Origin: a virus
IMG/VR virus record: IMGVR_UViG_3300049846_000568
Span: 81,809 to 145,808 of that record
Direction: 5' to 3' (one strand)
DNA length: 64,000 nucleotides
A program made the position numbers and the translations under genes. This document shows positions 1 through 64,000 of the stretch, in pieces. Under the pieces are notes generated by a model. The model made no database searches. It was given only the letters and a program-made list of their open reading frames with translations, and was not told the origin of the DNA. How positions within the stretch are numbered: the stretch's first letter is position 1; each line of letters starts with the position of its first letter.

Positions 1-2049
1 TACAACTGTTGGATCTGATCGGCTCTTAATACGCTCAACAAACTGATTACGTTCAATCTCACTCTGAGAGAGGATATCGTTAGCGCCATCTGCGGTGTTG
101 TTGTTGATAACCCAGGATGGACGCCATGGAGATGAGAACGACCAACTACTGCTTAGCGTAAACTCATCACTATCATCAAGGGCACGGCCCTTCATAGCGT
201 ATAGGCAGATGTTGTACAGGAGCTTGTATGCGCCCTCTTGCGCCCAGGCACTCGCCATTTCAGCATAATCCTCTGGGGTACCGGCGTCGTACGCTGTATC
301 ACCAAGGTTTAAACTAACGAGCTGCCCAGTAGTTGGATGTGCCAAATAGTTTGTGGCGATATCGACGGTGTCAATAATGACCGAACCACCGGAACTGAAT
401 TCCCGACGAATCATTACAGGCTTGTATGTGGTGTCTGCGGAGCTTCTAGCCTTCAGAATTGTCTCGTAGTATGTTGGATTGCTGTAGATGTAGTGAGATG
501 CCCTATCTCCATTGCTGGACCAAACGGCCATCACATTAACTAGCGCCGGATGAAGAGAATTGTACTCGTCACCAGAGCCATCATTGAAGTCCCAACCGCC
601 AAGCTGTGTGTCGGCATCGAAAAAGATGTCTGTCGTATTCGAAACAGTAAGTGTGCCAAGAGCCGCATAGTCGTCATTTGCCCCAGGGTAATTGACAATA
701 GATCCGTCATATGGGTCTACGAAGCTTGTAAAAGTGCAGCCCAAACCCTGTGGAAGTGAACGTGTTCCGCACTCGATAATGAGAGTGCCGCCAAGCTGAC
801 GCGTAAAGTAATCAATCTTATTTAGGTAGGGTGTGAAATCAAACTCATATGTCTCAGGATGCCAGACAAGGATGTCGAACTCCTGCAGTTGCGACATGGT
901 GATTGTGTCGAAGTTGACATTCCAATATGTTGCGCTTGTCTTTTCGATTGCACCAGATGGGTTTGCTTTGTTGAGCTTCTCTGTAACTGGATTGATGAAC
1001 TGTAAATTGCCGGCGTTGTAATCACTGACACTCATGTTGTAGAAGACGTACGGAGCAATGGCTCTAGTTCCAGCGGTCCAATTTGGGTTTGTCCAGTTTG
1101 TGCTAACGGTACCGCAGCGAATAACCTGCTTTGATCTTGTAGGGTCGATTCTAACCTTCTCGGTAAAATCGCACGTTACGCGCCACCTAAAGAGCTGGAA
1201 CAATCTAGGATCGTTAACCGCTTTCTTGGGCACATATACCTTGTAGCCATCGGCGGCGGCCGTCTTGATGCCAAGGAGTTGCTCTTTTTGATTGGTCGGC
1301 TTTGTACTGTAAATTCGCTTGAATCTATTGGCCGGGTCGAAGACATCGCTCTCTTCTGGCACATACTGGTAGTAGTGTAGCGGATTTAGTACTTCTCTAT
1401 GATTGATGTTCTGGTTCTTAAACTGCCCATTTGTATCAATCTCTACCTTATTGTACTGAAGGTATAAATTCTCAGCCGTATCCGTATCAACGTAGGCGTA
1501 GACCCTGTAGGCGGTCTGGGCTTCTTCTGCCTCTTCAACCGCTCTCGCCACAGCGATTCTATACTTTGGCTTACCAGTCTCGTCTGTGTATTCCTTGCCG
1601 TTGTTGTCAACAACCTTTACGTTAGGAATGGTGAGAGGGTGGACCGTATCAAAAGACGAGTAACCCTTAATGTCTATGTGGAAGTACCGGCTTACGTGCA
1701 CGTAGGGAAGGATTGACTCAGCCGTGTATTCGTTACCGGGACGAAGTTCAAAATCCTCATTGATACTGAACACATCAGCGACGGATGGATATTCGTCAAA
1801 GATGGCCTGATTACCAAACTCATCCTGCAGAATACCGAGTTCGTCTGCGTACATGAGCTTACATGCGCCAAGCGTACCAGTTGTGTTTTCGGGCGTAATA
1901 TTCGATGTATCGATGATGATCAGATTGTTCTCCGGGTTAAGAGCGGGGGCCTTAACCCAAGACAGATTTACATCACCATCAGGAACACGGACACCCCTAC
2001 GAATGGCCTTTTCGTTACCCGCAGTAGATTGGTTGCGAAATCTGTCCAT
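1..2049 (-). CDS. Large virion structural protein (baseplate/tail associated), truncated at window edge
   Basis: Not in the ORF track because it has no stop in the window. ATG at 2049 (MDRFRNQSTAGNEKAIRRG...) lies 3 nt after the stop of the upstream gene, and the frame reads open to position 1. Beta-rich, Tyr/Asp/Asn-rich; follows baseplate genes. Confidence 0.75.
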   Translation of the reverse strand, partial: MDRFRNQSTAGNEKAIRRGVRVPDGDVNLSWVKAPALNPENNLIIIDTSNITPENTTGTLGACKLMYADELGILQDEFGNQAIFDEYPSVADVFSINEDFELRPGNEYTAESILPYVHVSRYFHIDIKGYSSFDTVHPLTIPNVKVVDNNGKEYTDETGKPKYRIAVARAVEEAEEAQTAYRVYAYVDTDTAENLYLQYNKVEIDTNGQFKNQNINHREVLNPLHYYQYVPEESDVFDPANRFKRIYSTKPTNQKEQLLGIKTAAADGYKVYVPKKAVNDPRLFQLFRWRVTCDFTEKVRIDPTRSKQVIRCGTVSTNWTNPNWTAGTRAIAPYVFYNMSVSDYNAGNLQFINPVTEKLNKANPSGAIEKTSATYWNVNFDTITMSQLQEFDILVWHPETYEFDFTPYLNKIDYFTRQLGGTLIIECGTRSLPQGLGCTFTSFVDPYDGSIVNYPGANDDYAALGTLTVSNTTDIFFDADTQLGGWDFNDGSGDEYNSLHPALVNVMAVWSSNGDRASHYIYSNPTYYETILKARSSADTTYKPVMIRREFSSGGSVIIDTVDIATNYLAHPTTGQLVSLNLGDTAYDAGTPEDYAEMASAWAQEGAYKLLYNICLYAMKGRALDDSDEFTLSSSWSFSSPWRPSWVINNNTADGANDILSQSEIERNQFVERIKSRSDPTVV

Positions 2050-2052
2050 GTA

Positions 2053-5000
2053 CTAAAACTCCCTATAATCGGGGCGTGCTTCTGTTAGGTCGTTCACTGA
2101 TGTGGGCGTTCTCAATGGTCCCAGTGCGCCGAGCTGATACTGGCGATATCTATCGACCGCATACCAATCAGATGGGTTAACTTCCCATGTTACTGGTGTC
2201 GCTGGCGCGAGTGGTGTAGCCTCATCGTAGAAGGTTGGCCAAGCGTAGGTACCGTTGGGGGCCAAATCTGGAATGGTCTCTGTTCTCTCACTGAACTGAA
2301 CGGCGTTGCGGGGTAGACCATTAAGGTTTTCGACTCCATGAATCGAATCGATATACTCAACCCAGAACACAACATCGCCAGTCAAGCTCCAGTCTGGTGT
2401 TGCCGGGTCATTCCAGCCACCCGGAGTGGCGCCATACCCATCAATACTGCCATAAGCCCTGACATTGTCTATAGTAATCCCATCATCGGTTATAGCAAAC
2501 CCGTGATCAGAAGCCGATACATTTCCTGCTTGCACCGTCCAAGAATCCACCAATACACCATTGATATACCACTCTATTGACGTGCCCTCAAACACTGCCC
2601 TAACAGTATCCCCGTCCGCATATGGGACTCCTGTATCGTTAAATACAACCGGACCGCCACCGTCTACCTCGAATACTTGCCAGTTGGCACCGTATCCACT
2701 AGCTACACCAATACCGAGATACTGATTGGAATTCAGGTAACGGACATACATGAGATCGCCGCTACCGCCTACAGTACCGCCAGAGAATGTCCAAGTTGAT
2801 TCTACCGAACCATCAGCCTCACAGGTGGCAAATGCCTGACCTCCACCCGATGCTGGGAAGGTCTCCACCTTGTTGTTGTACACCCTAAAAATTGAGGGAC
2901 CAAAACCACTCCACGGTCCACCAAGCTCGGCGTTGTGGTTCTGGAGATCTTTATTGTTGATGTCGGTGAAAGTATCAATCAAAACGGGAGAATGATACGA
3001 CATGTTTGGTGATGCTGTCTCACTCTCTAGGGCCACCATCCAATAACCTGGAGACCATGGCGTAGCGGCCATAAATGGTCCTACGTTGAAGACACCGTTT
3101 TCATCGGCCACAACTCGACCAGCCTCATTGTCCCAACCGGGAGACGCCGCGGCAGTTTCGTACTGGGTCGTCCAAACATCCTTCATATAGCGGCCCTTAC
3201 GCCAATAAACTACGGCATAAGGTACTGGTGTATGTGAATCATCTTCAACTCGACCATATAGCTCAACACTAGAATTGCCGTCAGCGGGAATCTGCTGAAC
3301 ATTTGGCACTGCTGCAAGTGTATAGGTTGGCGTCGCCTTTGGAGTAATGTGGTAGTTCACAGTTGCCGACGCATCACCCGATACTGTCACCATACCGGAG
3401 AGGTCCGTGTTTGTGCTGGCCGATAGAAGCTTAACCACAGCAAAACCGTCATCATTTGTTGTTACGGTTGTATAATCAAGCGTACCAAATGTGGTGCCGA
3501 GATTGAATGTGGCGTTGGGCTTTGGATTGCCATGAATATCTAACGACAGAAGCGTAACTATCAAGTAGTCTTGACCATCAGCGATAATGCTTGATGGGCT
3601 AATCCTTACCTCAACCTTATCCAAATCATACTCATTGTGGGAGATATAGATAAAGCCCTCATCAAGTACTGTATAGAAGGTGCTCAACGGAAGCTGGACC
3701 GGTGTAGCTGGATCGAACTTTGAGATCTCGTAGTTAATCGAAACCTCAGCGGGCAGTTCCTGATCAAACACCAATCGAGTCTTATTTTGGTTATCTACAT
3801 CCACATATTCGTGATCTGCGTAGAACGAGCGACTGACCTTGTAAGTCAACTCATATTCATGATCAACGTTTGTATTGTCTGATGTAGTAATTGCGTTAGT
3901 TTCCGTAAAGGTGGCTGCTGCTACTGTTTCGCCAGTATTAAGGTTGGTTACTGATATGTCGTAAATATCTTCATAAGCAGCATATAGGACCGTTGAACCT
4001 GTACCATAGACCGTTTGAGTGGTGTATTGGGTAAATCCTGGTGTCGCCTCGTCCCAAAAGGCGACCTGCCTATACTCCCTAGGTGTCAGCTCGTTTGTCT
4101 TAACGATGATTGGGGCACCCTGGCGAGCAACCCTTGAAAGGATCTTCGCGTCTGATGTAATTGTCGCTGTCTCTTCGGATGGCGTAGCATAGAAGTAGTA
4201 TTCGTCGTTACGATCGTAGAACCACCCAGAATGAACCTGCGGATACCACTGCTCTGGGATATTTGGGTTCAATCTTGCGCGAACCACAAATGGTCCATAC
4301 GAATATACGCCCCCATCTAGTGTTTCATCTACGGCGTTAGCGGGGTACGTAACTGCGGTGCCGTCATCGAATGATGGTTGCACTGTGTTAGAGTCGAGCC
4401 ATACAATTACCCGACCATTGTCAATTGACTCCACGCCAATCCAAGTTACAACGTAATCTTCCGTATTTGGAATGCCGAAGTCATCCCTACTAACCGTCAT
4501 CGTCTCTAGATTATAGTTTGAGTTCCCTGGTTGTGGAGCAATTCCATTACGCCATGGGCCATTCTCGTCAACGACACCACTAAAGGTGTTTAGGCAGTCA
4601 TACTCAAATAGCTCCCAGTACGGGCAGTTGGCTACGGGGTAAAGAGCACCAACTGGTGTGGCGTTTTCGTCAACAGCCTCAAACACAAACTCTGCAGTAT
4701 CTGCCGTAAATGTCTTTTGTCCGTTAGTCCAAGTCGAAGACCCATTACAACGAACATACTCTGCGGGGATGAACAGGCCTGAACCGTCTACATCTGTTGT
4801 GTAGCCACCATAGCTATTGTTATCGTCTGCGTCTGTTGTAACAATCTGAACCTTATAGGTACGGAGTCCGGTCTCGTATGGGTGCCAAATTATTGCTGGT
4901 ACAGGAATGGTAAAGCTTTGTAGTCCTTGGTCCGGAAGTGCCCCATTGATAGATACGGTATAGCGGTGCTTATCTGAGACCCACGTATCAGTGGAAGAAG

Positions 5001-7089
5001 CCGTTTCCTTGCTCTCCATTGAAATCGACACCGGGTGGAATGCAGAGATAAGGGGGGTAGAACCACCATCAATCGTAATTGGTGTGGCGCCGTCTGCGTA
5101 TTCTAGCAGGGATGTTGTATCGCCACTAAACCAAGCGGTGTAGGTATCGCTCGATGGCATATACGCATAGTATGGCGAGCCGCCGTTGTAGTGCCAGTTG
5201 CCATTATAGATCTTGCAGCTTGTGATGTCCGCCCAAGTAAAACTATAGCTTGAGCTTACCGTATGTTCGCCACCGGTAGAGTCAACCCAAATCATCCCAG
5301 GGACACTCTGTCCGTCCTGAGTCATGAAGAAGTGCTCAACTACGCTATTTGTAGTAGGTGTTGCGGACTGCTCACCGTTATTTGTTGTGAGCGAGAAAAT
5401 GTGACGAAGAGTTCCCTTGCCAGTAACAGCAAGCTCGATGGTAAAGTATGCGGTTGTATCCGGGTTCTCGTACTTAGTGTAAGGTACTTCACCCCAAATA
5501 TTAACGTCAAAGGTGATCTTACGAAACTCGTCGCGTGTCTGCTTCCTGCGACCACGCAGCTTTACGTGTCCCGTAAACTCTCTAGCACCTGTTACCTCAT
5601 CTGGGCGATAGACATATAGATCGTTACCGTCACCAATACCAGACTGCGTATCATCATCATCAAGTGGAGTAGCATCATATCTGCGCGCTAGTTCGGAATA
5701 ACCTTCGCCTTCCTGTCCACCAGCATCCCATGTAATGTTGCCCCAAACAAAGTTGCCCCACGTACTTGGATACTCTTTGGCCAAGGATTGAATTAAGTTG
5801 ATGAACTTCTGTGTCGGCACGCCGTCAAGGCCAACAAAGTCTGTATGATTCTCCAGGTCATCAATCTCATACACCTCAGGAGTTGCCCCTGGGAAGTAAG
5901 AATCCGGTGTGGAGTCTACAGGATCCTGGAAGTACTGCCACAAACTAAGCTCTCGCCTAAGGGCCAACTTGAACGCCTCTACACCAACACCTGGCTTGTT
6001 GATAAACACATCAAGAATACGACCCTTGAAGTATTCGTTTGTCTCAAGATGGAGTCTACTAAGGTCTACCTTTAGGCCAAACTCGTCAAACCAGTTCCAG
6101 ATATGGTGTGGCGATGCAGTATAGGCACTGTAGTTGATGAGGATTTCATCATAGTTCTTGTTGAGGAAGATGACGTCCTCAACATCGTCATGCCAAAAAC
6201 CATATTCGTCATCTGTAAGATCGTAGAAGTCTTCCAAATTAGAACAACGAGACAGTTCAACACCATCACCACTAATCTGGTAAACGGCATTTGGCACGTC
6301 TGCAATGATGTAGATCCAAGCCTTCTGGTTTACGTCTGCCGTGTTGATAAACTGCTGAGCGTAGACGTAAGCTATATCATCTCGAAGGTCATCTAACCAC
6401 TCGCCAGCAACTGCACTAAGCAGCATGCCGGATAGCGAGGTTGGGGTGGCCAGTTCAGGTGTTGCGGGATCTTCGTTCTCAATCTCGCGAACGGCCATCC
6501 ACTCAGGAAACTTGTTCTGAATATCACGAACAGACTTGTAGGAAGGCTTGCCCTGAAGCGGTTCGCCAATCCTGACCCTAATGATAAGTTCGACATCCGC
6601 TGACGAAAAGTCCTGATCACTACTAAGGCGAAGAACTACCCTACCATAACGATATGAGGATACCTCACCAATGTAATCAAGGTTTGTAACGCCAGCCTTA
6701 AATGCCCACTCATCGGGAAACTGCGCCGTAGCATCATCTATCGTATACAGGTCAAGAGCGCAGTTAACATCCGCTACACCGTTCAGTGTGGAAAAAGTAA
6801 TGTCATAGTCTACAACATCAATACGACCAGATTGGTCAATAAACCTGTCATTGTCGATGATACCAATCTCTGTCTCTGTGGCGGAGAGCTGGTCATAGCC
6901 GACATATGTGTTATTACCTAAGCTGTCAAGACCGTAATTAGACTTAATTGTAGAGTAGTTGCGGTAAGATGGCGTCGCCATCTCGGATGCGGCACTCTGG
7001 TTATCGTAGAAATCGATGATACCAGAAGTCCAAGTGTTATCACTTTTTGTAAAGTCTTCTGTAACAAGTCTTAGGTAATAGGTCTTCAA
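2053..7089 (-). CDS. Baseplate wedge (gpI/gp7-like) protein extended with Ig-like/invasin domains and a ConA-like lectin domain; carries 17 ATP motifs
   Basis: TTG start, 1678 aa. WFDEFGLKVDLSRLHLETNEYFKGRILD resembles the wedge 'LD..G..R..ETD..yr.RI' pattern. Big-1-like segments (IIADGQD...TTNDDGFAVV; IPADGNSS...ADENGVF). Lectin-like sandwich near 2440-2990. Downstream of baseplate J. Confidence 0.65.
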   Translation of the reverse strand: MKTYYLRLVTEDFTKSDNTWTSGIIDFYDNQSAASEMATPSYRNYSTIKSNYGLDSLGNNTYVGYDQLSATETEIGIIDNDRFIDQSGRIDVVDYDITFSTLNGVADVNCALDLYTIDDATAQFPDEWAFKAGVTNLDYIGEVSSYRYGRVVLRLSSDQDFSSADVELIIRVRIGEPLQGKPSYKSVRDIQNKFPEWMAVREIENEDPATPELATPTSLSGMLLSAVAGEWLDDLRDDIAYVYAQQFINTADVNQKAWIYIIADVPNAVYQISGDGVELSRCSNLEDFYDLTDDEYGFWHDDVEDVIFLNKNYDEILINYSAYTASPHHIWNWFDEFGLKVDLSRLHLETNEYFKGRILDVFINKPGVGVEAFKLALRRELSLWQYFQDPVDSTPDSYFPGATPEVYEIDDLENHTDFVGLDGVPTQKFINLIQSLAKEYPSTWGNFVWGNITWDAGGQEGEGYSELARRYDATPLDDDDTQSGIGDGNDLYVYRPDEVTGAREFTGHVKLRGRRKQTRDEFRKITFDVNIWGEVPYTKYENPDTTAYFTIELAVTGKGTLRHIFSLTTNNGEQSATPTTNSVVEHFFMTQDGQSVPGMIWVDSTGGEHTVSSSYSFTWADITSCKIYNGNWHYNGGSPYYAYMPSSDTYTAWFSGDTTSLLEYADGATPITIDGGSTPLISAFHPVSISMESKETASSTDTWVSDKHRYTVSINGALPDQGLQSFTIPVPAIIWHPYETGLRTYKVQIVTTDADDNNSYGGYTTDVDGSGLFIPAEYVRCNGSSTWTNGQKTFTADTAEFVFEAVDENATPVGALYPVANCPYWELFEYDCLNTFSGVVDENGPWRNGIAPQPGNSNYNLETMTVSRDDFGIPNTEDYVVTWIGVESIDNGRVIVWLDSNTVQPSFDDGTAVTYPANAVDETLDGGVYSYGPFVVRARLNPNIPEQWYPQVHSGWFYDRNDEYYFYATPSEETATITSDAKILSRVARQGAPIIVKTNELTPREYRQVAFWDEATPGFTQYTTQTVYGTGSTVLYAAYEDIYDISVTNLNTGETVAAATFTETNAITTSDNTNVDHEYELTYKVSRSFYADHEYVDVDNQNKTRLVFDQELPAEVSINYEISKFDPATPVQLPLSTFYTVLDEGFIYISHNEYDLDKVEVRISPSSIIADGQDYLIVTLLSLDIHGNPKPNATFNLGTTFGTLDYTTVTTNDDGFAVVKLLSASTNTDLSGMVTVSGDASATVNYHITPKATPTYTLAAVPNVQQIPADGNSSVELYGRVEDDSHTPVPYAVVYWRKGRYMKDVWTTQYETAAASPGWDNEAGRVVADENGVFNVGPFMAATPWSPGYWMVALESETASPNMSYHSPVLIDTFTDINNKDLQNHNAELGGPWSGFGPSIFRVYNNKVETFPASGGGQAFATCEADGSVESTWTFSGGTVGGSGDLMYVRYLNSNQYLGIGVASGYGANWQVFEVDGGGPVVFNDTGVPYADGDTVRAVFEGTSIEWYINGVLVDSWTVQAGNVSASDHGFAITDDGITIDNVRAYGSIDGYGATPGGWNDPATPDWSLTGDVVFWVEYIDSIHGVENLNGLPRNAVQFSERTETIPDLAPNGTYAWPTFYDEATPLAPATPVTWEVNPSDWYAVDRYRQYQLGALGPLRTPTSVNDLTEARPDYREF

Positions 7090-7099
7090 CTTCTACCCT

Positions 7100-8287
7100 T
7101 TAGTTGTCTAAGTAGATCGTGTGCTCCGAAGTTACTCCGTGAACTGGATGGACGAACTGCAAGTGCTGAGATGGTCTGCCCATAACGGCAAGGGTCTCTT
7201 GCGCATAAGTGTTGTAACTTTCGGGCGACCCACTGATCCTGAGGATTGAGCTACCAAGAGTCATCTTGCAGTTCTGGTGATAATGCCCCATGAATACGTC
7301 ACCGAAAGGTTCGGGCACTGCGCCATCCTTCCAACCCATTACCTTCTTGTAGTAGGTGTGGCTAGACGTAGGAGGAGGTAGCTGGTCTCCGTGTATTAGT
7401 AACGTGCCATACTCGCCAATGGTATCAACAGCGTAGAAATTGCTTTCGCCATGACCATCTGGGATATCAAAGGTTACTCTTGGCTCATTTGCAAACATGT
7501 GCTCCACAATCTTGTAGAGCAGTCTGTCCATATTTGTCTCAGAGTTGTACTCTCTCCTACTGCGGCCACCAATTGATCCATGGTTGCCAATTACGCCAAC
7601 AAAGTGAACGTGCTCAAACTCCTGTAGAAGTCTGAGAATCATGTCTCGGATAATCTCCGGACCATTTACACCCACCTGCTTATACAGGCTTGAATCGATT
7701 AGGTGTGACTGACCAGAGAAGATATCCTCACCCTCAACAATGTCACCAATAAACCAAAGGTGGATATCTCTTACGGGATGATCTGCCCTCTGAACATTTG
7801 TTACCTCAATAATTCTCTCTGTATACTTAGCAATTCTCTCGCGGCATACTTCTGAGTTGTAGGTAGGGGTAACCTTGCCTAGCTGCCAGTCAGCGCAAAC
7901 GGCTACTGCTGTTTCCTCGTCTCCACCAGAATAGCGAATCTTTGGCGGATCAACCTGAGGCGGGCGGATCTTCTCTACAGCCTCCTTCATAGCATCGTAC
8001 ACGGCGTCAACAGCGTGATGCTTGATGATCTTGTGCTTGTCTGCCAATCGGGCGAGACGAACTACCTCTTTACGAAGGAAGATGACTTCCTCTTCAAGAT
8101 CTAGGTCGTCTAGACTATATGCTGGGGCCACGCTTTTAGCGACAGCTTCAGCAACATCTTGAGTCCAAGCTCTACGCTTCGCTTCATTCTCCGCGTTTCG
8201 CTTACATCTAGGACCGCAATACTTTTGATTGTGTACTACCGGCTCAAAAGTGTTGCTGCAATCTGGTCCAGCGCATTCTCTATCCAT
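7100..8287 (-). CDS. Calcineurin-like metallophosphoesterase with N-terminal Cys4 zinc ribbon and coiled coil
   Basis: Motifs ADWQLG, GDIVEG, GNHG, HGD, GHYH in the canonical order; N-terminal CAGPDC...CGPRC. Confidence 0.85.
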   Translation of the reverse strand: MDRECAGPDCSNTFEPVVHNQKYCGPRCKRNAENEAKRRAWTQDVAEAVAKSVAPAYSLDDLDLEEEVIFLRKEVVRLARLADKHKIIKHHAVDAVYDAMKEAVEKIRPPQVDPPKIRYSGGDEETAVAVCADWQLGKVTPTYNSEVCRERIAKYTERIIEVTNVQRADHPVRDIHLWFIGDIVEGEDIFSGQSHLIDSSLYKQVGVNGPEIIRDMILRLLQEFEHVHFVGVIGNHGSIGGRSRREYNSETNMDRLLYKIVEHMFANEPRVTFDIPDGHGESNFYAVDTIGEYGTLLIHGDQLPPPTSSHTYYKKVMGWKDGAVPEPFGDVFMGHYHQNCKMTLGSSILRISGSPESYNTYAQETLAVMGRPSQHLQFVHPVHGVTSEHTIYLDN

Positions 8288-8299
8288 AAACCTTCTTCT

Positions 8300-9439
8300 T
8301 TATGAGGCTATCTGTATTGTGATGCTACCAGGGATTACCTGCTCGTCGTCTTTGACTACGTAGTTCCTACGAATTGTCTCAACGCCGCGCGGTGCGAATC
8401 TATTGATACGCACGTCCTGGATAGCGGATGATGTGTCCATGATCGCCTGGATGAGTCTATTATACACCAAAGTATCGCCCGGAAGAAGCGAATTGATGTA
8501 ACGCATCACTGAAACTCTGACCATGTCTGCTAGGTTGTCTTCAACAACCGAAGATCCTAGCACAATCGATACTGAGATATCAACCAGGATCGTGCTCGGT
8601 TCCTTAACAATCATTCGTACGCCAACTGGCCGTACTTGGTCCATCGCAACTTTAGCCGAGGCGTAGACACCCACCGATGAGGTCGGGTTCTCCGCGATTA
8701 CAAGAGCTTCAAAGGTTCCCATACCATAAGGAGCCTGGCGAATCTTCACATCGCGTACACCATTGACATTTAGGGCGGCGAACCTAACTGCATCTGAAGT
8801 TCCGGAACTTGCTACACGGATAGCCTTAACTAGTCGTACTCGGAAGTTTTGATCGCTCTCATATCCAGGCTGTGGAGCAATAGCCTTAGGGTTTGTACAG
8901 TTTACCGTAGTACCTGGAGGAGAGGTAAAGTTATGGGTAGTCAGCGTATTAGCGGCGGCGCTGAACATCCCGTCGCTGAAACTTGGACGAATCGAAGCAA
9001 AGACCTTTGTACGGCCCGCCTGAATGATCGCCTCGGCCGTTGTATCGAACGCGAGCTGCCTACCAATGAACGAATCTATTCCCGTATATACCCGAGTTCC
9101 TGAAGGAATGACAATATCGGAACCATAAGGCGTATCAATGTAGAAATAAAACGCTCCAAGCTGCGCATTAACGGCAGCCATATCCGATAAAGTACGGCGT
9201 CTAATGCCATAGAGTTCCCCCAAAAGATCTAATGATCTACCTGTAGCGGTAGAAATAACAGACTGAGCAAGGTTGTACTCTAAGGCATCATACATGTCGC
9301 CCAACTGCTCACTAATGGCCTCGGTAAATGCCCGTGCTACAGAACCTGGACTAGTAGAAGTGATGGGAGTATCCTTCTCAAGCCGCCAAAGGGCCTCTCT
9401 CAAGATCTCTGCTCGTCTCTTTCTAGCATAAATTGCCAT
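8300..9439 (-). CDS. Baseplate J/gp47-like wedge protein
   Basis: PGSVARAF, ATGRSLDLLGELYGIRR, ESDQNFRVRL, VRPVGV motifs; 379 aa; follows the gp25-like gene. Confidence 0.9.
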   Translation of the reverse strand: MAIYARKRRAEILREALWRLEKDTPITSTSPGSVARAFTEAISEQLGDMYDALEYNLAQSVISTATGRSLDLLGELYGIRRRTLSDMAAVNAQLGAFYFYIDTPYGSDIVIPSGTRVYTGIDSFIGRQLAFDTTAEAIIQAGRTKVFASIRPSFSDGMFSAAANTLTTHNFTSPPGTTVNCTNPKAIAPQPGYESDQNFRVRLVKAIRVASSGTSDAVRFAALNVNGVRDVKIRQAPYGMGTFEALVIAENPTSSVGVYASAKVAMDQVRPVGVRMIVKEPSTILVDISVSIVLGSSVVEDNLADMVRVSVMRYINSLLPGDTLVYNRLIQAIMDTSSAIQDVRINRFAPRGVETIRRNYVVKDDEQVIPGSITIQIAS

Positions 9440-9819
9440 TACTGAACCCCTAAGTCTTGCTCTACGGATAGGATCAGCTGACTGCGTGATCCACTTTCAA
9501 TGAAGATATCAAATCTAATCGTTTGTGGACCGGTCGGCACTGCGTTGATCCTGATCGGCTTACCAATAAATCGTCCCTCCCTATTGAGAGCCTCCTCTAT
9601 CAATGCCGCCCCATACTGTCCTGTAGCCTCTGTTTGGGGCATGCCGAAGAGCTGCGAAAGCTCCGTACCCAGTGTGGGATATAGTACAAAGTCAGCGGGC
9701 TCTGTCTTCACGCGTATATAAGCCTGCTGTGCGTCGTCTCGCCACGGTGATTCCGTTATCGCAATATCGCCAGAAGGGCTCACCTTAATGTCCCCATCTT
9801 CAGAGAAATACCAATCCAT
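9439..9819 (-). CDS. Baseplate wedge subunit, gp25/gpW-like
   Basis: 126 aa; DGDI...GDI and 'YPTLGTELSQLFG' pattern; immediately upstream of J. Confidence 0.8.
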   Translation of the reverse strand: MDWYFSEDGDIKVSPSGDIAITESPWRDDAQQAYIRVKTEPADFVLYPTLGTELSQLFGMPQTEATGQYGAALIEEALNREGRFIGKPIRINAVPTGPQTIRFDIFIESGSRSQLILSVEQDLGVQ

Positions 9820-10178
9820 TATACCTCTTCCTCCAGGAAGTCATCAAAGCCTCTAAAGATGCCAACGCCCTCTTCGGGGTCGTATTCGTAGAAAGCAGGC
9901 TCAGTAAACTTAGTAGCACGATCGTTGAAGGTTCGCTTGTTCCAAACCAGTCCACCATGATCCTTGGTTAGGAACTTGATCTTATCAGCAACAAATGTGA
10001 TGCTGCGGTTTTGTGGGTGCAGGATGATAGCCAAACCCTCACCAGCTACAATCTCAACGTCACCAGAGTCCGTCAACCTAACAAAAGCGTTTGTGAACTG
10101 ATGCGTAATGCCCACCTCCGTGGGACTATACCGCTCATGCTCTGCGATCTTGAATGTAGGTCTTTCAATCCTGTCCAT
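9819..10178 (-). CDS. Putative baseplate spike C-terminal part / hypothetical structural protein
   Basis: 119 aa with short beta repeats (FVRLTDSGDVEIVAGEG); lies between the OB-fold spike gene and the gp25-like gene. Confidence 0.5.
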   Translation of the reverse strand: MDRIERPTFKIAEHERYSPTEVGITHQFTNAFVRLTDSGDVEIVAGEGLAIILHPQNRSITFVADKIKFLTKDHGGLVWNKRTFNDRATKFTEPAFYEYDPEEGVGIFRGFDDFLEEEV

Positions 10179-10186
10179 TACACATC

Positions 10187-10558
10187 CTACATATTGAGGT
10201 AAAACTGGGATACGCCGCTTCTTGCATCTGTGTGACGATAGTAGTCTCTCTTCTGGTACAGATGATTAAAGAAGTGCGTGATGACGGGTCGCGACTCATT
10301 CCTTGAGCTTAGAAAAGTGACAAAACAGGGTCTGCCTGGCTCCGGTGCCGCCATTTGTAGCCCCATATATGTCGGGCAGGGGACCTTATCTAGAATCTGT
10401 TGAATACCATCAGAATCTGGGGCAGACAAGATAACAGTGGCGGTATTGTTATTGGGATCATAGGAACTAATGATACCATAACGCGGAACCGGCGACCCCA
10501 TATGCCGCTGGGCGGCCTTGTCGTCAATATACTTGTCGAACTTAGGATAGTTTGCCAT
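10187..10558 (-). CDS. Baseplate spike, gpV/gp5 N-terminal OB-fold-like
   Basis: GIISSYDPNNNTATV...VPCP...PEPGRPCFVTF...PVI pattern of gpV-like OB folds. Confidence 0.7.
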   Translation of the reverse strand: MANYPKFDKYIDDKAAQRHMGSPVPRYGIISSYDPNNNTATVILSAPDSDGIQQILDKVPCPTYMGLQMAAPEPGRPCFVTFLSSRNESRPVITHFFNHLYQKRDYYRHTDARSGVSQFYLNM

Positions 10559-10569
10559 CTATATAGTAC

Positions 10570-11433
10570 CTACTTAATCTGTATATGCACGTGGTTAGGA
10601 TTGTCTGGAAAGTCGTAGACATTCTTACCGTTTGCTGGCGGTAGTGGAGTGCTTCTGGTTCCTCGCCCAAAGCCAATACTCCAGGATGTGTCCATCATAT
10701 CAATAACGGCAGAAACTAGTTTGTTTGCTAGTTCGTCACTGCCATTCGTCTGCTTATGGTCAATGTAATCGATGTCGATACAGAATCCCGCGCCATGAGA
10801 TGTTGGACTCTCTGGACGGATAAAGGAACTGATCTGAATTGGGAACTGATCTGCTGCACCAACAACTAATCCGAGAAGGCGAACATCTACTTCGGTCTTA
10901 CCCATACTGAGGGGGACTGAACCACCATTAGCGAGTGTTTCGAATTGGCCACGTGGATTACCTGGGTCAAACGTAATGTTGGGATGGGTGATAATCTTCT
11001 GAGCAAGGTCCTGAACCTTACCAGAAACGAACTTTCCTGTTCCACCTACATACGTTCCGGTAGGTTGGGTAGACGAAGCCGAAGTATATGCTGTTGATGC
11101 GATATTCCCAGCCTTGGATGGATCAGGGTCGGCATAAACGACATCATATGGATTAAGCTTGTCGTCTCGCCTCGTGAACAAGGTTTCCTGCCCCATTGCC
11201 CCGAGCTCCTTGCTGAGCTCCTGATTAAATGCGTCATATGTGGCACCGGTGGGCTTATATAGGGCGACACCCTGGAGAGCATCGGAGATGCTATATGTAG
11301 TCATGGCTAGAATAGGCTCACTGCTCTGTGATTGTGTGGTCTTCAGTGGAGTTCTACCTCCCTGATTTTCTACCTGCGCTTTTGCAAAAGTCTTTGCGTC
11401 TTTGAAGTCGCCCAAAGAATAATTGAAACCCAT
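10570..11433 (-). CDS. Tail-associated Zn peptidase (M15/LAS-type) with shared N-terminal domain
   Basis: R..SHGAGFCIDID and C-terminal HVHI Zn-ligand motifs; first ~110 aa paralogous to the upstream gene. Confidence 0.7.
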   Translation of the reverse strand: MGFNYSLGDFKDAKTFAKAQVENQGGRTPLKTTQSQSSEPILAMTTYSISDALQGVALYKPTGATYDAFNQELSKELGAMGQETLFTRRDDKLNPYDVVYADPDPSKAGNIASTAYTSASSTQPTGTYVGGTGKFVSGKVQDLAQKIITHPNITFDPGNPRGQFETLANGGSVPLSMGKTEVDVRLLGLVVGAADQFPIQISSFIRPESPTSHGAGFCIDIDYIDHKQTNGSDELANKLVSAVIDMMDTSWSIGFGRGTRSTPLPPANGKNVYDFPDNPNHVHIQIK

Positions 11434-12335
11434 TATGAAGTACCCCCTCTAACTTTGTTCACCGCATCTATTGCAGCGGGTAGGTATTTCCGTACGTCCA
11501 AATCTGGTCTGCTACCGTCCGCAGAAGTGCCATCGGGATTGGTTGCCCAAGGTCTTAAGTTTGTGCCGCCTTTAGACAAGAAATACATAGCTTTGGCGTT
11601 AGTCCAAGGATCGGTAAGGTCCCTAGCACGCCATTCTGTCAGATACTGCGGTAGCATGGCGCCATCAATGACATTGAACTGCCAAAGACCCCAAGAATTA
11701 TCCCCTGTTGAGGCATTACCATTATGCGCTTGAGAGTTACCTGAGGACTCACGCTGAGAAATCGCAACAAACAAGGCAGCTCTGTTCGGATCAGTAATGC
11801 CAACGGACAAAACCAGATCAGCTCTCTGCTCCATTGTTAGTTGACCGGCTGGCCAGGACTTGCCAGGTGGCGGAGTAAAGACCTCTGTGCCGGGACCGGG
11901 ATTCGGGTTAATGCTAGTACCGGCGCCACCCCCCTCAACTGATGGAGCTGCAGGACCACTTGATCCGGGTGGCATTGAGGAGCTTCCATCCTGTAGGGTG
12001 ATGCTGCCAAGCGTAGATGGATCTGGATCTCTCACGAAAACATCATAAGGAGTAAGCTTGTTGTCTCTAAGTTCCCACCGAGCCTCAAGCCCCATATCAC
12101 CAAGTTCCTTACTTAACTCCTGATTAAACGCGTCATAGGTTACGGCGGGATGCTTGTAAAGAGCCATGCCCTGCATGGCATCAGAGATGCCATAGGTGGT
12201 CATAGCCAAGACTGGCTCATCACTCTTAGATTGGGTGGTGTGGAGACCTTTCATGACCCCCTGTTGTTCGACCTGGGCCTTAACAAAGGTTTTGCTGTCT
12301 TTTATGTCTCCAAACTTGAAATTTACGTCGCCCAT
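11433..12335 (-). CDS. Tail-associated lytic transglycosylase (SLT/lysozyme-like) with shared N-terminal domain
   Basis: RESSGN (catalytic Glu), SWGLWQFN, DPWTNAKA, RPW motifs; Pro/Gly-rich linker. Confidence 0.85.
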   Translation of the reverse strand: MGDVNFKFGDIKDSKTFVKAQVEQQGVMKGLHTTQSKSDEPVLAMTTYGISDAMQGMALYKHPAVTYDAFNQELSKELGDMGLEARWELRDNKLTPYDVFVRDPDPSTLGSITLQDGSSSMPPGSSGPAAPSVEGGGAGTSINPNPGPGTEVFTPPPGKSWPAGQLTMEQRADLVLSVGITDPNRAALFVAISQRESSGNSQAHNGNASTGDNSWGLWQFNVIDGAMLPQYLTEWRARDLTDPWTNAKAMYFLSKGGTNLRPWATNPDGTSADGSRPDLDVRKYLPAAIDAVNKVRGGTS

Positions 12336-15300
12336 TATTTCGGTCCAAGGATTGCGCCTCTATCGAGATCGTTTAGAGTTAACTTTGTGGTGTCGACATC
12401 TGCGTAGCCGGCCATAATCATCTGCCAGTTAGCGGTGTATGGCAGGCCGTTGTCGAGATATCCATCCCAAGCTGCAGCCGGAACTGGAGATGGCTTCCAG
12501 CCACCATTACCGTCTGGTATACGCCCCGCCTGAGCCATCAGAACTTCTTCCCTTGATACGTCGGGGGCATCGGGGGCGTTGTGGAATACCACGGCCAGCT
12601 CACGACCCCAGTGCTCTTGCGGCCTCGACTTCAGTTGGCGCACCACCACAACAGTACCCACCGGTATGATAGACTCCAGGTATTCTTTGGCTCTAAGGCC
12701 AATGTCGTCTTCTGGGACATATTCTGGGTTCTGGTGATTCGCAAGCTCGGGGGCTCGAACACCAGAAAGACGGAAGCTCAATTCGACATTTGCCCCATTG
12801 GCGGCTAGATCGCCACCAACAACAATGCCGTTAAGGGTATCGCCGTCTTCTACCTTTGTTACACGCATAAGAGAAACAATATACTGCTCATCAAGCATTG
12901 GGCCGTCAGGGGATAGACCTGCGATATCTAGGATATGACCCTGAGTTTGTGCAACCCACCAACTCGTCTGCTTATATGCTAGAGCAGTATCTACCTCATT
13001 CCAGCCTAGATTGCTTAGCAGTTCATTAACCGTAATGCGGCCGTCAGTATCGACGCGAATACCTAAGATGTTGGGGAGCAGCTCTATTGTATGGAAGCGA
13101 CCAACCGCAACACCTTGAGCATATGATAGTCCGGCGTCCATGGGCTGACCATCCTTTGTAAGGTACTGGATATAGCAGCCGTGTTGATCTAGGAGGTTGT
13201 CCTTTACCCAGCTCCAAATATCCCAACCAAGATCCTTGAGAAGTCCAATACCAGGAATATTGCCAGCCTGTAAAGCTAGAAGATCCGTATTGTTCGGATT
13301 ACCACCCTGAGGCCCGAGGGGCAATCCACCCTTCTGCTGATCCGCTGCTTCGCCCTGGCTCTTAACTTCTTCAAGAAGCTTCATACGATCTGCTTCTGTC
13401 TGATATAGACCTGTCGCCTTTGCCGCAACGAAATCCTTAACAATTGCATTTGCGCCACCATCATACACGGTGTGCCCAATCATTGGGACCGAGAGCATTT
13501 GTGCAAGGTCTGCTGTTGTGATCCAATCACGAGTTCTAAGGATGCTTGTATCGTCTGCAAAAACGCCCATGTGGTGCCGTGTATCGTCGCGAATGTTCTT
13601 CGCACCAAACAATGCCGTAATCCACTTCGTAAACGTCCATCGAGCTGGGTCGTTGATTGTAACAAGCGCATTTGGTGTGATGGCGGTTATGAATCCCTCT
13701 TCCGGAGTGAAGTGGTGTGTAACAGCCTCAACCTCAACAAGACCATACATGCGCTCGTAAACGTCTGCGATATAAACCAAGTCGTGAGCCCTAATGTCTG
13801 GATCTCCCAGCACGAAGATCTCACCCTGGTAGATATCTTTCAGGCTCTCCTTCAAATGCCACAACGCAATACGCTTAGACAGTAGCTCATCTGAAGATCC
13901 TTGAGCTGCCTTACTATAGCCTCTCAGCGTTTCGATTGGATTCATTAGTGGGTGAAGGAACGAAAAGAAGCCCTCACCATTTGCGTTATCCCAATAGATA
14001 CCAGTCTCAACGGCCTTCTCGTTCTGAAGGTTAGACTGAATACCCTTGTCAAAGTACACGGTTACTGGATACTTACCATCAGAACTTGCCGTAACGACTG
14101 TAGATACACCATTTAGATTTTCCTGAATACCGTTGCCAAGGATGTGTTGGAATGAATCGATATAATGCAGCCTCTGGAACGGTTCGCGAATCTCGATAAC
14201 TGGTTCACCATACTCACGGGTGAATGGATTGTCCACCATCTTCAGTAGGTCGGGCCTGCCATCGGGTAGGTAAGAGCCCTCGGCGTAGTAGATGGAGTCG
14301 TTTAGCACTCGATTAAGGACTCGAGCCTGACGCTGCATGTTGCCGACCATATCAAGGCCATAGCCCAGCTGCTGGATCTGGCCGCGGAAGAGAGCAATGA
14401 GACCCTGCAGTGAGTTAGCGGAGACCGAAAGCAGTCTGCCAATTGTATTGTTGTATGAGTTAGAGAGGTCTTCAAGCCGTCGAGCTAATGGGTTCTGAGA
14501 CTTCTTGCCTGGATCTGAGTAATCTTGCAACCACTTTAGTAACTCCGTTGCACTATCTGATAGTTCGCCATTTGGCCCCCTATCCCACTTCTTTGTCCAA
14601 TCGGTAATTGGACCCTTAACCTCCGTATTTGATAGTGGGTCTGAGCCGTGGAATGCATCGCGAGCTGTAATCCTCAGGAATTCCTTCCAAGCCAGACGCA
14701 CACGGCTATTCCCAAAATCGCACAATTCATTGGCATTTACGGCGTCGGTAAGTTCTTCTATCTTGCCCGGAGGAATAATGAACGCTACTGGACCAAGAAC
14801 GGCTGTCGCTCCCGCCTTTGCTAGTCCCTGACCAAACCAGTTACCGGTGATAAACTCGACACCAGTAGCCAGCATTGAATCCGTTGGCAGGATAGAGGTG
14901 TTGAAATCCGTCGTGACCACAAGCCAAGCCCTAGCATACGGGTGCTGCCACAGGAACTTCTTGAACGTACCAACAAGAAGAGTTGGTAGATAGTCATACT
15001 TATCATCAGCGCGATCGGGATCATATTCGTCAATGGATCCGTCAGCCCAAATGCTAACCCTGGCCCCAGGCGGGTTCTTTGATGCCGCCTGCCAATAGGC
15101 TTCCTCTTCGAGGGTATAACGTCCAGCATTATCTACGAGTGGGTCGTACTTGTCGTCGCCTTCTGCTGGAGCGAATTCTTTCTTTGTCTCTGGGTCAGCA
15201 TCGAAAAGGTAATCTCTACGAGTCTTCCAGGGACTTTCCTTAATCTCCGCTATCACCCCATACTTGTCCCCTTTACTGCCAATACCCCAGCTCTGCCGGA

Positions 15301-18300
15301 ACTGATCCCAAATCATCTCAGCCAATTGAACAACATCGCCAGGCTTAACATCATCTTTGGCGGTAGGGTCATTTGGATCCTGCTTCTGGTCTAGCTGACC
15401 AAGATCGGTAAACGCACTACCGAAATCAAGTTCGGTTGACCCCAAAAGGGCCTCTTTGCCTAGAACACCTTTCTTGACCAGTGTGTGAATTCGCTGGGCG
15501 TACTCCCGATCATAAAGCAGTCTGGCGTAATGACCTACTGGGTCAATATCCGCTGCTCGCTTTACGGACTCAATTGGATCCTTCTTTTCGTCTTCATAGT
15601 GTTCTACAACACTCCAAACATTGATGTTTGAACTTAAATAGCCTCTCGTATAAGAACTAAACGCCTTAGGGTCGGCGCCGGGAGCAAGTACGTTTGCGTA
15701 TGCTTTCGTTGCCGTTGAAAGTATGACGTTGGCGGTATTGACCTCTCCACCTGAACCACTCTTACTATCCGGGTTTTCAGATGCTGACGCCGTACCCGAA
15801 GTTCCGCTGGACGAGCTACCGTCAGTTGGTCCGAGCTTTGTGTTTTGGGGAACAAAACCAAAAAAGCAGACAGAATCATCGGTGCCAGTGCCAACACCAT
15901 CAAGGCCAAGGGCATACCAGCAATCTGGGGACATACCGGCCACAATCTTTAAATCGCCACCAGGGCCATAATCACCTATGGCAGCGATAACTATCTTGCC
16001 GGTTTTCCTACTCTTAATGGCTACACGCTTACCCCTATAATCTTCCTGATTGTGGCCCGGTATCTTTGGGTTGCCCTGTTCAGTCGACTCAACGTATGGC
16101 CAGCGCATGTTGAAATACCACTGCTCTTCTTCTGGTCCAAAACCGGGCTGATTGAAGTACATAAAAGCACCGTTCTGACCAGGAAGGTTAGGGTCCTGCG
16201 CATCTGGATCGAAACCTGGATCGCCGCCACGAAGACCGCCCACCCTATCCATATACCGCGGATGCTTATGCTTATCTGGAAGGTTCGAACTCTGTAGGTG
16301 CTTACTAACATCGGCCTGAAGATCTGGGTCTGTCGGTAGATGCATTTCCATGACTGTCGGGCCCTGGCGGAATGGGAGCTTTACCTTAGAATTTGATTCT
16401 TCTGTTATTGGCTTTCCGCTACCGTCAAGGAATTGTGGTAGCCCCTCTACATCGGCGCCAGTGTACGGCATTCCAACATTAGTCTTAGCCGGGTTCACCG
16501 CAGTAACCTCATTTAGAGACTGGAAAAGCTTCTGCTGGGCCTCAAAGTCCGCCAATGGGTTGGCCATGTTGCGCATTTTCTCTAGGAGCCTACGCTGCTC
16601 TTCGTCTGGAGCGATTGGCTTTACGCTCTTATCGTCCTTCGCAATACCGGTTGTTACCGGAATGACACCAGAAGTATATAGCCAATGTGGCTTACCGTAG
16701 AAGACTGTAGATCGATCCTCAAATGGTCGAACCGCAACAACATAGTTTGGTAGTAGTGCTGCACAAACCTGGAATAGATCCCATACTGACTTCATGTATG
16801 TCTGGGCGCGGAACGACACCTCATCAAAACCCTTAAGGTCATCGTCGTGGTGGTTTGTAATACCAAGAGCGTTGAGTAGTGGGTTATCATCAAGATCTCC
16901 ATCCATTACCTTGTTGAAGAGATCCCAACCAGACTTAGCTAACCCATAAGTACCAAACGTTACACCGTTGACATTCGCTTCAACAAACCCCCCTAAACTT
17001 GGTCCAGAGTCTTGTGTCTGGTCTTCTTTCTTCTGCTCGTCTTTCTGGGTGTCTTGCGTCCCAGTTTGGCCCCTCTTAGCTCGCTCGATATCTGCTTTAC
17101 GCTTGACTTCTGGAGACTTAAAGATGGGTGCCTGTCCACCATCTGCACCCGCGGCCTCAGCGATCATGATACCGGCTTCTGGGAAATCACCACCAAGATA
17201 CTGCGCAATACCGGTACCGTTACCAGGATAAATGTTACGCTTGAAGATCTCGTAGTCCCTATGCCTAAACGAGTTTGCCCAAAGCTGTGTCATAATGGCA
17301 GCTACGCCAGTTCTTGTACTAGAGTCATTACCGACAAGGTTATCCCACCCACCAGACTTAGACGCTCCAGGGGCAAATGGGTCGTCACTGCCCGTATCTG
17401 GCTTTGCTGCCTTAATGGCCTCTGTTACATAGAGAACCCTCTCACCCTCACCACTAGTCATCTCCTCGTAAAGAATCTGACCGAAGTGGCGAATACCAAA
17501 CTTATTCTCGGAGAAGATCTTGCCATTGTGAGCATTGGCGAAAGTCTCTCGGAACGTGCTTGACCCCATACTAAGGAGGCGAACCATAAGATCTCGTGGC
17601 TCAGACAACCAAAGACCGGTGTTTATACCGCCGTCAATACCTCCAGAGTCACCGTCCTTATCGGTGGTGTTAATGTATGGAGACAACTCGATACCATCGC
17701 CCTGAGCAACAACCTCAACAATGTCACCCTGCGTTACCTGTGTAATCGTTCCGTTGAAGATCGTCTGTAGCGAATTTGGGTTGGCGCTGTACCCAGCGCG
17801 AAGATGAACACGAACACCTGGCTTTAGACGAATGCCGGCCAGATCTCTAATGTAATTGTTTTGGGTACCAGATAGTATATTGTCGGCGCCTTGGTCAAGT
17901 TTTGTTATGATCTGCTTATCAAGTTGTTGATCAATGGTGTTCGGATCATTTAGGATTTCTGCCAATGAAGGATTATTAGGATTAAGATCAAGAGATGTGC
18001 CATCTTCATTAACTCTGACCATTCGACTAGAAGGAGTATCAAGCTTTGAGTACATGTTGGACAAACGAAGCGTCATGACGTCGCCAAGGACGTCCTCAGA
18101 CGAATGTACGGAGAAGTCGATAACCGACTGTAGCCCATAGAAGTTGTCGAACAACTTGGTACCAGCAAAGTTGCCGCCCTCATCGATTAGCCATAGCATG
18201 TACGTTGGGAAGGCGCGGACCATACGACCAGAACGACTACGATACTGAACGTCTTCGATCATCTGCTGCACCTGGTACATTGGGTCGTTGCGGCCAAGCG

Positions 18301-21274
18301 ATTCACCTGGCTTCTGAGCTGTAGGCTGACCATAGCCTTTATCGCCACCAAATGGTGTTGTGACTCCGTCAGCTAGCGCCTTGTTCAGCGACTGTCCGGC
18401 ATGGTCTTCCCTAACTGAGCCAAATCCCGCCGCTGGCTTTGTTGGATCTGGACTTACGATGTCAAATTTGCCAGTAGACATATCAACATTGGCGAGAGCA
18501 GCATCGCCTTGCTTAATCGCAATACCGCTCATTTGTGGCTTGCCATCACCAAATGGTGGGAAATGAACATTCATCTGAATGTTCTGTGCACCATATGCTT
18601 GATCTGCCAAGTTGGGATCGATGCCGGTGTATGGCGTACCATCTGGGTTATTGTTTTGATCCGCTAACTGCTGATCGACCGCACTTGGCTGAATAGGCTT
18701 CTTCCTACCCTGGCTTGCCTGTGGCTCATTAAACGAATCGGCGTTGTGTACAGGGTCTTCAATATTCTTCGTGTTTGGATCGTAGGCGGTGTTTTCCCAA
18801 GTCTTACTTGGACGGTTCCGCAAATTCTGCTGCACCAGGTCGTCATCAAAAGTCTGGAACGACTTAAAGTAAAAGTCGGGGTCTAGATGTCCAATAAGCC
18901 TTCTTTTCTTGCCACGAAAATGGAATATGTCGACCTCTTCATATACACCCAGAGGAAAATCTGGATAGGCGTTAAAGGAACTCCATAGCTGCTTAACCCG
19001 CAGGAACGGGTTACGCTTACCAAACATCTCAATGAATTCTTTTTGCTGCTCGTTAGAGAGCATTTCTCTCTTCTGCTGGAAGATATCGAAGTCCACCATA
19101 TCAAGCCGTACGTTGTAAGCGTGGGGTTGATTGGGGATGGTGTCGATGGAAAAGTTCAACGGCACGACATATTTGACACCACAGAGTGTTGTAATGACGT
19201 TCTTAATGCCTAGGAATCCCAACATGCCATGTGCATGTTCCAGCCTTGCTAGACCACTAATGTGATCGAATGCGCGGCGAAGTTTGATAAGGTCATCTTC
19301 ACCAAGCACAATCATGTTAACGCTAACTACGGCGTCCTTGCCGCCAATGTGCTGAAGTGTTGGCTCGGCCTGCATTTGAAGCTGCAGTCTTGCGAAGTTG
19401 TTGCCAAGCGAAACTGAGACGCCCTGAACCAGAACCTTACTCCAGTCAAGGGATAGCTTGGTCATTGGAACATCCCACTCAGCGATACGCATTTGTCGCT
19501 TTGCGTTTTCCTGATCCATGTACTGCTTGAAGAGCGGGGAATTCAAGTGCCCCTTGAACATGTAGTAGAACCATAGCTCTTTAACAAGCTTGGTGTCTGC
19601 CTCTTCCATGCGATCAGTATAGCCGGAACCCAGCTGTGTCCTACGCTGATTGACGCGCTCTCTAATGTAGGCGTTCATCTTGTCTTCATCCATATTGGTT
19701 AAGGCAAGGCCCTGGCGCTTTAGGTATTCGGTAAGTATATCGTATTCACTAATACCGCCATGAGGACCAGATGATGCGGCCTGGTCGAAGTGATCTAGGT
19801 AGTCGTATAGCGACTCGGGGTGAGCTAATGGGTTGTAGCCAAGCGTTGTTAAAAACTGGGCCCACAAATCCCGGCTTACCTCCAACTGATTATCTTCACC
19901 CGGCTGACGCCAAGCATAAGTATCTGGAGCGTATACCTTTACGGGCGTGTTGGATGGGTAGTAAATATCGAATTTGTTTGGATTGTCATTACCGGAATCT
20001 ATTCCAAGATCTGCCAGCTTAGAGAACGAACTCTGTGAAGATCCAGTACTATCAAGAATCTTTGCATCGCGTGGAGCTTTAGGGTCTGGGTTTTCTTTCT
20101 CGACAAGGAAGCCTTGATTCACATATGAGTTCAGCTTATTCGCAGCGCGCCCCATATACTGGCGGAATCTACCCCACTTAATAGCCTGGTTGAAATCCTT
20201 AACCATAGGTAGGAATACCTTATGGTTGAAGCTAAGAAGCTCAAGGTTCACCGCCAAACAGAATGGGTAGTTCGGCATGGTCTGTATGCTTATAGACTGC
20301 AGTGCCACTGCGGTAATGTCGTAAGTTCTGTTTAGGTATTCGTTCCTGATCGGGAGAATGGGCGAATACTTGAACTGTGCTATCAGACCGCGAAGGGAGG
20401 AGATAAACCTATCAATCTTCTCATCCGAATCTCTATCGAAATCAATATCCTCGTCAAGACCAGGATAGCCCCAAATGGATTCCTGGTTTGGGAAATACAG
20501 CGTAAGAGAGATTGTGGTATCTGTATGGCCGGTATTGAACTTTGGACTATTCTGCTGTCTGATAGCCCCACCGGTCATACTACCGGCACGGTAGCTCTGA
20601 TTTACCTGAATGTTAATCGGTGGAACAAAGAAACGAGAACCGCCAATCCTGATCTGGTAAGGAAGAGTAAGTGGGGGAGGAGTTTCATCGCGCTCGTGCT
20701 CGCTAAGCCATTGCGCAACCTTTGACTGGGTATCGATGAAGTCGCCAGCCCAAACAAACTTACCACTCTTGCCATTACTGAATAATTCTAGGTACTGTTC
20801 AATGGTCTGCTTTGGATCTTTAGCCTGTGCGGCGTCAATTACTTGCGCATTCTGCACATCCTTCAGGAACCTCTGCCACTTATCGTAGATAAACCTCAGA
20901 CGTGGGAAGTACCTAATAGCATAGCTGAGTAGTTCGGGATCCTGGGATAGCCTAACTAGCAGGTTGTTATACTGAGGATTAAACGCATGATCCGACTGGA
21001 TGTTGTCCCTGTTGTCGAAGTAATCTTCGAGGCTCTGCCAATTCTCTACAAGATTTGGAAACCCTAACTTGTTCAGCTCGTTAAGAACACGGGCCTGGAC
21101 CTCTGCCGACAATCTAGTAAACTGCTTGGATGGTTTGGTCCAACTATAGTCACCATCAGCTGGCTCTAGTGGGTACCCATCAACGATTACTGGATGATCG
21201 TGGATAAATATGCGGCCTGCTACCTCTTCCGGTGTGGTTTTCTTATCGTAATACTTAGACGGATCGTACGACAT
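12335..21274 (-). CDS. Giant baseplate hub / tail-tip protein with internal RlpA-like double-psi barrel and C-terminal thermonuclease (SNase) domain
   Basis: 2979 aa. Hub-like 'LKPGVRVHLRAGYS...IFNGTIT' and 'GEIFVLGDPDIRAHDLVYIAD...VEAVTHHFT'. 'RVAIKSRKTGKIVIAAIGDYGP...GMSP' is DPBB-like. 'VTKVEDGDT...RLSGVRAPE...WGRELA' is SNase-like. Confidence 0.75.
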   Translation of the reverse strand: MSYDPSKYYDKKTTPEEVAGRIFIHDHPVIVDGYPLEPADGDYSWTKPSKQFTRLSAEVQARVLNELNKLGFPNLVENWQSLEDYFDNRDNIQSDHAFNPQYNNLLVRLSQDPELLSYAIRYFPRLRFIYDKWQRFLKDVQNAQVIDAAQAKDPKQTIEQYLELFSNGKSGKFVWAGDFIDTQSKVAQWLSEHERDETPPPLTLPYQIRIGGSRFFVPPINIQVNQSYRAGSMTGGAIRQQNSPKFNTGHTDTTISLTLYFPNQESIWGYPGLDEDIDFDRDSDEKIDRFISSLRGLIAQFKYSPILPIRNEYLNRTYDITAVALQSISIQTMPNYPFCLAVNLELLSFNHKVFLPMVKDFNQAIKWGRFRQYMGRAANKLNSYVNQGFLVEKENPDPKAPRDAKILDSTGSSQSSFSKLADLGIDSGNDNPNKFDIYYPSNTPVKVYAPDTYAWRQPGEDNQLEVSRDLWAQFLTTLGYNPLAHPESLYDYLDHFDQAASSGPHGGISEYDILTEYLKRQGLALTNMDEDKMNAYIRERVNQRRTQLGSGYTDRMEEADTKLVKELWFYYMFKGHLNSPLFKQYMDQENAKRQMRIAEWDVPMTKLSLDWSKVLVQGVSVSLGNNFARLQLQMQAEPTLQHIGGKDAVVSVNMIVLGEDDLIKLRRAFDHISGLARLEHAHGMLGFLGIKNVITTLCGVKYVVPLNFSIDTIPNQPHAYNVRLDMVDFDIFQQKREMLSNEQQKEFIEMFGKRNPFLRVKQLWSSFNAYPDFPLGVYEEVDIFHFRGKKRRLIGHLDPDFYFKSFQTFDDDLVQQNLRNRPSKTWENTAYDPNTKNIEDPVHNADSFNEPQASQGRKKPIQPSAVDQQLADQNNNPDGTPYTGIDPNLADQAYGAQNIQMNVHFPPFGDGKPQMSGIAIKQGDAALANVDMSTGKFDIVSPDPTKPAAGFGSVREDHAGQSLNKALADGVTTPFGGDKGYGQPTAQKPGESLGRNDPMYQVQQMIEDVQYRSRSGRMVRAFPTYMLWLIDEGGNFAGTKLFDNFYGLQSVIDFSVHSSEDVLGDVMTLRLSNMYSKLDTPSSRMVRVNEDGTSLDLNPNNPSLAEILNDPNTIDQQLDKQIITKLDQGADNILSGTQNNYIRDLAGIRLKPGVRVHLRAGYSANPNSLQTIFNGTITQVTQGDIVEVVAQGDGIELSPYINTTDKDGDSGGIDGGINTGLWLSEPRDLMVRLLSMGSSTFRETFANAHNGKIFSENKFGIRHFGQILYEEMTSGEGERVLYVTEAIKAAKPDTGSDDPFAPGASKSGGWDNLVGNDSSTRTGVAAIMTQLWANSFRHRDYEIFKRNIYPGNGTGIAQYLGGDFPEAGIMIAEAAGADGGQAPIFKSPEVKRKADIERAKRGQTGTQDTQKDEQKKEDQTQDSGPSLGGFVEANVNGVTFGTYGLAKSGWDLFNKVMDGDLDDNPLLNALGITNHHDDDLKGFDEVSFRAQTYMKSVWDLFQVCAALLPNYVVAVRPFEDRSTVFYGKPHWLYTSGVIPVTTGIAKDDKSVKPIAPDEEQRRLLEKMRNMANPLADFEAQQKLFQSLNEVTAVNPAKTNVGMPYTGADVEGLPQFLDGSGKPITEESNSKVKLPFRQGPTVMEMHLPTDPDLQADVSKHLQSSNLPDKHKHPRYMDRVGGLRGGDPGFDPDAQDPNLPGQNGAFMYFNQPGFGPEEEQWYFNMRWPYVESTEQGNPKIPGHNQEDYRGKRVAIKSRKTGKIVIAAIGDYGPGGDLKIVAGMSPDCWYALGLDGVGTGTDDSVCFFGFVPQNTKLGPTDGSSSSGTSGTASASENPDSKSGSGGEVNTANVILSTATKAYANVLAPGADPKAFSSYTRGYLSSNINVWSVVEHYEDEKKDPIESVKRAADIDPVGHYARLLYDREYAQRIHTLVKKGVLGKEALLGSTELDFGSAFTDLGQLDQKQDPNDPTAKDDVKPGDVVQLAEMIWDQFRQSWGIGSKGDKYGVIAEIKESPWKTRRDYLFDADPETKKEFAPAEGDDKYDPLVDNAGRYTLEEEAYWQAASKNPPGARVSIWADGSIDEYDPDRADDKYDYLPTLLVGTFKKFLWQHPYARAWLVVTTDFNTSILPTDSMLATGVEFITGNWFGQGLAKAGATAVLGPVAFIIPPGKIEELTDAVNANELCDFGNSRVRLAWKEFLRITARDAFHGSDPLSNTEVKGPITDWTKKWDRGPNGELSDSATELLKWLQDYSDPGKKSQNPLARRLEDLSNSYNNTIGRLLSVSANSLQGLIALFRGQIQQLGYGLDMVGNMQRQARVLNRVLNDSIYYAEGSYLPDGRPDLLKMVDNPFTREYGEPVIEIREPFQRLHYIDSFQHILGNGIQENLNGVSTVVTASSDGKYPVTVYFDKGIQSNLQNEKAVETGIYWDNANGEGFFSFLHPLMNPIETLRGYSKAAQGSSDELLSKRIALWHLKESLKDIYQGEIFVLGDPDIRAHDLVYIADVYERMYGLVEVEAVTHHFTPEEGFITAITPNALVTINDPARWTFTKWITALFGAKNIRDDTRHHMGVFADDTSILRTRDWITTADLAQMLSVPMIGHTVYDGGANAIVKDFVAAKATGLYQTEADRMKLLEEVKSQGEAADQQKGGLPLGPQGGNPNNTDLLALQAGNIPGIGLLKDLGWDIWSWVKDNLLDQHGCYIQYLTKDGQPMDAGLSYAQGVAVGRFHTIELLPNILGIRVDTDGRITVNELLSNLGWNEVDTALAYKQTSWWVAQTQGHILDIAGLSPDGPMLDEQYIVSLMRVTKVEDGDTLNGIVVGGDLAANGANVELSFRLSGVRAPELANHQNPEYVPEDDIGLRAKEYLESIIPVGTVVVVRQLKSRPQEHWGRELAVVFHNAPDAPDVSREEVLMAQAGRIPDGNGGWKPSPVPAAAWDGYLDNGLPYTANWQMIMAGYADVDTTKLTLNDLDRGAILGPK

Positions 21275-21657
21275 TAGAACATCCTGTTTAACTTTGTCAT
21301 AGAGTGCATGCGAGCAATAGAGTTGGTTCCAGACTTACCCATAGTATAGTCTACCATAGGGCCTACATGATTTTTGCGTGCGGAGAAAGAGCCTGGCTTC
21401 AATGACCTTAGGTCTGTTGGTACCTTGGGACCACGAACGTGCTGTGTTGGGTAGCCGTTGCCATTCATCTTAAGCCAGGTTGATTTGGCGCTGTCAAGAC
21501 CTTCGGTAGACGCCTTTGGCCCAGATGTAGAGAAGGCCCTCGATTGCTTGCGTACAGTGCTAAGCTTGCCCCTTGCCCCGATTGAGGTTGATATGGCGTC
21601 CCATTTCTGACGTGAGCTTGCATCGGCTCCTACGTTTCTGTTTGGGTTACCAGCCAT
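21274..21657 (-). CDS. Small basic hypothetical protein (possible internal virion protein)
   Basis: 127 aa, K/R/S/G-rich with few acidic residues; tightly coupled to both neighbours. Confidence 0.6.
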   Translation of the reverse strand: MAGNPNRNVGADASSRQKWDAISTSIGARGKLSTVRKQSRAFSTSGPKASTEGLDSAKSTWLKMNGNGYPTQHVRGPKVPTDLRSLKPGSFSARKNHVGPMVDYTMGKSGTNSIARMHSMTKLNRMF

Positions 21658-21659
21658 AT

Positions 21660-24600
21660 CTATCTCCCAAAGGCTTCACGGGGATCTTGCCTCTTACGCG
21701 GAAGGGCACTGTATACGGATCCACTAGCTCTAGTACCAGTAATGGTCTCTGCAGCGGCGCGGAATCTGTCACTTGAGAACCCACCTCTAGCATTTACCTT
21801 GTATATAACGCCGCCACCATTGTTGACTACGCTATGAGGATCTTGCTGTGGCATATCTGGACTTGGCATGTCTTCATAGAAGCTGCCACCAGGCAGAAGA
21901 GGTGGTCCCTGGAAGTCATCAACAGATCTATCCTTGGTCTTCCTATATAGTAATGATGCACCGATCAATCCCGCAGCGGCGATACTACCTTTTCTGAAGC
22001 TGGGTACGTCCCACATCTTAGTGACCAAATCACTAATGGTCCTACCTTGCGGCCCGCGGCCACGAATACCGGCGGCGACATCCTTGGCCACATCGTATGC
22101 TGCAGCCCTTGCGCCCCTACTTTGCATGCCTTCGGTAACGAAGCCTGGGCTAATGTCCCCCAATATGTCATCACTTGTAATCTTCTGACCCGCTAAACGC
22201 CTAAGGCTGGATCGCTTGCCGGATGGAGATGGTGTTCTCAGCTCAAAATAAGCTCGGGCTTTCCAATATGCTGCCGTATTACCGAGATCTGACGCCGCAA
22301 ATTCGTCACCATACCTCTGCATAAATGCGCCCATGGCGTGAAGCGCTCGGCGCGTCATCTTGCCGTCTTCAAATGTACTTACAAATGCACGGCGCATTTC
22401 ATCACGAGCAAATGAACGTTTAAACAAATCATCTTCTACATCGACAACAGTTTTACCAAATAGTTCCTTCTGCATATGATTTGGCAATATGCCGGTTCTC
22501 TCGGCGTTAGCCATAGCCATAGCGTCATCGAAAGCCTGCTTCATCATGTCGGCGTCTTCTATGGCTTGGTCGTCAAAAAAGGTTCTCCTAAACGGATCAG
22601 ACTTCTCCATACCAGCAGCAGCTTCGTCAACATATTTCTGAGCTTCGAAGAGCATTCTTTCTTGTGCGAGCTTCGACTGTGCGTTAATGGATCGTGGATC
22701 TTCTGGACTCATAAGTAGTTCGTCTATGCCTCCGACACCGGCCAAACTAAACTCTCCCTGCATAGCCTTAAGGTGGCGCTCCATGTTGGCAATGGATGCC
22801 GAATTGCGACCATCTCCTGTTAGTCTTCCGGGATCTAGGATGTTAATTCCCATAGTTTGACGCACTATTAGTGCCGCCCTTACCATCCCTCGCTCAAGCG
22901 CCTGGGTGGCAAGCTCAACATCCTTTGGAAGCAGCGCCTCATACCCCTTAGCCTGACCCTGGGCAATGAGGTCGATGATGGGCTCCATTTCGAACGGTGT
23001 CAATATGCCCTTCGGAACTGGAGCGCCGAGGTTTTCCAATAAGATTGCCATTTGGTCAGACATTTCACGGACAAGCGAATAACGCTCAAGGGTATGACCG
23101 CCCTGACGTGCCGTATAGGCAATCGATGCCTGCATCTCTTCAGACAAATTGGGATACTTGGCGAGAATCTCTGTGACGTCGATATCTTGCGGTTCTGGCA
23201 AATACGGCATTAAGGCTCGTGCCCGCTGAAGAACATCTGAGTAGGTCTCAGAATTGAGAACCTGGATTGCAAATGGAACCTGTGCCGGGTGATCACCAAG
23301 TCTAGCTATTGTTTGGAGCCTTTGCTTTAGAGCTGGTGTCATCTCTGGTGCGTGCTCTCTCAGTATTGAGCCTATTACGCTTAGATTTAGAGCTGATGTT
23401 CTACTTGCCTTGGCAAAACCGAGCACCGGTCTACCATCATCCCCTACGAATGTAGCTGCCTCCAGTGCAGCTCTTAGTCCTTGATTTTGTGCGACGATTT
23501 CGTCCCCGGAAGTAAGGAGATCTGCCACATCCCAATAGCTTTTATCATCCAGCGTGCTAAGGCTCAACTCGCCAACACCAAGAGGAGAGCGCTTGGTTAA
23601 GGATACAAGATTATCGCCATCCCTATAAAGCAGAGAGGCCATCAAGTCGTCCAAGTCGGCACCGCCGTGAGTCGCAGCCAAACCATTGGCCCAGTCAAGA
23701 GCATTATATATGGTACCGTATTCTTGACTTATGCCAAAGCTGCCTTTGGCGACACCGCGTCCCCCTATGAGTCTAGTAAAGAAGTCTGTAGTCGCGTGAC
23801 CCTGAATAGAGTATGGGATAAGGCCAAATAGGTCGTCAGCTTTAGAACCTACTGTAGACTTTCGGAGGAAATCGATCATACCGCCAGCTACATCACGTAG
23901 CATTGCTTCGTCGTTAGCCGGGTTGATACCCATCTCAAGGCTAGTTAGAATTCGTCGCGCCCTTTCCTGCTGCTTGCGTAGTTCGGGTATGCTCTCCGAA
24001 CCAATAATCGACCTAATCATCGTTGGATCATTCGAATCTACATCCAGGATTCGCCGCATGTGTGCCTTATAGGCTTTGGGTAGTTCACCCGTTTCGAGTA
24101 GCGTCTTCATAGAGCCCTTGAATGCTTCAAGGTTGTATTGGGTGAAGGCCCCGAAGCCATGAGCTGCGTCGAATACTTCGTCGCCAGCCACAGCAAGGAG
24201 CTGCTGGTCAATAGGAACCCCTGCCTTCATATGGGTTATATGGAATGAGACACCCCTAATCGAAGCCTCTTTAGCAAAAGAGGCTGCTGGCGCAATAATG
24301 TCTGCCCCCAATACCTCGTCAACAGTATTGCCCAAAATGCCAGCCATATGAGATGCGGTGGCCTTCCACTGCTTTTCACCGATGACGTGTACGTCGCCCT
24401 TGATAATGCCGTTTCGGATCATCTCAAACGTCTCTTCGTCTAGGCCAGCCCTTTGCGCCCACTCCCAGTCAAAGCCACCCATACGAAATCCTTCTAACAC
24501 GCCCCCATTCTTGCGCAGGCTTTTAAGTCTCCCAATGGCTTCATCTAGCTTACGAAGATCTCTTTCGGTCTGCCTTCTCGCAGCTTCGGTAATATCTGTT

Positions 24601-25481
24601 CTGCCTAAGAATATCTCCATCTGAAGGAGGTCGTCCTCCATCGCCTTTTGCATGTTTGCGATGACGCGAGGATTAAGAACACTCTTACCTTCAACCATCC
24701 TCTCTGCGACTTCTCTGGTAATGCCGTCCATTGACTGGCCAGTCATCATGCCATACATTTCTGCGTAGTTTGTAAAGACTAGGGCCTTAATCTTATCGCT
24801 ATTGTCCATAGCAAATTCATCAAGATTGCTGATGACTTTCTTTCTCTTTTGGAGCTTTACAAAAGCCCGATCCTTAGCCATTTGTGCGGCCCTTACCGCT
24901 TCAGCTGGGGTTTTAGCTCCAGCTTCAGCCCTTGCTTCTATGGCATTGACACCGGAAGTCAAATCAAACAAACCCAAACGACGAGCTTCTGCCTCAATAT
25001 CTTCGCTGAAAAGCTGCTCTCTTTTTCCTGTAGCCAGGTTAATCTTGTATACCTGGGTAAGTACGGTTGTTTCTTTATCGCCAGTAAGAATACCGATTTG
25101 CTTTCCACCATTAGCGATGAGTTTTGCCAATGCATCTATATCAATTTTGCTGGAGTCAAGCGAAGTCCTCACAACTTCAATACGATGACCCTTATAGGAG
25201 CCACTGGCAAAGCCGCGAGCTATGCTCTGTTCGCGTGTATACTTCCAGAAACTAGATCCAGGAAGAGACTCAACAAAATCAGATGTAATAACATGCTGAG
25301 TTTTTACACCCAGCTTACTACGAGCAGTTTCTAATTCGTACATGTCCGTATAAAATGTCCCCATAAATTCGACACCCCAACGGCCGCCACGACGCTCCAC
25401 CTTATATCCACCCTGAGATTGCGCTTCCTTAAGTAAGGCGGCGTGAACCGGGTTTGCTCTGATTTCATCGAAAGTTGCCAT
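21660..25481 (-). CDS. Large internal virion protein; possible divergent two-barrel (YonO/RdRP-like) RNA polymerase
   Basis: 1273 aa; the ORF itself is clear. Function inferred from ordered motifs KLQKR, EGKSVLNP, FRMGG, IKG, DIIAPAASFAK, HGGADLDD, KRSP. Hydrophobic helix near the C-terminus. Confidence 0.45.
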   Translation of the reverse strand: MATFDEIRANPVHAALLKEAQSQGGYKVERRGGRWGVEFMGTFYTDMYELETARSKLGVKTQHVITSDFVESLPGSSFWKYTREQSIARGFASGSYKGHRIEVVRTSLDSSKIDIDALAKLIANGGKQIGILTGDKETTVLTQVYKINLATGKREQLFSEDIEAEARRLGLFDLTSGVNAIEARAEAGAKTPAEAVRAAQMAKDRAFVKLQKRKKVISNLDEFAMDNSDKIKALVFTNYAEMYGMMTGQSMDGITREVAERMVEGKSVLNPRVIANMQKAMEDDLLQMEIFLGRTDITEAARRQTERDLRKLDEAIGRLKSLRKNGGVLEGFRMGGFDWEWAQRAGLDEETFEMIRNGIIKGDVHVIGEKQWKATASHMAGILGNTVDEVLGADIIAPAASFAKEASIRGVSFHITHMKAGVPIDQQLLAVAGDEVFDAAHGFGAFTQYNLEAFKGSMKTLLETGELPKAYKAHMRRILDVDSNDPTMIRSIIGSESIPELRKQQERARRILTSLEMGINPANDEAMLRDVAGGMIDFLRKSTVGSKADDLFGLIPYSIQGHATTDFFTRLIGGRGVAKGSFGISQEYGTIYNALDWANGLAATHGGADLDDLMASLLYRDGDNLVSLTKRSPLGVGELSLSTLDDKSYWDVADLLTSGDEIVAQNQGLRAALEAATFVGDDGRPVLGFAKASRTSALNLSVIGSILREHAPEMTPALKQRLQTIARLGDHPAQVPFAIQVLNSETYSDVLQRARALMPYLPEPQDIDVTEILAKYPNLSEEMQASIAYTARQGGHTLERYSLVREMSDQMAILLENLGAPVPKGILTPFEMEPIIDLIAQGQAKGYEALLPKDVELATQALERGMVRAALIVRQTMGINILDPGRLTGDGRNSASIANMERHLKAMQGEFSLAGVGGIDELLMSPEDPRSINAQSKLAQERMLFEAQKYVDEAAAGMEKSDPFRRTFFDDQAIEDADMMKQAFDDAMAMANAERTGILPNHMQKELFGKTVVDVEDDLFKRSFARDEMRRAFVSTFEDGKMTRRALHAMGAFMQRYGDEFAASDLGNTAAYWKARAYFELRTPSPSGKRSSLRRLAGQKITSDDILGDISPGFVTEGMQSRGARAAAYDVAKDVAAGIRGRGPQGRTISDLVTKMWDVPSFRKGSIAAAGLIGASLLYRKTKDRSVDDFQGPPLLPGGSFYEDMPSPDMPQQDPHSVVNNGGGVIYKVNARGGFSSDRFRAAAETITGTRASGSVYSALPRKRQDPREAFGR

Positions 25482-28400
25482 TAGTAAACACCTGCATTAA
25501 CTTCTAGACGCGTTCCAGGGTAGGGCGTCCTAATCATTTGCACATCACCATGAATGCCATTTCCATGCATTAGGTCTCTCAATCTACTTTTTACATCCCC
25601 GCCTCTCGAAACGGCGTTGAAGGATGGGTAGGCGGGATTAACTAGGTTCGCTTCACGTACCTGCTGTGGATAGTACCCCATTTGGGACATATCCAACCCC
25701 ATACTCTGGCCCATCTTCACCTTAACCTGATCCATGTTTGTGTTCGGGTGCCACAGCGATGAACCAGGACCTGGTAGTTCGTGGTGTTCGAAGTACTCAT
25801 CTAGATCGGGCCTTGCCTCAACTTGACGACCCCACACAGCTTCAAGTGCCCGACGCTCCAGCCTTCCTGCCGTAGAAAGGATCCTGTCCCTCTCCTGCTC
25901 TGGAGCTTGCGCCATTGCCATAAAATGCTCTCTCTTGCGCTTTGGAATGGCCTGGGCTATCTGGTCCACTGGAGCATTGTAGACGTCTACCCCATATAGG
26001 GTGCTTGAAGCGCGGCGCTTATATTCTGACGCTGCCTGCATGTCACCCATAGTAGAAGCCATATTGGCGAGGTGTGTGTTCTTTACGTAGCTCAATATGT
26101 CGGTATACTCCTCAAGAGCTACTTCCTTGCGCCTGAACTCCGGCATGTACCGGCGACCAGTTACGGCTTCCTGAATCTTGCCAATCATACTGGAGGCAAA
26201 ACCTAAGCCTGCGCCAGCAACGGCGCCAATAACCTTGCCTTGAGCCGTCTTACCAAACAGGGTACCGGTACCACCAAGGACAAGGGCTGCCTGGAACGGG
26301 TCACGCTGAGTGGACTTATAGAGCATCGGCTCAAAGAAGTCCCTAATCGGATTTTGCCACTGGGGGAAAGTGGCACCATAGACGTTGAAGCGCTCCCAAT
26401 CCTCTACCGCGGTTCTATTTGGCATGAACTTGGTATTAAACGGGGTGTCGAAGTGTTGAAATGCCTCCCAACCTCGCTCAATAGCCTGAACCGTATTGGT
26501 TGGAATGGTGTACTTATGTTGGTAGGGCGTGAACTCGTGTTCTTGTGCCTTTGCTGCAACCTGGTCACGAGTAAGCTGAACCTGCTCTGCGGCCGATCCC
26601 TCAAGATTCCCAACGACCCTATCGATGCGCCTATACTCTTGAGACCATGGAGCTACATCGCCCAAGATCTTGTGGATATCAGCTATACCATACTTGCCGT
26701 ATCGGTCAGAATGAAGTTGATGTAGTCTTTCGTAACCAGTACCAGGAAGACGCATTTCGCCTTCAGAGATCTTAGTGTAAGGATCGCCGGTGCTGAAGTC
26801 TAGGTAATATCCAGAGTTGCTGTTTGGTAGCCAGGGATACTGCTGACCCATCTGGTTGCGAATCGGGTTAATGAACTCTGTACCGCTTCTCTCACGAGGA
26901 ATGAATCGGCGGATGATTTCAGAGAACTCGATGTTGGCGAAGTTACCTTCAAGAGGGCTAGGCACGTCGCCAAGACCGCCAAGACCAAGGCTCCAGAATC
27001 CGCGAGTAGACCCGTAAGCCCTGCCAGCGGAGTCGAGAACTGGGCGGGCGGTTGTGAGATCCTGATTACCAAAGCCCAAGGACTCTCGAACAGCACCGAA
27101 CGCGAAGCCGTAGATACCGGCCATTTCCTGCAGCTCATAACCCAGCTGACGTGACTGATATCCAAGGTTTCTCGTTGATGTTGGAGGTGCGCCGCCGATA
27201 ACTCTTGGCGACATTGCCCCAGGGGCCTGCACTGGGCCATAGGCACCAGAGTATGCTGCTGCTGAATATCCCGCGTTTGTGCTGCTAATAGAGCCGAAGC
27301 TAATGTTACGGCCTGTTGCCATAGGTGTTCGACCTGCGGCTGACATACCTGCGTTAGCGCGCGAAATGGCCATCCCCGCACCAGCAGCACTCACGGATCC
27401 AGACGCTGGCAGGAAGATTCCGCTCTTACCACTAGTGGCGCCTACCGTAGTCATACCGCCAGCGGCTCCACCGATAACAGACATAGCCCCTGGACTACCA
27501 GGAGGAGCAAAGTATGCGCCCTGTTCACCTGTTGGCAGGTATTGCGAGAGCCCACCTTCAAGCTCCTGCTTGTGCATCTTGATTTGAGGTTTTAGAACGC
27601 GACCTACTGTGGCGTTCAATGCGGAGCGGAGTGGACCCCAAGGACCGGTGAAGTATTCGCCCGATGCCGGATATGGCCTATCGGCATAGTGCTCACGCTC
27701 AAACCTATATGGGTCTAGAGGCCTTAATGGTGAGAAGTCATAACCAAATGCTAGACGCTCAAGAGGTGAACCATATGCCTGGTCTGTATAAGCATAACCA
27801 GACTTTAGTCGGCGGTACCAACTAGGCCTGAAATACTCAATGCGGCCACCCTTCCAAGGTGTGTTACCAAGTGGCCACCAACGGCCAGACCTAATTGGTA
27901 CTTCACCCTTGAAGATTTCATCGCGTTTCTGCTCAAACGTCTGACCACCAGGCATAACTCCGGCCAAAGCAGCCTGACCATATGCGACGCCAGTTGCTAG
28001 GCCACCAAGGAAGTAGGGGGAGTAAACTCTGTTCCCCTCTGCGTCCTTGGGGTTCGCAAAGCCACCGACAGTTCTGTCAAGCGCTACTGCTGTAGTACCG
28101 GCTGCGACCAGCGGTAGAATACGCTGACCAACAAGACCACGCGCATACATGTCCATTGGACTCTTGTACTTTGTTGGGTCCAGCGACATGCCGACAAAGC
28201 CAAAGCCCTTATTGAGACGATCTACAAGGTGGCCACTAAGAATTGAGGAGCCAGAGAAAGCCTGTCTATTACTCCAGGTGTTCATGCCCAGAACGCTAGC
28301 CACTGCCCCCTTTGGGTTACGAGCATACGCGGTGGCAAATGTCGGGACTAGCGCAATGTTGCCACTAAATGGATCGTATTCCTGACCATGATATTCATAT

Positions 28401-31400
28401 GGGGCCGTTCCGAAGTGACGCTTAAGAAATGGCATTACCTTGCCAAATCGACCCTGCCAACCCGAACCGGACATCGCCTCATACTTACCAGTAGCAACAT
28501 CCCCAATGAGGTCGTGGCTAAGTGCTCCACCCACATTAACAAAGTGTTGCATGGCAGCTTGAGTATTCTGAAGTGTACTGAACTTCGGGTTATAGCCGAT
28601 GAAGTTCGAGTAATCTAACTGAGTACCAAGAAGAGCTGCACGAGCCTCAATATACTGAACTCGCGAGATCATACCGCGACGTTTCATAGATTCTAGCTGC
28701 TGGCTCATATCGCCAATAGCGCGCTCGAATCCGCCTCTTTCATTATTGCCCAGAATACCCTTCATCGTGATTAGGTACTTCTGGAAGTCAGCGCGGAACT
28801 GATCCTCTCGTGTACTAATTGTTCCAGAAATACCAGGAACTGAAGTATCCCAGTAAGTCGAGCCCGGTTCGTTCTTAATGTGTCGATATACTAGGAGCTT
28901 CTGTGCGCGTCGTACAGATGTCTGCACCTCGCTAGACATAATAGAGGCGTCATCGAGGTGCTGCTCTGCTGTCAGCCTGGCAAACTCAATAAGCTGCGCT
29001 TGTGACTTGATATCGGCCAGATTATGAACTCCGGGAGCAATAATGCCGCCAGGAACACCTTTCCTTAAGTTGACGTTGAAGACTCCGCCATCTCCATCTT
29101 TTGTTCTGAATGGGGCTTCATTCTCCAGCTTACGTGGAATACCTCTAGCTCGAAATAGATCTGGGAACCTGTCAAATGCATTTGCCACTGCCTGCTGGTC
29201 AAACGCGACACGGCCAGCACTTCCCGTGGGCTGAGCAAGATCGTAGACAACACCCCTCTTAACGTCTAAGCGTAGACGCTTTCCCTTAGCCTCAATGGTC
29301 TCCCCAGAAAGGAGCCTGGAGAAGACGATTGGGTTATTGATATCCGTGTGACGATTACGGAAACGACCAAACCAACCAAAGACAGAGTCTGGCTGGTGAT
29401 CAGAAATGTTAAACGCAGACTTAAACCTCTCCCATCTTGTAGGCTGACGAGGGTTTCCATTTGCGTCTACTAATGGCGCAGAAATACGACCTAGATCACC
29501 CGCGGCAATCTTGACCTGATGAGCTTCAATTGTGTTGGCTACAGTAGAGATTGGACGGTACTTACCAGGAAGCACATGTTCCCTAAGCAGGCCATCCTGA
29601 CCCCACTTGAATGATGCTACGTTGCCCTTACTGCCACGAGCGGTGGCGCGAGTCCACATCAAGAAGTCTGGGTTGTCTGCGCCCTGCAAGAATGGCTGGT
29701 TGACGTTACCCGAGACGTACTGAATCATCGAGCGTTCACGCATATTGCGGAAGCCAGAATAACCAAGTGTCTTCAGTGGCATGAGGTGGATAAGGGGGAT
29801 CTGGAACTCGTCTGCCAGCTTATCGTTGAACTTGCGGATTCCCCTTCGAACAGAGTTGAAATCTAGCAGCTCACCATTGACGCTCTGATAGAGGCCGCCA
29901 ACATTGTAGCGACCCATCGAGGATACGGGGTCTCGTGCGCCCATCGTCTTGATAAGGCCACGAATCTCGTTTTCTCTCTTATCGGTTGTACGGAAATAGC
30001 CTTTATCTAGGGCCTCCTCCACGCCAACTGCCCTGTAACCAAGGAAGTTGTAACCGCCCTTATTCCAGGGTTTGCTAATTGCCTTCTTGGTAACAAGCTG
30101 GGCACGGAGTGCACCGAAGTTCCTGGGGTCTAGACCTATGCGCTTTAGGTGATCTTCCACCATAGCGTCGGAAACAACATCGCCAACATCATTACGCATG
30201 CGCAGACCGGTAAGCTCTGCGGTCTTACGTGTTAGGAATTTCTGACGCTCTGTAGAGAGGCCACCACTAAACATCTGATAGGGGAGTTTGCCCTTGCCGA
30301 GAATTGATTCACCCATACGGGGAACCGTCTCGTTATAGAATAGGTTCCACTCACCAACGATTCTGTCGTCAATACCTTTTCTTAAAGCGCGATCTTTGAA
30401 GAGGTGATCCACCCTTTCAATCGCATCCGGCATGTGCTTGATGAAGTTTTGGGGATCTTTAAGCTTGAGTTGGCCAGCGAGATATGCATAGATCTCCTGG
30501 TCACTATTCATCTGTAGTGACTTACCACCCACCTTAAATCGGCTTGTGATGTGTGTGCCGGTTATTGGAGCGTTAACTCCTACTACCTGATGGAATCTAG
30601 CGATAGCTTCTTCGTCTAGGCCAGCTTTACTTAGCTCCTGCCTCAACCTAGCGTTGTAGATGTCGTGAACTCTGTTTTGGTAGAATTCACCATTCTTCCA
30701 GGCAGGGTTTACCCTGCCATTTCGTAGAACTGGCTGACCGCCACTTAACCTGTCTAGCGAGCCAAGCAGTTCTTCAATTGGTGAGCCCCCGCCATACAGC
30801 GCTTCGTTAAGCGCTTTCTTTTCATCGGGGCTGGCATCACGGATGAATGCAGACCTACCCTTTGCGAGCATTGAGGAAAGAGCTTTTTGCTGAGCCTCAA
30901 TACTTGTGCTCGCCTCCCTCGCGGCCTGTATACCAGAATACATACCCTTGAAGGGACCGGGCAGGGCGTCAAATGGTGATGTCGGCATCTTCGTCAGAGC
31001 ACCGCCTAGGTTAAAGAAGATGCGAGCCTTCTCACCCCAAATCCGCGCCTTACTCATACCCTTGAACTGGGCCTTATCGATGGCCTCTCTTGTACCGTGT
31101 CGATACCAGTTTAGGAAGTCTACAACGCCGACCTGATTATCGTTGGCCACCTTAACGGCGGTGGCAAAAGCGCCAGTAGAACGACGCGAGAAGTTAATAG
31201 CACTGTTAGCCACTGTACCAAGATCGTGACCAACTTCCTGCAGCAGGTCGCGTACGCCGGTCACCTGCTGATAGGCTATTCGTTGCGACTTAGTCAACCT
31301 AGCAAGGTCGTCGCCATAGCTCAAGACTTGACGAAGACCCTGCGATGCCGCAGCCTGGCCCACGTCAAACGGGCTAAACATGAAGGCTGCGTTCTTGACG

Positions 31401-32110
31401 CTCTGGGTTACGAAGTCGGAAACAACGTCAACGGGGTTAAACCAATTAACCTTTTGGTCTTCTGATGGCTGACCGTTGAACAGTCGATCTGTGACGCCGC
31501 GCTGTGCTACATATGCCGCTGGTAGCTCGTAGGGGAGGCGGCGAGCTGACATGACAGCCTTCTGTCGCAGCTCATCTTTTAGGGTCCAGTCCGCAACACT
31601 GTCAATACCCTTTTTACCGTACCGGGCGGCTGCCTTCTTTTCTTCGTAGGTCTGATACCAGCCCTTAACGGTGATGAGTTCATCGTTTGGTGCACGACCA
31701 TCTGAAAGGACCTGCTTACCATAACGAATATTGCCCTGTGGGTCTTCCCAGAAGAGCTTGCCGGCATTCTCGGGGGAATATGCTTCTGCGTTTCGTACGA
31801 CACCCTGGAAGTCGTCAAGCAGATCGCGTAGCTGTCTCGCGTCCTTGATAAGGGCTGGAGCTACACCCTCCTCTTGCATCTTGACGAAGAGTTTAACGCC
31901 ACCCTTACGTACTGTCTGGCTTGCTACCGCAGTAGCTGCAAGGGTTGCGCCCGTAACAGCAAAAAAGCGTAGAACAGGATGGTCCTTAAGTGCGTTGGAG
32001 ATAACACCACCACTTGGGTTAGCTCCTTGCTGGACATCCTTGTCTACGCCTAGATTGCGACTGTTGACCCCAAAGCCTAAGTTATATGCTGGACCCTTAT
32101 CTTGGATCAT
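25481..32110 (-). CDS. Tape-measure-like / ejected internal virion protein
   Basis: 2209 aa directly after the tail chaperones; helical, G/A/R-rich, with several hydrophobic Gly/Ala segments. Confidence 0.6.
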   Translation of the reverse strand: MIQDKGPAYNLGFGVNSRNLGVDKDVQQGANPSGGVISNALKDHPVLRFFAVTGATLAATAVASQTVRKGGVKLFVKMQEEGVAPALIKDARQLRDLLDDFQGVVRNAEAYSPENAGKLFWEDPQGNIRYGKQVLSDGRAPNDELITVKGWYQTYEEKKAAARYGKKGIDSVADWTLKDELRQKAVMSARRLPYELPAAYVAQRGVTDRLFNGQPSEDQKVNWFNPVDVVSDFVTQSVKNAAFMFSPFDVGQAAASQGLRQVLSYGDDLARLTKSQRIAYQQVTGVRDLLQEVGHDLGTVANSAINFSRRSTGAFATAVKVANDNQVGVVDFLNWYRHGTREAIDKAQFKGMSKARIWGEKARIFFNLGGALTKMPTSPFDALPGPFKGMYSGIQAAREASTSIEAQQKALSSMLAKGRSAFIRDASPDEKKALNEALYGGGSPIEELLGSLDRLSGGQPVLRNGRVNPAWKNGEFYQNRVHDIYNARLRQELSKAGLDEEAIARFHQVVGVNAPITGTHITSRFKVGGKSLQMNSDQEIYAYLAGQLKLKDPQNFIKHMPDAIERVDHLFKDRALRKGIDDRIVGEWNLFYNETVPRMGESILGKGKLPYQMFSGGLSTERQKFLTRKTAELTGLRMRNDVGDVVSDAMVEDHLKRIGLDPRNFGALRAQLVTKKAISKPWNKGGYNFLGYRAVGVEEALDKGYFRTTDKRENEIRGLIKTMGARDPVSSMGRYNVGGLYQSVNGELLDFNSVRRGIRKFNDKLADEFQIPLIHLMPLKTLGYSGFRNMRERSMIQYVSGNVNQPFLQGADNPDFLMWTRATARGSKGNVASFKWGQDGLLREHVLPGKYRPISTVANTIEAHQVKIAAGDLGRISAPLVDANGNPRQPTRWERFKSAFNISDHQPDSVFGWFGRFRNRHTDINNPIVFSRLLSGETIEAKGKRLRLDVKRGVVYDLAQPTGSAGRVAFDQQAVANAFDRFPDLFRARGIPRKLENEAPFRTKDGDGGVFNVNLRKGVPGGIIAPGVHNLADIKSQAQLIEFARLTAEQHLDDASIMSSEVQTSVRRAQKLLVYRHIKNEPGSTYWDTSVPGISGTISTREDQFRADFQKYLITMKGILGNNERGGFERAIGDMSQQLESMKRRGMISRVQYIEARAALLGTQLDYSNFIGYNPKFSTLQNTQAAMQHFVNVGGALSHDLIGDVATGKYEAMSGSGWQGRFGKVMPFLKRHFGTAPYEYHGQEYDPFSGNIALVPTFATAYARNPKGAVASVLGMNTWSNRQAFSGSSILSGHLVDRLNKGFGFVGMSLDPTKYKSPMDMYARGLVGQRILPLVAAGTTAVALDRTVGGFANPKDAEGNRVYSPYFLGGLATGVAYGQAALAGVMPGGQTFEQKRDEIFKGEVPIRSGRWWPLGNTPWKGGRIEYFRPSWYRRLKSGYAYTDQAYGSPLERLAFGYDFSPLRPLDPYRFEREHYADRPYPASGEYFTGPWGPLRSALNATVGRVLKPQIKMHKQELEGGLSQYLPTGEQGAYFAPPGSPGAMSVIGGAAGGMTTVGATSGKSGIFLPASGSVSAAGAGMAISRANAGMSAAGRTPMATGRNISFGSISSTNAGYSAAAYSGAYGPVQAPGAMSPRVIGGAPPTSTRNLGYQSRQLGYELQEMAGIYGFAFGAVRESLGFGNQDLTTARPVLDSAGRAYGSTRGFWSLGLGGLGDVPSPLEGNFANIEFSEIIRRFIPRERSGTEFINPIRNQMGQQYPWLPNSNSGYYLDFSTGDPYTKISEGEMRLPGTGYERLHQLHSDRYGKYGIADIHKILGDVAPWSQEYRRIDRVVGNLEGSAAEQVQLTRDQVAAKAQEHEFTPYQHKYTIPTNTVQAIERGWEAFQHFDTPFNTKFMPNRTAVEDWERFNVYGATFPQWQNPIRDFFEPMLYKSTQRDPFQAALVLGGTGTLFGKTAQGKVIGAVAGAGLGFASSMIGKIQEAVTGRRYMPEFRRKEVALEEYTDILSYVKNTHLANMASTMGDMQAASEYKRRASSTLYGVDVYNAPVDQIAQAIPKRKREHFMAMAQAPEQERDRILSTAGRLERRALEAVWGRQVEARPDLDEYFEHHELPGPGSSLWHPNTNMDQVKVKMGQSMGLDMSQMGYYPQQVREANLVNPAYPSFNAVSRGGDVKSRLRDLMHGNGIHGDVQMIRTPYPGTRLEVNAGVY

Positions 32111-32128
32111 TCAGTCTCCTACTTACCC

Positions 32129-32782
32129 CTACAGACCTCCAAGTGCCTGATGGAGTTTAGCGGCAATTGGATCGTCAACTCTTGCTGCGCCGAACGAGCT
32201 AGATGCATCGGGATCTGCCTGCTTGCGCCTCATCTTCTCGAACTCCGCTTCCTGGATCTGCCTATCCTTTTCTGACATCTCTTCTGGATCGATGATCTCA
32301 AGCTGAAGTTCGATGTTTGGATCATAGATACTCTTCTTGATCTGGATAATCTGTTCTGCGATGGCGACCTTCTCTGCGAGTTGCGAGAAAGTCATATCAT
32401 CCAAATCCTGTACCGTAAGACAAAGTTCTGCGTGGCATGCGAGAACTACAGACTTCATAACATTGACCACGTCTTGTGCGTGATCCCTCTTTTCTTCAAA
32501 AATTGCTTTAGCCTTCTTTGGATTAGTAAAGGAGGAAACATCCAAAATCTCGTTGGCTAGAGCCGTAATTGTACCGGGACGCAGCTTGGGATTGTCGGGC
32601 CACACAACGGCGCAGCTAACAGCATATTCCTCAGCCTCTGCTGAAGACATGCCAGACACTAAGAGTTTGTTGTATTCGCCCAGTGTTAGTGGGCGAAACA
32701 CATACTCCTGCGTGCCAAAGGAGGCGGAATAGATTTCTCCATATGCCTCCTTTAACCGGGAGACAATCTCCTTAGTAGGCAT
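32129..32782 (-). CDS. Tail assembly chaperone (paralog 2)
   Basis: LKEAYGEIY...YVFRPLTLGEY motif shared with the upstream gene; position before the tape measure. Confidence 0.7.
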   Translation of the reverse strand: MPTKEIVSRLKEAYGEIYSASFGTQEYVFRPLTLGEYNKLLVSGMSSAEAEEYAVSCAVVWPDNPKLRPGTITALANEILDVSSFTNPKKAKAIFEEKRDHAQDVVNVMKSVVLACHAELCLTVQDLDDMTFSQLAEKVAIAEQIIQIKKSIYDPNIELQLEIIDPEEMSEKDRQIQEAEFEKMRRKQADPDASSSFGAARVDDPIAAKLHQALGGL

Positions 32783-33274
32783 TTACAGCTGTCGTACTTC
32801 CAGAGCCGTGAAACCGGAGGCCTCCATCACCTGCTGAGCGATTAGTGAGGGGGTACCAGCTAGGCCTGACTTCTTCTCCTTGCGATCATACTTGGGGAAG
32901 AGCATGCACAGCTCTGCAATTGCTTCCTCGTTGTACAGATTCGCACGGGCTGGACTTAGCTGACCGGAATCTACAAGATCCTCCATACGCTCAATGTGAG
33001 CGTTGTACTCGGGTCGAGTAAGCGGTCGCCAAATCACGTGCTTGTCAACAGTAATAGAGGTTACGTAGATATCGCCGTACTCTTCTTTCCAGTCGGTTAC
33101 GTCGCCAGCGGTTGGCCCGCCAGGCCAAAGCTCCTCGTCTGGGTCAAGAGATTCAACGGAAACGATATCTTCCTCGTCCTCTAGTTCATCTTCTACTGGA
33201 ACCTCGGGCTCCTCGTCCTTAACTGGCTCCTCTTCTTCGGGAACCTCGTCAAGCTTAATCTTCACATTAGCCAT
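32783..33274 (-). CDS. Tail assembly chaperone (paralog 1)
   Basis: Acidic N-terminus; WKEEYGDIY...VIWRPLTRPEY; C-terminal MEASGF. Confidence 0.7.
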   Translation of the reverse strand: MANVKIKLDEVPEEEEPVKDEEPEVPVEDELEDEEDIVSVESLDPDEELWPGGPTAGDVTDWKEEYGDIYVTSITVDKHVIWRPLTRPEYNAHIERMEDLVDSGQLSPARANLYNEEAIAELCMLFPKYDRKEKKSGLAGTPSLIAQQVMEASGFTALEVRQL

Positions 33275-33284
33275 TACTTACCAC

Positions 33285-34154
33285 CTATCTTGGAATCATA
33301 ATATCGCGAGCGATAAAACTATATACCTCTGAACATACAGTGCCATCTGGAGAATACTCTGCCTGTAGGCCTGTCAACTCCACATTGGAGAGAATGATTT
33401 GTGTCGATGAGTTATTCACACCACTATGAACAAGGCGCTCATTAACGTTCGTGAATGCCGCCGTATCTGTCTGATATCGCTGATAAACCTCGTTAAAGCG
33501 GTTTGACGGATCTGGCTTCAAGCTCATCGGCTGAATGCCGTACTCGATCAACAAGTTAAAGGGGGGATGGATGCTCCAAATTCGCTTCTGCTGCTCCTGG
33601 TCTTTCTGCTCAATGTGTCTGTCCCAGTATAGCGCAACATTCTGCTCATCGGTATCTAGACCACGAATTGGATGTAGTCCAGTTCTACTCTCCTTACGTG
33701 CAGTAGCGGCTTCAGCAATCATGTCTGTCAGTCTATTGGGGTATGTTGTAACAAGGCGGAAAACACCAGTGACAATACGCGTTCCCCTCATCATGGCGTC
33801 GTAGGTGTAGCTCCAGAAGCCGTACACCGGTGTCTTCTCCTGTTGTACCGAGAAAGACAGCTCAACAAATGGGGACTGATCTGGATCACTAACCGAAATG
33901 TTTTTTGCGCCCTCGATCATAATGCGAACATCTTGACCGGTAAAGTAGTAATCGAAGTAGGTTAGTGGATGTCGCTCGCCAGAATAGTTGCCCCAAATGA
34001 AGTCCTGTTCTGGGTCAAGATCCTGGAAGATGTTAACTTCTTGACGCTTCTTACGCGCCGCCTCAATAGCTAGCTGAAACTGACGATCAAGAACACTCTT
34101 TGTAGGACTCGCTGTCCACTTATCTAGTTCTCTTCTGTCGTCTGCGATACCCAT
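33285..34154 (-). CDS. Tail tube-like protein 3 (possible tube initiator)
   Basis: YFTGQDV, QEKTPVYG, RGTRIVTG, PPFNL, YSFIARD align with the tube paralogs. Confidence 0.7.
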   Translation of the reverse strand: MGIADDRRELDKWTASPTKSVLDRQFQLAIEAARKKRQEVNIFQDLDPEQDFIWGNYSGERHPLTYFDYYFTGQDVRIMIEGAKNISVSDPDQSPFVELSFSVQQEKTPVYGFWSYTYDAMMRGTRIVTGVFRLVTTYPNRLTDMIAEAATARKESRTGLHPIRGLDTDEQNVALYWDRHIEQKDQEQQKRIWSIHPPFNLLIEYGIQPMSLKPDPSNRFNEVYQRYQTDTAAFTNVNERLVHSGVNNSSTQIILSNVELTGLQAEYSPDGTVCSEVYSFIARDIMIPR

Positions 34155-34155
34155 A

Positions 34156-34905
34156 TTAACCTCTGAATGAGATTGTATTTGTTGTTGGCTTAAGCGTTAA
34201 GTAGGTTGGCTGATTACGCCACTCCTCAAAATCCTGAGGCGTATAATTGATAAGCGGCTGAATACCCCTAGCCATATAGGTGTATGTTTGCTCTGTGATT
34301 AAGTCATCAACAGACATTGTACCACCTTCGTCAACAATTGTTACGCCGAAGATTTTGAGCTTAGAAACAAGACCAAGTTCATTAGAGAAAGTCAAGATAA
34401 TGTCAAATGGAGGCAGCATATCTGCAAGAGGAAAGAGATTGTGCTTCATCATTTCCTTGAATTGCTGCAGGCGATAGAATGTGTATTCGTCAAACTGAGT
34501 GAAGATAAGACTTCCGGCGATTGTGCGCGGCCCCCTGACAAACCCTGCGGGGTTAACATTACCCAAGACTCGTACTGGACTGTTCTCCCTGTGGATTGAG
34601 TAGGAGATTGTCTGCAGCTCGCCAAGCGTGAGATCTGTCTTCTCGTTCGGAACCAGAATAGTTGCTACGATATCTGTACCAGCATAGGAGTTGTACAGAA
34701 CTGGGAAGCTCTCTCTAGGGCCGACTCTCTCGTTGGCCATTAAGACTTGGTTGACAGCGGAAAGATTTGAATACTTGCGATATCCAGCGTAAGTATTCTG
34801 CGTTACGTCGTTTTCAATGTCGGCTATACGCAGATCGCGCCAAATCTTGGGATCGTAGGGTATCGCGATTTCCTGATTCAGATCTTCACGACCTATTTCT
34901 GGCAT
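34156..34905 (-). CDS. Tail tube-like protein 2
   Basis: SYAGTDIV, ISYSIHRE, RGPRTIAGSLIFT, DMLPPFDI, TYTYMARG. Confidence 0.75.
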   Translation of the reverse strand: MPEIGREDLNQEIAIPYDPKIWRDLRIADIENDVTQNTYAGYRKYSNLSAVNQVLMANERVGPRESFPVLYNSYAGTDIVATILVPNEKTDLTLGELQTISYSIHRENSPVRVLGNVNPAGFVRGPRTIAGSLIFTQFDEYTFYRLQQFKEMMKHNLFPLADMLPPFDIILTFSNELGLVSKLKIFGVTIVDEGGTMSVDDLITEQTYTYMARGIQPLINYTPQDFEEWRNQPTYLTLKPTTNTISFRG

Positions 34906-34937
34906 CGTGCTCCTCGATTTATTGATTGTAGTTGATA

Positions 34938-34944
34938 TAGTAAC
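34938..34944 (-). promoter_or_regulatory. Putative late promoter motif GTTACTA
   Basis: RTTACTA found in five intergenic gaps about 30-50 nt upstream of start codons. Confidence 0.55.
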
Positions 34945-34952
34945 AGGAGAAC

Positions 34953-34984
34953 CAACAAACCCCCCGACAAGCGGGGGGCTGTTG
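34953..34984 (-). terminator. Rho-independent terminator after the major tail tube gene
   Basis: CCCCCCG-CTTGT-CGGGGGG hairpin followed by TTTGTT on the minus strand. Confidence 0.8.
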
Positions 34985-35011
34985 AATAAGTTAAGTTGTA
35001 ACTAGCTAAGA

Positions 35012-35692
35012 TTACGGGATGACGATCCTAGGTAGATCTGGATCAGCGTCCGAGAAGCCCGAGAAAGAGGCATCGCCGATACCACCATCGCGTGGCTGCT
35101 TAGTTGCGAACATTGGGCCTACGTCACGAGCCACGTATGTCATGGTCTCTTCGATTACGACGTCATCCATGGATGCGCCGGAGCCCTCGTTTAGAAGCTC
35201 TACGCCGTAGATGCTACGCATAGCTGCCTGGCCGTACTCGTTAGCAAACGTGATGGTCACATCAAATGGTGGAATCTGGTCTGCGTAGTATGGGAAGGCC
35301 TTTGCGATGTCACGTGTCTGGTACTGTACCGGGGTAATACCGCGGTGAGTTACGTTGCCATTAGTGTCGAAACCAGGCATAACGTTAGACGAACGAGTGA
35401 AGTACTTCACGGAATCGTCGTTCACGTGCTTCAACAGCATCTCATATAGGGCTGGACGGTCGAATGTGGTGAAGATCATAGATCCTGCGATACCACGCTT
35501 ACCACGAGAGAACGAACGGGGGTTCGGGGAACCCATCGTGTAAATGGGGGCCTTCTCACGTGTGATCGACCAGGTAATACCTGATAGTGTACCAACTGTA
35601 ACGCCACCAAACACGCAGACAATATCTGCACCGGAGAATGTGGTGTAGGTGTCTGTATATCTGCTTAGCGGCTGTGTCTGTGTTGCCGGCAT
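35012..35692 (-). CDS. Major tail tube protein
   Basis: Follows the sheath; strong GGAGGAG RBS; followed by a terminator; TFSGADIV, REKAPIYTMG, RGKRGIAGS, DQIPPFDV. Confidence 0.8.
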   Translation of the reverse strand: MPATQTQPLSRYTDTYTTFSGADIVCVFGGVTVGTLSGITWSITREKAPIYTMGSPNPRSFSRGKRGIAGSMIFTTFDRPALYEMLLKHVNDDSVKYFTRSSNVMPGFDTNGNVTHRGITPVQYQTRDIAKAFPYYADQIPPFDVTITFANEYGQAAMRSIYGVELLNEGSGASMDDVVIEETMTYVARDVGPMFATKQPRDGGIGDASFSGFSDADPDLPRIVIP

Positions 35693-35740
35693 TGCTCTCC
35701 TCCTCGCGCTTTATTGGCGCATCATTGGGTTAAGGTTAAA

Positions 35741-37027
35741 TTAAAGGTTAATGCTTACCTGAACTTCGATGTTGCGAAGTTCGAATGCTGGGGTTAGGAT
35801 CAGGTCGACCACAGCCTTAGCGTCCCGTGGGAAGTAGGTGACTGTGAAGTCGCTGGAGATCAGGGCCCCTAGCTTCTGCATGCCCATCAGGCCATTTGTA
35901 ATACCTGTCTCTAGAGCATTGCGGATCTCAATTGTTGCTGCCTCACCGATGAAGTTCTGGGCAACATTGCGAACAACCTGTACTGCGTCGTTCACGATAC
36001 GGACTGTGGTAAGTCTACGATACTGTGAAGTATCCTTGGCGAAGGTTAGGGCATCTACCCAAACAGCCTCGCGCTGGAAGTTCAGCGCTACAGGCACAAC
36101 ACCCTCATCGATCAGGTTCTGCTGCTGCGTCTTTGTTGGGACATAACGCAGAGCTGCGACGTTGAAGATACGCTTCATTGTGGGTGCTGACCACGAATCT
36201 AGCTGTGTGATATAGCCTGCGTACAAAGCTGCACCGTTTGACCAACCCCAGCTGTAGGTATCCTCGTAGCCTAGTGGCTTGACCTCTACACCAACGATTG
36301 AGATATATGGACCAACTGCGCCCATGCTGTCGTCATTACGATCTGCTAGGTTTGTGATTGCGCCGCCAATGTGAGACGAAACTGCAGATGGCGTCATACC
36401 ACCGGAGGTGTCAGCCTGCCCAGTCCATGGCTTGATGCCCATCACGGCAAAGCATGGGTGGGAGTTCTGAGTAATCGTCTTGCATTCTGTCGCTACCTTG
36501 AAAGCCCAGTTACGAGCTACGATCGCACTATTGTCTGCGTAGAAGCCAAACTCTGTTGTGCCAGGGGTGGCTGGTGTAGAGTGGTCATCCCAGTCATCTG
36601 AGCTTGAGCCACGACCCCATGGAACAACGATATCTGCCTGGGCTGCCTCTACAGCAGACCATGCATCGGCCCATAGGTCTGTACCACCACGGCCAGTATA
36701 TGCGGCCGAGCTAATTGTGCCCATAGTGTGATCAAAAACTGTGTCAGATGGCAGGGCAACAGCACTAATGCGTGTTGCGCCACCCGCTACAGCCTCTAGA
36801 TATCCACGAACGATGTCAGACTCTTCACCAAATACTGTTCCAAGTTCCTGCTCACTTGACACATTGTAGATGTCAAGGTCGTAAATCGCACGGCCAGAAC
36901 TATTTTCTGTGCCATCGGCGGTTGTGCGACGCCCGAGAATCAGAACCCTTGGCCCCTGTGGGACATCTGTTCTGGATACCGTATAGAAACGGTCCTTAAT
37001 TACAGTACTAACGCCTGGGAGTGCCAA
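35741..37027 (-). CDS. Tail sheath protein
   Basis: N-terminal MALPGV; C-terminal sheath domain (RRLTTVRIVND...FIGE...PAFELRNIEVQV); TTG start with GGAGG RBS. Confidence 0.9.
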   Translation of the reverse strand: MALPGVSTVIKDRFYTVSRTDVPQGPRVLILGRRTTADGTENSSGRAIYDLDIYNVSSEQELGTVFGEESDIVRGYLEAVAGGATRISAVALPSDTVFDHTMGTISSAAYTGRGGTDLWADAWSAVEAAQADIVVPWGRGSSSDDWDDHSTPATPGTTEFGFYADNSAIVARNWAFKVATECKTITQNSHPCFAVMGIKPWTGQADTSGGMTPSAVSSHIGGAITNLADRNDDSMGAVGPYISIVGVEVKPLGYEDTYSWGWSNGAALYAGYITQLDSWSAPTMKRIFNVAALRYVPTKTQQQNLIDEGVVPVALNFQREAVWVDALTFAKDTSQYRRLTTVRIVNDAVQVVRNVAQNFIGEAATIEIRNALETGITNGLMGMQKLGALISSDFTVTYFPRDAKAVVDLILTPAFELRNIEVQVSINL

Positions 37028-37071
37028 TTTGATTCCTCCATAGTTACTTGCAGAGATGCGATCTAGCTATT

Positions 37072-37078
37072 TAGTAAT
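37072..37078 (-). promoter_or_regulatory. Putative late promoter motif ATTACTA upstream of sheath
   Basis: Instance of the shared RTTACTA motif. Confidence 0.55.
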
Positions 37079-37146
37079 CGAAAGCTCTGGTCAATTGTAG
37101 TTTCAGGTCATATAATTCTTGATGGAGGGCAGATTCTTTACCATGT

Positions 37147-38034
37147 TTAGGTGTTTGGCGTGGCGTATTCGTCCTGAATGTCAACCTCAACATGGCCTAA
37201 CCAAACGGCGAGCCTTCCAACTCCGTCAGCTGTGATGCTAATAGCATCTCCTGCGGCACTTTGCAAGTAAAGCTTGTTTCCGTCGATGGCCGTAATCGTG
37301 TAGCGCCAACCATGGTGTAGGCCCTCTGGTAGTGGGTTGTCTAAATCTTCATGCACGACGACCTCTGCACCAACTGTCAGAGCGTGTGTCTGCACTACGA
37401 TATAGTCGGTGCCAGATGTGGCGGTGAAGACATCTCTAATAGATTCTAGGAACGTGCGGGCTCTAACCAAGATGGTATCAAATCTATCAACCGGAATCTG
37501 TCGAACCCTCTCAAGATGGATTCGGTAAACTACGGCTCTCTTGCATATATCTTCTGCGTCACGATTCTCGTCGCTATCAGATAGACGTCTTCCATACCAG
37601 ATATTCGAAATGCCCAACTTCTGTAGGACAGGTGTGATTTCCTCCATGAAGTCTTCGAAAAGCTCCATGATAGCTTCGGCTAGATCTGGTTCGTTCTCTG
37701 TAATGACCGTGAACGAAATAATGTGGTTGAATACCTGACCAACAACTCTATAAATCTGACCAGTCGTCTGATCCTTTACGAATTCACGATGTCTGCGCTT
37801 ATCGTCACTGTTTGCCGTCGTCTTGTTTTCAATGCCGTAAACGATACATGGATACTTGGCGAAATTCTTGCCCTGAGTTGGCAGAAGTGGAATGTCTGGC
37901 TGCCCCTCATTCCATAGTTCTTGGATGAGGGCGATCATCTCACGAAATGTTAGATTGCCACTTGCCCTAAGATGCTCCCAGTTGCGCAGAGGTGCTGCAA
38001 TCTCGTTCTTGGGCTGCGTGTAATACTCTGGCAT
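37147..38034 (-). CDS. Tail completion/terminator-like protein with C-terminal beta domain
   Basis: Immediately upstream of the sheath; YPCIVY...ISFTVITEN...A...FEDF pattern; ends DEYATPNT. Confidence 0.6.
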   Translation of the reverse strand: MPEYYTQPKNEIAAPLRNWEHLRASGNLTFREMIALIQELWNEGQPDIPLLPTQGKNFAKYPCIVYGIENKTTANSDDKRRHREFVKDQTTGQIYRVVGQVFNHIISFTVITENEPDLAEAIMELFEDFMEEITPVLQKLGISNIWYGRRLSDSDENRDAEDICKRAVVYRIHLERVRQIPVDRFDTILVRARTFLESIRDVFTATSGTDYIVVQTHALTVGAEVVVHEDLDNPLPEGLHHGWRYTITAIDGNKLYLQSAAGDAISITADGVGRLAVWLGHVEVDIQDEYATPNT

Positions 38035-38035
38035 G

Positions 38036-39703
38036 CTATGCTCCTGGTCCTACTTCAACGGTGAAGAACAGCTCTCGAACGCCAAAGTATGGAGTTAGGG
38101 AGAGTGTAACGATCACAGTCTGCTCCGGATCGATCTGTGGTGGGCGTCTGGAGATGTCAAGCTGGTATCCCCTAATCTGTCCACCCGTCACAAGAAGCTG
38201 TAGCATCTCTTCTACTTGCCGCTTAAATGTGCCGTACTGAATAGTGCCAATCACACTGTTGCCAAGTAGCTTGATTTCGTGGATTACCCTACCAACCATA
38301 CGCATAGACACTACAGACCAAAAATCACTTCCTTCTGCGCTGAATAGGTTATCTGTTGCAACGACAGTATTGTAGGGTTCGCCGCGCTTGCCCCTTTGTC
38401 TGCGAACGACAGAATTGATTCGGCATTGGGCCAACTCCTGAATCTGTTCGTATGACAAGTCCTTACCGATCGGATTTACCGCATTAGGGATTGTCAAGTA
38501 CGTAAAGCCGCGGTTAAGCTGCTGCGCGGAAAGGATGCCAGCAACCGCCGAAACTACGGAGTTGGTGTATGTAAGCGGGGCCTGGGGGAGGGTGAATGTA
38601 GCCTCTCCAAATATGATCATTCCAAACTTATATGGAAGGCTGTCTGCGGCTTCGTCTTCCCTTGTTGGGTAGTTGGTGTCGTATCCGTCATAGGTAGTCC
38701 AAGGAGAATCGAAATCAATTGGATCGCCATAGGCTGCTGCGTCTCCAGTTAAAGCAGCGACGTGATCTAAGAAGTCCTGCCTCGTAAATCCGCCCAAGCT
38801 AAGTACTAGGGGTGTATTCTTCATCTCTTCTAAATCATCTTCTGTCCATGGACCCATCTGTGTGCCAAGAAGGCCAATGGACACAAAACCGGTGTTAACA
38901 AAGCGGTCGTAGCAATTCCAAATAAGATCCTCAAAGAAATCCACACCATCAGTATCGTGATAGGCGGCTTCTACTAGAACAAGGAGTTCGATGTTCTCCC
39001 AATCAAGAAGCGCATCATATGTGACCCTAAGGCGTTCACGGTATCTACCGTACCAGTTAAGCCCGCCCCAAATATCGCGCTGTTCTAATCTGGCTGTTCG
39101 ATCAGTACCGTTAAAGGGGATGTACTCACTCATCGGGGCTGCCGCCACAAGCCAGATATCCCTGGCCCCCGCATTATAGGCTTCAAGCATGGCGCGAATC
39201 AGCGGACACGCCGCATCGCCACCAAGGGCATTGACTGCCTCCTTGACGTTCGTGACCTGGAACGGAGAGTTTATACCGATACCGTCGCCATGCCCCACAA
39301 GAAAGATCGTGTCGGTAAGACCAATACCCATAACATCGTAACGATGGGATTCACGAATCTTGCCATAAACACGGGGAGGATCGATAAGCGAGTTTGGCTC
39401 TACGTCTGGCTCTGCAAGCTGGAACACCTCTGTCTGCTGAATGGTGTCGCCACTAACAGTAGCGTCCCAAACCACGGTATAGTTTGAGGGAACCAAGAAA
39501 GCGTCGATTGTAATCGAGATTGAATACTGTCCAGTACCAAGCCTTGTAACTTCCCCTTCAGAATATACATACGGTCCATAGACGGTATCGCTGAAGTTTC
39601 GGGTAACTCTAACTGTCACCTCATCTGGATCATATAGGGTGCCAGTATAGTCATACCACGTTGAATAGAATGTACCTGTGTCAGAATTGTAAAGTACTTC
39701 CAT
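38036..39703 (-). CDS. Second sheath-like protein with N-terminal Ig-like domain
   Basis: Start taken at ATG 39703 (TAATG overlap) rather than 39739. LIRAMLEAYNAGARDI parallels IVRGYLEAVAGGATRI of the sheath; C-terminal LTPYFGVREL parallels LTPAFELRNI. Confidence 0.7.
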   Translation of the reverse strand: MEVLYNSDTGTFYSTWYDYTGTLYDPDEVTVRVTRNFSDTVYGPYVYSEGEVTRLGTGQYSISITIDAFLVPSNYTVVWDATVSGDTIQQTEVFQLAEPDVEPNSLIDPPRVYGKIRESHRYDVMGIGLTDTIFLVGHGDGIGINSPFQVTNVKEAVNALGGDAACPLIRAMLEAYNAGARDIWLVAAAPMSEYIPFNGTDRTARLEQRDIWGGLNWYGRYRERLRVTYDALLDWENIELLVLVEAAYHDTDGVDFFEDLIWNCYDRFVNTGFVSIGLLGTQMGPWTEDDLEEMKNTPLVLSLGGFTRQDFLDHVAALTGDAAAYGDPIDFDSPWTTYDGYDTNYPTREDEAADSLPYKFGMIIFGEATFTLPQAPLTYTNSVVSAVAGILSAQQLNRGFTYLTIPNAVNPIGKDLSYEQIQELAQCRINSVVRRQRGKRGEPYNTVVATDNLFSAEGSDFWSVVSMRMVGRVIHEIKLLGNSVIGTIQYGTFKRQVEEMLQLLVTGGQIRGYQLDISRRPPQIDPEQTVIVTLSLTPYFGVRELFFTVEVGPGA

Positions 39704-40092
39704 TACGTAGGCCTTTCCTGGGATACGCCACAAACCCAAAACTCAATACGCCCACCACGACCCCTCATAGGGATAGACTTGTCGATCAAAAAGGTAGACA
39801 TGCTGTTTGGGTACAAGTCAATGTTCTCGTAGATGCGGTCACCAGATGCCGGATTCGAATCCCACTTAAAGAAGTAGATCATCTCAGAATCGTGAACAAT
39901 GCCTTCAGACATTTCAATAGCAAGATTGGCGAGCAGACGACTACTTGGGTGCATATGCCTTACGGTGTGGCGCTCCAGCCGACGAGTGTATGACGGTGTG
40001 GCGCTTGCGTACTCATTCTCGCGGCGCTGCAGGATGATGTTGTGACCGTATCTCCTAAGCGTTGCCTCAAAGCTATTACGAAGGTTCGCCAT
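39703..40092 (-). CDS. Head closure / head-tail connector protein
   Basis: 129 aa; LRRYGHNIILQR, YFFKWD..P..GDRIYE, RGRGGRIEF; neck-gene position. Confidence 0.65.
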   Translation of the reverse strand: MANLRNSFEATLRRYGHNIILQRRENEYASATPSYTRRLERHTVRHMHPSSRLLANLAIEMSEGIVHDSEMIYFFKWDSNPASGDRIYENIDLYPNSMSTFLIDKSIPMRGRGGRIEFWVCGVSQERPT

Positions 40093-40918
40093 CTAGCAGT
40101 CCTTGCTTATGGGGTTCGTATTTCTCGTATTCATCATCTCTACGCAGCTTGCGGATAGGAATAGGGTTGTCGTAGTTTGAACCATGAACAAAAGCCCTTG
40201 AAGAAGAAGCCTTATAGATAACTTCCTTCCTCAACGCCGCTGCTAGTTCGCACCAGGTTGTAGCGTTGCCGCGGTTGGTAGATGACTTCGGGAAGGAACG
40301 ATATGTGACAGAGAAATCACCAAGAGCAATAGACTGCTCATTGCCGTCCCCAAGCTCAAAGACCCGGCTCAACTCACACGCTGCTGCTGCCTTAATGTAG
40401 TCTAGTGCTGTTGGATCTGTTGGGCATTCACCGTCACCCAACTTCAGTATCGTGTTAAGTTCGGATGATGCGCGCCAAATAGCCTCTGCGATGTCAAGCT
40501 CTGTGGCGTCGGGGAAAATAGCTACAAGCTCATCCGGGTTAACGCACAGTGGGGTAATCACGCCAGCCATTGATACTGTCTCATCGGCCAATAGAGTTTC
40601 TGCTGTTGTGGTCGAATCGACACTGGGGTCAATGACCGTAAAGTCGTCCGTAACGACATCACTACTACCATCACCGAAGACGCCAACGAACTCAACGAAA
40701 AAGTCGCCCGCTGCTGTTGGTGTCCAGTCGTAATAGTATACGCCATCAGATTCTTTTGTTGGGGTGCCAGACGCTACAGTTGTAGGGCTTGCGGCCATAT
40801 CGACAATACGAAATGTCACCGTTACCGGATCCTCTACAGAGGATGTGCCAGTACCACTATCCCAAGAGTAGAATGTAACCCTAATTCTGATTGTATCGCC
40901 CACGTAAGCTGTCGACAT
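40076..40918 (-). CDS. Head-tail adaptor with N-terminal Ig-like domain
   Basis: N-terminal beta sandwich (GVYYYDWTP..GDF); C-terminal adaptor-like helices with 'SIALGDFSVTY'. Confidence 0.6.
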   Translation of the reverse strand: MSTAYVGDTIRIRVTFYSWDSGTGTSSVEDPVTVTFRIVDMAASPTTVASGTPTKESDGVYYYDWTPTAAGDFFVEFVGVFGDGSSDVVTDDFTVIDPSVDSTTTAETLLADETVSMAGVITPLCVNPDELVAIFPDATELDIAEAIWRASSELNTILKLGDGECPTDPTALDYIKAAAACELSRVFELGDGNEQSIALGDFSVTYRSFPKSSTNRGNATTWCELAAALRKEVIYKASSSRAFVHGSNYDNPIPIRKLRRDDEYEKYEPHKQGLLDGEPS

Positions 40919-40928
40919 AAAAGCTCCA

Positions 40929-41711
40929 CTATTCGATTTCTAGAGTAGAAATGTGAAGGGGATCAACGATAATCTGCCCGCGACGAGGTGATGTAGACAT
41001 TGAGCCACTGCGCTTGTTCGTCTCAGTAGACCCTTCTCTTGTAAGTATAGTAATCCGACCAGCCCTAATATCGTTATCTAATGCTGCAGAATAGTGAATT
41101 AGGTGTATAACTGGGACGTTGTGAACCATTTGTGCGGAGGCCAAAATAGCCTCAAGATTAAGCGATGTTTCCAGATCGGGAGCAAAAGCTAATGCATCTG
41201 CGCTTAAAAGCCCCGGGAATACACCCGCACCCGCACCAACCAATGGGGTAGAGAACTCGGCGTTTAGGTCTGCGACCACTGCGGTCAAGATCTTAGAAAT
41301 GGACAGGTCTACTGCAAACGCCTGGGCGGAAGCCGACATAGACAGTGGATCGATCCCAATACCCAAAGCAGTTGATGGGTCATATGCACCAGCAGTTGCA
41401 TCGGACAGGTTGCTGGCTATCACAATGCCAATTGACAAACTCGGCACAGCTGCGGAGCCTGTAGCTAGCATGTAGGACGGCAAAAGGGTTAGCCCGATCG
41501 ACAAAGATGGACTAACCCCGTCACCAGTAGCTGTAGCTGTAACGGCAGCTAAATTCTGCTGCCACGTATAAGTAACGTTAGGGTCTAGAGCTAATGCCGT
41601 TGCCACCATTACTGGAGACGCAGCGGTAATGTCGGAACCGCCACCTATGGCGTCGACAACATATCTATCACCATACGTTAAGGTTGCATAAGGTCCCCGT
41701 CCGTATGGCAT
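40929..41711 (-). CDS. Hypothetical virion protein with degenerate ~22-aa Ala-rich beta repeats
   Basis: 260 aa; recurring A-x-A-x-A-x-x-P-x-L periodicity. Confidence 0.55.
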   Translation of the reverse strand: MPYGRGPYATLTYGDRYVVDAIGGGSDITAASPVMVATALALDPNVTYTWQQNLAAVTATATGDGVSPSLSIGLTLLPSYMLATGSAAVPSLSIGIVIASNLSDATAGAYDPSTALGIGIDPLSMSASAQAFAVDLSISKILTAVVADLNAEFSTPLVGAGAGVFPGLLSADALAFAPDLETSLNLEAILASAQMVHNVPVIHLIHYSAALDNDIRAGRITILTREGSTETNKRSGSMSTSPRRGQIIVDPLHISTLEIE

Positions 41712-41717
41712 AGATGG

Positions 41718-42272
41718 TTATCCCCTCTTTGTTAGCGTAACATATATATCTGTGACTACATTGATGTAGTGCTTAATAGCAAAGGAGCGAGCTTCTTCAC
41801 TCCTATTTTGCCACGCCGGATCGAGTGCATATCCATAAACAAAATCGAAATCAGACTTGATCGGATAGTGGTCGAGCCCATTCGTAGTGCGCCATTCCTT
41901 ATTGTAGTAAAGGAAACTAGCCTCCGAAATAGCCCTAACATGTGTTGGATCTTGCCAAGCACGGATCGAGCTGTAATATGGGGCCACCACAGACATCTTG
42001 CCACCTGGCTTCAAAGTTCTGTGAACCTCATCCATAAATGCCATAAGATCGGCTACGTGTTCGATAAAGTGCGAACACTCAAATTCATCAACAGAATCAT
42101 CTTCAAATGGCCATGGGTAGACGTTCAAGTCATGAACTATATCTACTCCCTCCATTTCAGATATGTCTATACCAAGAAAACCTTCTGGCTTCCTCTGACC
42201 ACAAGCCAACGATACTCTAACTGGCTCTTCTACGACTTCTTCACTACCAGACGATGTCGTTGTCTGCGTCAT
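41718..42272 (-). CDS. Class I SAM-dependent methyltransferase (copy A)
   Basis: LACG motif I, GIDI, HDLN..PWPFEDDSVD, SHFIEH, RTLKPGG, DPTH. Confidence 0.9.
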   Translation of the reverse strand: MTQTTTSSGSEEVVEEPVRVSLACGQRKPEGFLGIDISEMEGVDIVHDLNVYPWPFEDDSVDEFECSHFIEHVADLMAFMDEVHRTLKPGGKMSVVAPYYSSIRAWQDPTHVRAISEASFLYYNKEWRTTNGLDHYPIKSDFDFVYGYALDPAWQNRSEEARSFAIKHYINVVTDIYVTLTKRG

Positions 42273-42963
42273 AATGACCTACCTTCACTCTCGTATCACA
42301 TGCGAACCTGTAACCGAACTTAGCGGCGTTCTCGAAGAAATAGAGATCTTGGGTATACGCCCTCGTTCCCACCCCTGGACTATATGACTGCTCAGTTCTA
42401 AACCACGGTCGCGGAATTCTTTCATCCTTAAACATATCAAGCTTGAAAAGCGTAAAGCCCATTCCAAGCCCATTGCACTCTTGAATTGTGTCTGCCTGAG
42501 GCACCTGTGGCATGAAGTTCTTAGGCATGGCTTTTGGGTCTCCATAAATCATTGGCTGACCCTCCTCACCCTTGGTCCAATAAATTCCGCCAATAGCATC
42601 GTATTGGTCCATGTTCTCGTACAGCCTTAAAAGGCCATCTGGTGGAGGCATGTTGTCTTCCTCTAGTGTGAGGATGTACTTCCAATCTGAAAGGCCAGGC
42701 GTGTTGATGATCTGCTCAATAGCGCTAGAATAAGCTGAACCCACTTCCATGCCAATCATGAATATGCGAGTAAAGCGGTTATTCATGGGTGTCATTAGGG
42801 CCATCCAAGACTGAACGACCTTGGCGTGAATATGCCCTCTGGTCGGGACGAGACAAATAGTGGAAAGATCCCTATATGCCTGCCCCTTCTCTAGGCGCTC
42901 TAATGAGGCTGGATCCGTGTTATGTCTGCCTTCTAGATTCTCAATTACAATCTGAGGTTTCAT
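42244..42963 (-). CDS. GT-A fold (family 2-like) glycosyltransferase (copy A)
   Basis: LVPTRG, YILTLEED (DxD-like), GLGMGFTLF, QDLYF, VKVGH. Confidence 0.8.
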   Translation of the reverse strand: MKPQIVIENLEGRHNTDPASLERLEKGQAYRDLSTICLVPTRGHIHAKVVQSWMALMTPMNNRFTRIFMIGMEVGSAYSSAIEQIINTPGLSDWKYILTLEEDNMPPPDGLLRLYENMDQYDAIGGIYWTKGEEGQPMIYGDPKAMPKNFMPQVPQADTIQECNGLGMGFTLFKLDMFKDERIPRPWFRTEQSYSPGVGTRAYTQDLYFFENAAKFGYRFACDTRVKVGHYDADNDIVW

Positions 42964-42996
42964 ATACAGTTTCCCATTAGACGATATAACGTCTAC

Positions 42997-43005
42997 ATTA
43001 TATCA
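42997..43005 (-). promoter_or_regulatory. Extended -10 promoter TGaTATAAT upstream of GT copy A, followed by a TAGACG/CGTCTA hairpin
   Basis: Perfect TATAAT with TGn extension 33 nt before the GT ATG; conserved in copy B. Confidence 0.7.
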
Positions 43006-46000
43006 CTATGAAATGCTCGACGCCATGATGTTGTAGTAGGGGATGGCGTTGGAGGCGTAGGACCGGATGTCTCGGAAGTCCACGTTGTTCGGTGGGGCGG
43101 CCGACTGCACCGAGAACACGCCATGCCCCGGGTTGTATTGCGAGCCCGAGGATGCCGCCGTCACGCCGAAGGGGCGGTGGTTGTACGACGACGAGTTGTA
43201 GATGCCATAGGCCGTGAGCGCGGGGAGCACCGGGTTCAACGTCGATCCCGCAGCCGTGTGAGCGGTGACCCAGGCGTGCGCCAGCCAGTAGTTGCCCGGC
43301 GTGATCTGTGCCGTGATCGGGATAGGCATCATCACCGCACCCGAGAGGATGTTGTAGATGCTCGCCAGGGCCGACGTGAAGAACGACGTACCGACCGACG
43401 AACCGGCCGAACTGGTGGCGTGGGTCCCCTGGATGGTGGCGATGGTCGAGTTGCCCGAGATGTCCACCTGACTCGGGTATCGGAGGTCTACCTGGCGCGA
43501 GGCGGTGACCTGCGTGGCGTTGCTGAGGCTGATCCCGACCGAGTGCGAGACCGAGATGGGGAAGGTGGCCGCCCACATCGACTCCAGCCGAGTGTTGTTG
43601 GTCCCAGTGCCTCGGGAGTAGAGGGCGATGATCCGAGACATGATGAAGGACTGACTCGCCCCGCCAGTGGTGTTGGAGGCGTACACCGTGCCGGTGCTTC
43701 CCTGGAGGACGGTCTGCGAGGTGCCGCCCATCGTGTGCAGGACGTTGAGGCGGCCCGGCCCGACGTAGGCGGGGACCTGCATCGGCTGGAAGTACCACGA
43801 CGACACGCCCATAGCGAACGTGGTCGAGCCGGACTGGAGCGGAGGGATCGGCTCGAAGAAGTCGAAGTCCGGTCCGGCGTGGATTGATAGTGTTCCATTA
43901 GAGCCGTTGATTGATTGACTTAATGTAACGTTTGACCCACCAACAAATACATATTGAGCACCGGCGCCATCTAGCGTGCCGGTCGTTCCAGCAGTATTGC
44001 CGCCAGTTGAAACACCAACGTTAATTGGGTTGAAAGAGGCCGTAAGAGTACCGGCATTCAAGCCAAAGGTGATGTTGTTACCGTTGGCGAATGAGACACC
44101 ACTGAGAACAATGGTATTGCTATTACCTGAAAGGGTTATGTTGTTGCCGCCCGAAAGATATAGGGCACTTCCCTGTAAACTTCCTGTTGTTCCAGAAGTA
44201 TTATTCCCCTCCAGTTCCCACGACTGGACATATTTGCTTGCCTGATCAGTTCCAAGATATGAAGTATTGACGCTAGCTGTTATCTGGCTACTATTGCTCA
44301 TTCCAAAAGTTACACCATTGCTATCCGCAAACTTAACACTTGTAGATGCACCAGCAGTTTGAGTACCGGCAGCTAGAATGTTATATCCATCTCCTGATCC
44401 TGGTGGAAGCGAACCAGAAATGATGATCTCTCCACCAGAATTGCCAATGCTGATAACACCAGCACCTCGAAGAGTAAGAGAGCGCGCATCATACGTTGAA
44501 GAAGATGACTGTCCTGTTGTCTGTGATGAGCCATAAATACCAATTGTCTGATTAGTCTGAGCGACAGTATTAGGTCCCGAGATTGTAACGGTAGCTAACT
44601 GACCTGCTGCGGTAGACTGTGAAAGTGTAATGTTGTTGCCACCAGCAAGCACCAGACGAGACTGAACAACGCCAGTATCTCCAAGCGTATTACCACCACT
44701 GCTGACACCATAAGCCTGAGACAACATCGACACAACGACCGTTGCCCCATCTGTGGCTGTTGCCTGAGAGAGTCTTACGCCGTTGCCACCCTGGAACACG
44801 ATTGGAACTCCAGAAGTGGTACCAGTATTACCGGAGGTATTGCCGCCAGTACTTACACCAGCAGAAGGTACAAGACCCTGCGTCTGCACACTCTGAGCTG
44901 CAACGCTGACGGATATACCATTAGAGGCGATGGTGCCATTTGCGTTTGTTCCCGCAAATGCAGCTGTGGCCTGCACAAAGTCAGTGCCCCTGTTGGACGC
45001 CATGGCGGTGGTAATGGCGTTGGGTGCAGAGAGGTGGATCTTACCGTCATTACTCATATTAACGGTCAGGGACCCAGCCACGTCAAACGATAGGGACCTA
45101 GCGTCTGCGGTGCCGCTAGATGTACCAGCAGTATTCCCGGCTCCGTATAATCCTACCGTCTGTGCAGATTGTGCCGCTACGGATACCGAGATGTTGTTTG
45201 AGGCGATAGTGCCAGAAGCGTTTGTACCGTTGAAGTTGGCGTTGGCTTGAACAAAGTCCGTACCGCGATTAGAAGCCATGGCCGTTGTAAGCGCATTAGG
45301 GGCGGAGATGTTCACTTTACCGTTTGTAGCGTCTAGAGTAAGGGAGCCGCCAACTATATTGAACGAAAGCGACCGAGCATCGGCTGTACCCGTACTTGTC
45401 CCAGAAGTCTGCCCTGAGACGTAGAGACCTAGTGACTGATTAGTTTGAGCCGCTGCAGATACCGAGATACCGTTAGACGCAATGGTGCCTGCAGCGTTTG
45501 TGCCCGCGAATGCTGCAGTAGCCTGAACAAAGTCAGAACCACGGTTTGAAGCCATGGCTGTCGTAAGGGCATTGGGTACGGAAAGATTTACCTTACCGTT
45601 TGTAACATCGACCGTAATTGAACCCTGGGCATTAAACGTTAATGAGCGAGCATCAGCCGTAGCAGTGGACGTGCCAGAGGTATTGCCAGACGCATAAAGG
45701 CCAACACTCTGATTACTCTGATTGCTCACGGACACAGAAAGGCCGTTTGAGGCTATAGTACCTGATGCGTTTGTTCCCGCAAAAGCTGCTGTAGCCTGTA
45801 CAAAGTCGCTTCCGCGATTAGAAGCCATCGCGGTTGTAATGGCATTAGGAACAGACAGACGGATTGTGCCGCCACTCATGTCTGCTGTGATGGACCCGGC
45901 AGCTGATACCGATAGAGATCTTGCATCAACCGTCGCTGTTGATGTGCCAGACGTATTACCTAAACCATAGAGACCTACTGACTGGTTTGTCTGAGCCGGA

Positions 46001-47265
46001 ACGGAGACAGAAATGCCGCTCGATGCGATGGTACCATTCGCATTTGTCCCGGCGAAAGCCGCATTAGCTTGAACGAAGTCAGAGCCCCGGTTTGAGGCCA
46101 TAGCCGTCGTTATGGCGTTGGGTGCGGAAATGTTCACCTTACCATTTGTTGCATCGAGTGTAAGCGATCCACCAACAACATTAAATGAGAGCGACCTAGC
46201 ATCTGCTGTACCAGTGCTTGTTCCAGATGTCTGACCCGAAACATACAAGCCTACAGACTGATTGGTTTGAGCTGGAACGGAAACGGAAACACCATTAGAA
46301 GCTATAGTTCCATTAGCATTGGTGCCAGCAAAAGCAGCTGTGGCTGCAACAAAATCTGATCCCCTATTCGAGGCCATGGCTGTAGTGATAGCGTTGGGGA
46401 CAGATAAGTTAAGGCGACCATTTGTGATATCTGCAGTAATAGAACCAGCGACACTTACGGTGAACGACCGAGCATCAAGTGTGCCAGAGGAGGTGCCGGA
46501 TGTATTTCCTGCGGCGTAGAGCCCTACGGTTTGGTTGGTCTGCGCCGGAACGCTAGGCACAGTGTAAGAACCGACCATAGAACCGTTGCTCGTATAGAAC
46601 GACATGCCGTTAAGGTTGCCGAACGTTGCCGTCTGAAAAGTAAATGACCCATTAGATCCAGAAAGAGCCTGATTGCTCTGACTTGTCAGGGCGTTGTGGC
46701 TGGCCGTAAGTGTCGAGTTGTTGCCGCCAAACGTAATACCATTCGCGTTGCCGAATGAGATGTCTCCAGTAGAACCCTGAACAGAGACCATGTTCTGCGT
46801 CTGCACCGTCTGGGCTGCAGTGGTGGGACCGCTAATCGTGATAGCGTTACCATTCTGAGAAATGGTCACATTATTACCACCAGCGATCGTCATCGTACCA
46901 GATGAGATATTTGCGGTGGCGCCTGCCGTATTACCGCTAATCACTGCGGCTGTAAGGTTGATGAAGTCATTAACGGTAGGAGCGTGGTCCCATGTTGCTC
47001 CACCGGCCCAAGAAACGGCAGAAGCGCCTTCTTGGGCGCGCAAAACTGCACCAGTGCTATTTCCAGATGTGTAGCCGGTCATGTAAATGACCTCGCTATC
47101 CGAAACGGCGTTGGTGTTAATTAGCTGAATGGCAATATACTGATCTGCTGTAAGCGTAGGGAAAGCAGGTACGGCACCGAACGAGATCGCCGTTGCACTA
47201 GACGCCATTGCGGAGGCGATAGTGCCCTGCTGGAAATTAACCCTAACAGGATAAAGCGCAGCCAT
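43006..47265 (-). CDS. Ser/Thr/Gly/Asn-rich repetitive fibre protein A
   Basis: 1419 aa. N-terminal fibre-attachment-like domain (EVIYMTG...RAQEG), six ~90-aa repeats, and a C-terminal globular tip paralogous to fibre B. Confidence 0.75.
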   Translation of the reverse strand: MAALYPVRVNFQQGTIASAMASSATAISFGAVPAFPTLTADQYIAIQLINTNAVSDSEVIYMTGYTSGNSTGAVLRAQEGASAVSWAGGATWDHAPTVNDFINLTAAVISGNTAGATANISSGTMTIAGGNNVTISQNGNAITISGPTTAAQTVQTQNMVSVQGSTGDISFGNANGITFGGNNSTLTASHNALTSQSNQALSGSNGSFTFQTATFGNLNGMSFYTSNGSMVGSYTVPSVPAQTNQTVGLYAAGNTSGTSSGTLDARSFTVSVAGSITADITNGRLNLSVPNAITTAMASNRGSDFVAATAAFAGTNANGTIASNGVSVSVPAQTNQSVGLYVSGQTSGTSTGTADARSLSFNVVGGSLTLDATNGKVNISAPNAITTAMASNRGSDFVQANAAFAGTNANGTIASSGISVSVPAQTNQSVGLYGLGNTSGTSTATVDARSLSVSAAGSITADMSGGTIRLSVPNAITTAMASNRGSDFVQATAAFAGTNASGTIASNGLSVSVSNQSNQSVGLYASGNTSGTSTATADARSLTFNAQGSITVDVTNGKVNLSVPNALTTAMASNRGSDFVQATAAFAGTNAAGTIASNGISVSAAAQTNQSLGLYVSGQTSGTSTGTADARSLSFNIVGGSLTLDATNGKVNISAPNALTTAMASNRGTDFVQANANFNGTNASGTIASNNISVSVAAQSAQTVGLYGAGNTAGTSSGTADARSLSFDVAGSLTVNMSNDGKIHLSAPNAITTAMASNRGTDFVQATAAFAGTNANGTIASNGISVSVAAQSVQTQGLVPSAGVSTGGNTSGNTGTTSGVPIVFQGGNGVRLSQATATDGATVVVSMLSQAYGVSSGGNTLGDTGVVQSRLVLAGGNNITLSQSTAAGQLATVTISGPNTVAQTNQTIGIYGSSQTTGQSSSSTYDARSLTLRGAGVISIGNSGGEIIISGSLPPGSGDGYNILAAGTQTAGASTSVKFADSNGVTFGMSNSSQITASVNTSYLGTDQASKYVQSWELEGNNTSGTTGSLQGSALYLSGGNNITLSGNSNTIVLSGVSFANGNNITFGLNAGTLTASFNPINVGVSTGGNTAGTTGTLDGAGAQYVFVGGSNVTLSQSINGSNGTLSIHAGPDFDFFEPIPPLQSGSTTFAMGVSSWYFQPMQVPAYVGPGRLNVLHTMGGTSQTVLQGSTGTVYASNTTGGASQSFIMSRIIALYSRGTGTNNTRLESMWAATFPISVSHSVGISLSNATQVTASRQVDLRYPSQVDISGNSTIATIQGTHATSSAGSSVGTSFFTSALASIYNILSGAVMMPIPITAQITPGNYWLAHAWVTAHTAAGSTLNPVLPALTAYGIYNSSSYNHRPFGVTAASSGSQYNPGHGVFSVQSAAPPNNVDFRDIRSYASNAIPYYNIMASSIS
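44890..46545 (-). repeat. Six tandem ~270-nt coding repeats (…DARSL…PNAITTAMASNRGSDFV…)
   Basis: Six TAMASNRG cores counted in the translation; DNA copies diverge at third codon positions. Boundaries approximate. Confidence 0.9.
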
Positions 47266-47279
47266 GCGCTACCTCCGTA

Positions 47280-47720
47280 CTAAGAAACTGTGATTTGGAA
47301 GATACCACTAGCATTCCAAGTAATCTGGAAAGTGCCAGAAACCGTCGACATATCAGTACCAAAATCAACATAGCCCAATAACGGTCTTGTTGCATCGGTC
47401 GCTGGTGTGCGGTCATAAATTACTGCATAACGGGCAGTCACTGTCGATGTCGTCCAAGAAACATCATCGGCGTCCATAGTGATAAGATTGCTAGCACCGG
47501 TATATGTAATGGTCTTAGTGCTCAATGAAGATCCATTAGCCGTATAGCCAGTTCCAGATGCCTCATTGGCAACGACGTCATCCCAGTAATCGTGGGCGTC
47601 CTGATCCGGTGTATATGATGAGGTGACTAGCGCAACCCTGATATCATCAGAGTCCCAGTCGATTTCCTTGTTAAGAGCCTTCTTTAAGAAGGACCCATAC
47701 ATCTTTGCGCTGATTGCCAT
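47280..47720 (-). CDS. Small conserved phage structural protein (fibre/collar adaptor-like)
   Basis: IDWDSDDIRVALVTSSYTP, GTGYTANG, DADDVSW, ARYAVIY, YVDFG pattern commonly seen upstream of phage fibre genes. Confidence 0.65.
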   Translation of the reverse strand: MAISAKMYGSFLKKALNKEIDWDSDDIRVALVTSSYTPDQDAHDYWDDVVANEASGTGYTANGSSLSTKTITYTGASNLITMDADDVSWTTSTVTARYAVIYDRTPATDATRPLLGYVDFGTDMSTVSGTFQITWNASGIFQITVS

Positions 47721-47730
47721 TTAATCCTCA

Positions 47731-48519
47731 CTACGTAGTTAAGTTCTTAGAGATAACAATGCGGTACTTGTAGTTCTCGCTAAAGTACTCATAACCTGAT
47801 GTATAGTATACCACTGTCTCAGCGGGCGTGGCGGCCTCTGGGTAGTGGTCAACAGAAGGTAGGTCTACATATACGTAGATCCCATTCTGACTTAGACGTG
47901 CATCTATGTCTTCCCAGCGGGCTGGAGACCTTGAGATCTCCTTCTTCTGCACTTTGATGTTGGTCGAATTTACACTTGTTACGGCTGGTGCTTGACTAAA
48001 GGTTAGCCTGATGCGCCCGTAATGGTAATCCGCAGGTAGATAGTAGTCGCCATTGGGTGGATCGGCCTCGACAAACCTAAATGTCACGGTGTCTAGCGGA
48101 ATCGCAAACGTGTCGAACACAGTAGATACGATAGAATAATCTACAATGCTGACTTCCTCTGGTGCCGGAGGCAGACCATCAAGGGCCGTATTGACGGTAT
48201 CGCCAGTAGTGAACTGTACGACCCAATCATTAAGCGTTTGGCCCAGGATGTTCTTAAGCCCCGAAATCGTCAAAGTGTAATCAGTAGCCGGGGTTAGGAC
48301 ATCGTTGGCCCAATGCAGTGTCAGTGTTCTGCTAACAGAATTGTAATCCTCATTAAGGTCGATCGTATCAAACGGGTCAGTAATGGAGACCGGAGTTGCC
48401 TCATCTGTCGCAACTAAGAACTTGTCATTAGTAATCGAAGATGCTCTTAGCGACACGTTGAACTGAATCGTTACCTCATGAGCGGTTATGTCGATTGCCT
48501 CAACTAGATCTACAGCCAC
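47731..48519 (-). CDS. Ig-like (Big-5-type) head-associated protein
   Basis: GTG start with AGGAG RBS; LTPATDYTLTISGLKNILGQTL...FTTG; second Ig-like domain; two ATP motifs. Confidence 0.7.
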   Translation of the reverse strand: MAVDLVEAIDITAHEVTIQFNVSLRASSITNDKFLVATDEATPVSITDPFDTIDLNEDYNSVSRTLTLHWANDVLTPATDYTLTISGLKNILGQTLNDWVVQFTTGDTVNTALDGLPPAPEEVSIVDYSIVSTVFDTFAIPLDTVTFRFVEADPPNGDYYLPADYHYGRIRLTFSQAPAVTSVNSTNIKVQKKEISRSPARWEDIDARLSQNGIYVYVDLPSVDHYPEAATPAETVVYYTSGYEYFSENYKYRIVISKNLTT

Positions 48520-48551
48520 ATGAAACTCCTGAGTTCAAACCTATGTCTATA

Positions 48552-48558
48552 TAGTAAC
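48552..48558 (-). promoter_or_regulatory. Putative late promoter motif GTTACTA
   Basis: Instance of the shared RTTACTA motif, abutting the post-capsid hairpin. Confidence 0.5.
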
Positions 48559-48584
48559 AGGGACGGCCATAAAGACCGTCCCTG
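48558..48584 (-). terminator. Hairpin/terminator after the major capsid gene
   Basis: CAGGGACGG-tc-TTTAT-gg-CCGTCCCTG stem; only a short T-tract. Confidence 0.6.
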
Positions 48585-48611
48585 CCATTAGTATTAGATT
48601 GTAAGTCTTGA

Positions 48612-49664
48612 TTACGCTACAGTTCTGTGAAGCTCCACATCGTAGCTGCGTGCAAGATCCACGTTCTTTGCAACTGTGATGCCCTCGCCGTCACCCACCA
48701 TTACGATGTCGTAACGCTCCTTCATCTTCATTGCGCGGATGTCACGAGTCTGGTCTGTCCACTCATCTGTGGATAGGTCATCCTTAACAAGAAGGACGCC
48801 AACCTCGTTGCGGTCAATCAGGAACACATCAGACTTAGCTGCTGTTGCACCACTGCGTGCTGTGAAGCTGACGAATGGTGAAACAATCACGTTTAGGCCT
48901 GCTGGAGCTGTTGCGTTAGCAACACCTTCCTTAGAGCCAACACCCATACCCCAACGACCCGAAGGTACTGAATCGTTGCCGTACATAACTGCATTCTTTG
49001 CAAACAGCGCCCACATAAGTGGATGAATGATGAAGTCAGTAGGGGTGTGATTCTCTGCCATTAGAACTGCAGCCATATCAATGACGTCGTCCCATGTAAG
49101 GGTATCATTCTGGGCACCGGTTGAACCTAGGCCCGTTGTGGAATCGTAGGCGCCATCATCGTTATCGAAAACGATTGTTGCGGCGTCTGCGAAACGGGAT
49201 AGAGCTAGCTGCTCCTTATAGCGTGCCATAGCACGACCTGCAGCGCGAACGTGAAGGCCAACAATGTCCCAAAGGGAGTCAGAGATAACCTCTTCTGTGA
49301 AGACAACCTTCACACCCTTCTTGCTGACCTTACCCTCGACCTGCTTCGCGAATGCTAGAGCCTGCTCTGGGTATTCCTGTCCCTCTGGGATCTCTGCAGC
49401 CTGGATTGCGTTGACGGCTGGGAACTCGAGTGAACGACCCTTGCCAAGGCGCACGACAGAAAGAAGAGGAGTCACTAGAAGCTGTGGCTCAGCTGCTTCC
49501 TTCAGGGTGCGTGAAATCACCTTGGGGAACAGGATCGGAGCATCAGGAGAGGCAAAAGCCTCCTTGATGGTTACTCGATGCTCGTCATCGATGTTGCCGT
49601 CTTCTGCAAGGACTGACTCCCAAGTGGAGACATTCTGTAGAAGTTCTTCGATGGTCTTACTCAT
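48612..49664 (-). CDS. Major capsid protein (HK97 fold)
   Basis: AAEIPEGQEYPE, KKGVKVVFTEEVISDS, PTDFIIHP, GLNVIVSPFV, MKERYD; GGAGG RBS. Confidence 0.92.
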   Translation of the reverse strand: MSKTIEELLQNVSTWESVLAEDGNIDDEHRVTIKEAFASPDAPILFPKVISRTLKEAAEPQLLVTPLLSVVRLGKGRSLEFPAVNAIQAAEIPEGQEYPEQALAFAKQVEGKVSKKGVKVVFTEEVISDSLWDIVGLHVRAAGRAMARYKEQLALSRFADAATIVFDNDDGAYDSTTGLGSTGAQNDTLTWDDVIDMAAVLMAENHTPTDFIIHPLMWALFAKNAVMYGNDSVPSGRWGMGVGSKEGVANATAPAGLNVIVSPFVSFTARSGATAAKSDVFLIDRNEVGVLLVKDDLSTDEWTDQTRDIRAMKMKERYDIVMVGDGEGITVAKNVDLARSYDVELHRTVA

Positions 49665-49702
49665 TTAGGATTCTTCCTCCTGTCGTTACCTTAACAATTA
49701 GA

Positions 49703-50470
49703 TTACAGCGTTAGATTAACACGAACAGCGCCAACCACATTCGCTGTATCTAGGTTGGCCCGGATACCAAGCTTGCCCGAGTATGGACCGCTCTTAGTTA
49801 GTTCGTAAACTTCCTTGAGAGCACCTGGATCCGATGGCAGCTGCATATAGGAAAGTAGGCCGTCATCGAAGTTTGAAGCAAATGACTCAACCTCAATAAC
49901 CTTACCTACGATCAGGTATGGGTAGTTGCTTGCCTCGGTGTTGTTGCCAAGTGTAGGAGCCTTGACCGGACGACCCATGTGGTCGGACGTTACAAGATCG
50001 CCTGGGCTTAGGGTGTCGTTAACACCTGCAACCAGTGGCCACTCAACATAACCGTGCGTAATCCAGCCTGCGCCCTGAGAAGTACCCTTATCGAATGGAC
50101 GATATAGGTCATACTGTGCGCAGCCGATCGGCACTGAACGTGCAGGGACTGTCACGGTATCTGTGTCGCCGCCAACGTTAGTTGGGGTTGCACCCGTCTC
50201 TAGGTCAACGGTGTCTGCGTCGCCCCATGCCTGGGAGGAAGTTGTACCGTTTGCTGGAACAATGCGGGAATCACCATTTGCAATCTCAACGACCGAAAGG
50301 ATGGTGCCCTTAGGAATAACAATCTCGAAACGGTCATCCTCAATGTCTGTGTAGAGAGTTGGTAGACCCTCGTGAGGAAGTAGGTATGCCGAAGGTGCAA
50401 TACCCTCAGATACTACGAAACGACCGGAACCGTTCTTGCCATAAACCTTACGAAACTTTGCTGTACTCAT
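49703..50470 (-). CDS. Capsid decoration / head stabilising protein
   Basis: Between scaffold and MCP; IPKGTILS, PIGCAQ, LSPGDLVTSDHMGRPV, IVGKVI beta-tulip-like pattern. Confidence 0.7.
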   Translation of the reverse strand: MSTAKFRKVYGKNGSGRFVVSEGIAPSAYLLPHEGLPTLYTDIEDDRFEIVIPKGTILSVVEIANGDSRIVPANGTTSSQAWGDADTVDLETGATPTNVGGDTDTVTVPARSVPIGCAQYDLYRPFDKGTSQGAGWITHGYVEWPLVAGVNDTLSPGDLVTSDHMGRPVKAPTLGNNTEASNYPYLIVGKVIEVESFASNFDDGLLSYMQLPSDPGALKEVYELTKSGPYSGKLGIRANLDTANVVGAVRVNLTL

Positions 50471-50495
50471 TTAGTCTTACCCCTTTAAGGTAGAA

Positions 50496-51290
50496 TTACA
50501 GTGCCCTGCGACCCATTAGAGTGTCGGTTAGGAGATCCTCGAAAGCCTTAGTAGGATCCTTCGCCTCTTCCTCAACCTCTGCATCTACGGTGTCGACATT
50601 TTCCTCGCCCTCAACAGCGGCAATCTTGGGCTCTACGACGCCAGTAGGCATCTCGCGCTCAGTTGCTACCATCTTAGGCATTGCTGCTAGATCGCGAAGT
50701 GAATCAGCCAGCGAAGATGCGGTGCGACCTGCATGCTCCTCAATTGCCTCTGCACGACGAGATGACTCCTCAAGACCAGCTGTGATCTTTGCATCAACTA
50801 CTCGCTCTGCGAGCGTGCGATGTAGGGCCTTCTTTAGTCTAGCATTCTCTTCCTCAAGAGCCGTGACACGTGACTGAAGCTCGTCAACATCGTGCTCAGC
50901 CTCGACAGCATTTGTCTCGGTGAGGTCTGTATCGTCAGCCTGCTCACTTGCCTGGTCTCCCTCAGCTACCGCTTCGCCCTCTTCCTCGACAGCCTCTTCG
51001 ACTGTCTCGGACTCTTCGGACTCACGGGTGTCTGATGCGTCATCTGAATCTTCGGCCTCAGCAGTTGTATCCTGAGCTTGCTCAGCCTCTTCGGTTTCTG
51101 ACTGGTCATCTGACTCTGTAGTGGTATCTGCGTCAGTTTCTTCGGCCTCACTCTGCTCAGTAGCTTCTGCCGAATCATCTGAGGCTTCCTCAGTCTCCAC
51201 AGCAGCATTCAGGTCATCGCTTAGACCCTCTGTAATGGCGAGGATATCCTCGTCCTGCTCTGCTGTATCGACATGCTCTTCGTTAGCCAT
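50496..51290 (-). CDS. Probable nested in-frame scaffolding protein
   Basis: GAGGAG 9 nt before an internal ATG (MANEEHV...) at the start of the acidic region. Confidence 0.6.
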   Translation of the reverse strand: MANEEHVDTAEQDEDILAITEGLSDDLNAAVETEEASDDSAEATEQSEAEETDADTTTESDDQSETEEAEQAQDTTAEAEDSDDASDTRESEESETVEEAVEEEGEAVAEGDQASEQADDTDLTETNAVEAEHDVDELQSRVTALEEENARLKKALHRTLAERVVDAKITAGLEESSRRAEAIEEHAGRTASSLADSLRDLAAMPKMVATEREMPTGVVEPKIAAVEGEENVDTVDAEVEEEAKDPTKAFEDLLTDTLMGRRAL

Positions 51291-52163
51291 TGATTCTTTC
51301 TCCTCAGAACTGGTTTCGATACCACCAACATTATCTGTAGTATCGCCTATATAAGCAATTGCACTTTCTTCATTCTCGATATTATTAGACATTCTTGCTT
51401 GAATGAAAGCGCCTTTGATCTCATGGTAAAGGGGGGATGCGTCCTTCTTGCGCATTTCGCCAAGAATGTCAACTCCACCCTCAACGCCTTCACGGCATTC
51501 CACAATGGACTCACTACTCAAGTCTAGCACAAAGAACTTGGCTGTATGATTCCAACCATCTGATTCTTCTGCCTTGTTGATTGCGCGAACGCCGGAATGT
51601 GCGTCGGCGGGTACATTCACAAACGAATACTCTACGAATGTGATGTTGCGCATTTCGAGTGTAGCTAGCTTGCCCTTGTAGACGCGACCCCTCTGGTGCG
51701 GGCACGGCATGCCGCGCAGGCCCTCCTTGGGGTGGGCCCAGTCAGTGCCACAAACAGAACAAATGGCCTCATCGGTCTTACCACCAATGGAGCCAGTAAT
51801 ATACCTACGATCAAGAACCTTTTGAATTGCTGTAGGGTCGACAATAGCCGCCTGCAGTCTTACGTATGGGGTGCCATCCTCTTCCTGATCCATCTTTGCG
51901 CCGATGACGCGACCAACTGGTTCGCTCATCTTGTCGTGGTTCATGATGATTGGCTTCTGGTATGGGGTATACCAGGTATGAAGAGCGTTTGCTAACTCTG
52001 CTGAACTGTACTGTGTGAAGTTCTGAGTCACACCCTCATGAATGGCGGCGATCTCTACAATCAGCCCATGCTTATCCTTGTATGCGCTTTCAGAGAAGCT
52101 TGAAAGGTCATACTCTACATTTGGTAGCGGAACGGTGAATGTCTCGTGAAATTCAAAAGCCAT
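50496..52163 (-). CDS. Prohead protease fused to acidic scaffolding domain
   Basis: IIMNHD...PVGRV, GSIG, CSVCG...CPH, EYSFVNVPAD; Glu/Asp-rich C-half with a coiled coil. Confidence 0.85.
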   Translation of the reverse strand: MAFEFHETFTVPLPNVEYDLSSFSESAYKDKHGLIVEIAAIHEGVTQNFTQYSSAELANALHTWYTPYQKPIIMNHDKMSEPVGRVIGAKMDQEEDGTPYVRLQAAIVDPTAIQKVLDRRYITGSIGGKTDEAICSVCGTDWAHPKEGLRGMPCPHQRGRVYKGKLATLEMRNITFVEYSFVNVPADAHSGVRAINKAEESDGWNHTAKFFVLDLSSESIVECREGVEGGVDILGEMRKKDASPLYHEIKGAFIQARMSNNIENEESAIAYIGDTTDNVGGIETSSEEKESMANEEHVDTAEQDEDILAITEGLSDDLNAAVETEEASDDSAEATEQSEAEETDADTTTESDDQSETEEAEQAQDTTAEAEDSDDASDTRESEESETVEEAVEEEGEAVAEGDQASEQADDTDLTETNAVEAEHDVDELQSRVTALEEENARLKKALHRTLAERVVDAKITAGLEESSRRAEAIEEHAGRTASSLADSLRDLAAMPKMVATEREMPTGVVEPKIAAVEGEENVDTVDAEVEEEAKDPTKAFEDLLTDTLMGRRAL

Positions 52164-52199
52164 CTAAAACTCCAGGTCTTGATCGAAATTCTATAGGTT

Positions 52200-52206
52200 T
52201 AGTAAT
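52200..52206 (-). promoter_or_regulatory. Putative late promoter motif ATTACTA upstream of the protease
   Basis: Instance of the shared RTTACTA motif. Confidence 0.55.
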
Positions 52207-52236
52207 GTTGCTAGAAGATGAAGTTCATTTTGCTTA

Positions 52237-52998
52237 CTATGAAAAAGCTGGCTGTCGTGGATCGCCACGACCAATAAACTCATTCAACATCCACCTGTGC
52301 ATAATGTGCGACGAATAAATGTTTGATGCGCTATACATCTTGTAGCCGTGTCTGGTTACTTCCGCCGACCAACCAAGATCTTCACCCTGTCTGTGCCATC
52401 GATACCTAACATCACGATAGACTTCTGGCGCCATCATGACAGCAGCCATTGAAATCTCTACTTCAAAAACCTCACCAATTGGATACTCTTCCACTTTACG
52501 CTTAGCTTTACCGCCAGGATAATCCGCCCAATTCATAATGTTCGGAAATCTATCACCTTCCGGCGTCATGTAGCATAAAGGGGCTGCGGTGCAGCCTGAA
52601 TCTGTAAGATTGTATAGTTCCTGTAAAGTATTCTGGTTGGTTAGAACGATATCGGAATCCAAAGAGAAGTACCTTTCTGGAGCGTAATTGATTGCACGCT
52701 CTAGAAGGTTATTACGGAAGTTAACCATTCTGTAATAGTCTGATCGTGCCCATTGACGCTTGTCTTCTTGATGCGTCTTGTGTGTCTCGTCTGCTCTAAT
52801 GATTCCGTCAAACACCTCTACTTCTGGGTGTCGTGAATGCCATTCCCACAACATCTCGTGGGTTTCCTCGTCTGGAGTGCCAAGCTCAAAGATAAACCCT
52901 AAATCCGACAATGGAATCGTTTGGTTCTCTATACTCTCGAACCAATAGGGTAGAATCCAATCACGCTTATATACTGGACAGCCGATAAGAATCTTCAT
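52237..52998 (-). CDS. GT-A fold glycosyltransferase (third, distinct from the A/B pair)
   Basis: KILIGCPV, RNNLL, FSLDSDI (DxD), GEDLGW, terminal His motif. Confidence 0.85.
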   Translation of the reverse strand: MKILIGCPVYKRDWILPYWFESIENQTIPLSDLGFIFELGTPDEETHEMLWEWHSRHPEVEVFDGIIRADETHKTHQEDKRQWARSDYYRMVNFRNNLLERAINYAPERYFSLDSDIVLTNQNTLQELYNLTDSGCTAAPLCYMTPEGDRFPNIMNWADYPGGKAKRKVEEYPIGEVFEVEISMAAVMMAPEVYRDVRYRWHRQGEDLGWSAEVTRHGYKMYSASNIYSSHIMHRWMLNEFIGRGDPRQPAFS

Positions 52999-53204
52999 TA
53001 GTCTTTTACCAATACACCTTCATACATGTAGTTATGCGCCGTGGGTGTCACCATTTTGAGCCTGTATACATAGTACTCTTCGGGCTCTGTGCTTAGGCGC
53101 AAGCTTAGAACGGGCTGGACCCAACTTTCGGCAAGATACTCGGTACGCGAGTAGACCACCTCACCATCTTTGGGTCCGCCTATGAACTCAACTCTACTGG
53201 TCAT
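52998..53204 (-). CDS. Hypothetical protein (GGPxDG motif)
   Basis: 68 aa; FIGGPKDG; overlaps both neighbours. Confidence 0.6.
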   Translation of the reverse strand: MTSRVEFIGGPKDGEVVYSRTEYLAESWVQPVLSLRLSTEPEEYYVYRLKMVTPTAHNYMYEGVLVKD

Positions 53205-53442
53205 CTGCGGAATCCGCGGTGGCCGCTGCCTTCTTTGTGGCCGGTCGCTGCTTAGATTCGCTATCTGCCAAACGCGCCTCTAGGCTCTCAACGTACTCAA
53301 TCAAATTGTCAATCAATTCAACTGCGTACTCAAAAGCTAGACGAGTCTGGTTATTGCGAACAGCGGTAGCAAAACCCTTGCGGACATCAAGCTCTAGCTT
53401 GAAATTGCCCTGTCGCTGTTCCTTTAACTTTGGTTCAAACAT
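53194..53442 (-). CDS. Hypothetical coiled-coil protein
   Basis: 82 aa; TAATG coupling to the portal gene. Confidence 0.6.
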   Translation of the reverse strand: MFEPKLKEQRQGNFKLELDVRKGFATAVRNNQTRLAFEYAVELIDNLIEYVESLEARLADSESKQRPATKKAAATADSADDQ

Positions 53443-55091
53443 TAAACATCGTCCTCTCTATAGTCTTCCCCAATCAATTCTACCATCTCGGTAATCCAAT
53501 CGTCATCTGAACGACGAATATCTGGGGATGTTCTTGCGCCGTGCTGATTTGCTGGACGCACCACATTACCTGAAGCCTTACGTAGATTCTTCAGGTTTGG
53601 TCTACCACCCGTTGATGGCTGTTGTGCCGGGGCCGGTGTTGTATCAACTGTCTTTGGCGGCTTCTGGCCACCCGTTGCCGTCTTCTCGCCCGGAACGATC
53701 TGGTTTGGCTGCATGCGTACCTGCATGGCCATCATCGTGTCGTGCTCTGGAAGCTGAGGTGCACGACCAATTGCCTGACGACCCTCGCCAATTGTCTCAA
53801 GGTTGGAAGTAACCTTCTGTAGGGTGTGGTTTTCCTTCTTGACCTGAGTGTCGACATCGATCTCGTTGAACTTCATAATGCATCGATCTGAGACCCCACT
53901 AAGCTTAGGGTTGGCCATGGGATCGAAGCCGCCCTCACGGAGCAGCTCATCAAAGATGAACATACGTACACAATCAGCGAAATAGCGCTGATACTCCTTG
54001 ATCCTGTCGTAAAGGGCAGTATCAAGACGATCGGTCATGTCGCGGTTTGCGCCAGCGAAATCAACCATACCAAGATGATGAGGGAATACCCCAAGACCAA
54101 CAGCAGTACGAGTCTTGATGTGGTTCAAGAAACCGCTGATCTCTAGGACCTTGCCCTCAGAGCCGATGATCTCGACATTGTGACGGAAAGGCAGCACGAG
54201 ACCGCCCTCTGTTCTCAGAGACTCAAGCTCAAGAACCGCTTCATCAATCTCATCTGGCTCAGCAGGATGCTCCTCGGTACCGATGGTGTACTTGTAAAGT
54301 GGGAACAGTTCCCTGTGGATTAAGTTAAGATAATCTTCCTCGACCTGACGGAGTGCAATAAGGTCATCAAGAGCCGCTGTCATGAATGGTGTACCGAAGG
54401 CTCTACCAGGCTTACGATCCCTATACATGTGAATAATCTCGCTTGCATTCCAAGTAGGATCTACAACAGAGGTGTTACCAGTGTTGGCCTGCAAGAAACC
54501 GAGGTTAGAAGAAATTCGCTGACGGTACCACCTTGGACGGTTGTACTTGTCGCGCAGAATCTGTACGCTCTCGGTTGGGATCAAGTAATAGCCGATGATT
54601 GGACCCTTTGGTTGATCCGATTCGACATCACCAGGAAAGGTCTCGGCAATCTGGTCAGCACGGGACTTGACGACAAAGGCGTTGTGATAGCGGAAGAGCT
54701 GATCTGCCGTATCAATTAGGAAGTCTTGGAATGGGCGACCCATTGCAACTTCCATATAGTCAATACGCTGATATAGGTAATCTACAGCTTCCTGATTCTC
54801 GCCAACAATCGTCCAGCCTTCCTTCCAGAAAAGCTCACGATACTTAGCAAAAGCATTCTTGGCATAGGAGTCTGTGTCGATGGCCTGAGTAATGCGGTCA
54901 AAGTCGTAAGGAGGATCTTCAAAGTTGGCCCTCTTGCTTAGGTCTGTAGGAAGACCTTCATAGCCGAGCGCGATAGCCCTAATCTTAAAGGCCTTAGTTA
55001 AAGCCTTCTTGTCCTGAGTATCGAGGACTTGAGCCTTCTTCTCGACAATTGGTTGTTCTTTGAATGAAGGGAAGTAATCGCGAATGCCCAT
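53442..55091 (-). CDS. Portal protein
   Basis: 549 aa upstream of protease/MCP; EIIHMYRDRKPGRAFGTP, LGVFPHHLG, EGRQAIG portal-like motifs. Confidence 0.85.
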   Translation of the reverse strand: MGIRDYFPSFKEQPIVEKKAQVLDTQDKKALTKAFKIRAIALGYEGLPTDLSKRANFEDPPYDFDRITQAIDTDSYAKNAFAKYRELFWKEGWTIVGENQEAVDYLYQRIDYMEVAMGRPFQDFLIDTADQLFRYHNAFVVKSRADQIAETFPGDVESDQPKGPIIGYYLIPTESVQILRDKYNRPRWYRQRISSNLGFLQANTGNTSVVDPTWNASEIIHMYRDRKPGRAFGTPFMTAALDDLIALRQVEEDYLNLIHRELFPLYKYTIGTEEHPAEPDEIDEAVLELESLRTEGGLVLPFRHNVEIIGSEGKVLEISGFLNHIKTRTAVGLGVFPHHLGMVDFAGANRDMTDRLDTALYDRIKEYQRYFADCVRMFIFDELLREGGFDPMANPKLSGVSDRCIMKFNEIDVDTQVKKENHTLQKVTSNLETIGEGRQAIGRAPQLPEHDTMMAMQVRMQPNQIVPGEKTATGGQKPPKTVDTTPAPAQQPSTGGRPNLKNLRKASGNVVRPANQHGARTSPDIRRSDDDWITEMVELIGEDYREDDV

Positions 55092-55143
55092 TTATATACC
55101 TTTGCCTCGACCTATATAAATCTAGAACCGTTCCTCTAGAAGA

Positions 55144-55150
55144 TAGTAAC
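55144..55150 (-). promoter_or_regulatory. Putative late promoter motif GTTACTA upstream of portal
   Basis: Instance of the shared RTTACTA motif. Confidence 0.55.
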
Positions 55151-55167
55151 CTAGATGCCTATATAAA

Positions 55168-55368
55168 CTAGGAATTCGCTTCAGGAGGAGTGTTAATCTC
55201 ATCCAATAGATCTAAAGCGCCTGGGTCTGCGATCCTTCTAAGCTCGCCATTTAGCTTGCTGAGCCTTTCAACCTCTGTGGCTAAAACAGCATTCTCAAAC
55301 ACTAAAGCCCCAATTCTCGCCTGTAGCTCGGGGATCACGTCTGACAAGCTCACATTAAGATTCGACAT
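55168..55368 (-). CDS. Small coiled-coil hypothetical protein
   Basis: 66 aa heptad pattern (LQARIGALVFENAVLATEVERL). Confidence 0.6.
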   Translation of the reverse strand: MSNLNVSLSDVIPELQARIGALVFENAVLATEVERLSKLNGELRRIADPGALDLLDEINTPPEANS

Positions 55369-55519
55369 TTACTGTACCCTCAATCAGAACATTTCTGATT
55401 GCCATCTGCTTAATTGCCTCTGCCCAAAAAACGATCTCTGGTAGTGACATCTCAGTCTCGTACTTTACCTCGTTATCGGTGATGTAGATATGAATCTCGC
55501 CAATTGAACTTTCACTCAT
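55355..55519 (-). CDS. Small hypothetical protein (54 aa, below the ORF-track cut-off)
   Basis: MSESSIGEIHIYITDNEVKY...VNVES*; same AAAGGTATATAAATG leader as the portal gene. Confidence 0.6.
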   Translation of the reverse strand: MSESSIGEIHIYITDNEVKYETEMSLPEIVFWAEAIKQMAIRNVLIEGTVNVES

Positions 55520-55554
55520 TTATATACCTTTTCGTTAATCCATTTACAGTACAC

Positions 55555-55579
55555 AAAAACCTAAGGCGCCAAAGACGCC
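55555..55579 (-). terminator. Probable terminator after MTase copy B
   Basis: GGCGTC-TTT-GGCGCC hairpin then TTAGGTTTTT. Confidence 0.55.
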
Positions 55580-55583
55580 ATAC

Positions 55584-56168
55584 TTATGCCCTCTTGGTAA
55601 GGGTGACAAAGATATCGCTAATGACGTTGGTATAGTGCTTTGCCGCAAAGTTGCGCGATTCCTCGCTACGAGAAGCCCACAACTGGTCGAAAGCATAACC
55701 GTACACAAAATCATAGTCGGAGTCGATCTTATAGTGGTCAAGGCCATTCGTTGCGCGCCATTCCTTGTTGTAGTAAAGGAACGTAGCCTCCGATATAGCC
55801 CTTCTGTGGGTTGGGTCCTGCCATGCTCTAATTGAGTTGTAGTATGGCGCAACAACCAGTAACTTGCCGCCAGGCTTCAAAATACGGAAGCACTCATCCA
55901 TAAAGCATGAGAGACCATCTTTGCCGGGAGTATCCGACTCATGAGGAATGTGTTCGATGTAGTGAGAAGTCTCAAGCTCATCAACCGACTCATCCTCAAA
56001 TGGCCACGGATAAACATTAAGGTCGTGAACAACGTCTACGCCCTCAATATCGGCAATGTCTACGCCAATGTATCCTTCCGGCTTTCTCTGACCACAAGCC
56101 AACGAAACCTTAACTGGCTGCTCTTCTACAGCCTCTTCATTACCAGACGATGTCGTTGTCTGCGTCAT
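55584..56168 (-). CDS. Class I SAM-dependent methyltransferase (copy B)
   Basis: Paralog of 41718-42272 with a short insertion (IPHESDTPGKDG). Confidence 0.9.
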   Translation of the reverse strand: MTQTTTSSGNEEAVEEQPVKVSLACGQRKPEGYIGVDIADIEGVDVVHDLNVYPWPFEDESVDELETSHYIEHIPHESDTPGKDGLSCFMDECFRILKPGGKLLVVAPYYNSIRAWQDPTHRRAISEATFLYYNKEWRATNGLDHYKIDSDYDFVYGYAFDQLWASRSEESRNFAAKHYTNVISDIFVTLTKRA

Positions 56169-56859
56169 AATGACCCACCTTTACTCTCGTATCACATGCA
56201 AACCTATAACCAAACTTAGCTGCGTTCTCAAAGAAATAAAGATCCTGAGTATACGCTCGCGTACCCACACCAGGCTGATAAGACTGCTCGGTCCTAAACC
56301 ACGGTCGAGGAATTCGCTCATCCTTAAACATATCAACCTTAAACAACGTAAAGCCCATTCCCAGGCCATTACACTCTTGAACCGTATCGGGCTGAGGAAG
56401 CTGGGGCATGAAGTTCTTGGGCATCGCTTTTGGATCGCCGTAAATCATAGGCTGCCCCTCTTCGCCCTTAGTCCAGTAAATGCCACCAACGGCGTCGAAC
56501 TGATCCATATTCTCATATAACCTTAGAAGGCCATCCGGTGGAGGCATGTTATCCTCTTCCAGGGTGAGGATATATTTCCAGTCTGAAAGACCAGGCGTGT
56601 TGATGATCTGCTCAATAGCACTAGAGTAAGCTGCGCCCACTTCCATACCAATCATGAATATACGCGTGAAGCGGTTATTCATGGGTGTCATTAAGGCCAT
56701 CCAAGACTGGACAACCTTAGCGTGAATGTGGCCCCGGGTCGGGACAAGGCAAATAGTGGAAAGATCCCTATATGCTTGACCCCTCTCCAGGCGCTCTAAT
56801 GAAGCCGGATCTGTATTATGCCTGCCTTCCAGATTCTCTACTACAATCTGAGGTTTCAT
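56140..56859 (-). CDS. GT-A fold glycosyltransferase (copy B)
   Basis: Start set to ATG 56859 (MKPQIV) to match copy A; 239 aa with about 10 substitutions versus copy A. Confidence 0.8.
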   Translation of the reverse strand: MKPQIVVENLEGRHNTDPASLERLERGQAYRDLSTICLVPTRGHIHAKVVQSWMALMTPMNNRFTRIFMIGMEVGAAYSSAIEQIINTPGLSDWKYILTLEEDNMPPPDGLLRLYENMDQFDAVGGIYWTKGEEGQPMIYGDPKAMPKNFMPQLPQPDTVQECNGLGMGFTLFKVDMFKDERIPRPWFRTEQSYQPGVGTRAYTQDLYFFENAAKFGYRFACDTRVKVGHYDADNDIVW

Positions 56860-56892
56860 ATACAATTTCCCATTAGACAATATGACGTCTAC

Positions 56893-56901
56893 ATTATAGC
56901 A
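56893..56901 (-). promoter_or_regulatory. Extended -10 promoter TGcTATAAT upstream of GT copy B
   Basis: Same element, spacing and downstream hairpin as copy A. Confidence 0.7.
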
Positions 56902-56938
56902 TCGAAAACAAATCAAATGCTATACAGCATGGAAGAAA

Positions 56939-59900
56939 TTAGGACACGCTTGATCGCATGAAGTTCCAATACGGTATCACATTCGAAGCGTATGAACGGA
57001 CGTCGGTGAACGCTATAGTGGCCGGCTGTGATGCCGACTGCACCGAGAACACGCCAAGGCCAGGCATGTACTGCGAGCCAGTCGAGGAGGCCGTCTGGCC
57101 AAACTGGCGAGCAGAATAGGATGATGCCCCATAATGGCCCGCCTGAGTCAGCGCAGGAAGCGGGGAGGGAAGCGTCGAACCAGCCGTAGTGTGAGCGCTG
57201 ATCCAGCCATGAACAATCCAGTAATTGCCAGCCGACAATGAAGTATTCATATTGAACGGCATAAGAACCGAGCCAGTCAGAATATTGTATACGGACGCCA
57301 ACGCCGACGTGTAGAATGATGTGCCAACAGATGAACCCGCTGATGATGTAGCGTGTGTAGCCTGGATTGTCGCGATTGTGCTATTGCCCGAGATATCAAT
57401 CTGCGACGGGTAGCGCACATCTACCTGACGCGATGCGGTGACTTGCGTAGCGTTACTTAAGCTGACACCAACTGAATGTGAAATGGAAACGGGGAATAAG
57501 AATGTCGAGACTGACTCTAGACGGGTATTGTTTGTACCTGCACCTCGGCTGTAAACGCCAAACCAACGCGAGAGAACATACGATTGTGAAGCACCACCGG
57601 TCGTGTTTGTCGCGAAAATTGTACCAGTAGACGCCTGAAGAATGTTCTGGGATGTACCGCCGAGCATGTGAATCACATTGAAGCGGCCCGAAAGCAGCTG
57701 GGAGGGGATATAAGTTGGCTGAACATACCACGACGAGATGCCAGGGGCAAATGAGGTAGAGCCCGACTGCATAACTGGCAGTGGTTCGAAGAAGTCTAAT
57801 ACCCCACCAGCATTGATCGACACTGCCTGACCGTTGGCCTGTGAGAGCGTGACATTACTGCCACCCGCCAGAGTCCATGTTGCGCTCGTCAATGAAGCGG
57901 TCGTACCCGCAGTATTGCCCCCAATGACGACACCATCGACAGGGACCGAAAAATTGACCTTATTGTTGGTCATATCGACAGAAATGCCGCCCTGAGCATT
58001 AAAGGTCAGGGAGCGTGCGTCAACGGTGCCACTACTCGTCCCCGATGTATTGCCTGAGCCGTACAGGCCAATAGACTGGTTAGTCTGCGCTGCATTAAGC
58101 GCCGTGGAAGCATTGAGGATAAGCGAACCATTAGACCAGCCCACAGACACACCACCGCCAGAGCCAACGATAGTAAGCGACCTTGCGTCATACGTACTGC
58201 TGCTGGACTGGCCGACCGTCTGTGATGAGGCGTAAATGCCAAGAGATTGATTGGTCTGGGATGCGGCTGAAATGGTAACCGTCGCTTGGCGAGCGGCGAT
58301 GCCTGTTCCGACTGACTGGCTCAGCGTGACGTTGTTCCCACCTGCCAGAACGAAACGAGCATTAAGCACATCGGGGTAGACCGTTCCTGTCGTACCTGAG
58401 GTATTGCCAAGATTGGACACGCCGAGTTCTGCAAAGAACGGCTGTAGAATAGCGGTGAAGCCATCCGTAGCTGTAGCCTGGCTCCACTTCGCACCATTAC
58501 TAGCTTGCAGCACTAGGGGCACCCCGGACGATGTGCCCGTGTTGCCAGCCGTATTACCAACATTGCTCACACCAGCAGAGGGGATCAGGCCCTGCGTTTG
58601 TACAGACTGGGCCGCTCCACTCAATGACATGCCGTTGGAGGCGATCGTGCCTGTGATATTTGTTCCAGCAATGGTGGCGCTGGCTTGTACAAATCGCGTA
58701 CCAGCATCAGACGCCATTGCAGTTGTGATAGCGTTTGGCACGGATAGACGGATAGTACCACCACTCATGTCCGCTGTGATGGATCCGGCAGCTGAGACAG
58801 ACAAAGACCTGGCATCGACTGTGGCTGTTGAAGTACCGGAAGTATTACCTAACCCATAAAGACCAATAGACTGATTTGTCTGGGCTGGGACAGAGACTGA
58901 GATGCCATTAGATGCGATAGTACCATTAGCGTTGGTCCCCGCAAAAGCCGCAGTTGCAGCCACAAAATCGGACCCCCTGTTCGACGCCATTGCCGTCGTG
59001 ATGGCATTGGGGGCGCTAAAGTGGATCTTACCATCGTTACTCATATTAACCGTAAGAGAGCCAGCCACATCAAACGATAGAGACCTAGCGTCGGCTGTAC
59101 CACTTGAGGTTCCTGCGGTATTACCTGAACCATAAAGGCCTACCGTCTGAGCCGACTGCGCCGCAACGGAGACAGATATATTGTTGGAGGCGATAGTACC
59201 CGAAGCATTTGTCCCGTTGAAATTGGCATTAGCCTGAACGAAATCGGTGCCGCGATTTGAAGCCATAGCAGTTGTTATGGCGTTAGGCGCGGAGAGGTTA
59301 ATCATGCCGTTTGTCATATCGGCAGTGATCGATCCGGCAACATTAATTGTCAAAGAACGAGCATCAACAGTTCCGGTGCTTGTTCCTGATGTATTGCCAG
59401 AAGCGTAAAGTCCAATTGTCTGATTCGATTGAGCGCCAGCACCGCCAGAGATGATGATTTCTCCACCCGAGTTGCCGACGGAAATTCCACCAGCACCGCG
59501 GAAAGTCAGCGACCTTGCGTCATAGGTAGAAGATGAACTCTGTCCCGTCGTCTGAGAAGAACCATAGATCCCGATTGACTGATTCGTCTGGGCAGCAACA
59601 GATACCGAGATATTGTTTGAAGCGATTGTTCCAGAGGCATTTGTGCCGTTGAAGTTTGCGTTTGCCTGGACGAAATCGGTGCCGCGGTTTGATGCCATGG
59701 CCGTTGTTAATGCGTTTGGGGCAGAAAGATTGATCTTGCCATTGGTCATATCGACGGTAAGGCTGCCCTGGGCTTGGATAGTGAACGACCGAGCATCAAG
59801 CGTCCCGGTTGAAGTGCCAGATGTATTGCCCGACCCGTAGATCCCGATAGTTTGATTGGTTTGGGCTGGCACAGACACAGAAATACCGTTGGATGCGATT

Positions 59901-61945
59901 GTCCCATTAGCGTTAGTTCCAGCGAAAGCAGCTGTAGCATTAACGAAGTCCGAGCCCCTATTAGAGGCCATAGCAGTTGTAATGGCGTTAGGAACGGAGA
60001 GACGAAGAGTGCCGCCACTCATGTCTGCAGTTATGGACCCAGCAGCCGAAACAGAAAGCGAACGAGCGTCAACGGTGGCTGTAGAGGTGCCTGAAGTATT
60101 GCCAAGACCATAAAGGCCAATGGATTGATTGCTCTGATTACTTACGGATACAGATATGCCGTTTGATGCAATGGTGCCGGTTGCATTTGTGCCAGCAAAG
60201 GCAGCAGTTGCATTGACGAAGTCGGAGCCACGGTTAGACGCCATAGCAGTTGTGATAGCGTTGGGGGCTGAGAACCTTACGGTTCCACCGCTCACGTCAA
60301 TACTCAGCGAACCCGCAGCGGAGAAAGAGTGTGACCTAGCATCTACTGTTGCTGTAGATGTTCCGCTTGTGTTGCCGAGACCGTAGAGGCCAAGGGATTG
60401 GTTTGTTTGTGATGCGGCCGAAATCGTAATAGTAGCCTGGCGAGCTGCAATACCCGTACCGATGCTCTGCGACAGGGTAACGTTATTGCCGCCAGCTAGC
60501 ATAAGGCGAGCGTGGAGGACGTCTGCGTAAACTGTACCAGTAGTACCCGATGTATTGCCTAAGTTAGACATACCGAGCTCGTAGTAATACGGCTGCAGAA
60601 TTGCGGTGACATTGGTACCGTCTGTCGCCTGGCTCCATTTAGCGCCGTTGCTCGCTTGAAGAACCAACGGAACGCCCGAGCTAAGACCCGTATTACCCGC
60701 CGTATTACCGACAGTGGAGACGCCAATAGACGGTACAAGGCCTTGAGTCTGAACTGACTGAGCTGCCACAGATACAGAAACGCCATTAGAAGCAATGGTC
60801 CCAGTGGCGTTGGTGCCAGCAAAAGCGGCGGTGGCGTTAACGAAGTCTGACCCTCGATTAGATGCCATAGCTGTCGTAATAGCATTAGGGGCAGAGAGGT
60901 GAATCTTGCCGTCGTTAGACATATTGACAGTAAGCGATCCGGCCACATCAAACGACAGCGACCTAGCATCAGCGGTGCCACTGGATGTGCCAGCGGTGTT
61001 ACCTATGCCGTACAGCCCAACAGTTTGAGCCGACTGCGCCGCGACAGATACGGAAATATTGTTTGATGCGATAGTGCCAGAGGCATTAGTTCCGTTGAAG
61101 TTGGCGCTTGCCTGAACAAAGTCAGAACCGCGATTGGAGGCCATAGCGGTGGTGATTGCATTCGGCACAGAGAGACGAAGTGTGCCGCCGCTCATATCCA
61201 CACTAATAGAACCAGCGGCTGACACAGACAGGGATCTGGCGTCGACGGTTGCCGTAGAGGTACCCGATGTGTTGCCAAGGCCGTAAAGACCGATCGACTG
61301 ATTTGTCTGCGTCGGAACCGTATAGCTAGCAGTTATGACCGATGAGTTCGACATCCCAAAAGACATGCCGTTGCTGTTGGCAAACGATACTGTCGCTGTA
61401 GCATCGGCCGTTTGGCTTCCAGCGGCGAGAATATTGCCACTACCACCGGCCACAGATGGTACTGAAACCAACAGCTCGCCATTTGACATACCAACAGACG
61501 CGATGCCCATACCCCTCACAGTTAAGGATCGAGCGTCCTGTGTAGATGACGACGATTGCCCCACCGTCTGCGAGGATGCATAAATACCTATTGTCTGATT
61601 GGTCTGAGTGCCTCCCCCTGCACTAATCGTAATACTCTGCCCATTTTGGCTCAGCGTAACATTAGACCCACCGGCAAGCACGACAGTCCCACTGGTAACA
61701 GATGCTGTAGCCCCAGAAGTGTTTCCGCTAATAATGACACCCTGGACAATAGAGCCCGTTTGTACGCTTTGTGTTGGGCCGACAATAGACATCGTGGCGG
61801 TTGACCCATTTGTGGAACCACTTAATGTTATGTTGGATCCGGCTTGAATTACAAGATTCTCGAATCCCGTATCGTCACTATTCCGGCGAACCAGCGCAGA
61901 TGCATTGACGGATAAGTTGGATGGTGTATCACCAAATTTAGACAC
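56939..61945 (-). CDS. Ser/Thr/Gly/Asn-rich repetitive fibre protein B
   Basis: 1668 aa; eight copies of the ~90-aa repeat (one variant); tip domain paralogous to fibre A; different N-terminus. Confidence 0.75.
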   Translation of the reverse strand: MSKFGDTPSNLSVNASALVRRNSDDTGFENLVIQAGSNITLSGSTNGSTATMSIVGPTQSVQTGSIVQGVIISGNTSGATASVTSGTVVLAGGSNVTLSQNGQSITISAGGGTQTNQTIGIYASSQTVGQSSSSTQDARSLTVRGMGIASVGMSNGELLVSVPSVAGGSGNILAAGSQTADATATVSFANSNGMSFGMSNSSVITASYTVPTQTNQSIGLYGLGNTSGTSTATVDARSLSVSAAGSISVDMSGGTLRLSVPNAITTAMASNRGSDFVQASANFNGTNASGTIASNNISVSVAAQSAQTVGLYGIGNTAGTSSGTADARSLSFDVAGSLTVNMSNDGKIHLSAPNAITTAMASNRGSDFVNATAAFAGTNATGTIASNGVSVSVAAQSVQTQGLVPSIGVSTVGNTAGNTGLSSGVPLVLQASNGAKWSQATDGTNVTAILQPYYYELGMSNLGNTSGTTGTVYADVLHARLMLAGGNNVTLSQSIGTGIAARQATITISAASQTNQSLGLYGLGNTSGTSTATVDARSHSFSAAGSLSIDVSGGTVRFSAPNAITTAMASNRGSDFVNATAAFAGTNATGTIASNGISVSVSNQSNQSIGLYGLGNTSGTSTATVDARSLSVSAAGSITADMSGGTLRLSVPNAITTAMASNRGSDFVNATAAFAGTNANGTIASNGISVSVPAQTNQTIGIYGSGNTSGTSTGTLDARSFTIQAQGSLTVDMTNGKINLSAPNALTTAMASNRGTDFVQANANFNGTNASGTIASNNISVSVAAQTNQSIGIYGSSQTTGQSSSSTYDARSLTFRGAGGISVGNSGGEIIISGGAGAQSNQTIGLYASGNTSGTSTGTVDARSLTINVAGSITADMTNGMINLSAPNAITTAMASNRGTDFVQANANFNGTNASGTIASNNISVSVAAQSAQTVGLYGSGNTAGTSSGTADARSLSFDVAGSLTVNMSNDGKIHFSAPNAITTAMASNRGSDFVAATAAFAGTNANGTIASNGISVSVPAQTNQSIGLYGLGNTSGTSTATVDARSLSVSAAGSITADMSGGTIRLSVPNAITTAMASDAGTRFVQASATIAGTNITGTIASNGMSLSGAAQSVQTQGLIPSAGVSNVGNTAGNTGTSSGVPLVLQASNGAKWSQATATDGFTAILQPFFAELGVSNLGNTSGTTGTVYPDVLNARFVLAGGNNVTLSQSVGTGIAARQATVTISAASQTNQSLGIYASSQTVGQSSSSTYDARSLTIVGSGGGVSVGWSNGSLILNASTALNAAQTNQSIGLYGSGNTSGTSSGTVDARSLTFNAQGGISVDMTNNKVNFSVPVDGVVIGGNTAGTTASLTSATWTLAGGSNVTLSQANGQAVSINAGGVLDFFEPLPVMQSGSTSFAPGISSWYVQPTYIPSQLLSGRFNVIHMLGGTSQNILQASTGTIFATNTTGGASQSYVLSRWFGVYSRGAGTNNTRLESVSTFLFPVSISHSVGVSLSNATQVTASRQVDVRYPSQIDISGNSTIATIQATHATSSAGSSVGTSFYTSALASVYNILTGSVLMPFNMNTSLSAGNYWIVHGWISAHTTAGSTLPSPLPALTQAGHYGASSYSARQFGQTASSTGSQYMPGLGVFSVQSASQPATIAFTDVRSYASNVIPYWNFMRSSVS
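58605..61315 (-). repeat. Eight interspersed ~270-nt coding repeats
   Basis: Seven TAMASNRG cores plus one TAMASDAG core. Boundaries approximate. Confidence 0.88.
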
Positions 61946-61946
61946 A

Positions 61947-62669
61947 TTAACTCCCTAAAATGCCTGCTGTCTTTAAAGCGTCCACTAAGGTGCCGAGAAC
62001 TCTGGAAACTTCTGTCAATGAAGTAGCTTCAGGATCGAATGACTTGTCTGGCGTATAGCCACCAGTAACACTCCATCCAGTACTTGGTAGGTTTAGGCCG
62101 AGATTCGCGAGGGCCGTGGGGGCGGTTGTCGCGCCTGTGCCACCATTGGCGATGGGAAGCGTCCCGGTAATATGTGTTGTCAAGTCTACCTTGCCCCAGC
62201 TTGGCGTAGTTCCAGAAAGCAATACATTACCACTTACGGCGGCTGTTAGCCTGGCCAACGCAGAAGGTGACGAGGCATATAGTATGTCTCCGGTAGAATA
62301 AGTCGTTAAACCCGTACCCCCGTAGCTAATCGCCACTGCGGCACCATTCCAGGTACCTGACGTAATAGTACCGAGAGTTGTAATACTTGTTTGACCGGTA
62401 TAGGTGGGTGAAATCTGAACAGAATCTTCATTGACCTGAATACCAGTCCCCTCACCAACATTGATTTCTGTTTCGTTGGTTAAGAATGTCCCTAGACCAG
62501 CAACGACAGTACTGGTTGTGGTTGATTCTGCCTCGCCGCCAGTCGTGTAGTCGAGGGCTTCAGACCATTCAGATGCAACACCAAATGGGTTAACGGTACG
62601 TACACGAATAATGTACCGCGTATCCGGGTCGAGGTTCTTAAGTGTCTGCTTAACTTCTTGAGAAGACAT
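61947..62669 (-). CDS. FN3-domain tail-fibre-like protein
   Basis: LKNLDPDTRYIIRVRTVN...SEWS (FN3); GTLPIANGGTGATTA fibre repeat. Confidence 0.7.
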   Translation of the reverse strand: MSSQEVKQTLKNLDPDTRYIIRVRTVNPFGVASEWSEALDYTTGGEAESTTTSTVVAGLGTFLTNETEINVGEGTGIQVNEDSVQISPTYTGQTSITTLGTITSGTWNGAAVAISYGGTGLTTYSTGDILYASSPSALARLTAAVSGNVLLSGTTPSWGKVDLTTHITGTLPIANGGTGATTAPTALANLGLNLPSTGWSVTGGYTPDKSFDPEATSLTEVSRVLGTLVDALKTAGILGS

Positions 62670-63559
62670 TATTCAACCCCTCCAAAGATACTGCCCCAAA
62701 GCATGGTGGCGTCTGTTTCCTCTTTAACATCAACAACAGTTGGGTTCTTACGATACGTAATCTTGGTGAGGTTGATCTGTGTACTGCTAGCTGATGGGTT
62801 CTTATTGCCCGAAACACGAACCCTAATTGTGTGTCGATCTTCCGATAAACCCGTCTGATTGTAGACCTCGGTATCAGATACCGCATTAGAGGAGTTCGCA
62901 TAGAGGTCTACCTGCTCCCAAGCTCCATCGTCTATCTGAACCTCTGCGATTCCGTATGCTGGCCCCTTATCGGCGTGAAGTTTAATTTGGTCACCATAGA
63001 AACTAAAAGAGGCTTTAGCGTGACGCACATCCGACACATTATCTGACCACCACTGCCCAGCCCTTGTAAATGTGATACCCGGGTCATTCCAGTTAACGGT
63101 AAGTGGGTAGGTTCTGGTGGCAGGGGTGTAGGTTCTTGTAAGTGGCTTATTCTTTAGGCTCTTGTTCCCATAGTAAACATAGTATGCTGCGTCTGAGACG
63201 GCATTTTCGGCAAGTGCGGCGACTGTATCAAACTTGACGATAATTTGCGTATCTGTCTCCGTGATATTGCGGGAGACGGCCTTCCAGTGTTCTGGCGCGC
63301 TAGAAGCTAAGTATAAGACTTCCATATCTTCAAAGCTGCCAAGCACTTTGTTCTGTCCCACAATACTTGCGCGGTCCAGATAAACGGTTATAGGGTGACC
63401 AGCCTCTAAACCAGATGGAGGTGCAGTTATCTTGATCCTCCTCCTATACGGATAGAGGTGGTTCCACCAAGCCTGGGCGCGATCAATGGTGCCAGTACCT
63501 GCCAGAGAAAAGCTAAAGGTTAGATTGAACTGGGTAGGCGAACCATTGATAGCCGTCAT
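62669..63559 (-). CDS. Structural protein, DUF2341-like N-terminus plus carbohydrate-binding-like jelly roll
   Basis: WWNHLYPYRRRIKI...YYVYYGN; ASFSFYG...GIAEVQIDDG..VDLY...HTIRVRV. Confidence 0.6.
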   Translation of the reverse strand: MTAINGSPTQFNLTFSFSLAGTGTIDRAQAWWNHLYPYRRRIKITAPPSGLEAGHPITVYLDRASIVGQNKVLGSFEDMEVLYLASSAPEHWKAVSRNITETDTQIIVKFDTVAALAENAVSDAAYYVYYGNKSLKNKPLTRTYTPATRTYPLTVNWNDPGITFTRAGQWWSDNVSDVRHAKASFSFYGDQIKLHADKGPAYGIAEVQIDDGAWEQVDLYANSSNAVSDTEVYNQTGLSEDRHTIRVRVSGNKNPSASSTQINLTKITYRKNPTVVDVKEETDATMLWGSIFGGVE

Positions 63560-63942
63560 TACGTTAGCCCTGTTGAAATCGTCAATTCACCAGCAATCCA
63601 CTGCCAACTATCCCCATTGCCTACAGCCTGTGTCGCGATTTCCTCTTTAAAGAGAAGGTTACCCCCCTCAAGCGCATCATATATGCCAATCCAAGAAACA
63701 CCAGCAGGGACGGATGGAAGGCCGGTAAAAGTAACTGTCCCACTATTGGCTAGTGATCCATCTGTTGCAATGGTGCATGTGAGGGCAATGCGGGTATAAG
63801 AACTAATCTCGTTGCCGTCATCTGGGTCGCCCGTATGTAGCGACAAGTACACTGTAGTCGGCGGGGTATAGGTGTATGTTGAGCTTGAACCGTGGAATAC
63901 GTGGTTTAGCAATGCATTTGCGAGATATGCTGACACTGGCAT
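63559..63942 (-). CDS. Small phage fibre-associated structural protein
   Basis: YLANALLNHVF, VYLSLHTGDP, GIYDALEGGNLL, GD...GEL pattern. Confidence 0.7.
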   Translation of the reverse strand: MPVSAYLANALLNHVFHGSSSTYTYTPPTTVYLSLHTGDPDDGNEISSYTRIALTCTIATDGSLANSGTVTFTGLPSVPAGVSWIGIYDALEGGNLLFKEEIATQAVGNGDSWQWIAGELTISTGLT

Positions 63943-64000
63943 AGAGACCTACCATATACTTTCTGATGAACACCTATCGATTATGAACGCTCTTACCGTA

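Follow-up and report, generated by a model that had tools for sequence, protein, structure and literature searches.

The window analysed here, a stretch of 64,000 nucleotides from the IMG/VR virus record IMGVR_UViG_3300049846_000568, raises the question why the tripeptide Ala-Thr-Pro (ATP in one-letter code) recurs 17 times in a single outer baseplate/fibre protein and what might read it. On sequence grounds, and with a probability that we put at roughly 0.65, we propose that this tripeptide is an acceptor sequon for O-glycosylation of Thr by a phage-encoded system. The gene (P0001) and its tripeptides lie at the following window positions.

2053-7089, minus strand: outer baseplate/fibre protein, 1678 aa, TTG start, 17 ATP
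6970-6978, 6457-6465, 6442-6450, 5878-5886, minus strand: ATP sites 1-4, starting at residues 38, 209, 214, 402
5665-5673, 5356-5364, 5080-5088, 4654-4662, minus strand: ATP sites 5-8, starting at residues 473, 576, 668, 810
4180-4188, 4039-4047, 3700-3708, 3328-3336, minus strand: ATP sites 9-12, starting at residues 968, 1015, 1128, 1252
3058-3066, 2422-2430, 2395-2403, 2212-2220, 2194-2202, minus strand: ATP sites 13-17, starting at residues 1342, 1554, 1563, 1624, 1630

The count of 17 made in the initial annotation is borne out, with all 17 five-residue contexts in agreement and every site in frame, and its counts of two STP and three ASP tripeptides agree as well. Likewise, its rough estimate of less than one ATP by chance compares with an i.i.d. 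expectation of 0.58 (Poisson P = 1.6e-19); none of 20,000 shuffled versions of the protein reached 6 copies, the highest count being 5, and the second most over-represented tripeptide of the protein has a P of only ~5e-4. The sites are encoded by GCT, GCG, GCA or GCC, followed by ACA, ACG, ACT or ACC and by CCA, CCT or CCG. Of the copies of the DNA word GCNACNCC in the gene, 17 are in frame, each of the other frames has one, and the antisense strand has two. This codon variety and frame specificity point to selection at the level of the peptide rather than the DNA, as had been claimed. Given the shuffling result, the frame-specific word and conservation of the tripeptide down to 27% identity (see below), a compositional, DNA-level or chance artefact has a negligible probability. 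In the 39 other open reading frames of the window there are 6 ATP (~5.6 expected), and in the remainder of the 145.8-kb record there are 16 (10.7 expected); thus, within this genome the excess belongs to the baseplate protein alone.

Baseplate wedge genes (phrog_6) lie upstream of the gene. Residues 226-385 of the protein match PHROG 21059, a virion structural protein family, and residues 1158-1247 match the Pfam families Big_1 (36.4, cut-off 34.9) and Invasin_D3 (35.0, cut-off 33), both above the gathering score. Distant homologues of residues ~190-516, at 23-31% identity, are found among virion proteins of jumbo Bacillus and Moorella phages, including ORF162 of Bacillus phage 0305phi8-36, which is annotated in its record as a low-copy virion protein detected by mass spectrometry; ORF162 differs from the window protein in having 372 aa and no ATP. 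No cultured phage was matched in a megablast search with the gene, and a Foldseek search of the PDB with the multi-domain N-terminal model returned nothing usable (all TM <0.1). The assertion that the tripeptides flank an inserted lectin-like domain stands in part: the sites at 1342 and at 1554/1563 border a ~190-aa insertion unique to this protein, whereas the designation 'lectin-like' traces to weak Atlas leads.

In AlphaFold (AF2) models of the protein, the Thr residues of all 17 sites fall outside helices and strands (58% for the remaining Thr; P 1e-4), and six of them lie in linkers with pLDDT<50, so that the suggested placement in loops and linkers agrees with the predicted structures. 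The contrast with Pro is weak because 80% of the other Pro residues of the protein are also in coil (P 0.024). This last result, along with a spacing of about one ATP per 100 residues, in loops and between domains, is what would be expected if the tripeptide were an unmodified structural element, for instance a turn held rigid by Pro where two domains meet. Such a purely structural role would further accord with the near-invariance of several sites described next, but does not account for the absence of the tripeptide from the distant homologue in phage 0305phi8-36 or for its repeated appearance in lineage-specific insertions, where a structural element would not be expected to be re-invented.

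Among homologues of the baseplate protein, 85 of 87 contain 7-21 ATP at identities of 27-87%, and at 80 IMG/VR loci each correctly picked homologue contains 4-19. In an alignment of 49 sequences, 716 ATP are spread over 122 columns. A few positions are near-invariant (Thr 403 in 48 and Thr 1129 in 47 of the 49 sequences), and many are lineage-specific, some of them within insertions. The commonest replacement of ATP is STP, followed by ASP, and Thr exceeds Ser at the tag by ~9:1. Lys and Arg are excluded from positions -5 to +6, and the context is acidic. Judged from this alignment, the ATP sites of the family behave like a sequon; a literature search found no paper on an ATP sequon in phages.

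The tripeptide recurs in two head proteins of the window, listed here with the capsid protein.

47731-48519, minus strand: Ig-like (Big_5) head protein, 262 aa, with 2 ATP at 48391-48399 and 47824-47832
48612-49664, minus strand: major capsid protein, 350 aa, no ATP here, used as a synteny anchor
49703-50470, minus strand: head decoration protein, 255 aa, with 1 ATP at 50183-50191

The 47 IMG/VR orthologues of the Ig-like protein together contain 127 ATP against 3.0 expected (42x), and its 120 nearest homologues contain 334 against 7.0 (48x), with one to three copies each and three conserved positions in the alignment. The decoration family has 52 ATP against 5.4 expected (9.6x), with at least one copy in 96% of 54 orthologues. 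The capsid protein family is weakly tagged, with 23 against 6.2 expected and at least one copy in 40% of 57 orthologues. The wedge, tape-measure and portal families are nearly free of ATP (~11 against ~30 expected, a count over related sequences that is descriptive only). Going by these family counts, the same tag marks unrelated outer virion proteins throughout the clade. In this genome, proteins that are not targets show no depletion of ATP (13 against 10.4 expected), which counts against the sequon reading, because modification of all exposed ATP might be expected to lead to avoidance outside the targets. Moreover, of 90 Ig-like representatives clustered at 50%, 20 lack the tripeptide, and two of these lineages were checked. 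Searches for IMG/VR relatives of two ATP-less proteins, P0062 and the Ig-like protein of the locus L108, found none; an alignment of ATP-less Ig-like representatives retrieved only tag-bearing IMG/VR phages, and a metagenome scan yielded a single 3.8-kb contig that ends before the glycosyltransferase (GT) slot described next. Another ATP-less Ig-like protein, P0235, may pair with a baseplate protein that still holds 8 ATP.

With respect to the enzyme that could read the tag, the candidate is encoded next to the portal gene, in a slot with the following layout.

50496-52163, minus strand: head-morphogenesis protein, 555 aa, downstream boundary of the GT slot
52237-52998, minus strand: GT-A fold glycosyltransferase, 253 aa, candidate reader or initiating enzyme for the tag
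53442-55091, minus strand: portal protein, 549 aa, upstream boundary of the GT slot and basis of the portal tree

The motifs SLDSD (the DxD element, D114-S-D116), QGEDLGW and PHIM of the 253-aa protein are invariant in 12 orthologues with 44-57% identity to it. Its profile matches the N-terminal GT domain of human COLGALT1 in the PDB over residues 22-133 (E 2e-8), and its Atlas structure matches are clusters of the Glyco_tranf_2_4/GT25/Anp1 type, including PF13704 (TM 0.8-0.9); the score against Pfam Anp1, 19.4 bits, is below the cut-off of 28.8. Motifs, profile and structure matches together mark the 253-aa protein as a GT-A enzyme of the DxD type. A search among cultured phages found no homologues save a 28%-identical GT of an archaeal virus. 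The gene is present in all seven relatives that are at least 90% complete and occupies the portal/555-aa slot in 49 of the 49 distinct IMG/VR loci that include both flanks; together with nine further loci, this makes 58 tag-bearing loci with the enzyme. The presence of the GT is uninformative by itself, since it is a core gene of the clade.

The informative cases are two phages without the GT, which bear on the prediction that orthologues from phages with and without GT genes would differ in the tag. In the phage represented by loci L108 and L082, the portal/555-aa slot holds an HNH gene and no GT; its Ig-like, decoration and capsid proteins contain no ATP, and its baseplate protein contains one. 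The second phage, L325, has no GT in the slot and no ATP in the same three head proteins. In the portal tree, L108 is the sister of L327 (support 0.998, 84% identity), in which the GT is present and the decoration protein has 2 ATP, whereas L325 falls outside this pair, which implies at least two joint changes of gene and tag. The capsid protein of the window is 74% and 73% identical to those of the two GT-less phages, and the closest IMG/VR relative of the L108 capsid protein is 79% identical to it. The baseplate protein of L108/L082 is nested among relatives with 12-19 ATP and has lost the Thr at four conserved sites with the flanks kept (PELATPTSL to PELAEPTSL, FDPATPV to LDPAKPI, RYDATPL to RYDASPL, and DEATP to DEVEP). 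Compared in this way across genomes, the tag co-varies with the portal-adjacent GT, a pattern that rests on two events in one sub-clade, with the baseplate protein and the GT2 slot (see below) sampled in L108/L082 only. Both GT-less phages are partial contigs (one of ~88 kb plus further stretches, the other of ~29 kb), so a relocated GT elsewhere in these genomes is possible.

These losses also bear on the structural role considered above. The ATP at residue 402, the most conserved site, is kept in the GT-less baseplate protein, and some sites may therefore be structural. However, a loop or linker element would not track a glycosyltransferase gene, nor would it be expected to disappear at once from three or four unrelated families whose folds and flanks persist, and we consider it quite unlikely that structure explains the tag as a whole.

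Two core GT2 genes of the phage lie outside the window and are kept in all five complete relatives.

G000:58233-58931: core GT2 gene
G000:59342-60178: core GT2 gene

In the L108/L082 phage, the syntenic slot lacks the entire glycan cluster, with both core GT2 genes, and in a near, ATP-rich relative the cluster is present at this slot. Core GTs have also been described in an aquatic jumbo-phage lineage in the 'moraphage' paper (PMC12619734). The present genome has Pfam matches above cut-off for a GT17, for three GT2 proteins and for an RmlD-like reductase; the GT17 is found in only two of five relatives and the 293-aa GT2 in one or two of five, so neither qualifies as a core gene. The GT/methyltransferase cassettes at 42244-42963 and 56140-56916, to which the initial annotation had turned for the enzymes, have no Pfam match. 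The product of the former belongs to PHROG 1574, of unknown function, has only a weak best PDB match (STIV A197, E 0.14) and lacks homologues in four 97-100% complete relatives with 8-17 baseplate ATP, and we reject it as the reader. Thus, of the original suggestion, Thr O-glycosylation is retained as the best-supported reading, given the co-variation with GT genes and the predicted loops, and the cassettes are not.

The phage GTs might only extend or alter a glycan that a host enzyme starts at the ATP. Some bacterial O-glycosylation systems do favour Thr or Ser near Ala and Pro. If a host enzyme initiated, however, the disappearance of the tag along with the phage GT would be unexpected; furthermore, the targets are products of cytoplasmic assembly, whereas most bacterial general O-glycosylation takes place outside the cytoplasm. 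We regard host initiation as very unlikely.

Alternatively, ATP could be a docking or recognition motif for another core system of the clade, with the GT losses coincidental or secondary. The candidates include a chaperone, an assembly partner, phosphorylation or hydroxylation of Thr or Pro, and a conjugation operon.

G000:5710-10037: phage ubiquitin-like conjugation operon (E2/JAB/ZnF/E1/Ubl)

The E1-like gene is present in five of five complete relatives and is as much a core gene as the GT, an acidic tag context free of Lys and Arg could suit a docking groove, and the partial state of the GT-less genomes leaves room for coincidence. Ubiquitin-like conjugation targets Lys, however, which is the residue excluded around ATP. 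As for the other modifications, the 145.8-kb record, which is 69% complete, has no match to the kinase family PF00069, so that the Thr-Pro phosphorylation offered earlier as an alternative has no phage kinase behind it in this record, a host kinase being possible; nor does the record match PF13640 (2OG-FeII_Oxy_3), the sole 2OG-Fe(II) hydroxylase family searched with regard to Skp1-type prolyl hydroxylation. Moreover, the GT-less phage that was sampled at both slots lacks three GT genes from two separate loci, and the tag follows the GT across the sister pair L108/L327. A docking motif is, in our estimate, an unlikely explanation.

Thus, we prefer O-glycosylation, because the tag co-varies with a conserved GT-A and two core GT2s and because the predicted structures place the sites in loops and linkers. 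Under the proposed mechanism, soluble GT-A enzymes of the phage, namely the 253-aa protein and the two core GT2s, would act inside the infected cell and place a sugar on the Thr hydroxyl of exposed ATP loops in the baseplate, Ig-like head and decoration proteins and sometimes in the capsid protein. The glycan would then be elaborated by lineage-variable enzymes, here the GT17, a further GT2, two methyltransferases and the RmlD-like reductase, and the outcome would be a glycan coat over the virion surface. In its fullest form, to which we give even odds, the proposal is that a soluble phage GT-A of ~250 aa recognises ATP, in the cytoplasm of the bacterium, as a genetically encoded minimal sequon for O-glycosylation. 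A large clade of aquatic jumbo phages, with hundreds of metagenomic relatives, would use it to cover selected virion surfaces with a methylated deoxy-sugar glycan that varies by lineage. Thr as the modified residue, the initiating enzyme, the identity of the sugar and the purpose of the coat are what we infer.

Several known systems offer parallels. Phage-encoded glycosyltransferases reportedly O-glycosylate the virions of mycobacteriophages. As in the present proposal, the enzymes of those phages modify virion proteins of the same phage within the host cytoplasm, and outer virion surfaces become covered with glycan. The mycobacteriophage glycans, however, are attached at the C-terminal ends of the capsid and tail-tube subunits and their chemistry is proven, whereas the tripeptide discussed here is scattered over loops of the baseplate, Ig-like and decoration proteins of uncultured aquatic jumbo phages, with different enzymes and a chemistry that is only proposed. 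We know of no tripeptide sequon in mycobacteriophage virion glycosylation. In the chlorovirus PBCV-1, the capsid is glycosylated by virus-encoded cytoplasmic GTs at non-canonical sequons; this system is similar in that host-independent machinery encoded by the virus reads a short sequence context in its own capsid, and differs in being N-linked on Asn, in a eukaryotic virus and on unrelated proteins. The general O-glycosylation system of Bacteroidota uses the sequon D-(S/T)-(A/I/L/V/M/T), likewise a minimal tripeptide that marks Ser or Thr on many unrelated proteins, although its motif is another one and it is periplasmic, lipid-linked and host-encoded. The nearest solved relative of the 253-aa GT, COLGALT1/GLT25D1 (PDB 9u7j, 9evj, 8zgc), also modifies a protein side chain, but the match covers only the N-terminal half and COLGALT1 acts on collagen hydroxylysine, whereas Lys is excluded around ATP; the likeness of fold says nothing about the acceptor of the phage enzyme.

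To our knowledge, some mycobacteriophages are the only phages in which virion glycosylation by phage-encoded enzymes has been demonstrated, and we are aware of no defined tripeptide sequon for any virus-encoded O-glycosylation system. From the present analysis come a small candidate enzyme and a natural substrate of 262 aa, a pair that lends itself to testing in E. coli with no need to culture the phage. If the proposal is correct, the pair would provide a compact and portable tag and enzyme for cytoplasmic O-glycosylation of recombinant proteins and for glyco-engineering. Furthermore, three residues would then suffice to predict the sugar-coated surfaces of an uncultured phage, in effect a readable code, and glycan coats would be widespread in aquatic jumbo phages, with a bearing on their adsorption, stability and interactions with the environment.

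P0001, the outer baseplate protein of this uncultured jumbo phage, is encoded by a gene with a TTG start ten bases past the preceding gene, and includes an insertion found only in this phage:

2053-7089, minus strand: 1678-aa ORF of P0001
2422-3066: insertion of ~190 aa (residues about 1355-1552), with ATP sites on both flanks

The 17 copies of the tripeptide Ala-Thr-Pro (ATP, or the tag) that the initial annotation had counted in P0001, along with two STP and three ASP, were recovered at the same residues and in the same contexts, against 0.58 ATP expected from composition (Poisson P 1.6e-19). The count never exceeded 5 in 20,000 shuffles of the protein, and the runner-up among enriched tripeptides has a P of about 5e-4. 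The codons at these sites are indeed varied (all four for Ala, all four for Thr and three for Pro), and of the occurrences of the DNA word GCNACNCC, 17 are in frame, as opposed to one in each of the other frames and two on the antisense strand, so that selection is on the peptide. Within the genome of this phage, the excess is confined to P0001: the other 39 ORFs of the window contain 6 ATP (5.6 expected) and the remainder of the 145.8-kb IMG/VR record, which is 69% complete, contains 16 (10.7 expected). Avoidance of ATP was looked for in the non-target proteins of this genome and was not seen.

The P0001 gene lies downstream of baseplate wedge genes (phrog_6 and phrog_43), and its product contains one Big_1/invasin-D3 Ig domain, besides matching a PHROG family of virion structural proteins. 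Cultured relatives, namely Bacillus phage 0305phi8-36-like phages and a Moorella jumbo phage, possess only short or partial homologs; ORF162 of 0305phi8-36 contains no ATP. The two halves of P0001, modeled separately with AlphaFold from 49-sequence alignments (mean pLDDT 79.7 and 71.2), are predicted to consist of beta-rich domains in a row, with low-confidence linkers between them. In these models, which represent the monomer and not the assembled virion, the Thr residues of all 17 tags are located outside helices and strands, in line with the loop positions suggested earlier and not with burial; the corresponding share is 58% for the remaining Thr (P 1e-4) and 80% for the remaining Pro (P 0.024). 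Six of these Thr are in predicted linkers with pLDDT<50, which account for 11% of the protein minus the insertion (P 0.009). The insertion (most relatives measure only ~1500 aa) is poorly modeled because the alignment has no depth there; a Pfam search with it gave no match, and the Atlas pointed weakly to families of the ConA-like and CBM types (scores 0.90-0.92). The adjoining gene (7100-8287) encodes a 395-aa protein without a Pfam match that is a conserved neighbor of the wedge and baseplate genes and matches PHROG 284, annotated as 'exonuclease' (E 1e-43), a label that may be wrong for this family.

Judging from its sequence conservation, the tag is a trait of the baseplate family and behaves like a sequon. 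Between 7 and 21 ATP are present in 85 of the 87 P0001 homologs (27-87% identity), with about 0.5 expected, and every correctly picked homolog from 80 IMG/VR loci is enriched. The 716 ATP in a 49-sequence alignment are spread over 122 columns, of which a few are nearly invariant (such as Thr 403 in 48/49 sequences and Thr 1129 in 47/49), others are kept in half of the sequences and 71 carry the tag in just one or two; some tags are located inside lineage-specific insertions. The substitutes are chiefly STP and then ASP, with counts of A 1221, S 224 and T 55 at the first position of XTP over 1221 sites and an ATP:ASP ratio of about 9:1. Asp, Glu or Gln is favored at -2, Gly, Pro or Asp at -1 and Phe or Tyr at -3, and there is hardly any Lys or Arg between -5 and +6.

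At the level of the clade, the tag marks other outer virion proteins as well. The ORFs of 160 related loci, grouped by homology to the proteins of the window genome, contain the following numbers of ATP:

Baseplate family: 338, 8.2 expected
47731-48519, Ig-like 262-aa head protein: 127, 3.0 expected; all members tagged
49703-50470, decoration protein: 52, 5.4 expected; 96% tagged
Capsid protein family: 23, 6.2 expected
Wedge, tape-measure, portal and GT families pooled: about 11, 30 expected

The 120 nearest Ig-like homologs have 1-3 ATP each (334, 7.0 expected) at three conserved positions. The window genome alone has two in the Ig-like, one in the decoration and none in the capsid protein, counts that are not significant without the clade. 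Lone ATP also occur in the sheath (36563-36571), at the extreme C-terminus of a 295-aa tail protein (37156-37164) and in a 129-aa neck protein (39994-40002), families with 1-6 orthologs among the loci, too few for a call on tagging either way.

With respect to the enzymes that might read the tag, the following genes were considered (G000 denotes the whole record):

52237-52998, minus strand: 253-aa GT-A glycosyltransferase (GT), between the portal and 555-aa head-morphogenesis genes
G000:53417-60178: glycan cluster with a GT17, three GT2, two methyltransferases and an RmlD-like reductase
G000:5710-10037 (locus L083, outside the window): putative ubiquitin-like conjugation operon (E2/JAB/ZnF/E1/Ubl)
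41718-47265 and 55584-61945: two copies of a three-gene cassette

The initial annotation favored the cassettes, as 'GT + methyltransferase' units beside giant fibers; we reject them as tag readers, given that their supposed GTs have no Pfam match and that the protein at 42244-42963 has no homolog in four tag-bearing relatives 97-100% complete. Each cassette comprises a giant Ser/Thr/Asn-rich fiber (1419 or 1668 aa, with a single Thr-Pro pair), a PHROG 1574 protein (239 or 258 aa) weakly matching the STIV A197 GT-A enzyme (E 0.14) and a methyltransferase. Because of the missing 239-aa homologs, the cassette appears to be specific to the lineage of this phage.

The 253-aa enzyme is present in all seven relatives at least 90% complete, and occupies its slot in 49/49 distinct IMG/VR loci that include its two neighbors, as well as in 9 others. 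Its SLDSD, QGEDLGW and PHIM motifs are invariant across 12 orthologs, its profile matches the N-terminal GT-A domain of human COLGALT1 (E 2e-8), and its predicted structure matches Glyco_tranf_2_4/GT25/Anp1-type clusters in the Atlas (TM 0.8-0.9); the Pfam Anp1 match is below the cut-off. Within the glycan cluster, only the 232-aa and 278-aa GT2 are single-copy core genes (42-58% identity in 5/5 complete relatives). Searches of the 69% complete record for a kinase and a 2OG prolyl-hydroxylase family found none. The E1-like gene of the conjugation operon (L083:8975-9778; 46-62% identity, two copies in one relative) is likewise kept in 5/5 complete relatives, so that the operon can be considered a core feature of the jumbo-phage clade, on the evidence of gene conservation. 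The tag may alternatively be a site of ubiquitin-like conjugation, a reading that the exclusion of Lys around it argues against.

Co-variation of the tag with the GT favors glycosylation. The baseplate homolog P0062 has a single ATP, at site 402, and is nested amid relatives with 12-19; its sister P0057 (52.6% identity) has 14. At four conserved sites, the Thr is changed and the flanks are kept (PELATPTSL to PELAEPTSL, FDPATPV to LDPAKPI, RYDATPL to RYDASPL and DEATP to DEVEP). The P0062 phage, a partial genome sampled as Logan contigs (L082, L101-L109 and L241-L243; the two main contigs overlap by 11,810 bp at 100% identity), is syntenic with the window (capsid 74%, decoration 67%, portal 52% identity). 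No GT homolog was found anywhere in its sampled DNA, and exactly in the GT slot are a 282-aa HNH homing endonuclease and an 81-aa ORF (L108:3326-4174), which suggests replacement by a mobile element. Its glycan-cluster interval measures 1.66 kb with a Dam-type methyltransferase as the sole gene; in the P0048 phage, a close relative rich in ATP, this slot is occupied by three GT2 and one methyltransferase gene. The P0062 phage has no ATP in the Ig-like, decoration or capsid protein, and all its sampled proteins (18.8 thousand residues) contain 3, with 4.3 expected. This phage also encodes a 57% identical homolog of the 395-aa baseplate neighbor, a 2421-aa homolog (L103:1-5671/L104:2725-9990) of the 2209-aa giant protein at 25481-32110 with an intein (Pfam Intein_splicing and LAGLIDADG_3), and several further homing endonucleases (Endonuclease_7, LAGLIDADG_1, HNH_3).

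Clustered at 50%, the Ig-like family includes 20 ATP-less representatives among 90, scattered over the tree. One of these, P0287, comes from a second partial genome, whose sampled loci (L325 and L326) cover the stretch from the portal to the Ig-like gene: the portal is followed by two small ORFs, a gap of 128 nt and the 555-aa homolog, and then by the decoration, capsid and Ig-like genes, whose products have no ATP. The GT profile has no match in six-frame translations of L325/L326 at E up to 10. In a tree built from MCP plus portal, L108 and L325 form one group within the GT-bearing diversity. The IMG/VR locus L327, with a GT in the slot and two ATP in the decoration protein, is the sister of L108 (84% portal identity, support 0.998), and L325 (63%) falls outside this pair; on this topology, GT and tag changed together at least twice, through either two losses or one loss followed by joint regain. 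The HNH gene in one empty slot and nothing in the other fits separate events. Two Logan proteins, the ATP-less Ig-like P0235 and the baseplate homolog P0023 with 8 ATP, have longest contigs of equal length (80,887 bp) and may belong to one phage, in which case the tag could be in an intermediate or mixed state there.

We consider Thr O-glycosylation by a phage-encoded system, as initially proposed with the wrong enzymes, the best explanation of the tag, with a probability of roughly two in three. The conserved enzymes would be the portal-adjacent GT-A protein and the two core GT2 proteins, and variable accessory genes would shape the glycan; in this phage, the RmlD-like gene and the methyltransferases, none of them core, hint at a methylated 6-deoxy-sugar. 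The literature searched contains no description of an ATP sequon in phages. The analysis thus ruled out the GTs of the cassettes and identified three core GT genes in fixed slots, the Thr-specific replacements and a second GT-less, tag-less lineage parted from the first by a sister phage with both. The proposed sequon is directly testable in E. coli. The closest known system is the virion glycosylation of mycobacteriophages, as reported in Freeman's work of 2023.

Follow-up and report, generated by a model that had tools for sequence, protein, structure and literature searches.

A recurrent [A/S]-T-P tripeptide in outer virion proteins of an uncultured freshwater myovirus as a candidate O-glycosylation signal

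In Bacteroidota, O-glycosylation follows a three-residue sequon, D-(S/T)-(A/I/L/V/M/T). Chlorovirus PBCV-1 has a virus-encoded glycosylation of its major capsid protein, N-linked at atypical sequons, and flagellins are O-glycosylated in the cytoplasm by GT-A/GT2 enzymes. In phages, mycobacteriophage virion proteins are reported to be O-glycosylated by phage-encoded glycosyltransferases (GTs) (Freeman et al., 2023, as cited in PMC12619734), and glycans of actinobacterial siphoviruses are placed at the C-termini of capsid and tail-tube subunits (PMC12619734).

The window analyzed here, a stretch of 64,000 nucleotides (positions 81,809 to 145,808 of IMG/VR record IMGVR_UViG_3300049846_000568), comes from an uncultured freshwater phage, a myovirus. 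The head, neck and tail genes located below and the portal-adjacent GT gene are all on the minus strand. Six ATP tripeptides are present in the span 35741-50470, all on that strand and all where the first-pass annotation had placed them: at 36571-36563 in the tail sheath (aa 153, context STPATPG), at 37164-37156 in a 295-aa protein (aa 291, three residues before the end, YATPNT*), at 40002-39994 in a 129-aa protein (aa 31), at 48399-48391 and 47832-47824 in an Ig-like 262-aa protein (aa 41 and aa 230), and at 50191-50183 in a 255-aa head protein (aa 94; G-A-T-P = aa 93-96). AASP was likewise found in the 280-aa adaptor (aa 42) and the 260-aa protein (aa 30) to which it had been assigned. Codons vary from site to site, so that the motif is one of peptide and not of DNA. 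ATP had been proposed as the whole motif; the tripeptide is present, and its true form is [A/S]-T-P.

A 1678-aa distal tail/baseplate protein (2053..7089; assigned by Pfam/PHROG and gp162/gp163 similarity, its N-terminal part like 0305phi8-36 gp162) has one Big_1/invasin-type Ig domain and contains 17 ATP versus 0.58 expected, with Ala preceding 17/23 TP. It is the protein from which the first-pass annotation took its "same tag". The homologues in five genomes carry 9-17 ATP each, and in each of the five ATP stands out most among the tripeptides; across 6 homologues, 45 [A/S]TP site groups were distinguished, only 3 of them common to all.

When proteins of the span were aligned with orthologues, which are non-independent samples, five of the six sites were either conserved or found repeatedly among relatives, while the residues around them varied. 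The two-domain Ig-like head protein (47731..48519; Big_5 domain) has ATP at its two sites in 105/119 and 104/119 orthologues and STP in 8 and 10, the flanks being mostly 1-29% conserved; both windows rank within the most conserved 2.3% of 3-residue windows. The family averages 2.69 ATP versus 0.06 expected, and a third site, present in most members, is D-T-V in this phage (48201-48193). Both ATP sites are in loops of the structure model, one loop being of low confidence, and two strands of the Big_5 domain flank site 41. In the 255-aa protein (49703..50470), encoded between protease/scaffold and major capsid protein, ATP, the sole TP of the family, is retained by 126/129 orthologues; its flanks are 6-11% conserved. 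This protein had no match in Pfam/PHROG and no 0305phi8-36 homologue, and its earlier name of decoration protein comes solely from gene position, by which it could be decoration or scaffold-like. The HK97-like major capsid protein (48612..49664; Pfam Phage_capsid_4) is without ATP here, aa 273-275 being A-T-A (48848-48840); the counterpart site is SGATPAKSD in 47/141 relatives. Context genes encode a gp123-like prohead protease/scaffold (50496..52163; BLASTP to gp123, E 6e-40) and the portal protein (53442..55091; PHROG portal, E 7e-44).

The gp139-like sheath (35741..37027; gp139 match, PHROG tail sheath at aa 238-426) has its site in the N-terminal half, clear of the sheath domain conserved at the C-terminus; PATPG is present in 4/5 genomes and has moved three residues in the remaining one. 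The 295-aa protein (37147..38034), previously labeled a tail terminator, is a neck/tail protein homologous to 0305phi8-36 ORF138 (BLASTP, E 1e-5), a virion protein by mass spectrometry, and is encoded between two sheath paralogues; its C-terminal ATP is found in 4/5 genomes with differing flanks, and the orthogroup contains 7 ATP versus 0.34 expected. Sheath and ORF138-like sites persist or shift locally at 30-50% identity. The 567-aa sheath paralogue (38036..39739; gp137-like by weak PHROG sheath matches and gene order) has 0 ATP in this phage and 1-3 in relatives (orthogroup, 4 versus 0.49 expected), with the sites of G003 and G005 in lineage-specific insertions. The 129-aa virion protein (39703..40092) is gp136-like rather than the head closure protein it had been called; ATP is missing from all 14 orthologues, at the aligned position and elsewhere, and the one in this phage probably arose by chance. 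The idea that sequons are carried by lineage-specific insertions fits Ig-like site 230, the sheath paralogue of relatives and many tail-protein sites, and fails for the remainder.

Selection acts on the motif in several unrelated families; it is placed in loops, its sites turn over, and giant proteins are depleted of it. The flanks have D/E at -3 and G/S/D/A at -2, and K/R is all but excluded from -3 to +3; after T-P comes V/I/T and then a hydrophobic residue. A and S interchange at -1, the acceptor shows one Thr-to-Ser swap, gains occur in insertions, one register shift spans three residues and one site is 2-3 residues from a C-terminus. The three giants (2979, 1273 and 2209 aa; 12335..32110), of which the 2979- and 2209-aa proteins match gp147 and gp145 and the 1273-aa protein sits at the tape-measure (gp146) position, contain neither ATP nor STP, and the 1419- and 1668-aa Ala/Thr-rich fibres contain no ATP, in agreement with the first-pass annotation; as counts from this genome, these absences are not significant (0 versus 1.40 expected, P = 0.25, and 0 versus 1.19 expected, P = 0.30, respectively). 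Among giants of at least 1100 aa from five genomes (n = 27), 1 ATP was found versus 12.2 expected (P = 6.5e-5), and A or S precedes TP in only 4/127; giants of GT-less outgroups, with 3 ATP versus 5.4 expected, are not depleted.

Such a motif might be real and yet unmodified, serving a structural or docking purpose (capping a loop or the start of a strand, for instance) or marking its proteins for a common partner (fibre, decoration protein or assembly chaperone). The residues after T-P do resemble a beta-strand start, Ig-like site 41 is placed accordingly, and the Ig-like and 255-aa proteins, both lineage-specific, could belong to a docking system. We regard this as unlikely, since at least five unrelated folds bear the motif, which is also seen at a free C-terminus and in a low-confidence loop, tolerates either A or S and a Ser acceptor, and shifts register and turns over in indels while the number of sites is maintained; enzyme specificity more readily explains why giants are depleted and why basic flanks are avoided.

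Counting within this genome gave a different picture. The span 35741-50470 has 6 ATP versus 1.83 expected (P = 0.011), and the permutation TPA occurs 5 times in the same span; judged by GT-less relatives, the naive expectation is ~1.5-2x too low, and with such a baseline the P value would become ~0.16. With the 1678-aa protein removed, the genome has 15 ATP versus 10.7 expected (P = 0.13) and ATP ranks 881st among all tripeptides (G000, this genome), as compared with 2753rd in G001, 7th in G003 and 10th in G004; the non-structural proteins have 3 versus 3.5 expected. Outside the 1678-aa protein, counting in this genome cannot separate the ATP signal from chance. The span count with its TPA control and baseline and the low ranks in G000 and G001, along with the unconserved 129-aa site, would fit a motif functional in the 1678-aa protein only, the head, neck and sheath copies being chance occurrences kept by ordinary conservation. 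That reading is nonetheless improbable in view of the Ig-like windows conserved amid free flanks, the excess and third site of the Ig-like family, the persistence or local movement of sheath and ORF138-like sites, the high ranks in G003 and G004 and the depleted giants. The top six ATP-enriched orthogroups across five genomes are the tail, Ig-like, ORF138-like, 255-aa, sheath and sheath paralogue proteins.

By sequence and structure model, the 253-aa product of 52237..52998, encoded between portal and protease/scaffold, is a bona fide GT-A glycosyltransferase. The model (pLDDT 87.8, pTM 0.89) had COLGALT1 (E 1e-15, TM 0.73-0.76), LH3 and Mimivirus R699 as top Foldseek matches, and a PDB profile search matched COLGALT1 (E 2e-8); the match covers COLGALT1 residues ~50-160, presumably its N-terminal GT domain. 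D114-S-D116 (DxD) and Q204-G-E-D207 are invariant, and PF13704 was found in homologues. We take the nearest solved relatives to be protein O-glycosyltransferases. In 70/70 loci of relatives the gene occupies the same place within the head-morphogenesis operon, and it is missing from 21 outgroup loci and 5 whole outgroup genomes (positive control 5/5). Motif enrichment accompanies the GT: no protein of the GT-less outgroups with at least 2 ATP went beyond p 6e-4. This contrast amounts to about one event, because the GT, the motif and the Ig-like and 255-aa proteins arose on the same branch. An unrelated lineage (G006/G009) has a homologous GT pair and its own ATP-rich tail protein, ATP making up 6/6 TP and 5/9 TP, each versus 0.17 expected; it represents one further event beyond the ingroup branch. 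Contigs G007 and G008 (56-70% complete), which carry either the whole GT pair or the first gene of it, had no ATP-rich protein.

The portal-protease GT had been named as the best candidate enzyme. It is a real GT-A that co-occurs with the motif; a second core GT2 (G000 59342-60178, adjoining dCMP deaminase, ThyX and RNR) and a cluster of accessory sugar genes present in some genomes make it the leading and not the sole candidate. Distant homologues are in sugar clusters adjoining nucleotide-metabolism genes (RNR, dCMP-deaminase), and the substrate of the family could therefore be a different one. Kinases classically recognize S/T-P, and this together with the nucleotide-metabolism neighbors of the distant homologues and of the second GT2 would suit a Thr modified by a proline-directed kinase or host enzyme, with the GT directed at DNA or a host envelope polymer, but we consider this very doubtful, as no kinase or hydroxylase is among the core genes tested, related GT-less phages are without the motif, the GT keeps its place among head-morphogenesis genes and its nearest solved relatives are presumably protein-acting.

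A sugar-attachment signal is probable because the motif is kept on surface loops, is near-absent from giants and travels with the GT gene. O-glycosylation is the best reading of [A/S]-T-P and, on the sequence evidence, is given about an even chance; we infer that the motif would be modified at all, that the modification would be a sugar and which GT would be responsible. The tripeptide would then act as a short linear recognition motif, placed where loops, linkers or chain ends of outer virion proteins are exposed; its bearers in this phage are the 1678-aa tail, Ig-like, 255-aa, sheath and ORF138-like neck proteins, to which relatives add the sheath paralogue and, in one-third of cases, the major capsid protein. 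Its most likely reader would be a phage-encoded cytoplasmic GT, with the GT-A of 52237-52998 the leading candidate, O-glycosylating Thr before or during assembly; the second core GT2 and, in some genomes, the accessory cluster may extend the glycan, and the motif would have been purged from giant proteins, tail-interior-like ones included. The first-pass proposal, one enzyme reading a surface sequon on unrelated virion proteins, is partly supported, by the conserved sites, the top orthogroups, the depletion in giants and the GT co-occurrence, and not by the 129-aa site or the counts in this genome.

The 253-aa GT shares the GT-A fold and DxD motif with COLGALT1/GLT25D1, the LH3 GT domain and Mimivirus R699, which we take to O-glycosylate a protein side chain. 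It is only 13-15% identical to them. They have two or more domains and modify hydroxylysine in Gly-X-Hyl, whereas the proposed acceptor in this phage is Thr in [A/S]-T-P, and no lysyl hydroxylase was found here. The Bacteroidota sequon is similar in being a minimal tripeptide spread over many unrelated proteins, in that case proteome-wide, and differs in its motif, in periplasmic en bloc transfer and in being cellular rather than viral. In PBCV-1 and in flagellin systems, as is proposed for this phage, soluble non-host GTs modify exposed sites of self-assembling proteins before assembly; PBCV-1 glycans are N-linked, and flagellin systems have one target protein and lack a strict tripeptide. 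Compared with mycobacteriophages, as described in PMC12619734, the tube proteins and this phage's major capsid protein are without a site, and a strict common tripeptide with flank rules and depletion in giants falls in internal loops of myovirus tail, sheath, neck and accessory head proteins. What the two would share is phage GTs proposed or shown to decorate several virion structural proteins in the cytoplasm.

All six ATP tripeptides and both AASP sequences listed by the first-pass annotation were found as described, and ATP was absent, as it had said, from the three giant proteins of 2979, 1273 and 2209 aa (window 12335-32110) and from the two Ala/Thr-rich fibres. The shared tag it spoke of came from the 1678-aa distal tail/baseplate protein (2053-7089; hereafter the tail protein), which holds 17 ATP versus 0.58 expected. 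Ala precedes 17 of its 23 TP dipeptides, the other five orders of these three residues sum to 4, and its ATP enrichment reached p values of 1e-12 to 1e-20 in five genomes. For the span 35741-50470, in which the tag had been said to mark head, neck and sheath proteins, six ATP in five proteins were counted against 1.83 expected (P = 0.011), with a TPA count of 5. The expectation, a product of residue frequencies, is ~1.5- to 2-fold too low even where there is no motif: ATP numbered 50 versus 24 in 21 outgroup loci from related GT-less phages (L327-L353) and, genome-wide, 16 versus 9.4 and 15 versus 10.8 in outgroup genomes G011 and G012. The P value of the span may therefore be near 0.16, and modest ATP excesses should not count as signal. 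With the tail protein set aside, this genome holds 15 ATP versus 10.7 expected and ATP ranks 881st among all tripeptides; its non-structural proteins hold 3 versus 3.5. Counts alone show no enrichment in its head, neck and sheath proteins, and a virion-wide code would not stand on this genome alone.

The window is the final 64 kb of a 145,808-bp one-contig record (G000; CheckV completeness 69%) from an uncultured phage, with all long genes on the minus strand. Kinship to the large myoviruses Bacillus phage 0305phi8-36 and Moorella MTATph1 was recognized by gene order and weak similarity, with matches to this group for the portal (53442-55091; ~33%), MCP (48612-49664; 40%), protease/scaffold (50496-52163; gp123), tube proteins (gp140/141) and sheath (35741-37027; gp139). 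The 2209-aa and 2979-aa giants resemble gp145 and gp147, respectively, and the 1273-aa protein occupies the tape-measure (gp146) position. Megablast of the region against catalogued phages gave no match. Relatives whose MCP is 75-85% identical abound: IMG/VR contains 547, and their sample names point mostly to freshwater metagenomes. Comparisons drew on ~140 non-redundant MCP-centred loci plus four more whole genomes (G001, G003, G004 and G005).

When orthogroups were ranked by ATP enrichment over five genomes, the tail protein came first, followed by the Ig-like 262-aa head protein (47731-48519; 13 versus 0.39 expected) and the ORF138-like 295-aa neck protein (37147-38034; 7 versus 0.34), and then by a 255-aa head protein (49703-50470; 5 versus 0.49), the sheath (6 versus 0.97) and the sheath paralogue (38036-39739; 4 versus 0.49). 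This ranking is nearly identical to the list of proteins drawn up in the first-pass annotation; outside these six families, the ingroup proteomes hold ATP at expectation. In the Ig-like protein, whose orthologues average 35% identity to that of this phage, the ATP at aa 41 recurs in 105 of 119 orthologues (STP in 8) and that at aa 230 in 104 of 119 (STP in 10). Flanking positions agree with this phage in only 1-29% of sequences, except for one upstream position (71%), and just 2.3% of the protein's three-residue windows are as conserved as its ATP sites. Most relatives have a third site, where this phage has D-T-V, and the family mean is 2.69 ATP versus 0.06 expected. The 255-aa protein carries G-A-T-P in 126 of 129 orthologues, the only TP of that family. 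P-A-T-P-G of the sheath is kept in four of five genomes, with a three-residue shift in the fifth, and the ORF138-like protein has ATP 2-3 residues from its C-terminus in four of five genomes, three of which have a second ATP.

Alignment of orthologues had been proposed to reveal whether ATP lies in lineage-specific insertions: this holds for some sites only, namely Ig-like site 230, many sites of the tail protein, and those of the sheath paralogue, which relatives gained within such insertions. The ATP of the gp136-like 129-aa protein (39703-40092), which was also on the list, is conserved in 0 of 14. At aa 273-275 of the MCP (48840-48848), 47 of 141 relatives have SGATPAKSD and this phage has SGATAAKSD, a polymorphism that places the tag on the MCP in part of the lineage only. 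In the complete relative G004, every TP is an ATP in proteins of 290 aa (87113-87985; 4/4), 145 aa (127766-128203; 2/2) and 549 aa (82598-84247; 2/2). These three have no ATP-bearing counterpart in G000, which suggests that different genomes have different sets of tagged proteins.

A comparison of six tail-protein homologues yielded 45 [A/S]TP site groups, of which 3 are common to all six and 12 are unique; A/S swaps are frequent and many sites lie within indels, yet each protein has ~10-20 sites. A-S-P at aa 1314-1317 of this phage's tail protein aligns with ATP or STP of relatives. The 166 unique sites prefer D/E at -3, G/S/D/A at -2 and A (125) or S (41) at -1, with N/S/V/G/T after T-P, and K and R are nearly absent from -3 to +3. 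The motif is kept while flanks vary and positions turn over, as would be expected of a sequon. In a structure model of the Ig-like protein (pLDDT 79), site 41 falls within the loop that follows strand 34-38, and site 230 belongs to a low-confidence loop; for the other proteins, we infer from indel-rich flanks only that the sites would be exposed.

Among ten core non-structural genes tested, neither a kinase nor a hydroxylase was found. A role of the Thr in a Thr-Gln ester bond or cross-link was ruled out by the single Big_1 domain, by non-periodic, mostly unshared sites and by A/S and T/S swaps. One ATP per Ig-like repeat was likewise ruled out, there being a single Big_1 domain (Pfam) and non-periodic sites, with only 3/45 groups shared by the six homologues. 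ATP sites differ freely in the codons they use for the three residues, which places the motif at the peptide level and rules out a DNA-level motif.

Avoidance of the peptide was seen in long proteins. The 27 proteins of at least 1100 aa in five genomes, which are tape-measure-like giants, the neighbouring 1762-aa tail protein, fibres and a 1114-aa non-structural protein, together hold 1 ATP versus 12.2 expected (P = 6.5e-5), and A or S precedes TP in just 4 of their 127 cases. Giants in two complete GT-less outgroup genomes are not depleted (3 ATP versus 5.4 expected).

The candidate enzyme is a 253-aa glycosyltransferase (GT; 52237-52998, minus strand; G000 134045-134806), whose gene separates portal from protease in all of the 70 loci that cover this interval. 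Its AlphaFold model (pLDDT 87.8, pTM 0.89) has a GT-A Rossmann-like fold. Foldseek returned at least 500 PDB matches, and all among the matches listed are glycosyltransferases, the best being COLGALT1 (E 1e-15, TM 0.73-0.76), LH3 and Mimivirus R699, then GT2 enzymes; a 34-sequence profile also reached COLGALT1 (E 2e-8). The metal/nucleotide-sugar-binding DxD motif, D114-S115-D116, is invariant in 34 orthologues and 30 distant homologues and aligns with D-A-D of COLGALT1, and Q-G-E-D at 204-207 is invariant. The sequence itself matches only Anp1, at 19.4 bits (below the 28.8 cut-off); among the orthologues, Anp1 is matched in 30 of 34 and Glycos_transf_2 in 3, all weakly, and a PF13704 domain is precomputed on homologues. 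COLGALT1, the nearest solved relative, glycosylates collagen, which makes it notable that proteins resembling collagen, in which Gly-X-Y runs are long (TGP/GPT or ATG/GAT x 20-140), are encoded in G001 (18048-21899) and in two contigs of unrelated phages with a distant GT homologue, G009 (36884-39013) and G008 (39102-40694 and 60902-62968).

The five genomes share two core GTs, the candidate and a GT2 (G000 59342-60178) that adjoins genes for dCMP deaminase, ThyX and a B12-type RNR. A sugar cluster upstream of the window (G000 53417-60178; L216, L326) contains GT17, two GT2, RmlD-like reductase and SAM methyltransferase genes and, apart from the core GT2, is common to G004 only. More distant phages (L226, L228, L230, L243 and L284) have homologues of both core GTs side by side; in this lineage, therefore, one member of an old GT pair appears to have moved into the head operon. 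In L226 (9974-17697), the sole such cluster annotated, they head ~8 kb of sugar genes that also encode an NDP-sugar epimerase/dehydratase, two FkbM methyltransferases, a GT11 and another five GT2-type enzymes; the adjoining RNR (676 aa) resembles that of G000. The closest homologue of the candidate from outside the lineage (E 7.5e-89; L221 1823-5708, contig of P0121) lies beside SpoVR, DUF444 and dCMP-deaminase genes rather than virion genes, and P0133 (842 aa) is a fused form with the GT domain at residues 7-253.

Portal, protease and MCP are all present in the 21 outgroup loci (MCP 35-44% identical to that of this phage), which lack the GT, any Ig-like homologue, any protein with two ATP and, except for one weak 28% match (L380), any homologue of the 255-aa protein. 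Searched against five whole outgroup genomes, of which two are 100% complete, a GT profile found no match; it recovered 5/5 known carriers as a positive control. ATP numbered 4 versus 4.6 expected in the structural block of 0305phi8-36 and 12 versus 7.1 in MTATph1, and ATP-rich proteins in the scanned outgroup genomes were marginal at most (best p 6e-4 among 539 proteins of G011 and G012). Four contigs of unrelated phages carrying a distant GT homologue (G006-G009) were scanned for ATP-rich proteins. G009 encodes a 903-aa protein with 6 ATP among 6 TP (0.17 expected) and G006 a 604-aa protein with 5 ATP and 2 STP among 9 TP (0.17 expected); the two are mutually related, are unrelated to any G000 protein and are encoded just after giant tail genes. 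G007 and G008 (56-70% complete) have the GT and no ATP-rich protein, and no alternative tripeptide was found in them. The 10 kb on either side of second-tier GT homologues are sugar-gene and nucleotide-metabolism regions with ~18 ATP versus ~24 expected; since they lack virion genes, missing enrichment there is uninformative. Contigs of single distant GT representatives were set aside as too short. The proposed co-occurrence of motif and GT held in the ingroup (GT in 70/70), in the outgroups (neither GT nor enrichment) and in one further lineage (G006/G009), but not in G007 and G008. It is consistent with a GT-motif link but amounts to only about two independent events.

The fibres are encoded in a duplicated three-gene cassette (41718-47265 and 55584-61945) with a phrog_1574 protein, its two copies 96% identical, and a phrog_6636 methyltransferase-like protein. 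They are 1419 or 1668 aa long with ~12% Thr, one TP only and no ATP. The cassette as a whole has no counterpart in any relative's locus or in G001-G005. A search for a glycosyltransferase in phrog_1574 gave no Pfam match, an hhalign probability of 0.3% against the GT profile and, as sole structural lead, a weak match (E 0.14) to STIV A197, a glycosyltransferase. The cassette may be a second, fibre-dedicated modification system.

The central proposal of the first-pass annotation, that one tag marks unrelated outer virion proteins, is avoided by internal ones and is linked to a phage GT, was largely borne out by the comparative data, though not by the counts it relied on. In five or more families, [A/S]-T-P is very probably a functional motif under selection. 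Whether its Thr is O-glycosylated by a phage GT we consider evenly balanced, and the portal-adjacent GT is only a tentative choice for the initiating enzyme. The fullest reading, which we regard as possible though somewhat short of an even chance, is that a widespread lineage of freshwater myophages encodes its own protein O-glycosylation system, which coats chosen outer proteins of head, neck, sheath and distal tail and reads a strict minimal sequon, (D/E)-x-[A/S]-T-P with no basic residues close by. The giants of this lineage, including tail-interior-like ones, would have evolved to avoid the sequon, and the initiating GT-A enzyme, a relative of collagen hydroxylysine galactosyltransferases, would have been relocated to the head-morphogenesis operon. 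Such a system, if real, would give bacteriophages their first virion-wide glycan code defined by a sequon. If the motif is a glycosylation sequon, phage virion glycosylation would extend past actinobacteriophages to abundant uncultured freshwater phages, glycans could be engineered onto recombinant proteins or phage particles with a portable three-residue acceptor and a small soluble GT, and the exposed virion proteins could be told from sequence alone by the density or avoidance of the motif.

In the literature searched, phage virion glycosylation is described only for mycobacteriophages, with no such sequon. As summarised in PMC12619734, the mycobacteriophage acceptor sites are at capsid and tail-tube C-termini, whereas here the tube proteins (34156-35692) and this phage's MCP are without [A/S]TP. 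Unlike in that type, the sites here are mostly in internal loops of other proteins, with a C-terminal site only in the ORF138-like protein. The likeness lies in the enzymes: GTs are phage-encoded here too, two of them core, with accessory GT17, GT2, RmlD-like and methyltransferase genes.

Follow-up and report, generated by a model that had tools for sequence, protein, structure and literature searches.

Several bacterial repeat adhesins are encoded beside dedicated cytoplasmic glycosyltransferases (GTs) and are modified before export or assembly; examples are GspB and Fap1 with GtfA/GtfB and an accessory Sec system, and the pairs TibC/TibA and Aah/AIDA-I. To our knowledge, phage-encoded glycosylation of the virion has so far been shown only in a few mycobacteriophages, on the capsid and the tail tube. 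In cluster O mycobacteriophages an O-methyltransferase lies beside three GTs, and these enzymes modify both the capsid and the tail tube (PMC11600133, citing Freeman et al. 2023). In PBCV-1, the protein A064R combines two rhamnosyltransferase domains with a methyltransferase, and the latter methylates the terminal rhamnose of the glycan on the capsid at O-2 (PMC7826918).

The window analysed here is a 64-kb stretch of the 145,808 bp (∼146 kb) genome of an uncultured contractile-tailed phage. As the initial annotation had noted, the gene order fibre, GT, methyltransferase (MT) occurs twice, on either side of the head genes from portal to capsid (Table 1). These are the only two copies of the cassette in the 145,808 bp genome, and each consists of these three genes and nothing else. 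Self-encoded glycosylation of the fibre with a methylated sugar, as predicted from sequence, is well supported by this gene linkage, and we lean towards a reading in which each cassette forms a unit of the late operon, providing a virion fibre together with the enzymes that would glycosylate it.

Table 1. Cassette features and neighbouring genes, with positions in the window
Feature	Position	Strand	Description
Cassette 1	41718-47265	-	Fibre, GT, MT
MT1	41718-42272	-	184 aa; class I SAM methyltransferase (Methyltransf_11); 29-nt overlap with GT1
GT1	42244-42963	-	239 aa; GT-A fold glycosyltransferase
Conserved TGATATAAT element	42989-43005	-	Extended -10-like; 33 nt 5' of GT1 ATG
Fibre 1	43006-47265	-	1419 aa
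Fibre 1 C-terminal domain	43009-44010	-	Residues 1086-1419; CBM-like
Fibre 1 91-aa repeats	44896-46542	-	Residues 242-790; six repeats
Fibre 1 N-terminal domain	46936-47265	-	Residues 1-∼107; tail-fibre/tailspike-type
Ig-like Big_5 protein	47731-48519	-	Between cassettes
Major capsid protein	48612-49664	-	Between cassettes
Protease/scaffold-like protein	50496-52163	-	Between cassettes
Portal	53442-55091	-	Between cassettes
Terminator-like element	55565-55579	-	GC hairpin and T-run immediately 3' of MT2
Cassette 2	55584-61945	-	Fibre, GT, MT
MT2	55584-56168	-	194 aa; class I SAM methyltransferase; 29-nt overlap with GT2
GT2	56140-56859	-	239 aa counted from ATG; GT-A fold, uncurated A197-like family
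Conserved TGCTATAAT element	56885-56901	-	Extended -10-like; fibre-GT spacer, 33 nt 5' of GT2 ATG
Fibre 2	56939-61945	-	1668 aa; GTG start, preceded by AGGGAG ribosome-binding site
Fibre 2 C-terminal domain	56942-57925	-	Residues 1341-1668; CBM-like
Tail-fibre-like protein	61947-62669	-	240 aa; fn3 remnant, phrog_30390 and phrog_10316; abuts fibre 2 start

Divergence and origin of the two copies

The two GTs are identical at 229 of 239 positions, so that the approximately ten differences previously counted are exactly ten, each of them conservative; the TTG-extended 258-aa frame given for GT2 in the list of open reading frames is probably too long. At the nucleotide level the GT genes are 85.6% identical, with dS ∼1.2. 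As had also been stated, the MTs are more diverged (140/194 identical, 72%) and the 29-nt overlap between GT and MT is present in both cassettes, the stop codon (TAG versus TAA) being its sole difference. The 42-nt spacers ahead of GT1 and GT2 align with 38/42 identities, and the TGNTATAAT element that they share occurs twice in the window, once before each GT. A comparison of dN/dS between the copies, as proposed in the initial annotation, gives 0.019 for the GTs and 0.10 for the MTs, indicating purifying selection on both, with the MTs diverging ∼7 times faster than the GTs. The cassettes are collinear across their last 2.2 kb at 72.5% nucleotide identity and contain no near-identical tract. 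The two copies are thus old and each is under purifying selection, which excludes the assembly artefact that had already been judged unlikely.

GT1 and GT2 are sisters in the GT tree (support 100/99) and MT1 and MT2 are sisters in the MT tree (support 87), in both cases inside the clade of loci L002 and L003. These trees point to a duplication of the GT-MT pair inside the lineage of the source phage, with one copy kept beside each fibre under strong purifying selection. The main clades are common to the two trees, so GT and MT have been inherited as a pair. The fibre tips have a different history: that of fibre 1 is 88% identical to the tip in L002 and 83% to that in L003, versus 66% to that of fibre 2, and this incongruence with the enzymes means that fibre, GT and MT have at times travelled apart. 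Separate acquisition does occur, since locus L007 carries two GT-MT pairs that fall in different clades. Both the closer kinship of the fibre 1 tip to L002 and L003 and the L007 precedent would fit a second cassette that was acquired horizontally rather than duplicated, but the sister relationships of both enzymes and the retention of gene order, spacer and 29-nt overlap in both cassettes argue against this, and a chimera or a repeat collapse in the assembly is ruled out by the 72.5% identity without any identical tract. We consider a separate acquisition or a chimera to be very unlikely. Two diverged copies in one genome constitute a natural experiment on constraint, which is very strong on the GT and much weaker on the MT and the fibre tip.

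Predicted enzymes and fibres

The GT matched no Pfam or NCBIfam family. Its AlphaFold2 model (pLDDT 90.2, pTM 0.85) is a single Rossmann-like α/β/α domain of GT-A fold, which upholds its annotation as a glycosyltransferase. The top Foldseek match in the PDB is STIV A197 (E 2.4e-12, TM 0.73 by target), followed by the protein-glycosylating GT-A enzymes LH3, COLGALT1, Mnn9 and ppGalNAc-Ts; among 379 PDB matches at E ≤ 0.001, the best 50 are all GT-A-type enzymes or related nucleotidyltransferases. A profile from 39 GT homologues matches A197 by sequence as well (E 2.3e-4), its sole PDB sequence match. We know of no established substrate for A197. Residues Thr99, Glu101 and Asp103 are invariant across the 39 homologues, and His230 is invariant as well. 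In GT1 the acidic motif Glu101-Glu-Asp103 follows the fourth strand at the DXD position, reading E-E-D and not D-X-D, and the alignment of LTLEEDN with LAFLDEDV of A197 places the invariant E-x-D on the D-E-D of the latter. More than 4000 homologues belong to this family, which extends across a large number of uncultured phages and of genomes from Patescibacteria.

The assignment of the MT as a class I SAM methyltransferase likewise holds, on the basis of a Pfam match and of structure neighbours. Methyltransf_11 scores 35.6 bits for MT1 and 22.7 bits for MT2 (curated cut-off 21.2) and there is a match to the methyltransferase phrog_6636; the glycine-rich motif I (GxGxG) region, LACGQRKPEG, is degenerate. 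The Atlas model superimposes on class I MTases with a TM of 0.8-0.9, and its structure and feature neighbours in the Atlas are class I SAM MTases without exception. No DNA-MTase family and no substrate-specific family was matched, the protein being a generic small Methyltransf_11 enzyme. Neither the GT nor the MT contains a 19-residue window of Kyte-Doolittle hydropathy above 1.1, and both are therefore soluble and free of membrane segments.

The fibres share the features attributed to them in the initial annotation, namely 91-aa repeats (six full copies in fibre 1; eight full copies plus partial ones in fibre 2) and a tip domain (334-aa C-terminal domains, 66% identical), and their N-termini are unrelated as described, residues 1-107 of fibre 1 having no counterpart in fibre 2. 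Residues 12-103 of fibre 1 match phrog_8469 (tail fiber protein; E 4.8e-6); this domain is found in 778 representative clusters, almost always at the N-terminus, with several tailspike or tail-fibre proteins among the members. Fibre 2 combines its 91-aa repeats with short units of GGNN(I/V)TLS type and lacks an anchor domain. Since only fibre 1 has the tail-fibre/tailspike N-terminal domain, two attachment sites on the virion are plausible, and from its context the 240-aa protein abutting fibre 2 is a candidate adaptor for that fibre.

The C-terminal domain is predicted to be a CBM-like β-sandwich (model pLDDT 66, which is middling). Using VIA-align, this model of middling confidence matches a tail-tip protein of Bxb1 (Z 13.6) and, in the capsid of cyanophage A4 (entry 9jwb), chain Z (Z 12.3). 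That chain is probably gp25, the cement protein with a CBM in PMC12002296; CBMs rank after these two (Z 7-9). The predicted sandwich probably contacts the host surface.

Both fibres are nearly free of charge, with 6-7 Lys and 7 Glu per 1400-1700 residues, and contain no Cys. The repeats are rich in Ser, Thr, Asn, Gly and Ala, and Asn and Gln are abundant in the fibres as a whole. Across 24 copies of the 91-aa repeat, about 20 positions hold Ser or Thr at a frequency of 90% or more, and Asn-X-Ser/Thr sequons are enriched in both fibres. Conserved Asn, Ser and Thr residues of this kind could also serve structure alone, for example in β-solenoid ladders.

The abundance of Asn and Gln and the generic nature of the MT would be compatible with a division of labour in which the GT glycosylates the fibre and the MT methylates the protein itself (on Asn, Gln, Lys or the N-terminus) instead of the sugar; a mycobacteriophage tail protein is reported to be methylated by a host enzyme (PMC13445384). 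However, Lys is very scarce in the fibres, the 29-nt coupling and co-inheritance of GT and MT suit two steps on one product, and the known virus examples place the methyl group on the sugar (PMC7826918), so that we regard protein methylation as improbable. The fibre as acceptor, with a methyl group that would cap its glycan, is the arrangement that we infer.

Synteny and the target of the enzymes

The search for GT-MT-fibre synteny suggested in the initial annotation strongly supports, by comparative genomics, its description of a portable unit. The GT is followed by an MT in all 22 IMG/VR loci and in the GenBank phage MW202524 (23/23 phage loci), and likewise in 72 of 80 genome loci, the eight exceptions having no more than 1.5 kb of DNA beyond the GT. 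Upstream and on the same strand, 18 of the 23 phage loci encode an uncharged Ser/Thr/Asn/Gly/Ala-rich protein of 480-2150 aa (S+T+N+G+A ≥ 0.56, K+R+D+E ≤ 0.09), and in many independent lineages the GT starts 5-60 nt past the fibre stop. Within 5 kb of a GT (913 kb searched) there are 96 occurrences of the strict motif GG[NS]N[IV]T[LIF]S, against three in the 630 kb beyond, and all lie on the strand of the GT with a GT copy downstream; the GGNN(I/V)TLS-type repeat motif is ∼50-fold denser near the GT than elsewhere in the same loci. Relatives are found mostly in Patescibacteria bins, and homologous GT-MT pairs are present in Patescibacteria chromosomes close to surface proteins. The fibre-GT-MT unit thus turns up repeatedly, both among phages and among the tiny Patescibacteria, and on this ground the fibres probably bear a coat of methylated sugars.

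Of 95 eligible loci, only 34 have the strict repeat motif close to the GT, and some phage loci (L013, L022 and L023) carry the GT-MT pair after capsid genes and without a preceding fibre of this kind; there is thus no obligatory tie between the pair and this type of fibre, and the pair may accept other virion proteins. These same counts, with L022 and L023 placing the pair directly behind the capsid genes, and the TGNTATAAT element before each GT, which would permit expression apart from the fibre, could be taken to mean that the enzymes glycosylate virion proteins in general (capsid, tail or baseplate proteins, as in mycobacteriophages), with fibre adjacency reflecting shared late expression and co-transfer. 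The short fibre-GT distance across independent lineages, the enrichment of the motif near the GT and the dedicated GT-MT pair of each fibre in the source genome speak against a general target, which we rate as unlikely although ahead of the other alternatives. Phage GTs are also known from serotype conversion and DNA glucosylation (reviewed in PMC12619734), and with the chromosomal pairs near Patescibacteria surface proteins this raises modification of a host envelope glycan or of phage DNA, serving receptor masking, superinfection exclusion or anti-restriction, with the fibre a mere neighbour. Given soluble enzymes, neither a flippase nor a bactoprenol-type GT in either cassette, the lack of a DNA-MTase match, the location of both pairs in the structural operon beside fibre genes rather than in the replication module, and fibre adjacency retained in many lineages, we take such a target to be very unlikely.

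Under the favoured reading of a self-glycosylated fibre, the soluble GT-A enzyme would act in the infected cell's cytoplasm and transfer a sugar from a nucleotide sugar to the repeats, the predicted acceptors being the many conserved Ser/Thr and possibly Asn residues. The translationally coupled SAM methyltransferase would next methylate the transferred sugar, and both steps would precede the mounting of the fibre on the virion. Counting against this scheme, the two GTs are 96% identical, so that two specificities would not call for two enzymes. Possible benefits include protease shielding, solubility, masking or adhesion. If this is true, glycosylated fibres would be common among environmental viruses, by way of the large GT family, and the three-gene unit would offer a handle on host recognition by phages of ultra-small bacteria.

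A bolder reading, which we hold only as a long shot in its entirety, treats fibre, GT and MT as a self-contained mobile 'glycosylated adhesin kit' swapped between tailed phages and Patescibacteria surfaces. The A197-like GT-A family would then constitute a new class of protein glycosyltransferases that work in the cytoplasm and recognize the GGNN(I/V)TLS/GNTSG repeat itself, possibly at Asn-X-Ser/Thr sequons, and the duplicated kits would give two differently anchored fibres distinct methylation patterns. The latter is proposed because the MTs have diverged so much faster than the GTs.

Comparison with described systems

The likeness to serine-rich-repeat adhesin loci proposed in the initial annotation stands in its logic, in that a long repeat protein appears to be encoded beside a dedicated cytoplasmic GT, but not in its components. 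The GT is of GT-A type, in contrast to the GT-B/GT4 enzymes (GtfA/GtfB) of those loci and to the BAHT fold of the autotransporter heptosyltransferases. The fibres have neither LPXTG motifs nor Ser-dipeptide arrays, unlike those adhesins; a hydropathy scan found no hydrophobic N-terminal segment, and hence no signal peptide, in them, and neither cassette encodes SecA2 or SecY2.

The nearest solved structure, A197 of the archaeal virus STIV (PDB 2c0n), resembles the GT in its GT-A fold and in carrying an acidic motif in place of DXD. The sequence identity is 17%, and A197 lacks both a coupled MT and a fibre context. The mycobacteriophage system appears analogous in that soluble phage GTs and a methyltransferase, encoded among or near structural genes, act on virion proteins in the cytoplasm (PMC11600133; PMC12619734). 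The acceptors reported for it are capsid and tail-tube subunits, modified at their C-termini, whereas a giant repeat fibre is proposed here, and neither one cassette per fibre nor a duplicated cassette is described in these papers. A064R of PBCV-1 offers a similar parallel, as a viral GT coupled to a methyltransferase that acts on the terminal sugar in the glycan of a virion protein (PMC7826918). It is a single fused protein of a eukaryotic virus acting on capsid N-glycans, whereas in the present phage the two activities are predicted for two overlapping genes beside a fibre.

Organization and age of the two cassettes

The window covers the final 64 kb of one contig of 145,808 bp, in which the order fibre, glycosyltransferase (GT), methyltransferase (MT) occurs twice, on either side of the head module, as the initial annotation had described. 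No third copy was found in the whole genome, and a megablast search with the complete 21-kb region among 50,697 phage records gave no hits and so no close phage relative. The GTs of cassettes 1 and 2 (GT1 and GT2) are identical at 229 of 239 positions, with all ten changes conservative, in line with the roughly ten differences first counted; MT1 and MT2 are, as had also been noted, more diverged (72% identical). The 29-nt overlap between GT and MT is kept in both copies, with the stop codon as the sole difference. The two fibres have in common their repeats and a C-terminal domain of 334 residues, 66% identical between them, and the reported lack of relationship between their N-termini holds, residues 1-107 of fibre 1 having no counterpart in fibre 2.

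Features of the cassettes and neighbouring modules (window coordinates)
Feature	Position	Strand	Length	Match or remark
Tail-sheath and phrog_9206 matches	33285-35692	-
Tail-sheath and phrog_9206 matches	35741-39739	-
MT1	41718-42272	-	184 aa
GT1	42244-42963	-	239 aa
Fibre 1	43006-47265	-	1419 aa
Ig-like protein	47731-48519	-		Big_5
Major capsid protein	48612-49664	-		Phage_capsid_4, E 6e-18
Protease/scaffold-like gene	50496-52163	-
ORF between protease/scaffold gene and portal	52237-52998	-	253 aa	Anp1, E 7.9e-4, below cut-off
Portal	53442-55091	-		phrog_9232, E 7e-44
MT2	55584-56168	-	194 aa
GT2	56140-56859	-	239 aa	counted from ATG
TTG extension of GT2	56860-56916	-		258 aa with GT2
Fibre 2	56939-61945	-	1668 aa

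The ORF list extends GT2 to a TTG codon; alignment with GT1 and the conserved spacer place the true start at the ATG at 56859. This 42-nt spacer 5' of each GT is identical at 38 of 42 positions between the cassettes and opens with TGATATAAT (cassette 1) or TGCTATAAT (cassette 2). The sequence TGNTATAAT occurs at only two sites in the window, one before each GT, and these look like putative extended -10 elements; a sigma-70 consensus scan did not flag them, since they have no -35 match. A terminator-like hairpin lies directly 3' of MT2.

Over their last 2.2 kb the cassettes align collinearly, with just 72.5% nucleotide identity and without any near-identical tract. Together with a dS of about 1.2, this identity rules out an assembly artefact, which the initial annotation had judged unlikely. 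Between GT1 and GT2 (85.6% nucleotide identity, dS about 1.2, dN 0.023) dN/dS is 0.019, and between MT1 and MT2 (74% identity, dS about 1.6, dN 0.165) it is 0.10; between the fibre tips (the C-terminal domains; 63% identity) dN is 0.293 and dS is saturated. These values indicate long-standing purifying selection that has maintained each gene in both cassettes.

In the trees, GT1 and GT2 group as sisters (support 100/99) within a clade that also holds the phage loci L002 and L003 (96/94); the MTs give the same picture, MT1 being sister to MT2 (87) and the pair joining those two loci (93). At the tip, fibre 1 shares 88% identity with L002 and 83% with L003, compared with only 66% with fibre 2. 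Values of pS between the cassettes rise from GT through MT to tip (0.60, 0.66 and 0.73), and all comparisons with L002 and L003 are saturated. These relationships fit duplication of the whole cassette in this lineage followed by fast evolution of the fibre 2 tip, and they also fit older paralogous fibre types of which the GT-MT segment was later homogenised. Separate acquisition of the second cassette is a rival explanation that would account for the distance between the two tips, and the sister grouping of both enzyme pairs speaks against it.

Two GT-MT pairs are present in each of the phage loci L005 and L007, those of L007 belonging to different clades, and tandem GTs occur in the genome-contig loci L060, L066, L067 and L086, with a tandem GT-GT-MT arrangement among such loci; multiplication of the unit is therefore recurrent.

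Two tail-sheath homologues lie downstream of cassette 1, and the virus therefore has a contractile tail. The sheath is matched by two separate genes (567 and 428 aa) and phrog_9206 by three neighbouring paralogues (226, 249 and 289 aa). Such doubling of tail-module genes is unusual.

The enzymes

The enzyme classes assigned from the sequence are supported. The GT has no match among Pfam and NCBIfam models, and its sole PHROG match is phrog_1574, of unknown function, so that the family is uncurated. A profile of 39 GT homologues matched a single PDB sequence, the archaeal virus GT-A protein STIV A197 (E 2.3e-4), with the invariant E-x-D of the family aligned to D-E-D of A197. The AlphaFold2 model (pLDDT 90) has a GT-A fold, and its nearest structure is again A197 (E 2.4e-12), followed by LH3, COLGALT1, Mnn9, mimivirus R699 and ppGalNAc-Ts, all GT-A enzymes that glycosylate proteins or build glycans. 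The family comprises 4236 proteins at E <= 0.001, the best 120 of which are mostly 63-77% identical to GT1. MT1 and MT2 both match Methyltransf_11 above the cut-off and are small class I S-adenosylmethionine (SAM) methyltransferases; no substrate-specific family match was found for them. Neither GT nor MT contains a membrane segment.

The ORF between the portal and the protease/scaffold gene may be a third glycosyltransferase, Anp1 being a GT-A mannosyltransferase family; comparison with the GT profile (hhalign probability 0.2) and a PDB sequence search without a match did not confirm it. Upstream of the window (contig G000:C1, 59501-65340), one glycosyltransferase gene of type GT2, distinct from the cassette 2 enzyme, adjoins a nucleotide-metabolism block containing dCMP deaminase, ThyX and a B12-type ribonucleotide reductase; it is the only such gene in the 59.5-67.5 kb of the genome searched and lies at the edge of that region.

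The fibres

The fibres belong to no curated family, their Pfam matches all lying below the cut-off. Both proteins are nearly free of charge (6-7 Lys, 7 Glu) and lack Cys, with Ser, Thr, Asn, Gly and Ala making up about 60% of residues. Fibre 1 consists of an N-terminal domain of about 107 residues, short GGNN(I/V)TLS units, six 91-residue repeats, further short units and the C-terminal domain; fibre 2 has short units from its very start and eight full 91-residue repeats in three blocks. Across the 24 repeat copies compared, which come from four fibres, roughly 20 of the 91 positions hold Ser or Thr in 90% or more of copies. Asn-X-Ser/Thr sequons number 46 in fibre 1 (31.7 in shuffled sequence, z 3.0) and 60 in fibre 2 (36.1, z 4.8), an enrichment set aside as evidence because the copies of a repeat cannot count as independent. 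No such excess is seen for the reversed motif (23 and 22). A sequon is contained in both conserved motifs, GNTSG and GGNN(I/V)T.

At its N-terminus fibre 1 carries a domain with a match to phrog_8469 (tail fiber protein; E 4.8e-6). This domain is found in 778 representative clusters, nearly always N-terminally, in proteins of 108-1565 residues, several of which are tailspikes or tail fibres. On these matches, fibre 1 is most likely a tail fibre that attaches through a standard anchor. The domain is absent from fibre 2, which comes directly after a 240-residue tail-fibre-like protein, which could be its adaptor.

The C-terminal domain is modelled with middling confidence (pLDDT 66) as a beta-sandwich. 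Foldseek gave no convincing match to the PDB, and the informative structure searches were those with VIA-align and against the viral structure library BFVD only. The closest structures by VIA-align are a mycobacteriophage Bxb1 tail-tip protein (Z 13.6), chain Z of a cyanophage A4 capsid entry (Z 12.3), which is probably the cement protein gp25 bearing a carbohydrate-binding module (PMC12002296), and carbohydrate-binding modules themselves. The best BFVD match is a parallel-beta-helix-repeat protein labelled 'uncultured Caudovirales' (E 9e-20), and BFVD matches show this end domain to be common to many collagen-repeat fibres.

Gene neighbourhoods and proposed virion glycosylation

An MT homologue lies downstream of the GT in all 22 IMG/VR loci, in GenBank phage MW202524 and in 72 of 80 loci from species-representative genomes; in the eight exceptions the DNA ends no more than 1.5 kb past the GT. 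Linkage to the MT is near-universal, and both genes travel together, since their trees agree in the main clades. About 25 other loci, as well as L038-L043, L048, L053 and L055, carry one conserved gene of about 330 aa between GT and MT (phrog_14881 in L043), which puts the MT some 1 kb beyond the GT and makes these loci a four-gene form of the cassette.

Upstream on the GT strand, 18 of 23 phage loci encode a large uncharged protein (480-2150 aa) rich in Ser, Thr, Asn, Gly and Ala, which in many cases ends 5-60 nt ahead of the GT gene. The strict motif GG[NS]N[IV]T[LIF]S was counted 96 times in the 913 kb searched within 5 kb of a GT, versus three times in the other 630 kb; in each case it shares the strand of the GT and lies upstream of a GT copy. 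It is present near the GT in only 34 of 95 eligible loci. The synteny thus bears out the portable fibre-GT-MT unit of the initial annotation; the link to fibres with GGNN(I/V)TLS-type repeats is strong, not obligatory. A few phage loci have the GT-MT pair directly behind capsid genes and no such fibre, an arrangement compatible with a general virion glycosylase instead of a fibre-specific enzyme, against which stands the concentration of the motif upstream of the GT.

Bins labelled Patescibacteria (Saccharibacteria, Paceibacterota, Parcubacteria and others) supply about 60 of the 80 genome loci, and these include contigs of 440-912 kb and near-complete chromosomes. This distribution points towards a possible patescibacterial host for the phage. 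On the Saccharibacteria contig of L032 (5662-16911) the unit is flanked by TatC and a tRNA synthetase, and directly before the GT is a 445-residue protein with four GGNN(I/V)TLSQ units and no signal peptide; surface proteins bearing signal peptides follow the unit. Scans of L032 and L043 against Pfam and PHROG gave a few PHROG families of unknown function and no capsid, portal or terminase. The chromosomal loci may be what is left of prophages or may belong to the cells themselves.

Modification of the fibre is supported by the folds of the two enzymes, by the lack of any component for export or of a lipid carrier, by the position in the late operon, by translational coupling between GT and MT and by conservation of the gene order. 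We somewhat favour a mechanism in which the soluble enzymes would act on the fibre while it is still cytoplasmic and unassembled, with the GT adding a sugar to Ser/Thr (possibly Asn) of the repeats and the MT methylating that sugar; acceptor, donor sugar, methyl target and benefit are all features that we infer. The host envelope or DNA would be an alternative target for such soluble enzymes, and the late-operon position and lack of export components favour the fibre. The MT might also methylate protein rather than sugar, as its general family match would allow; its coupling to the GT favours the sugar.

The likeness to serine-rich-repeat adhesin loci drawn in the initial annotation does not amount to membership, the GT having the wrong fold and the fibres no signal peptide. 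Cluster O mycobacteriophages resemble the cassette in having an O-methyltransferase beside three GTs, and the targets of these enzymes are the capsid and tail tube (PMC11600133, citing Freeman et al. 2023). PBCV-1 A064R similarly couples two GT domains to a methyltransferase that caps the terminal rhamnose (PMC7826918), as the GT is paired with the MT here. The fibre-GT-MT cassette would belong to virus-encoded virion glycosylation, a known kind of system that is here built on an uncurated GT family.
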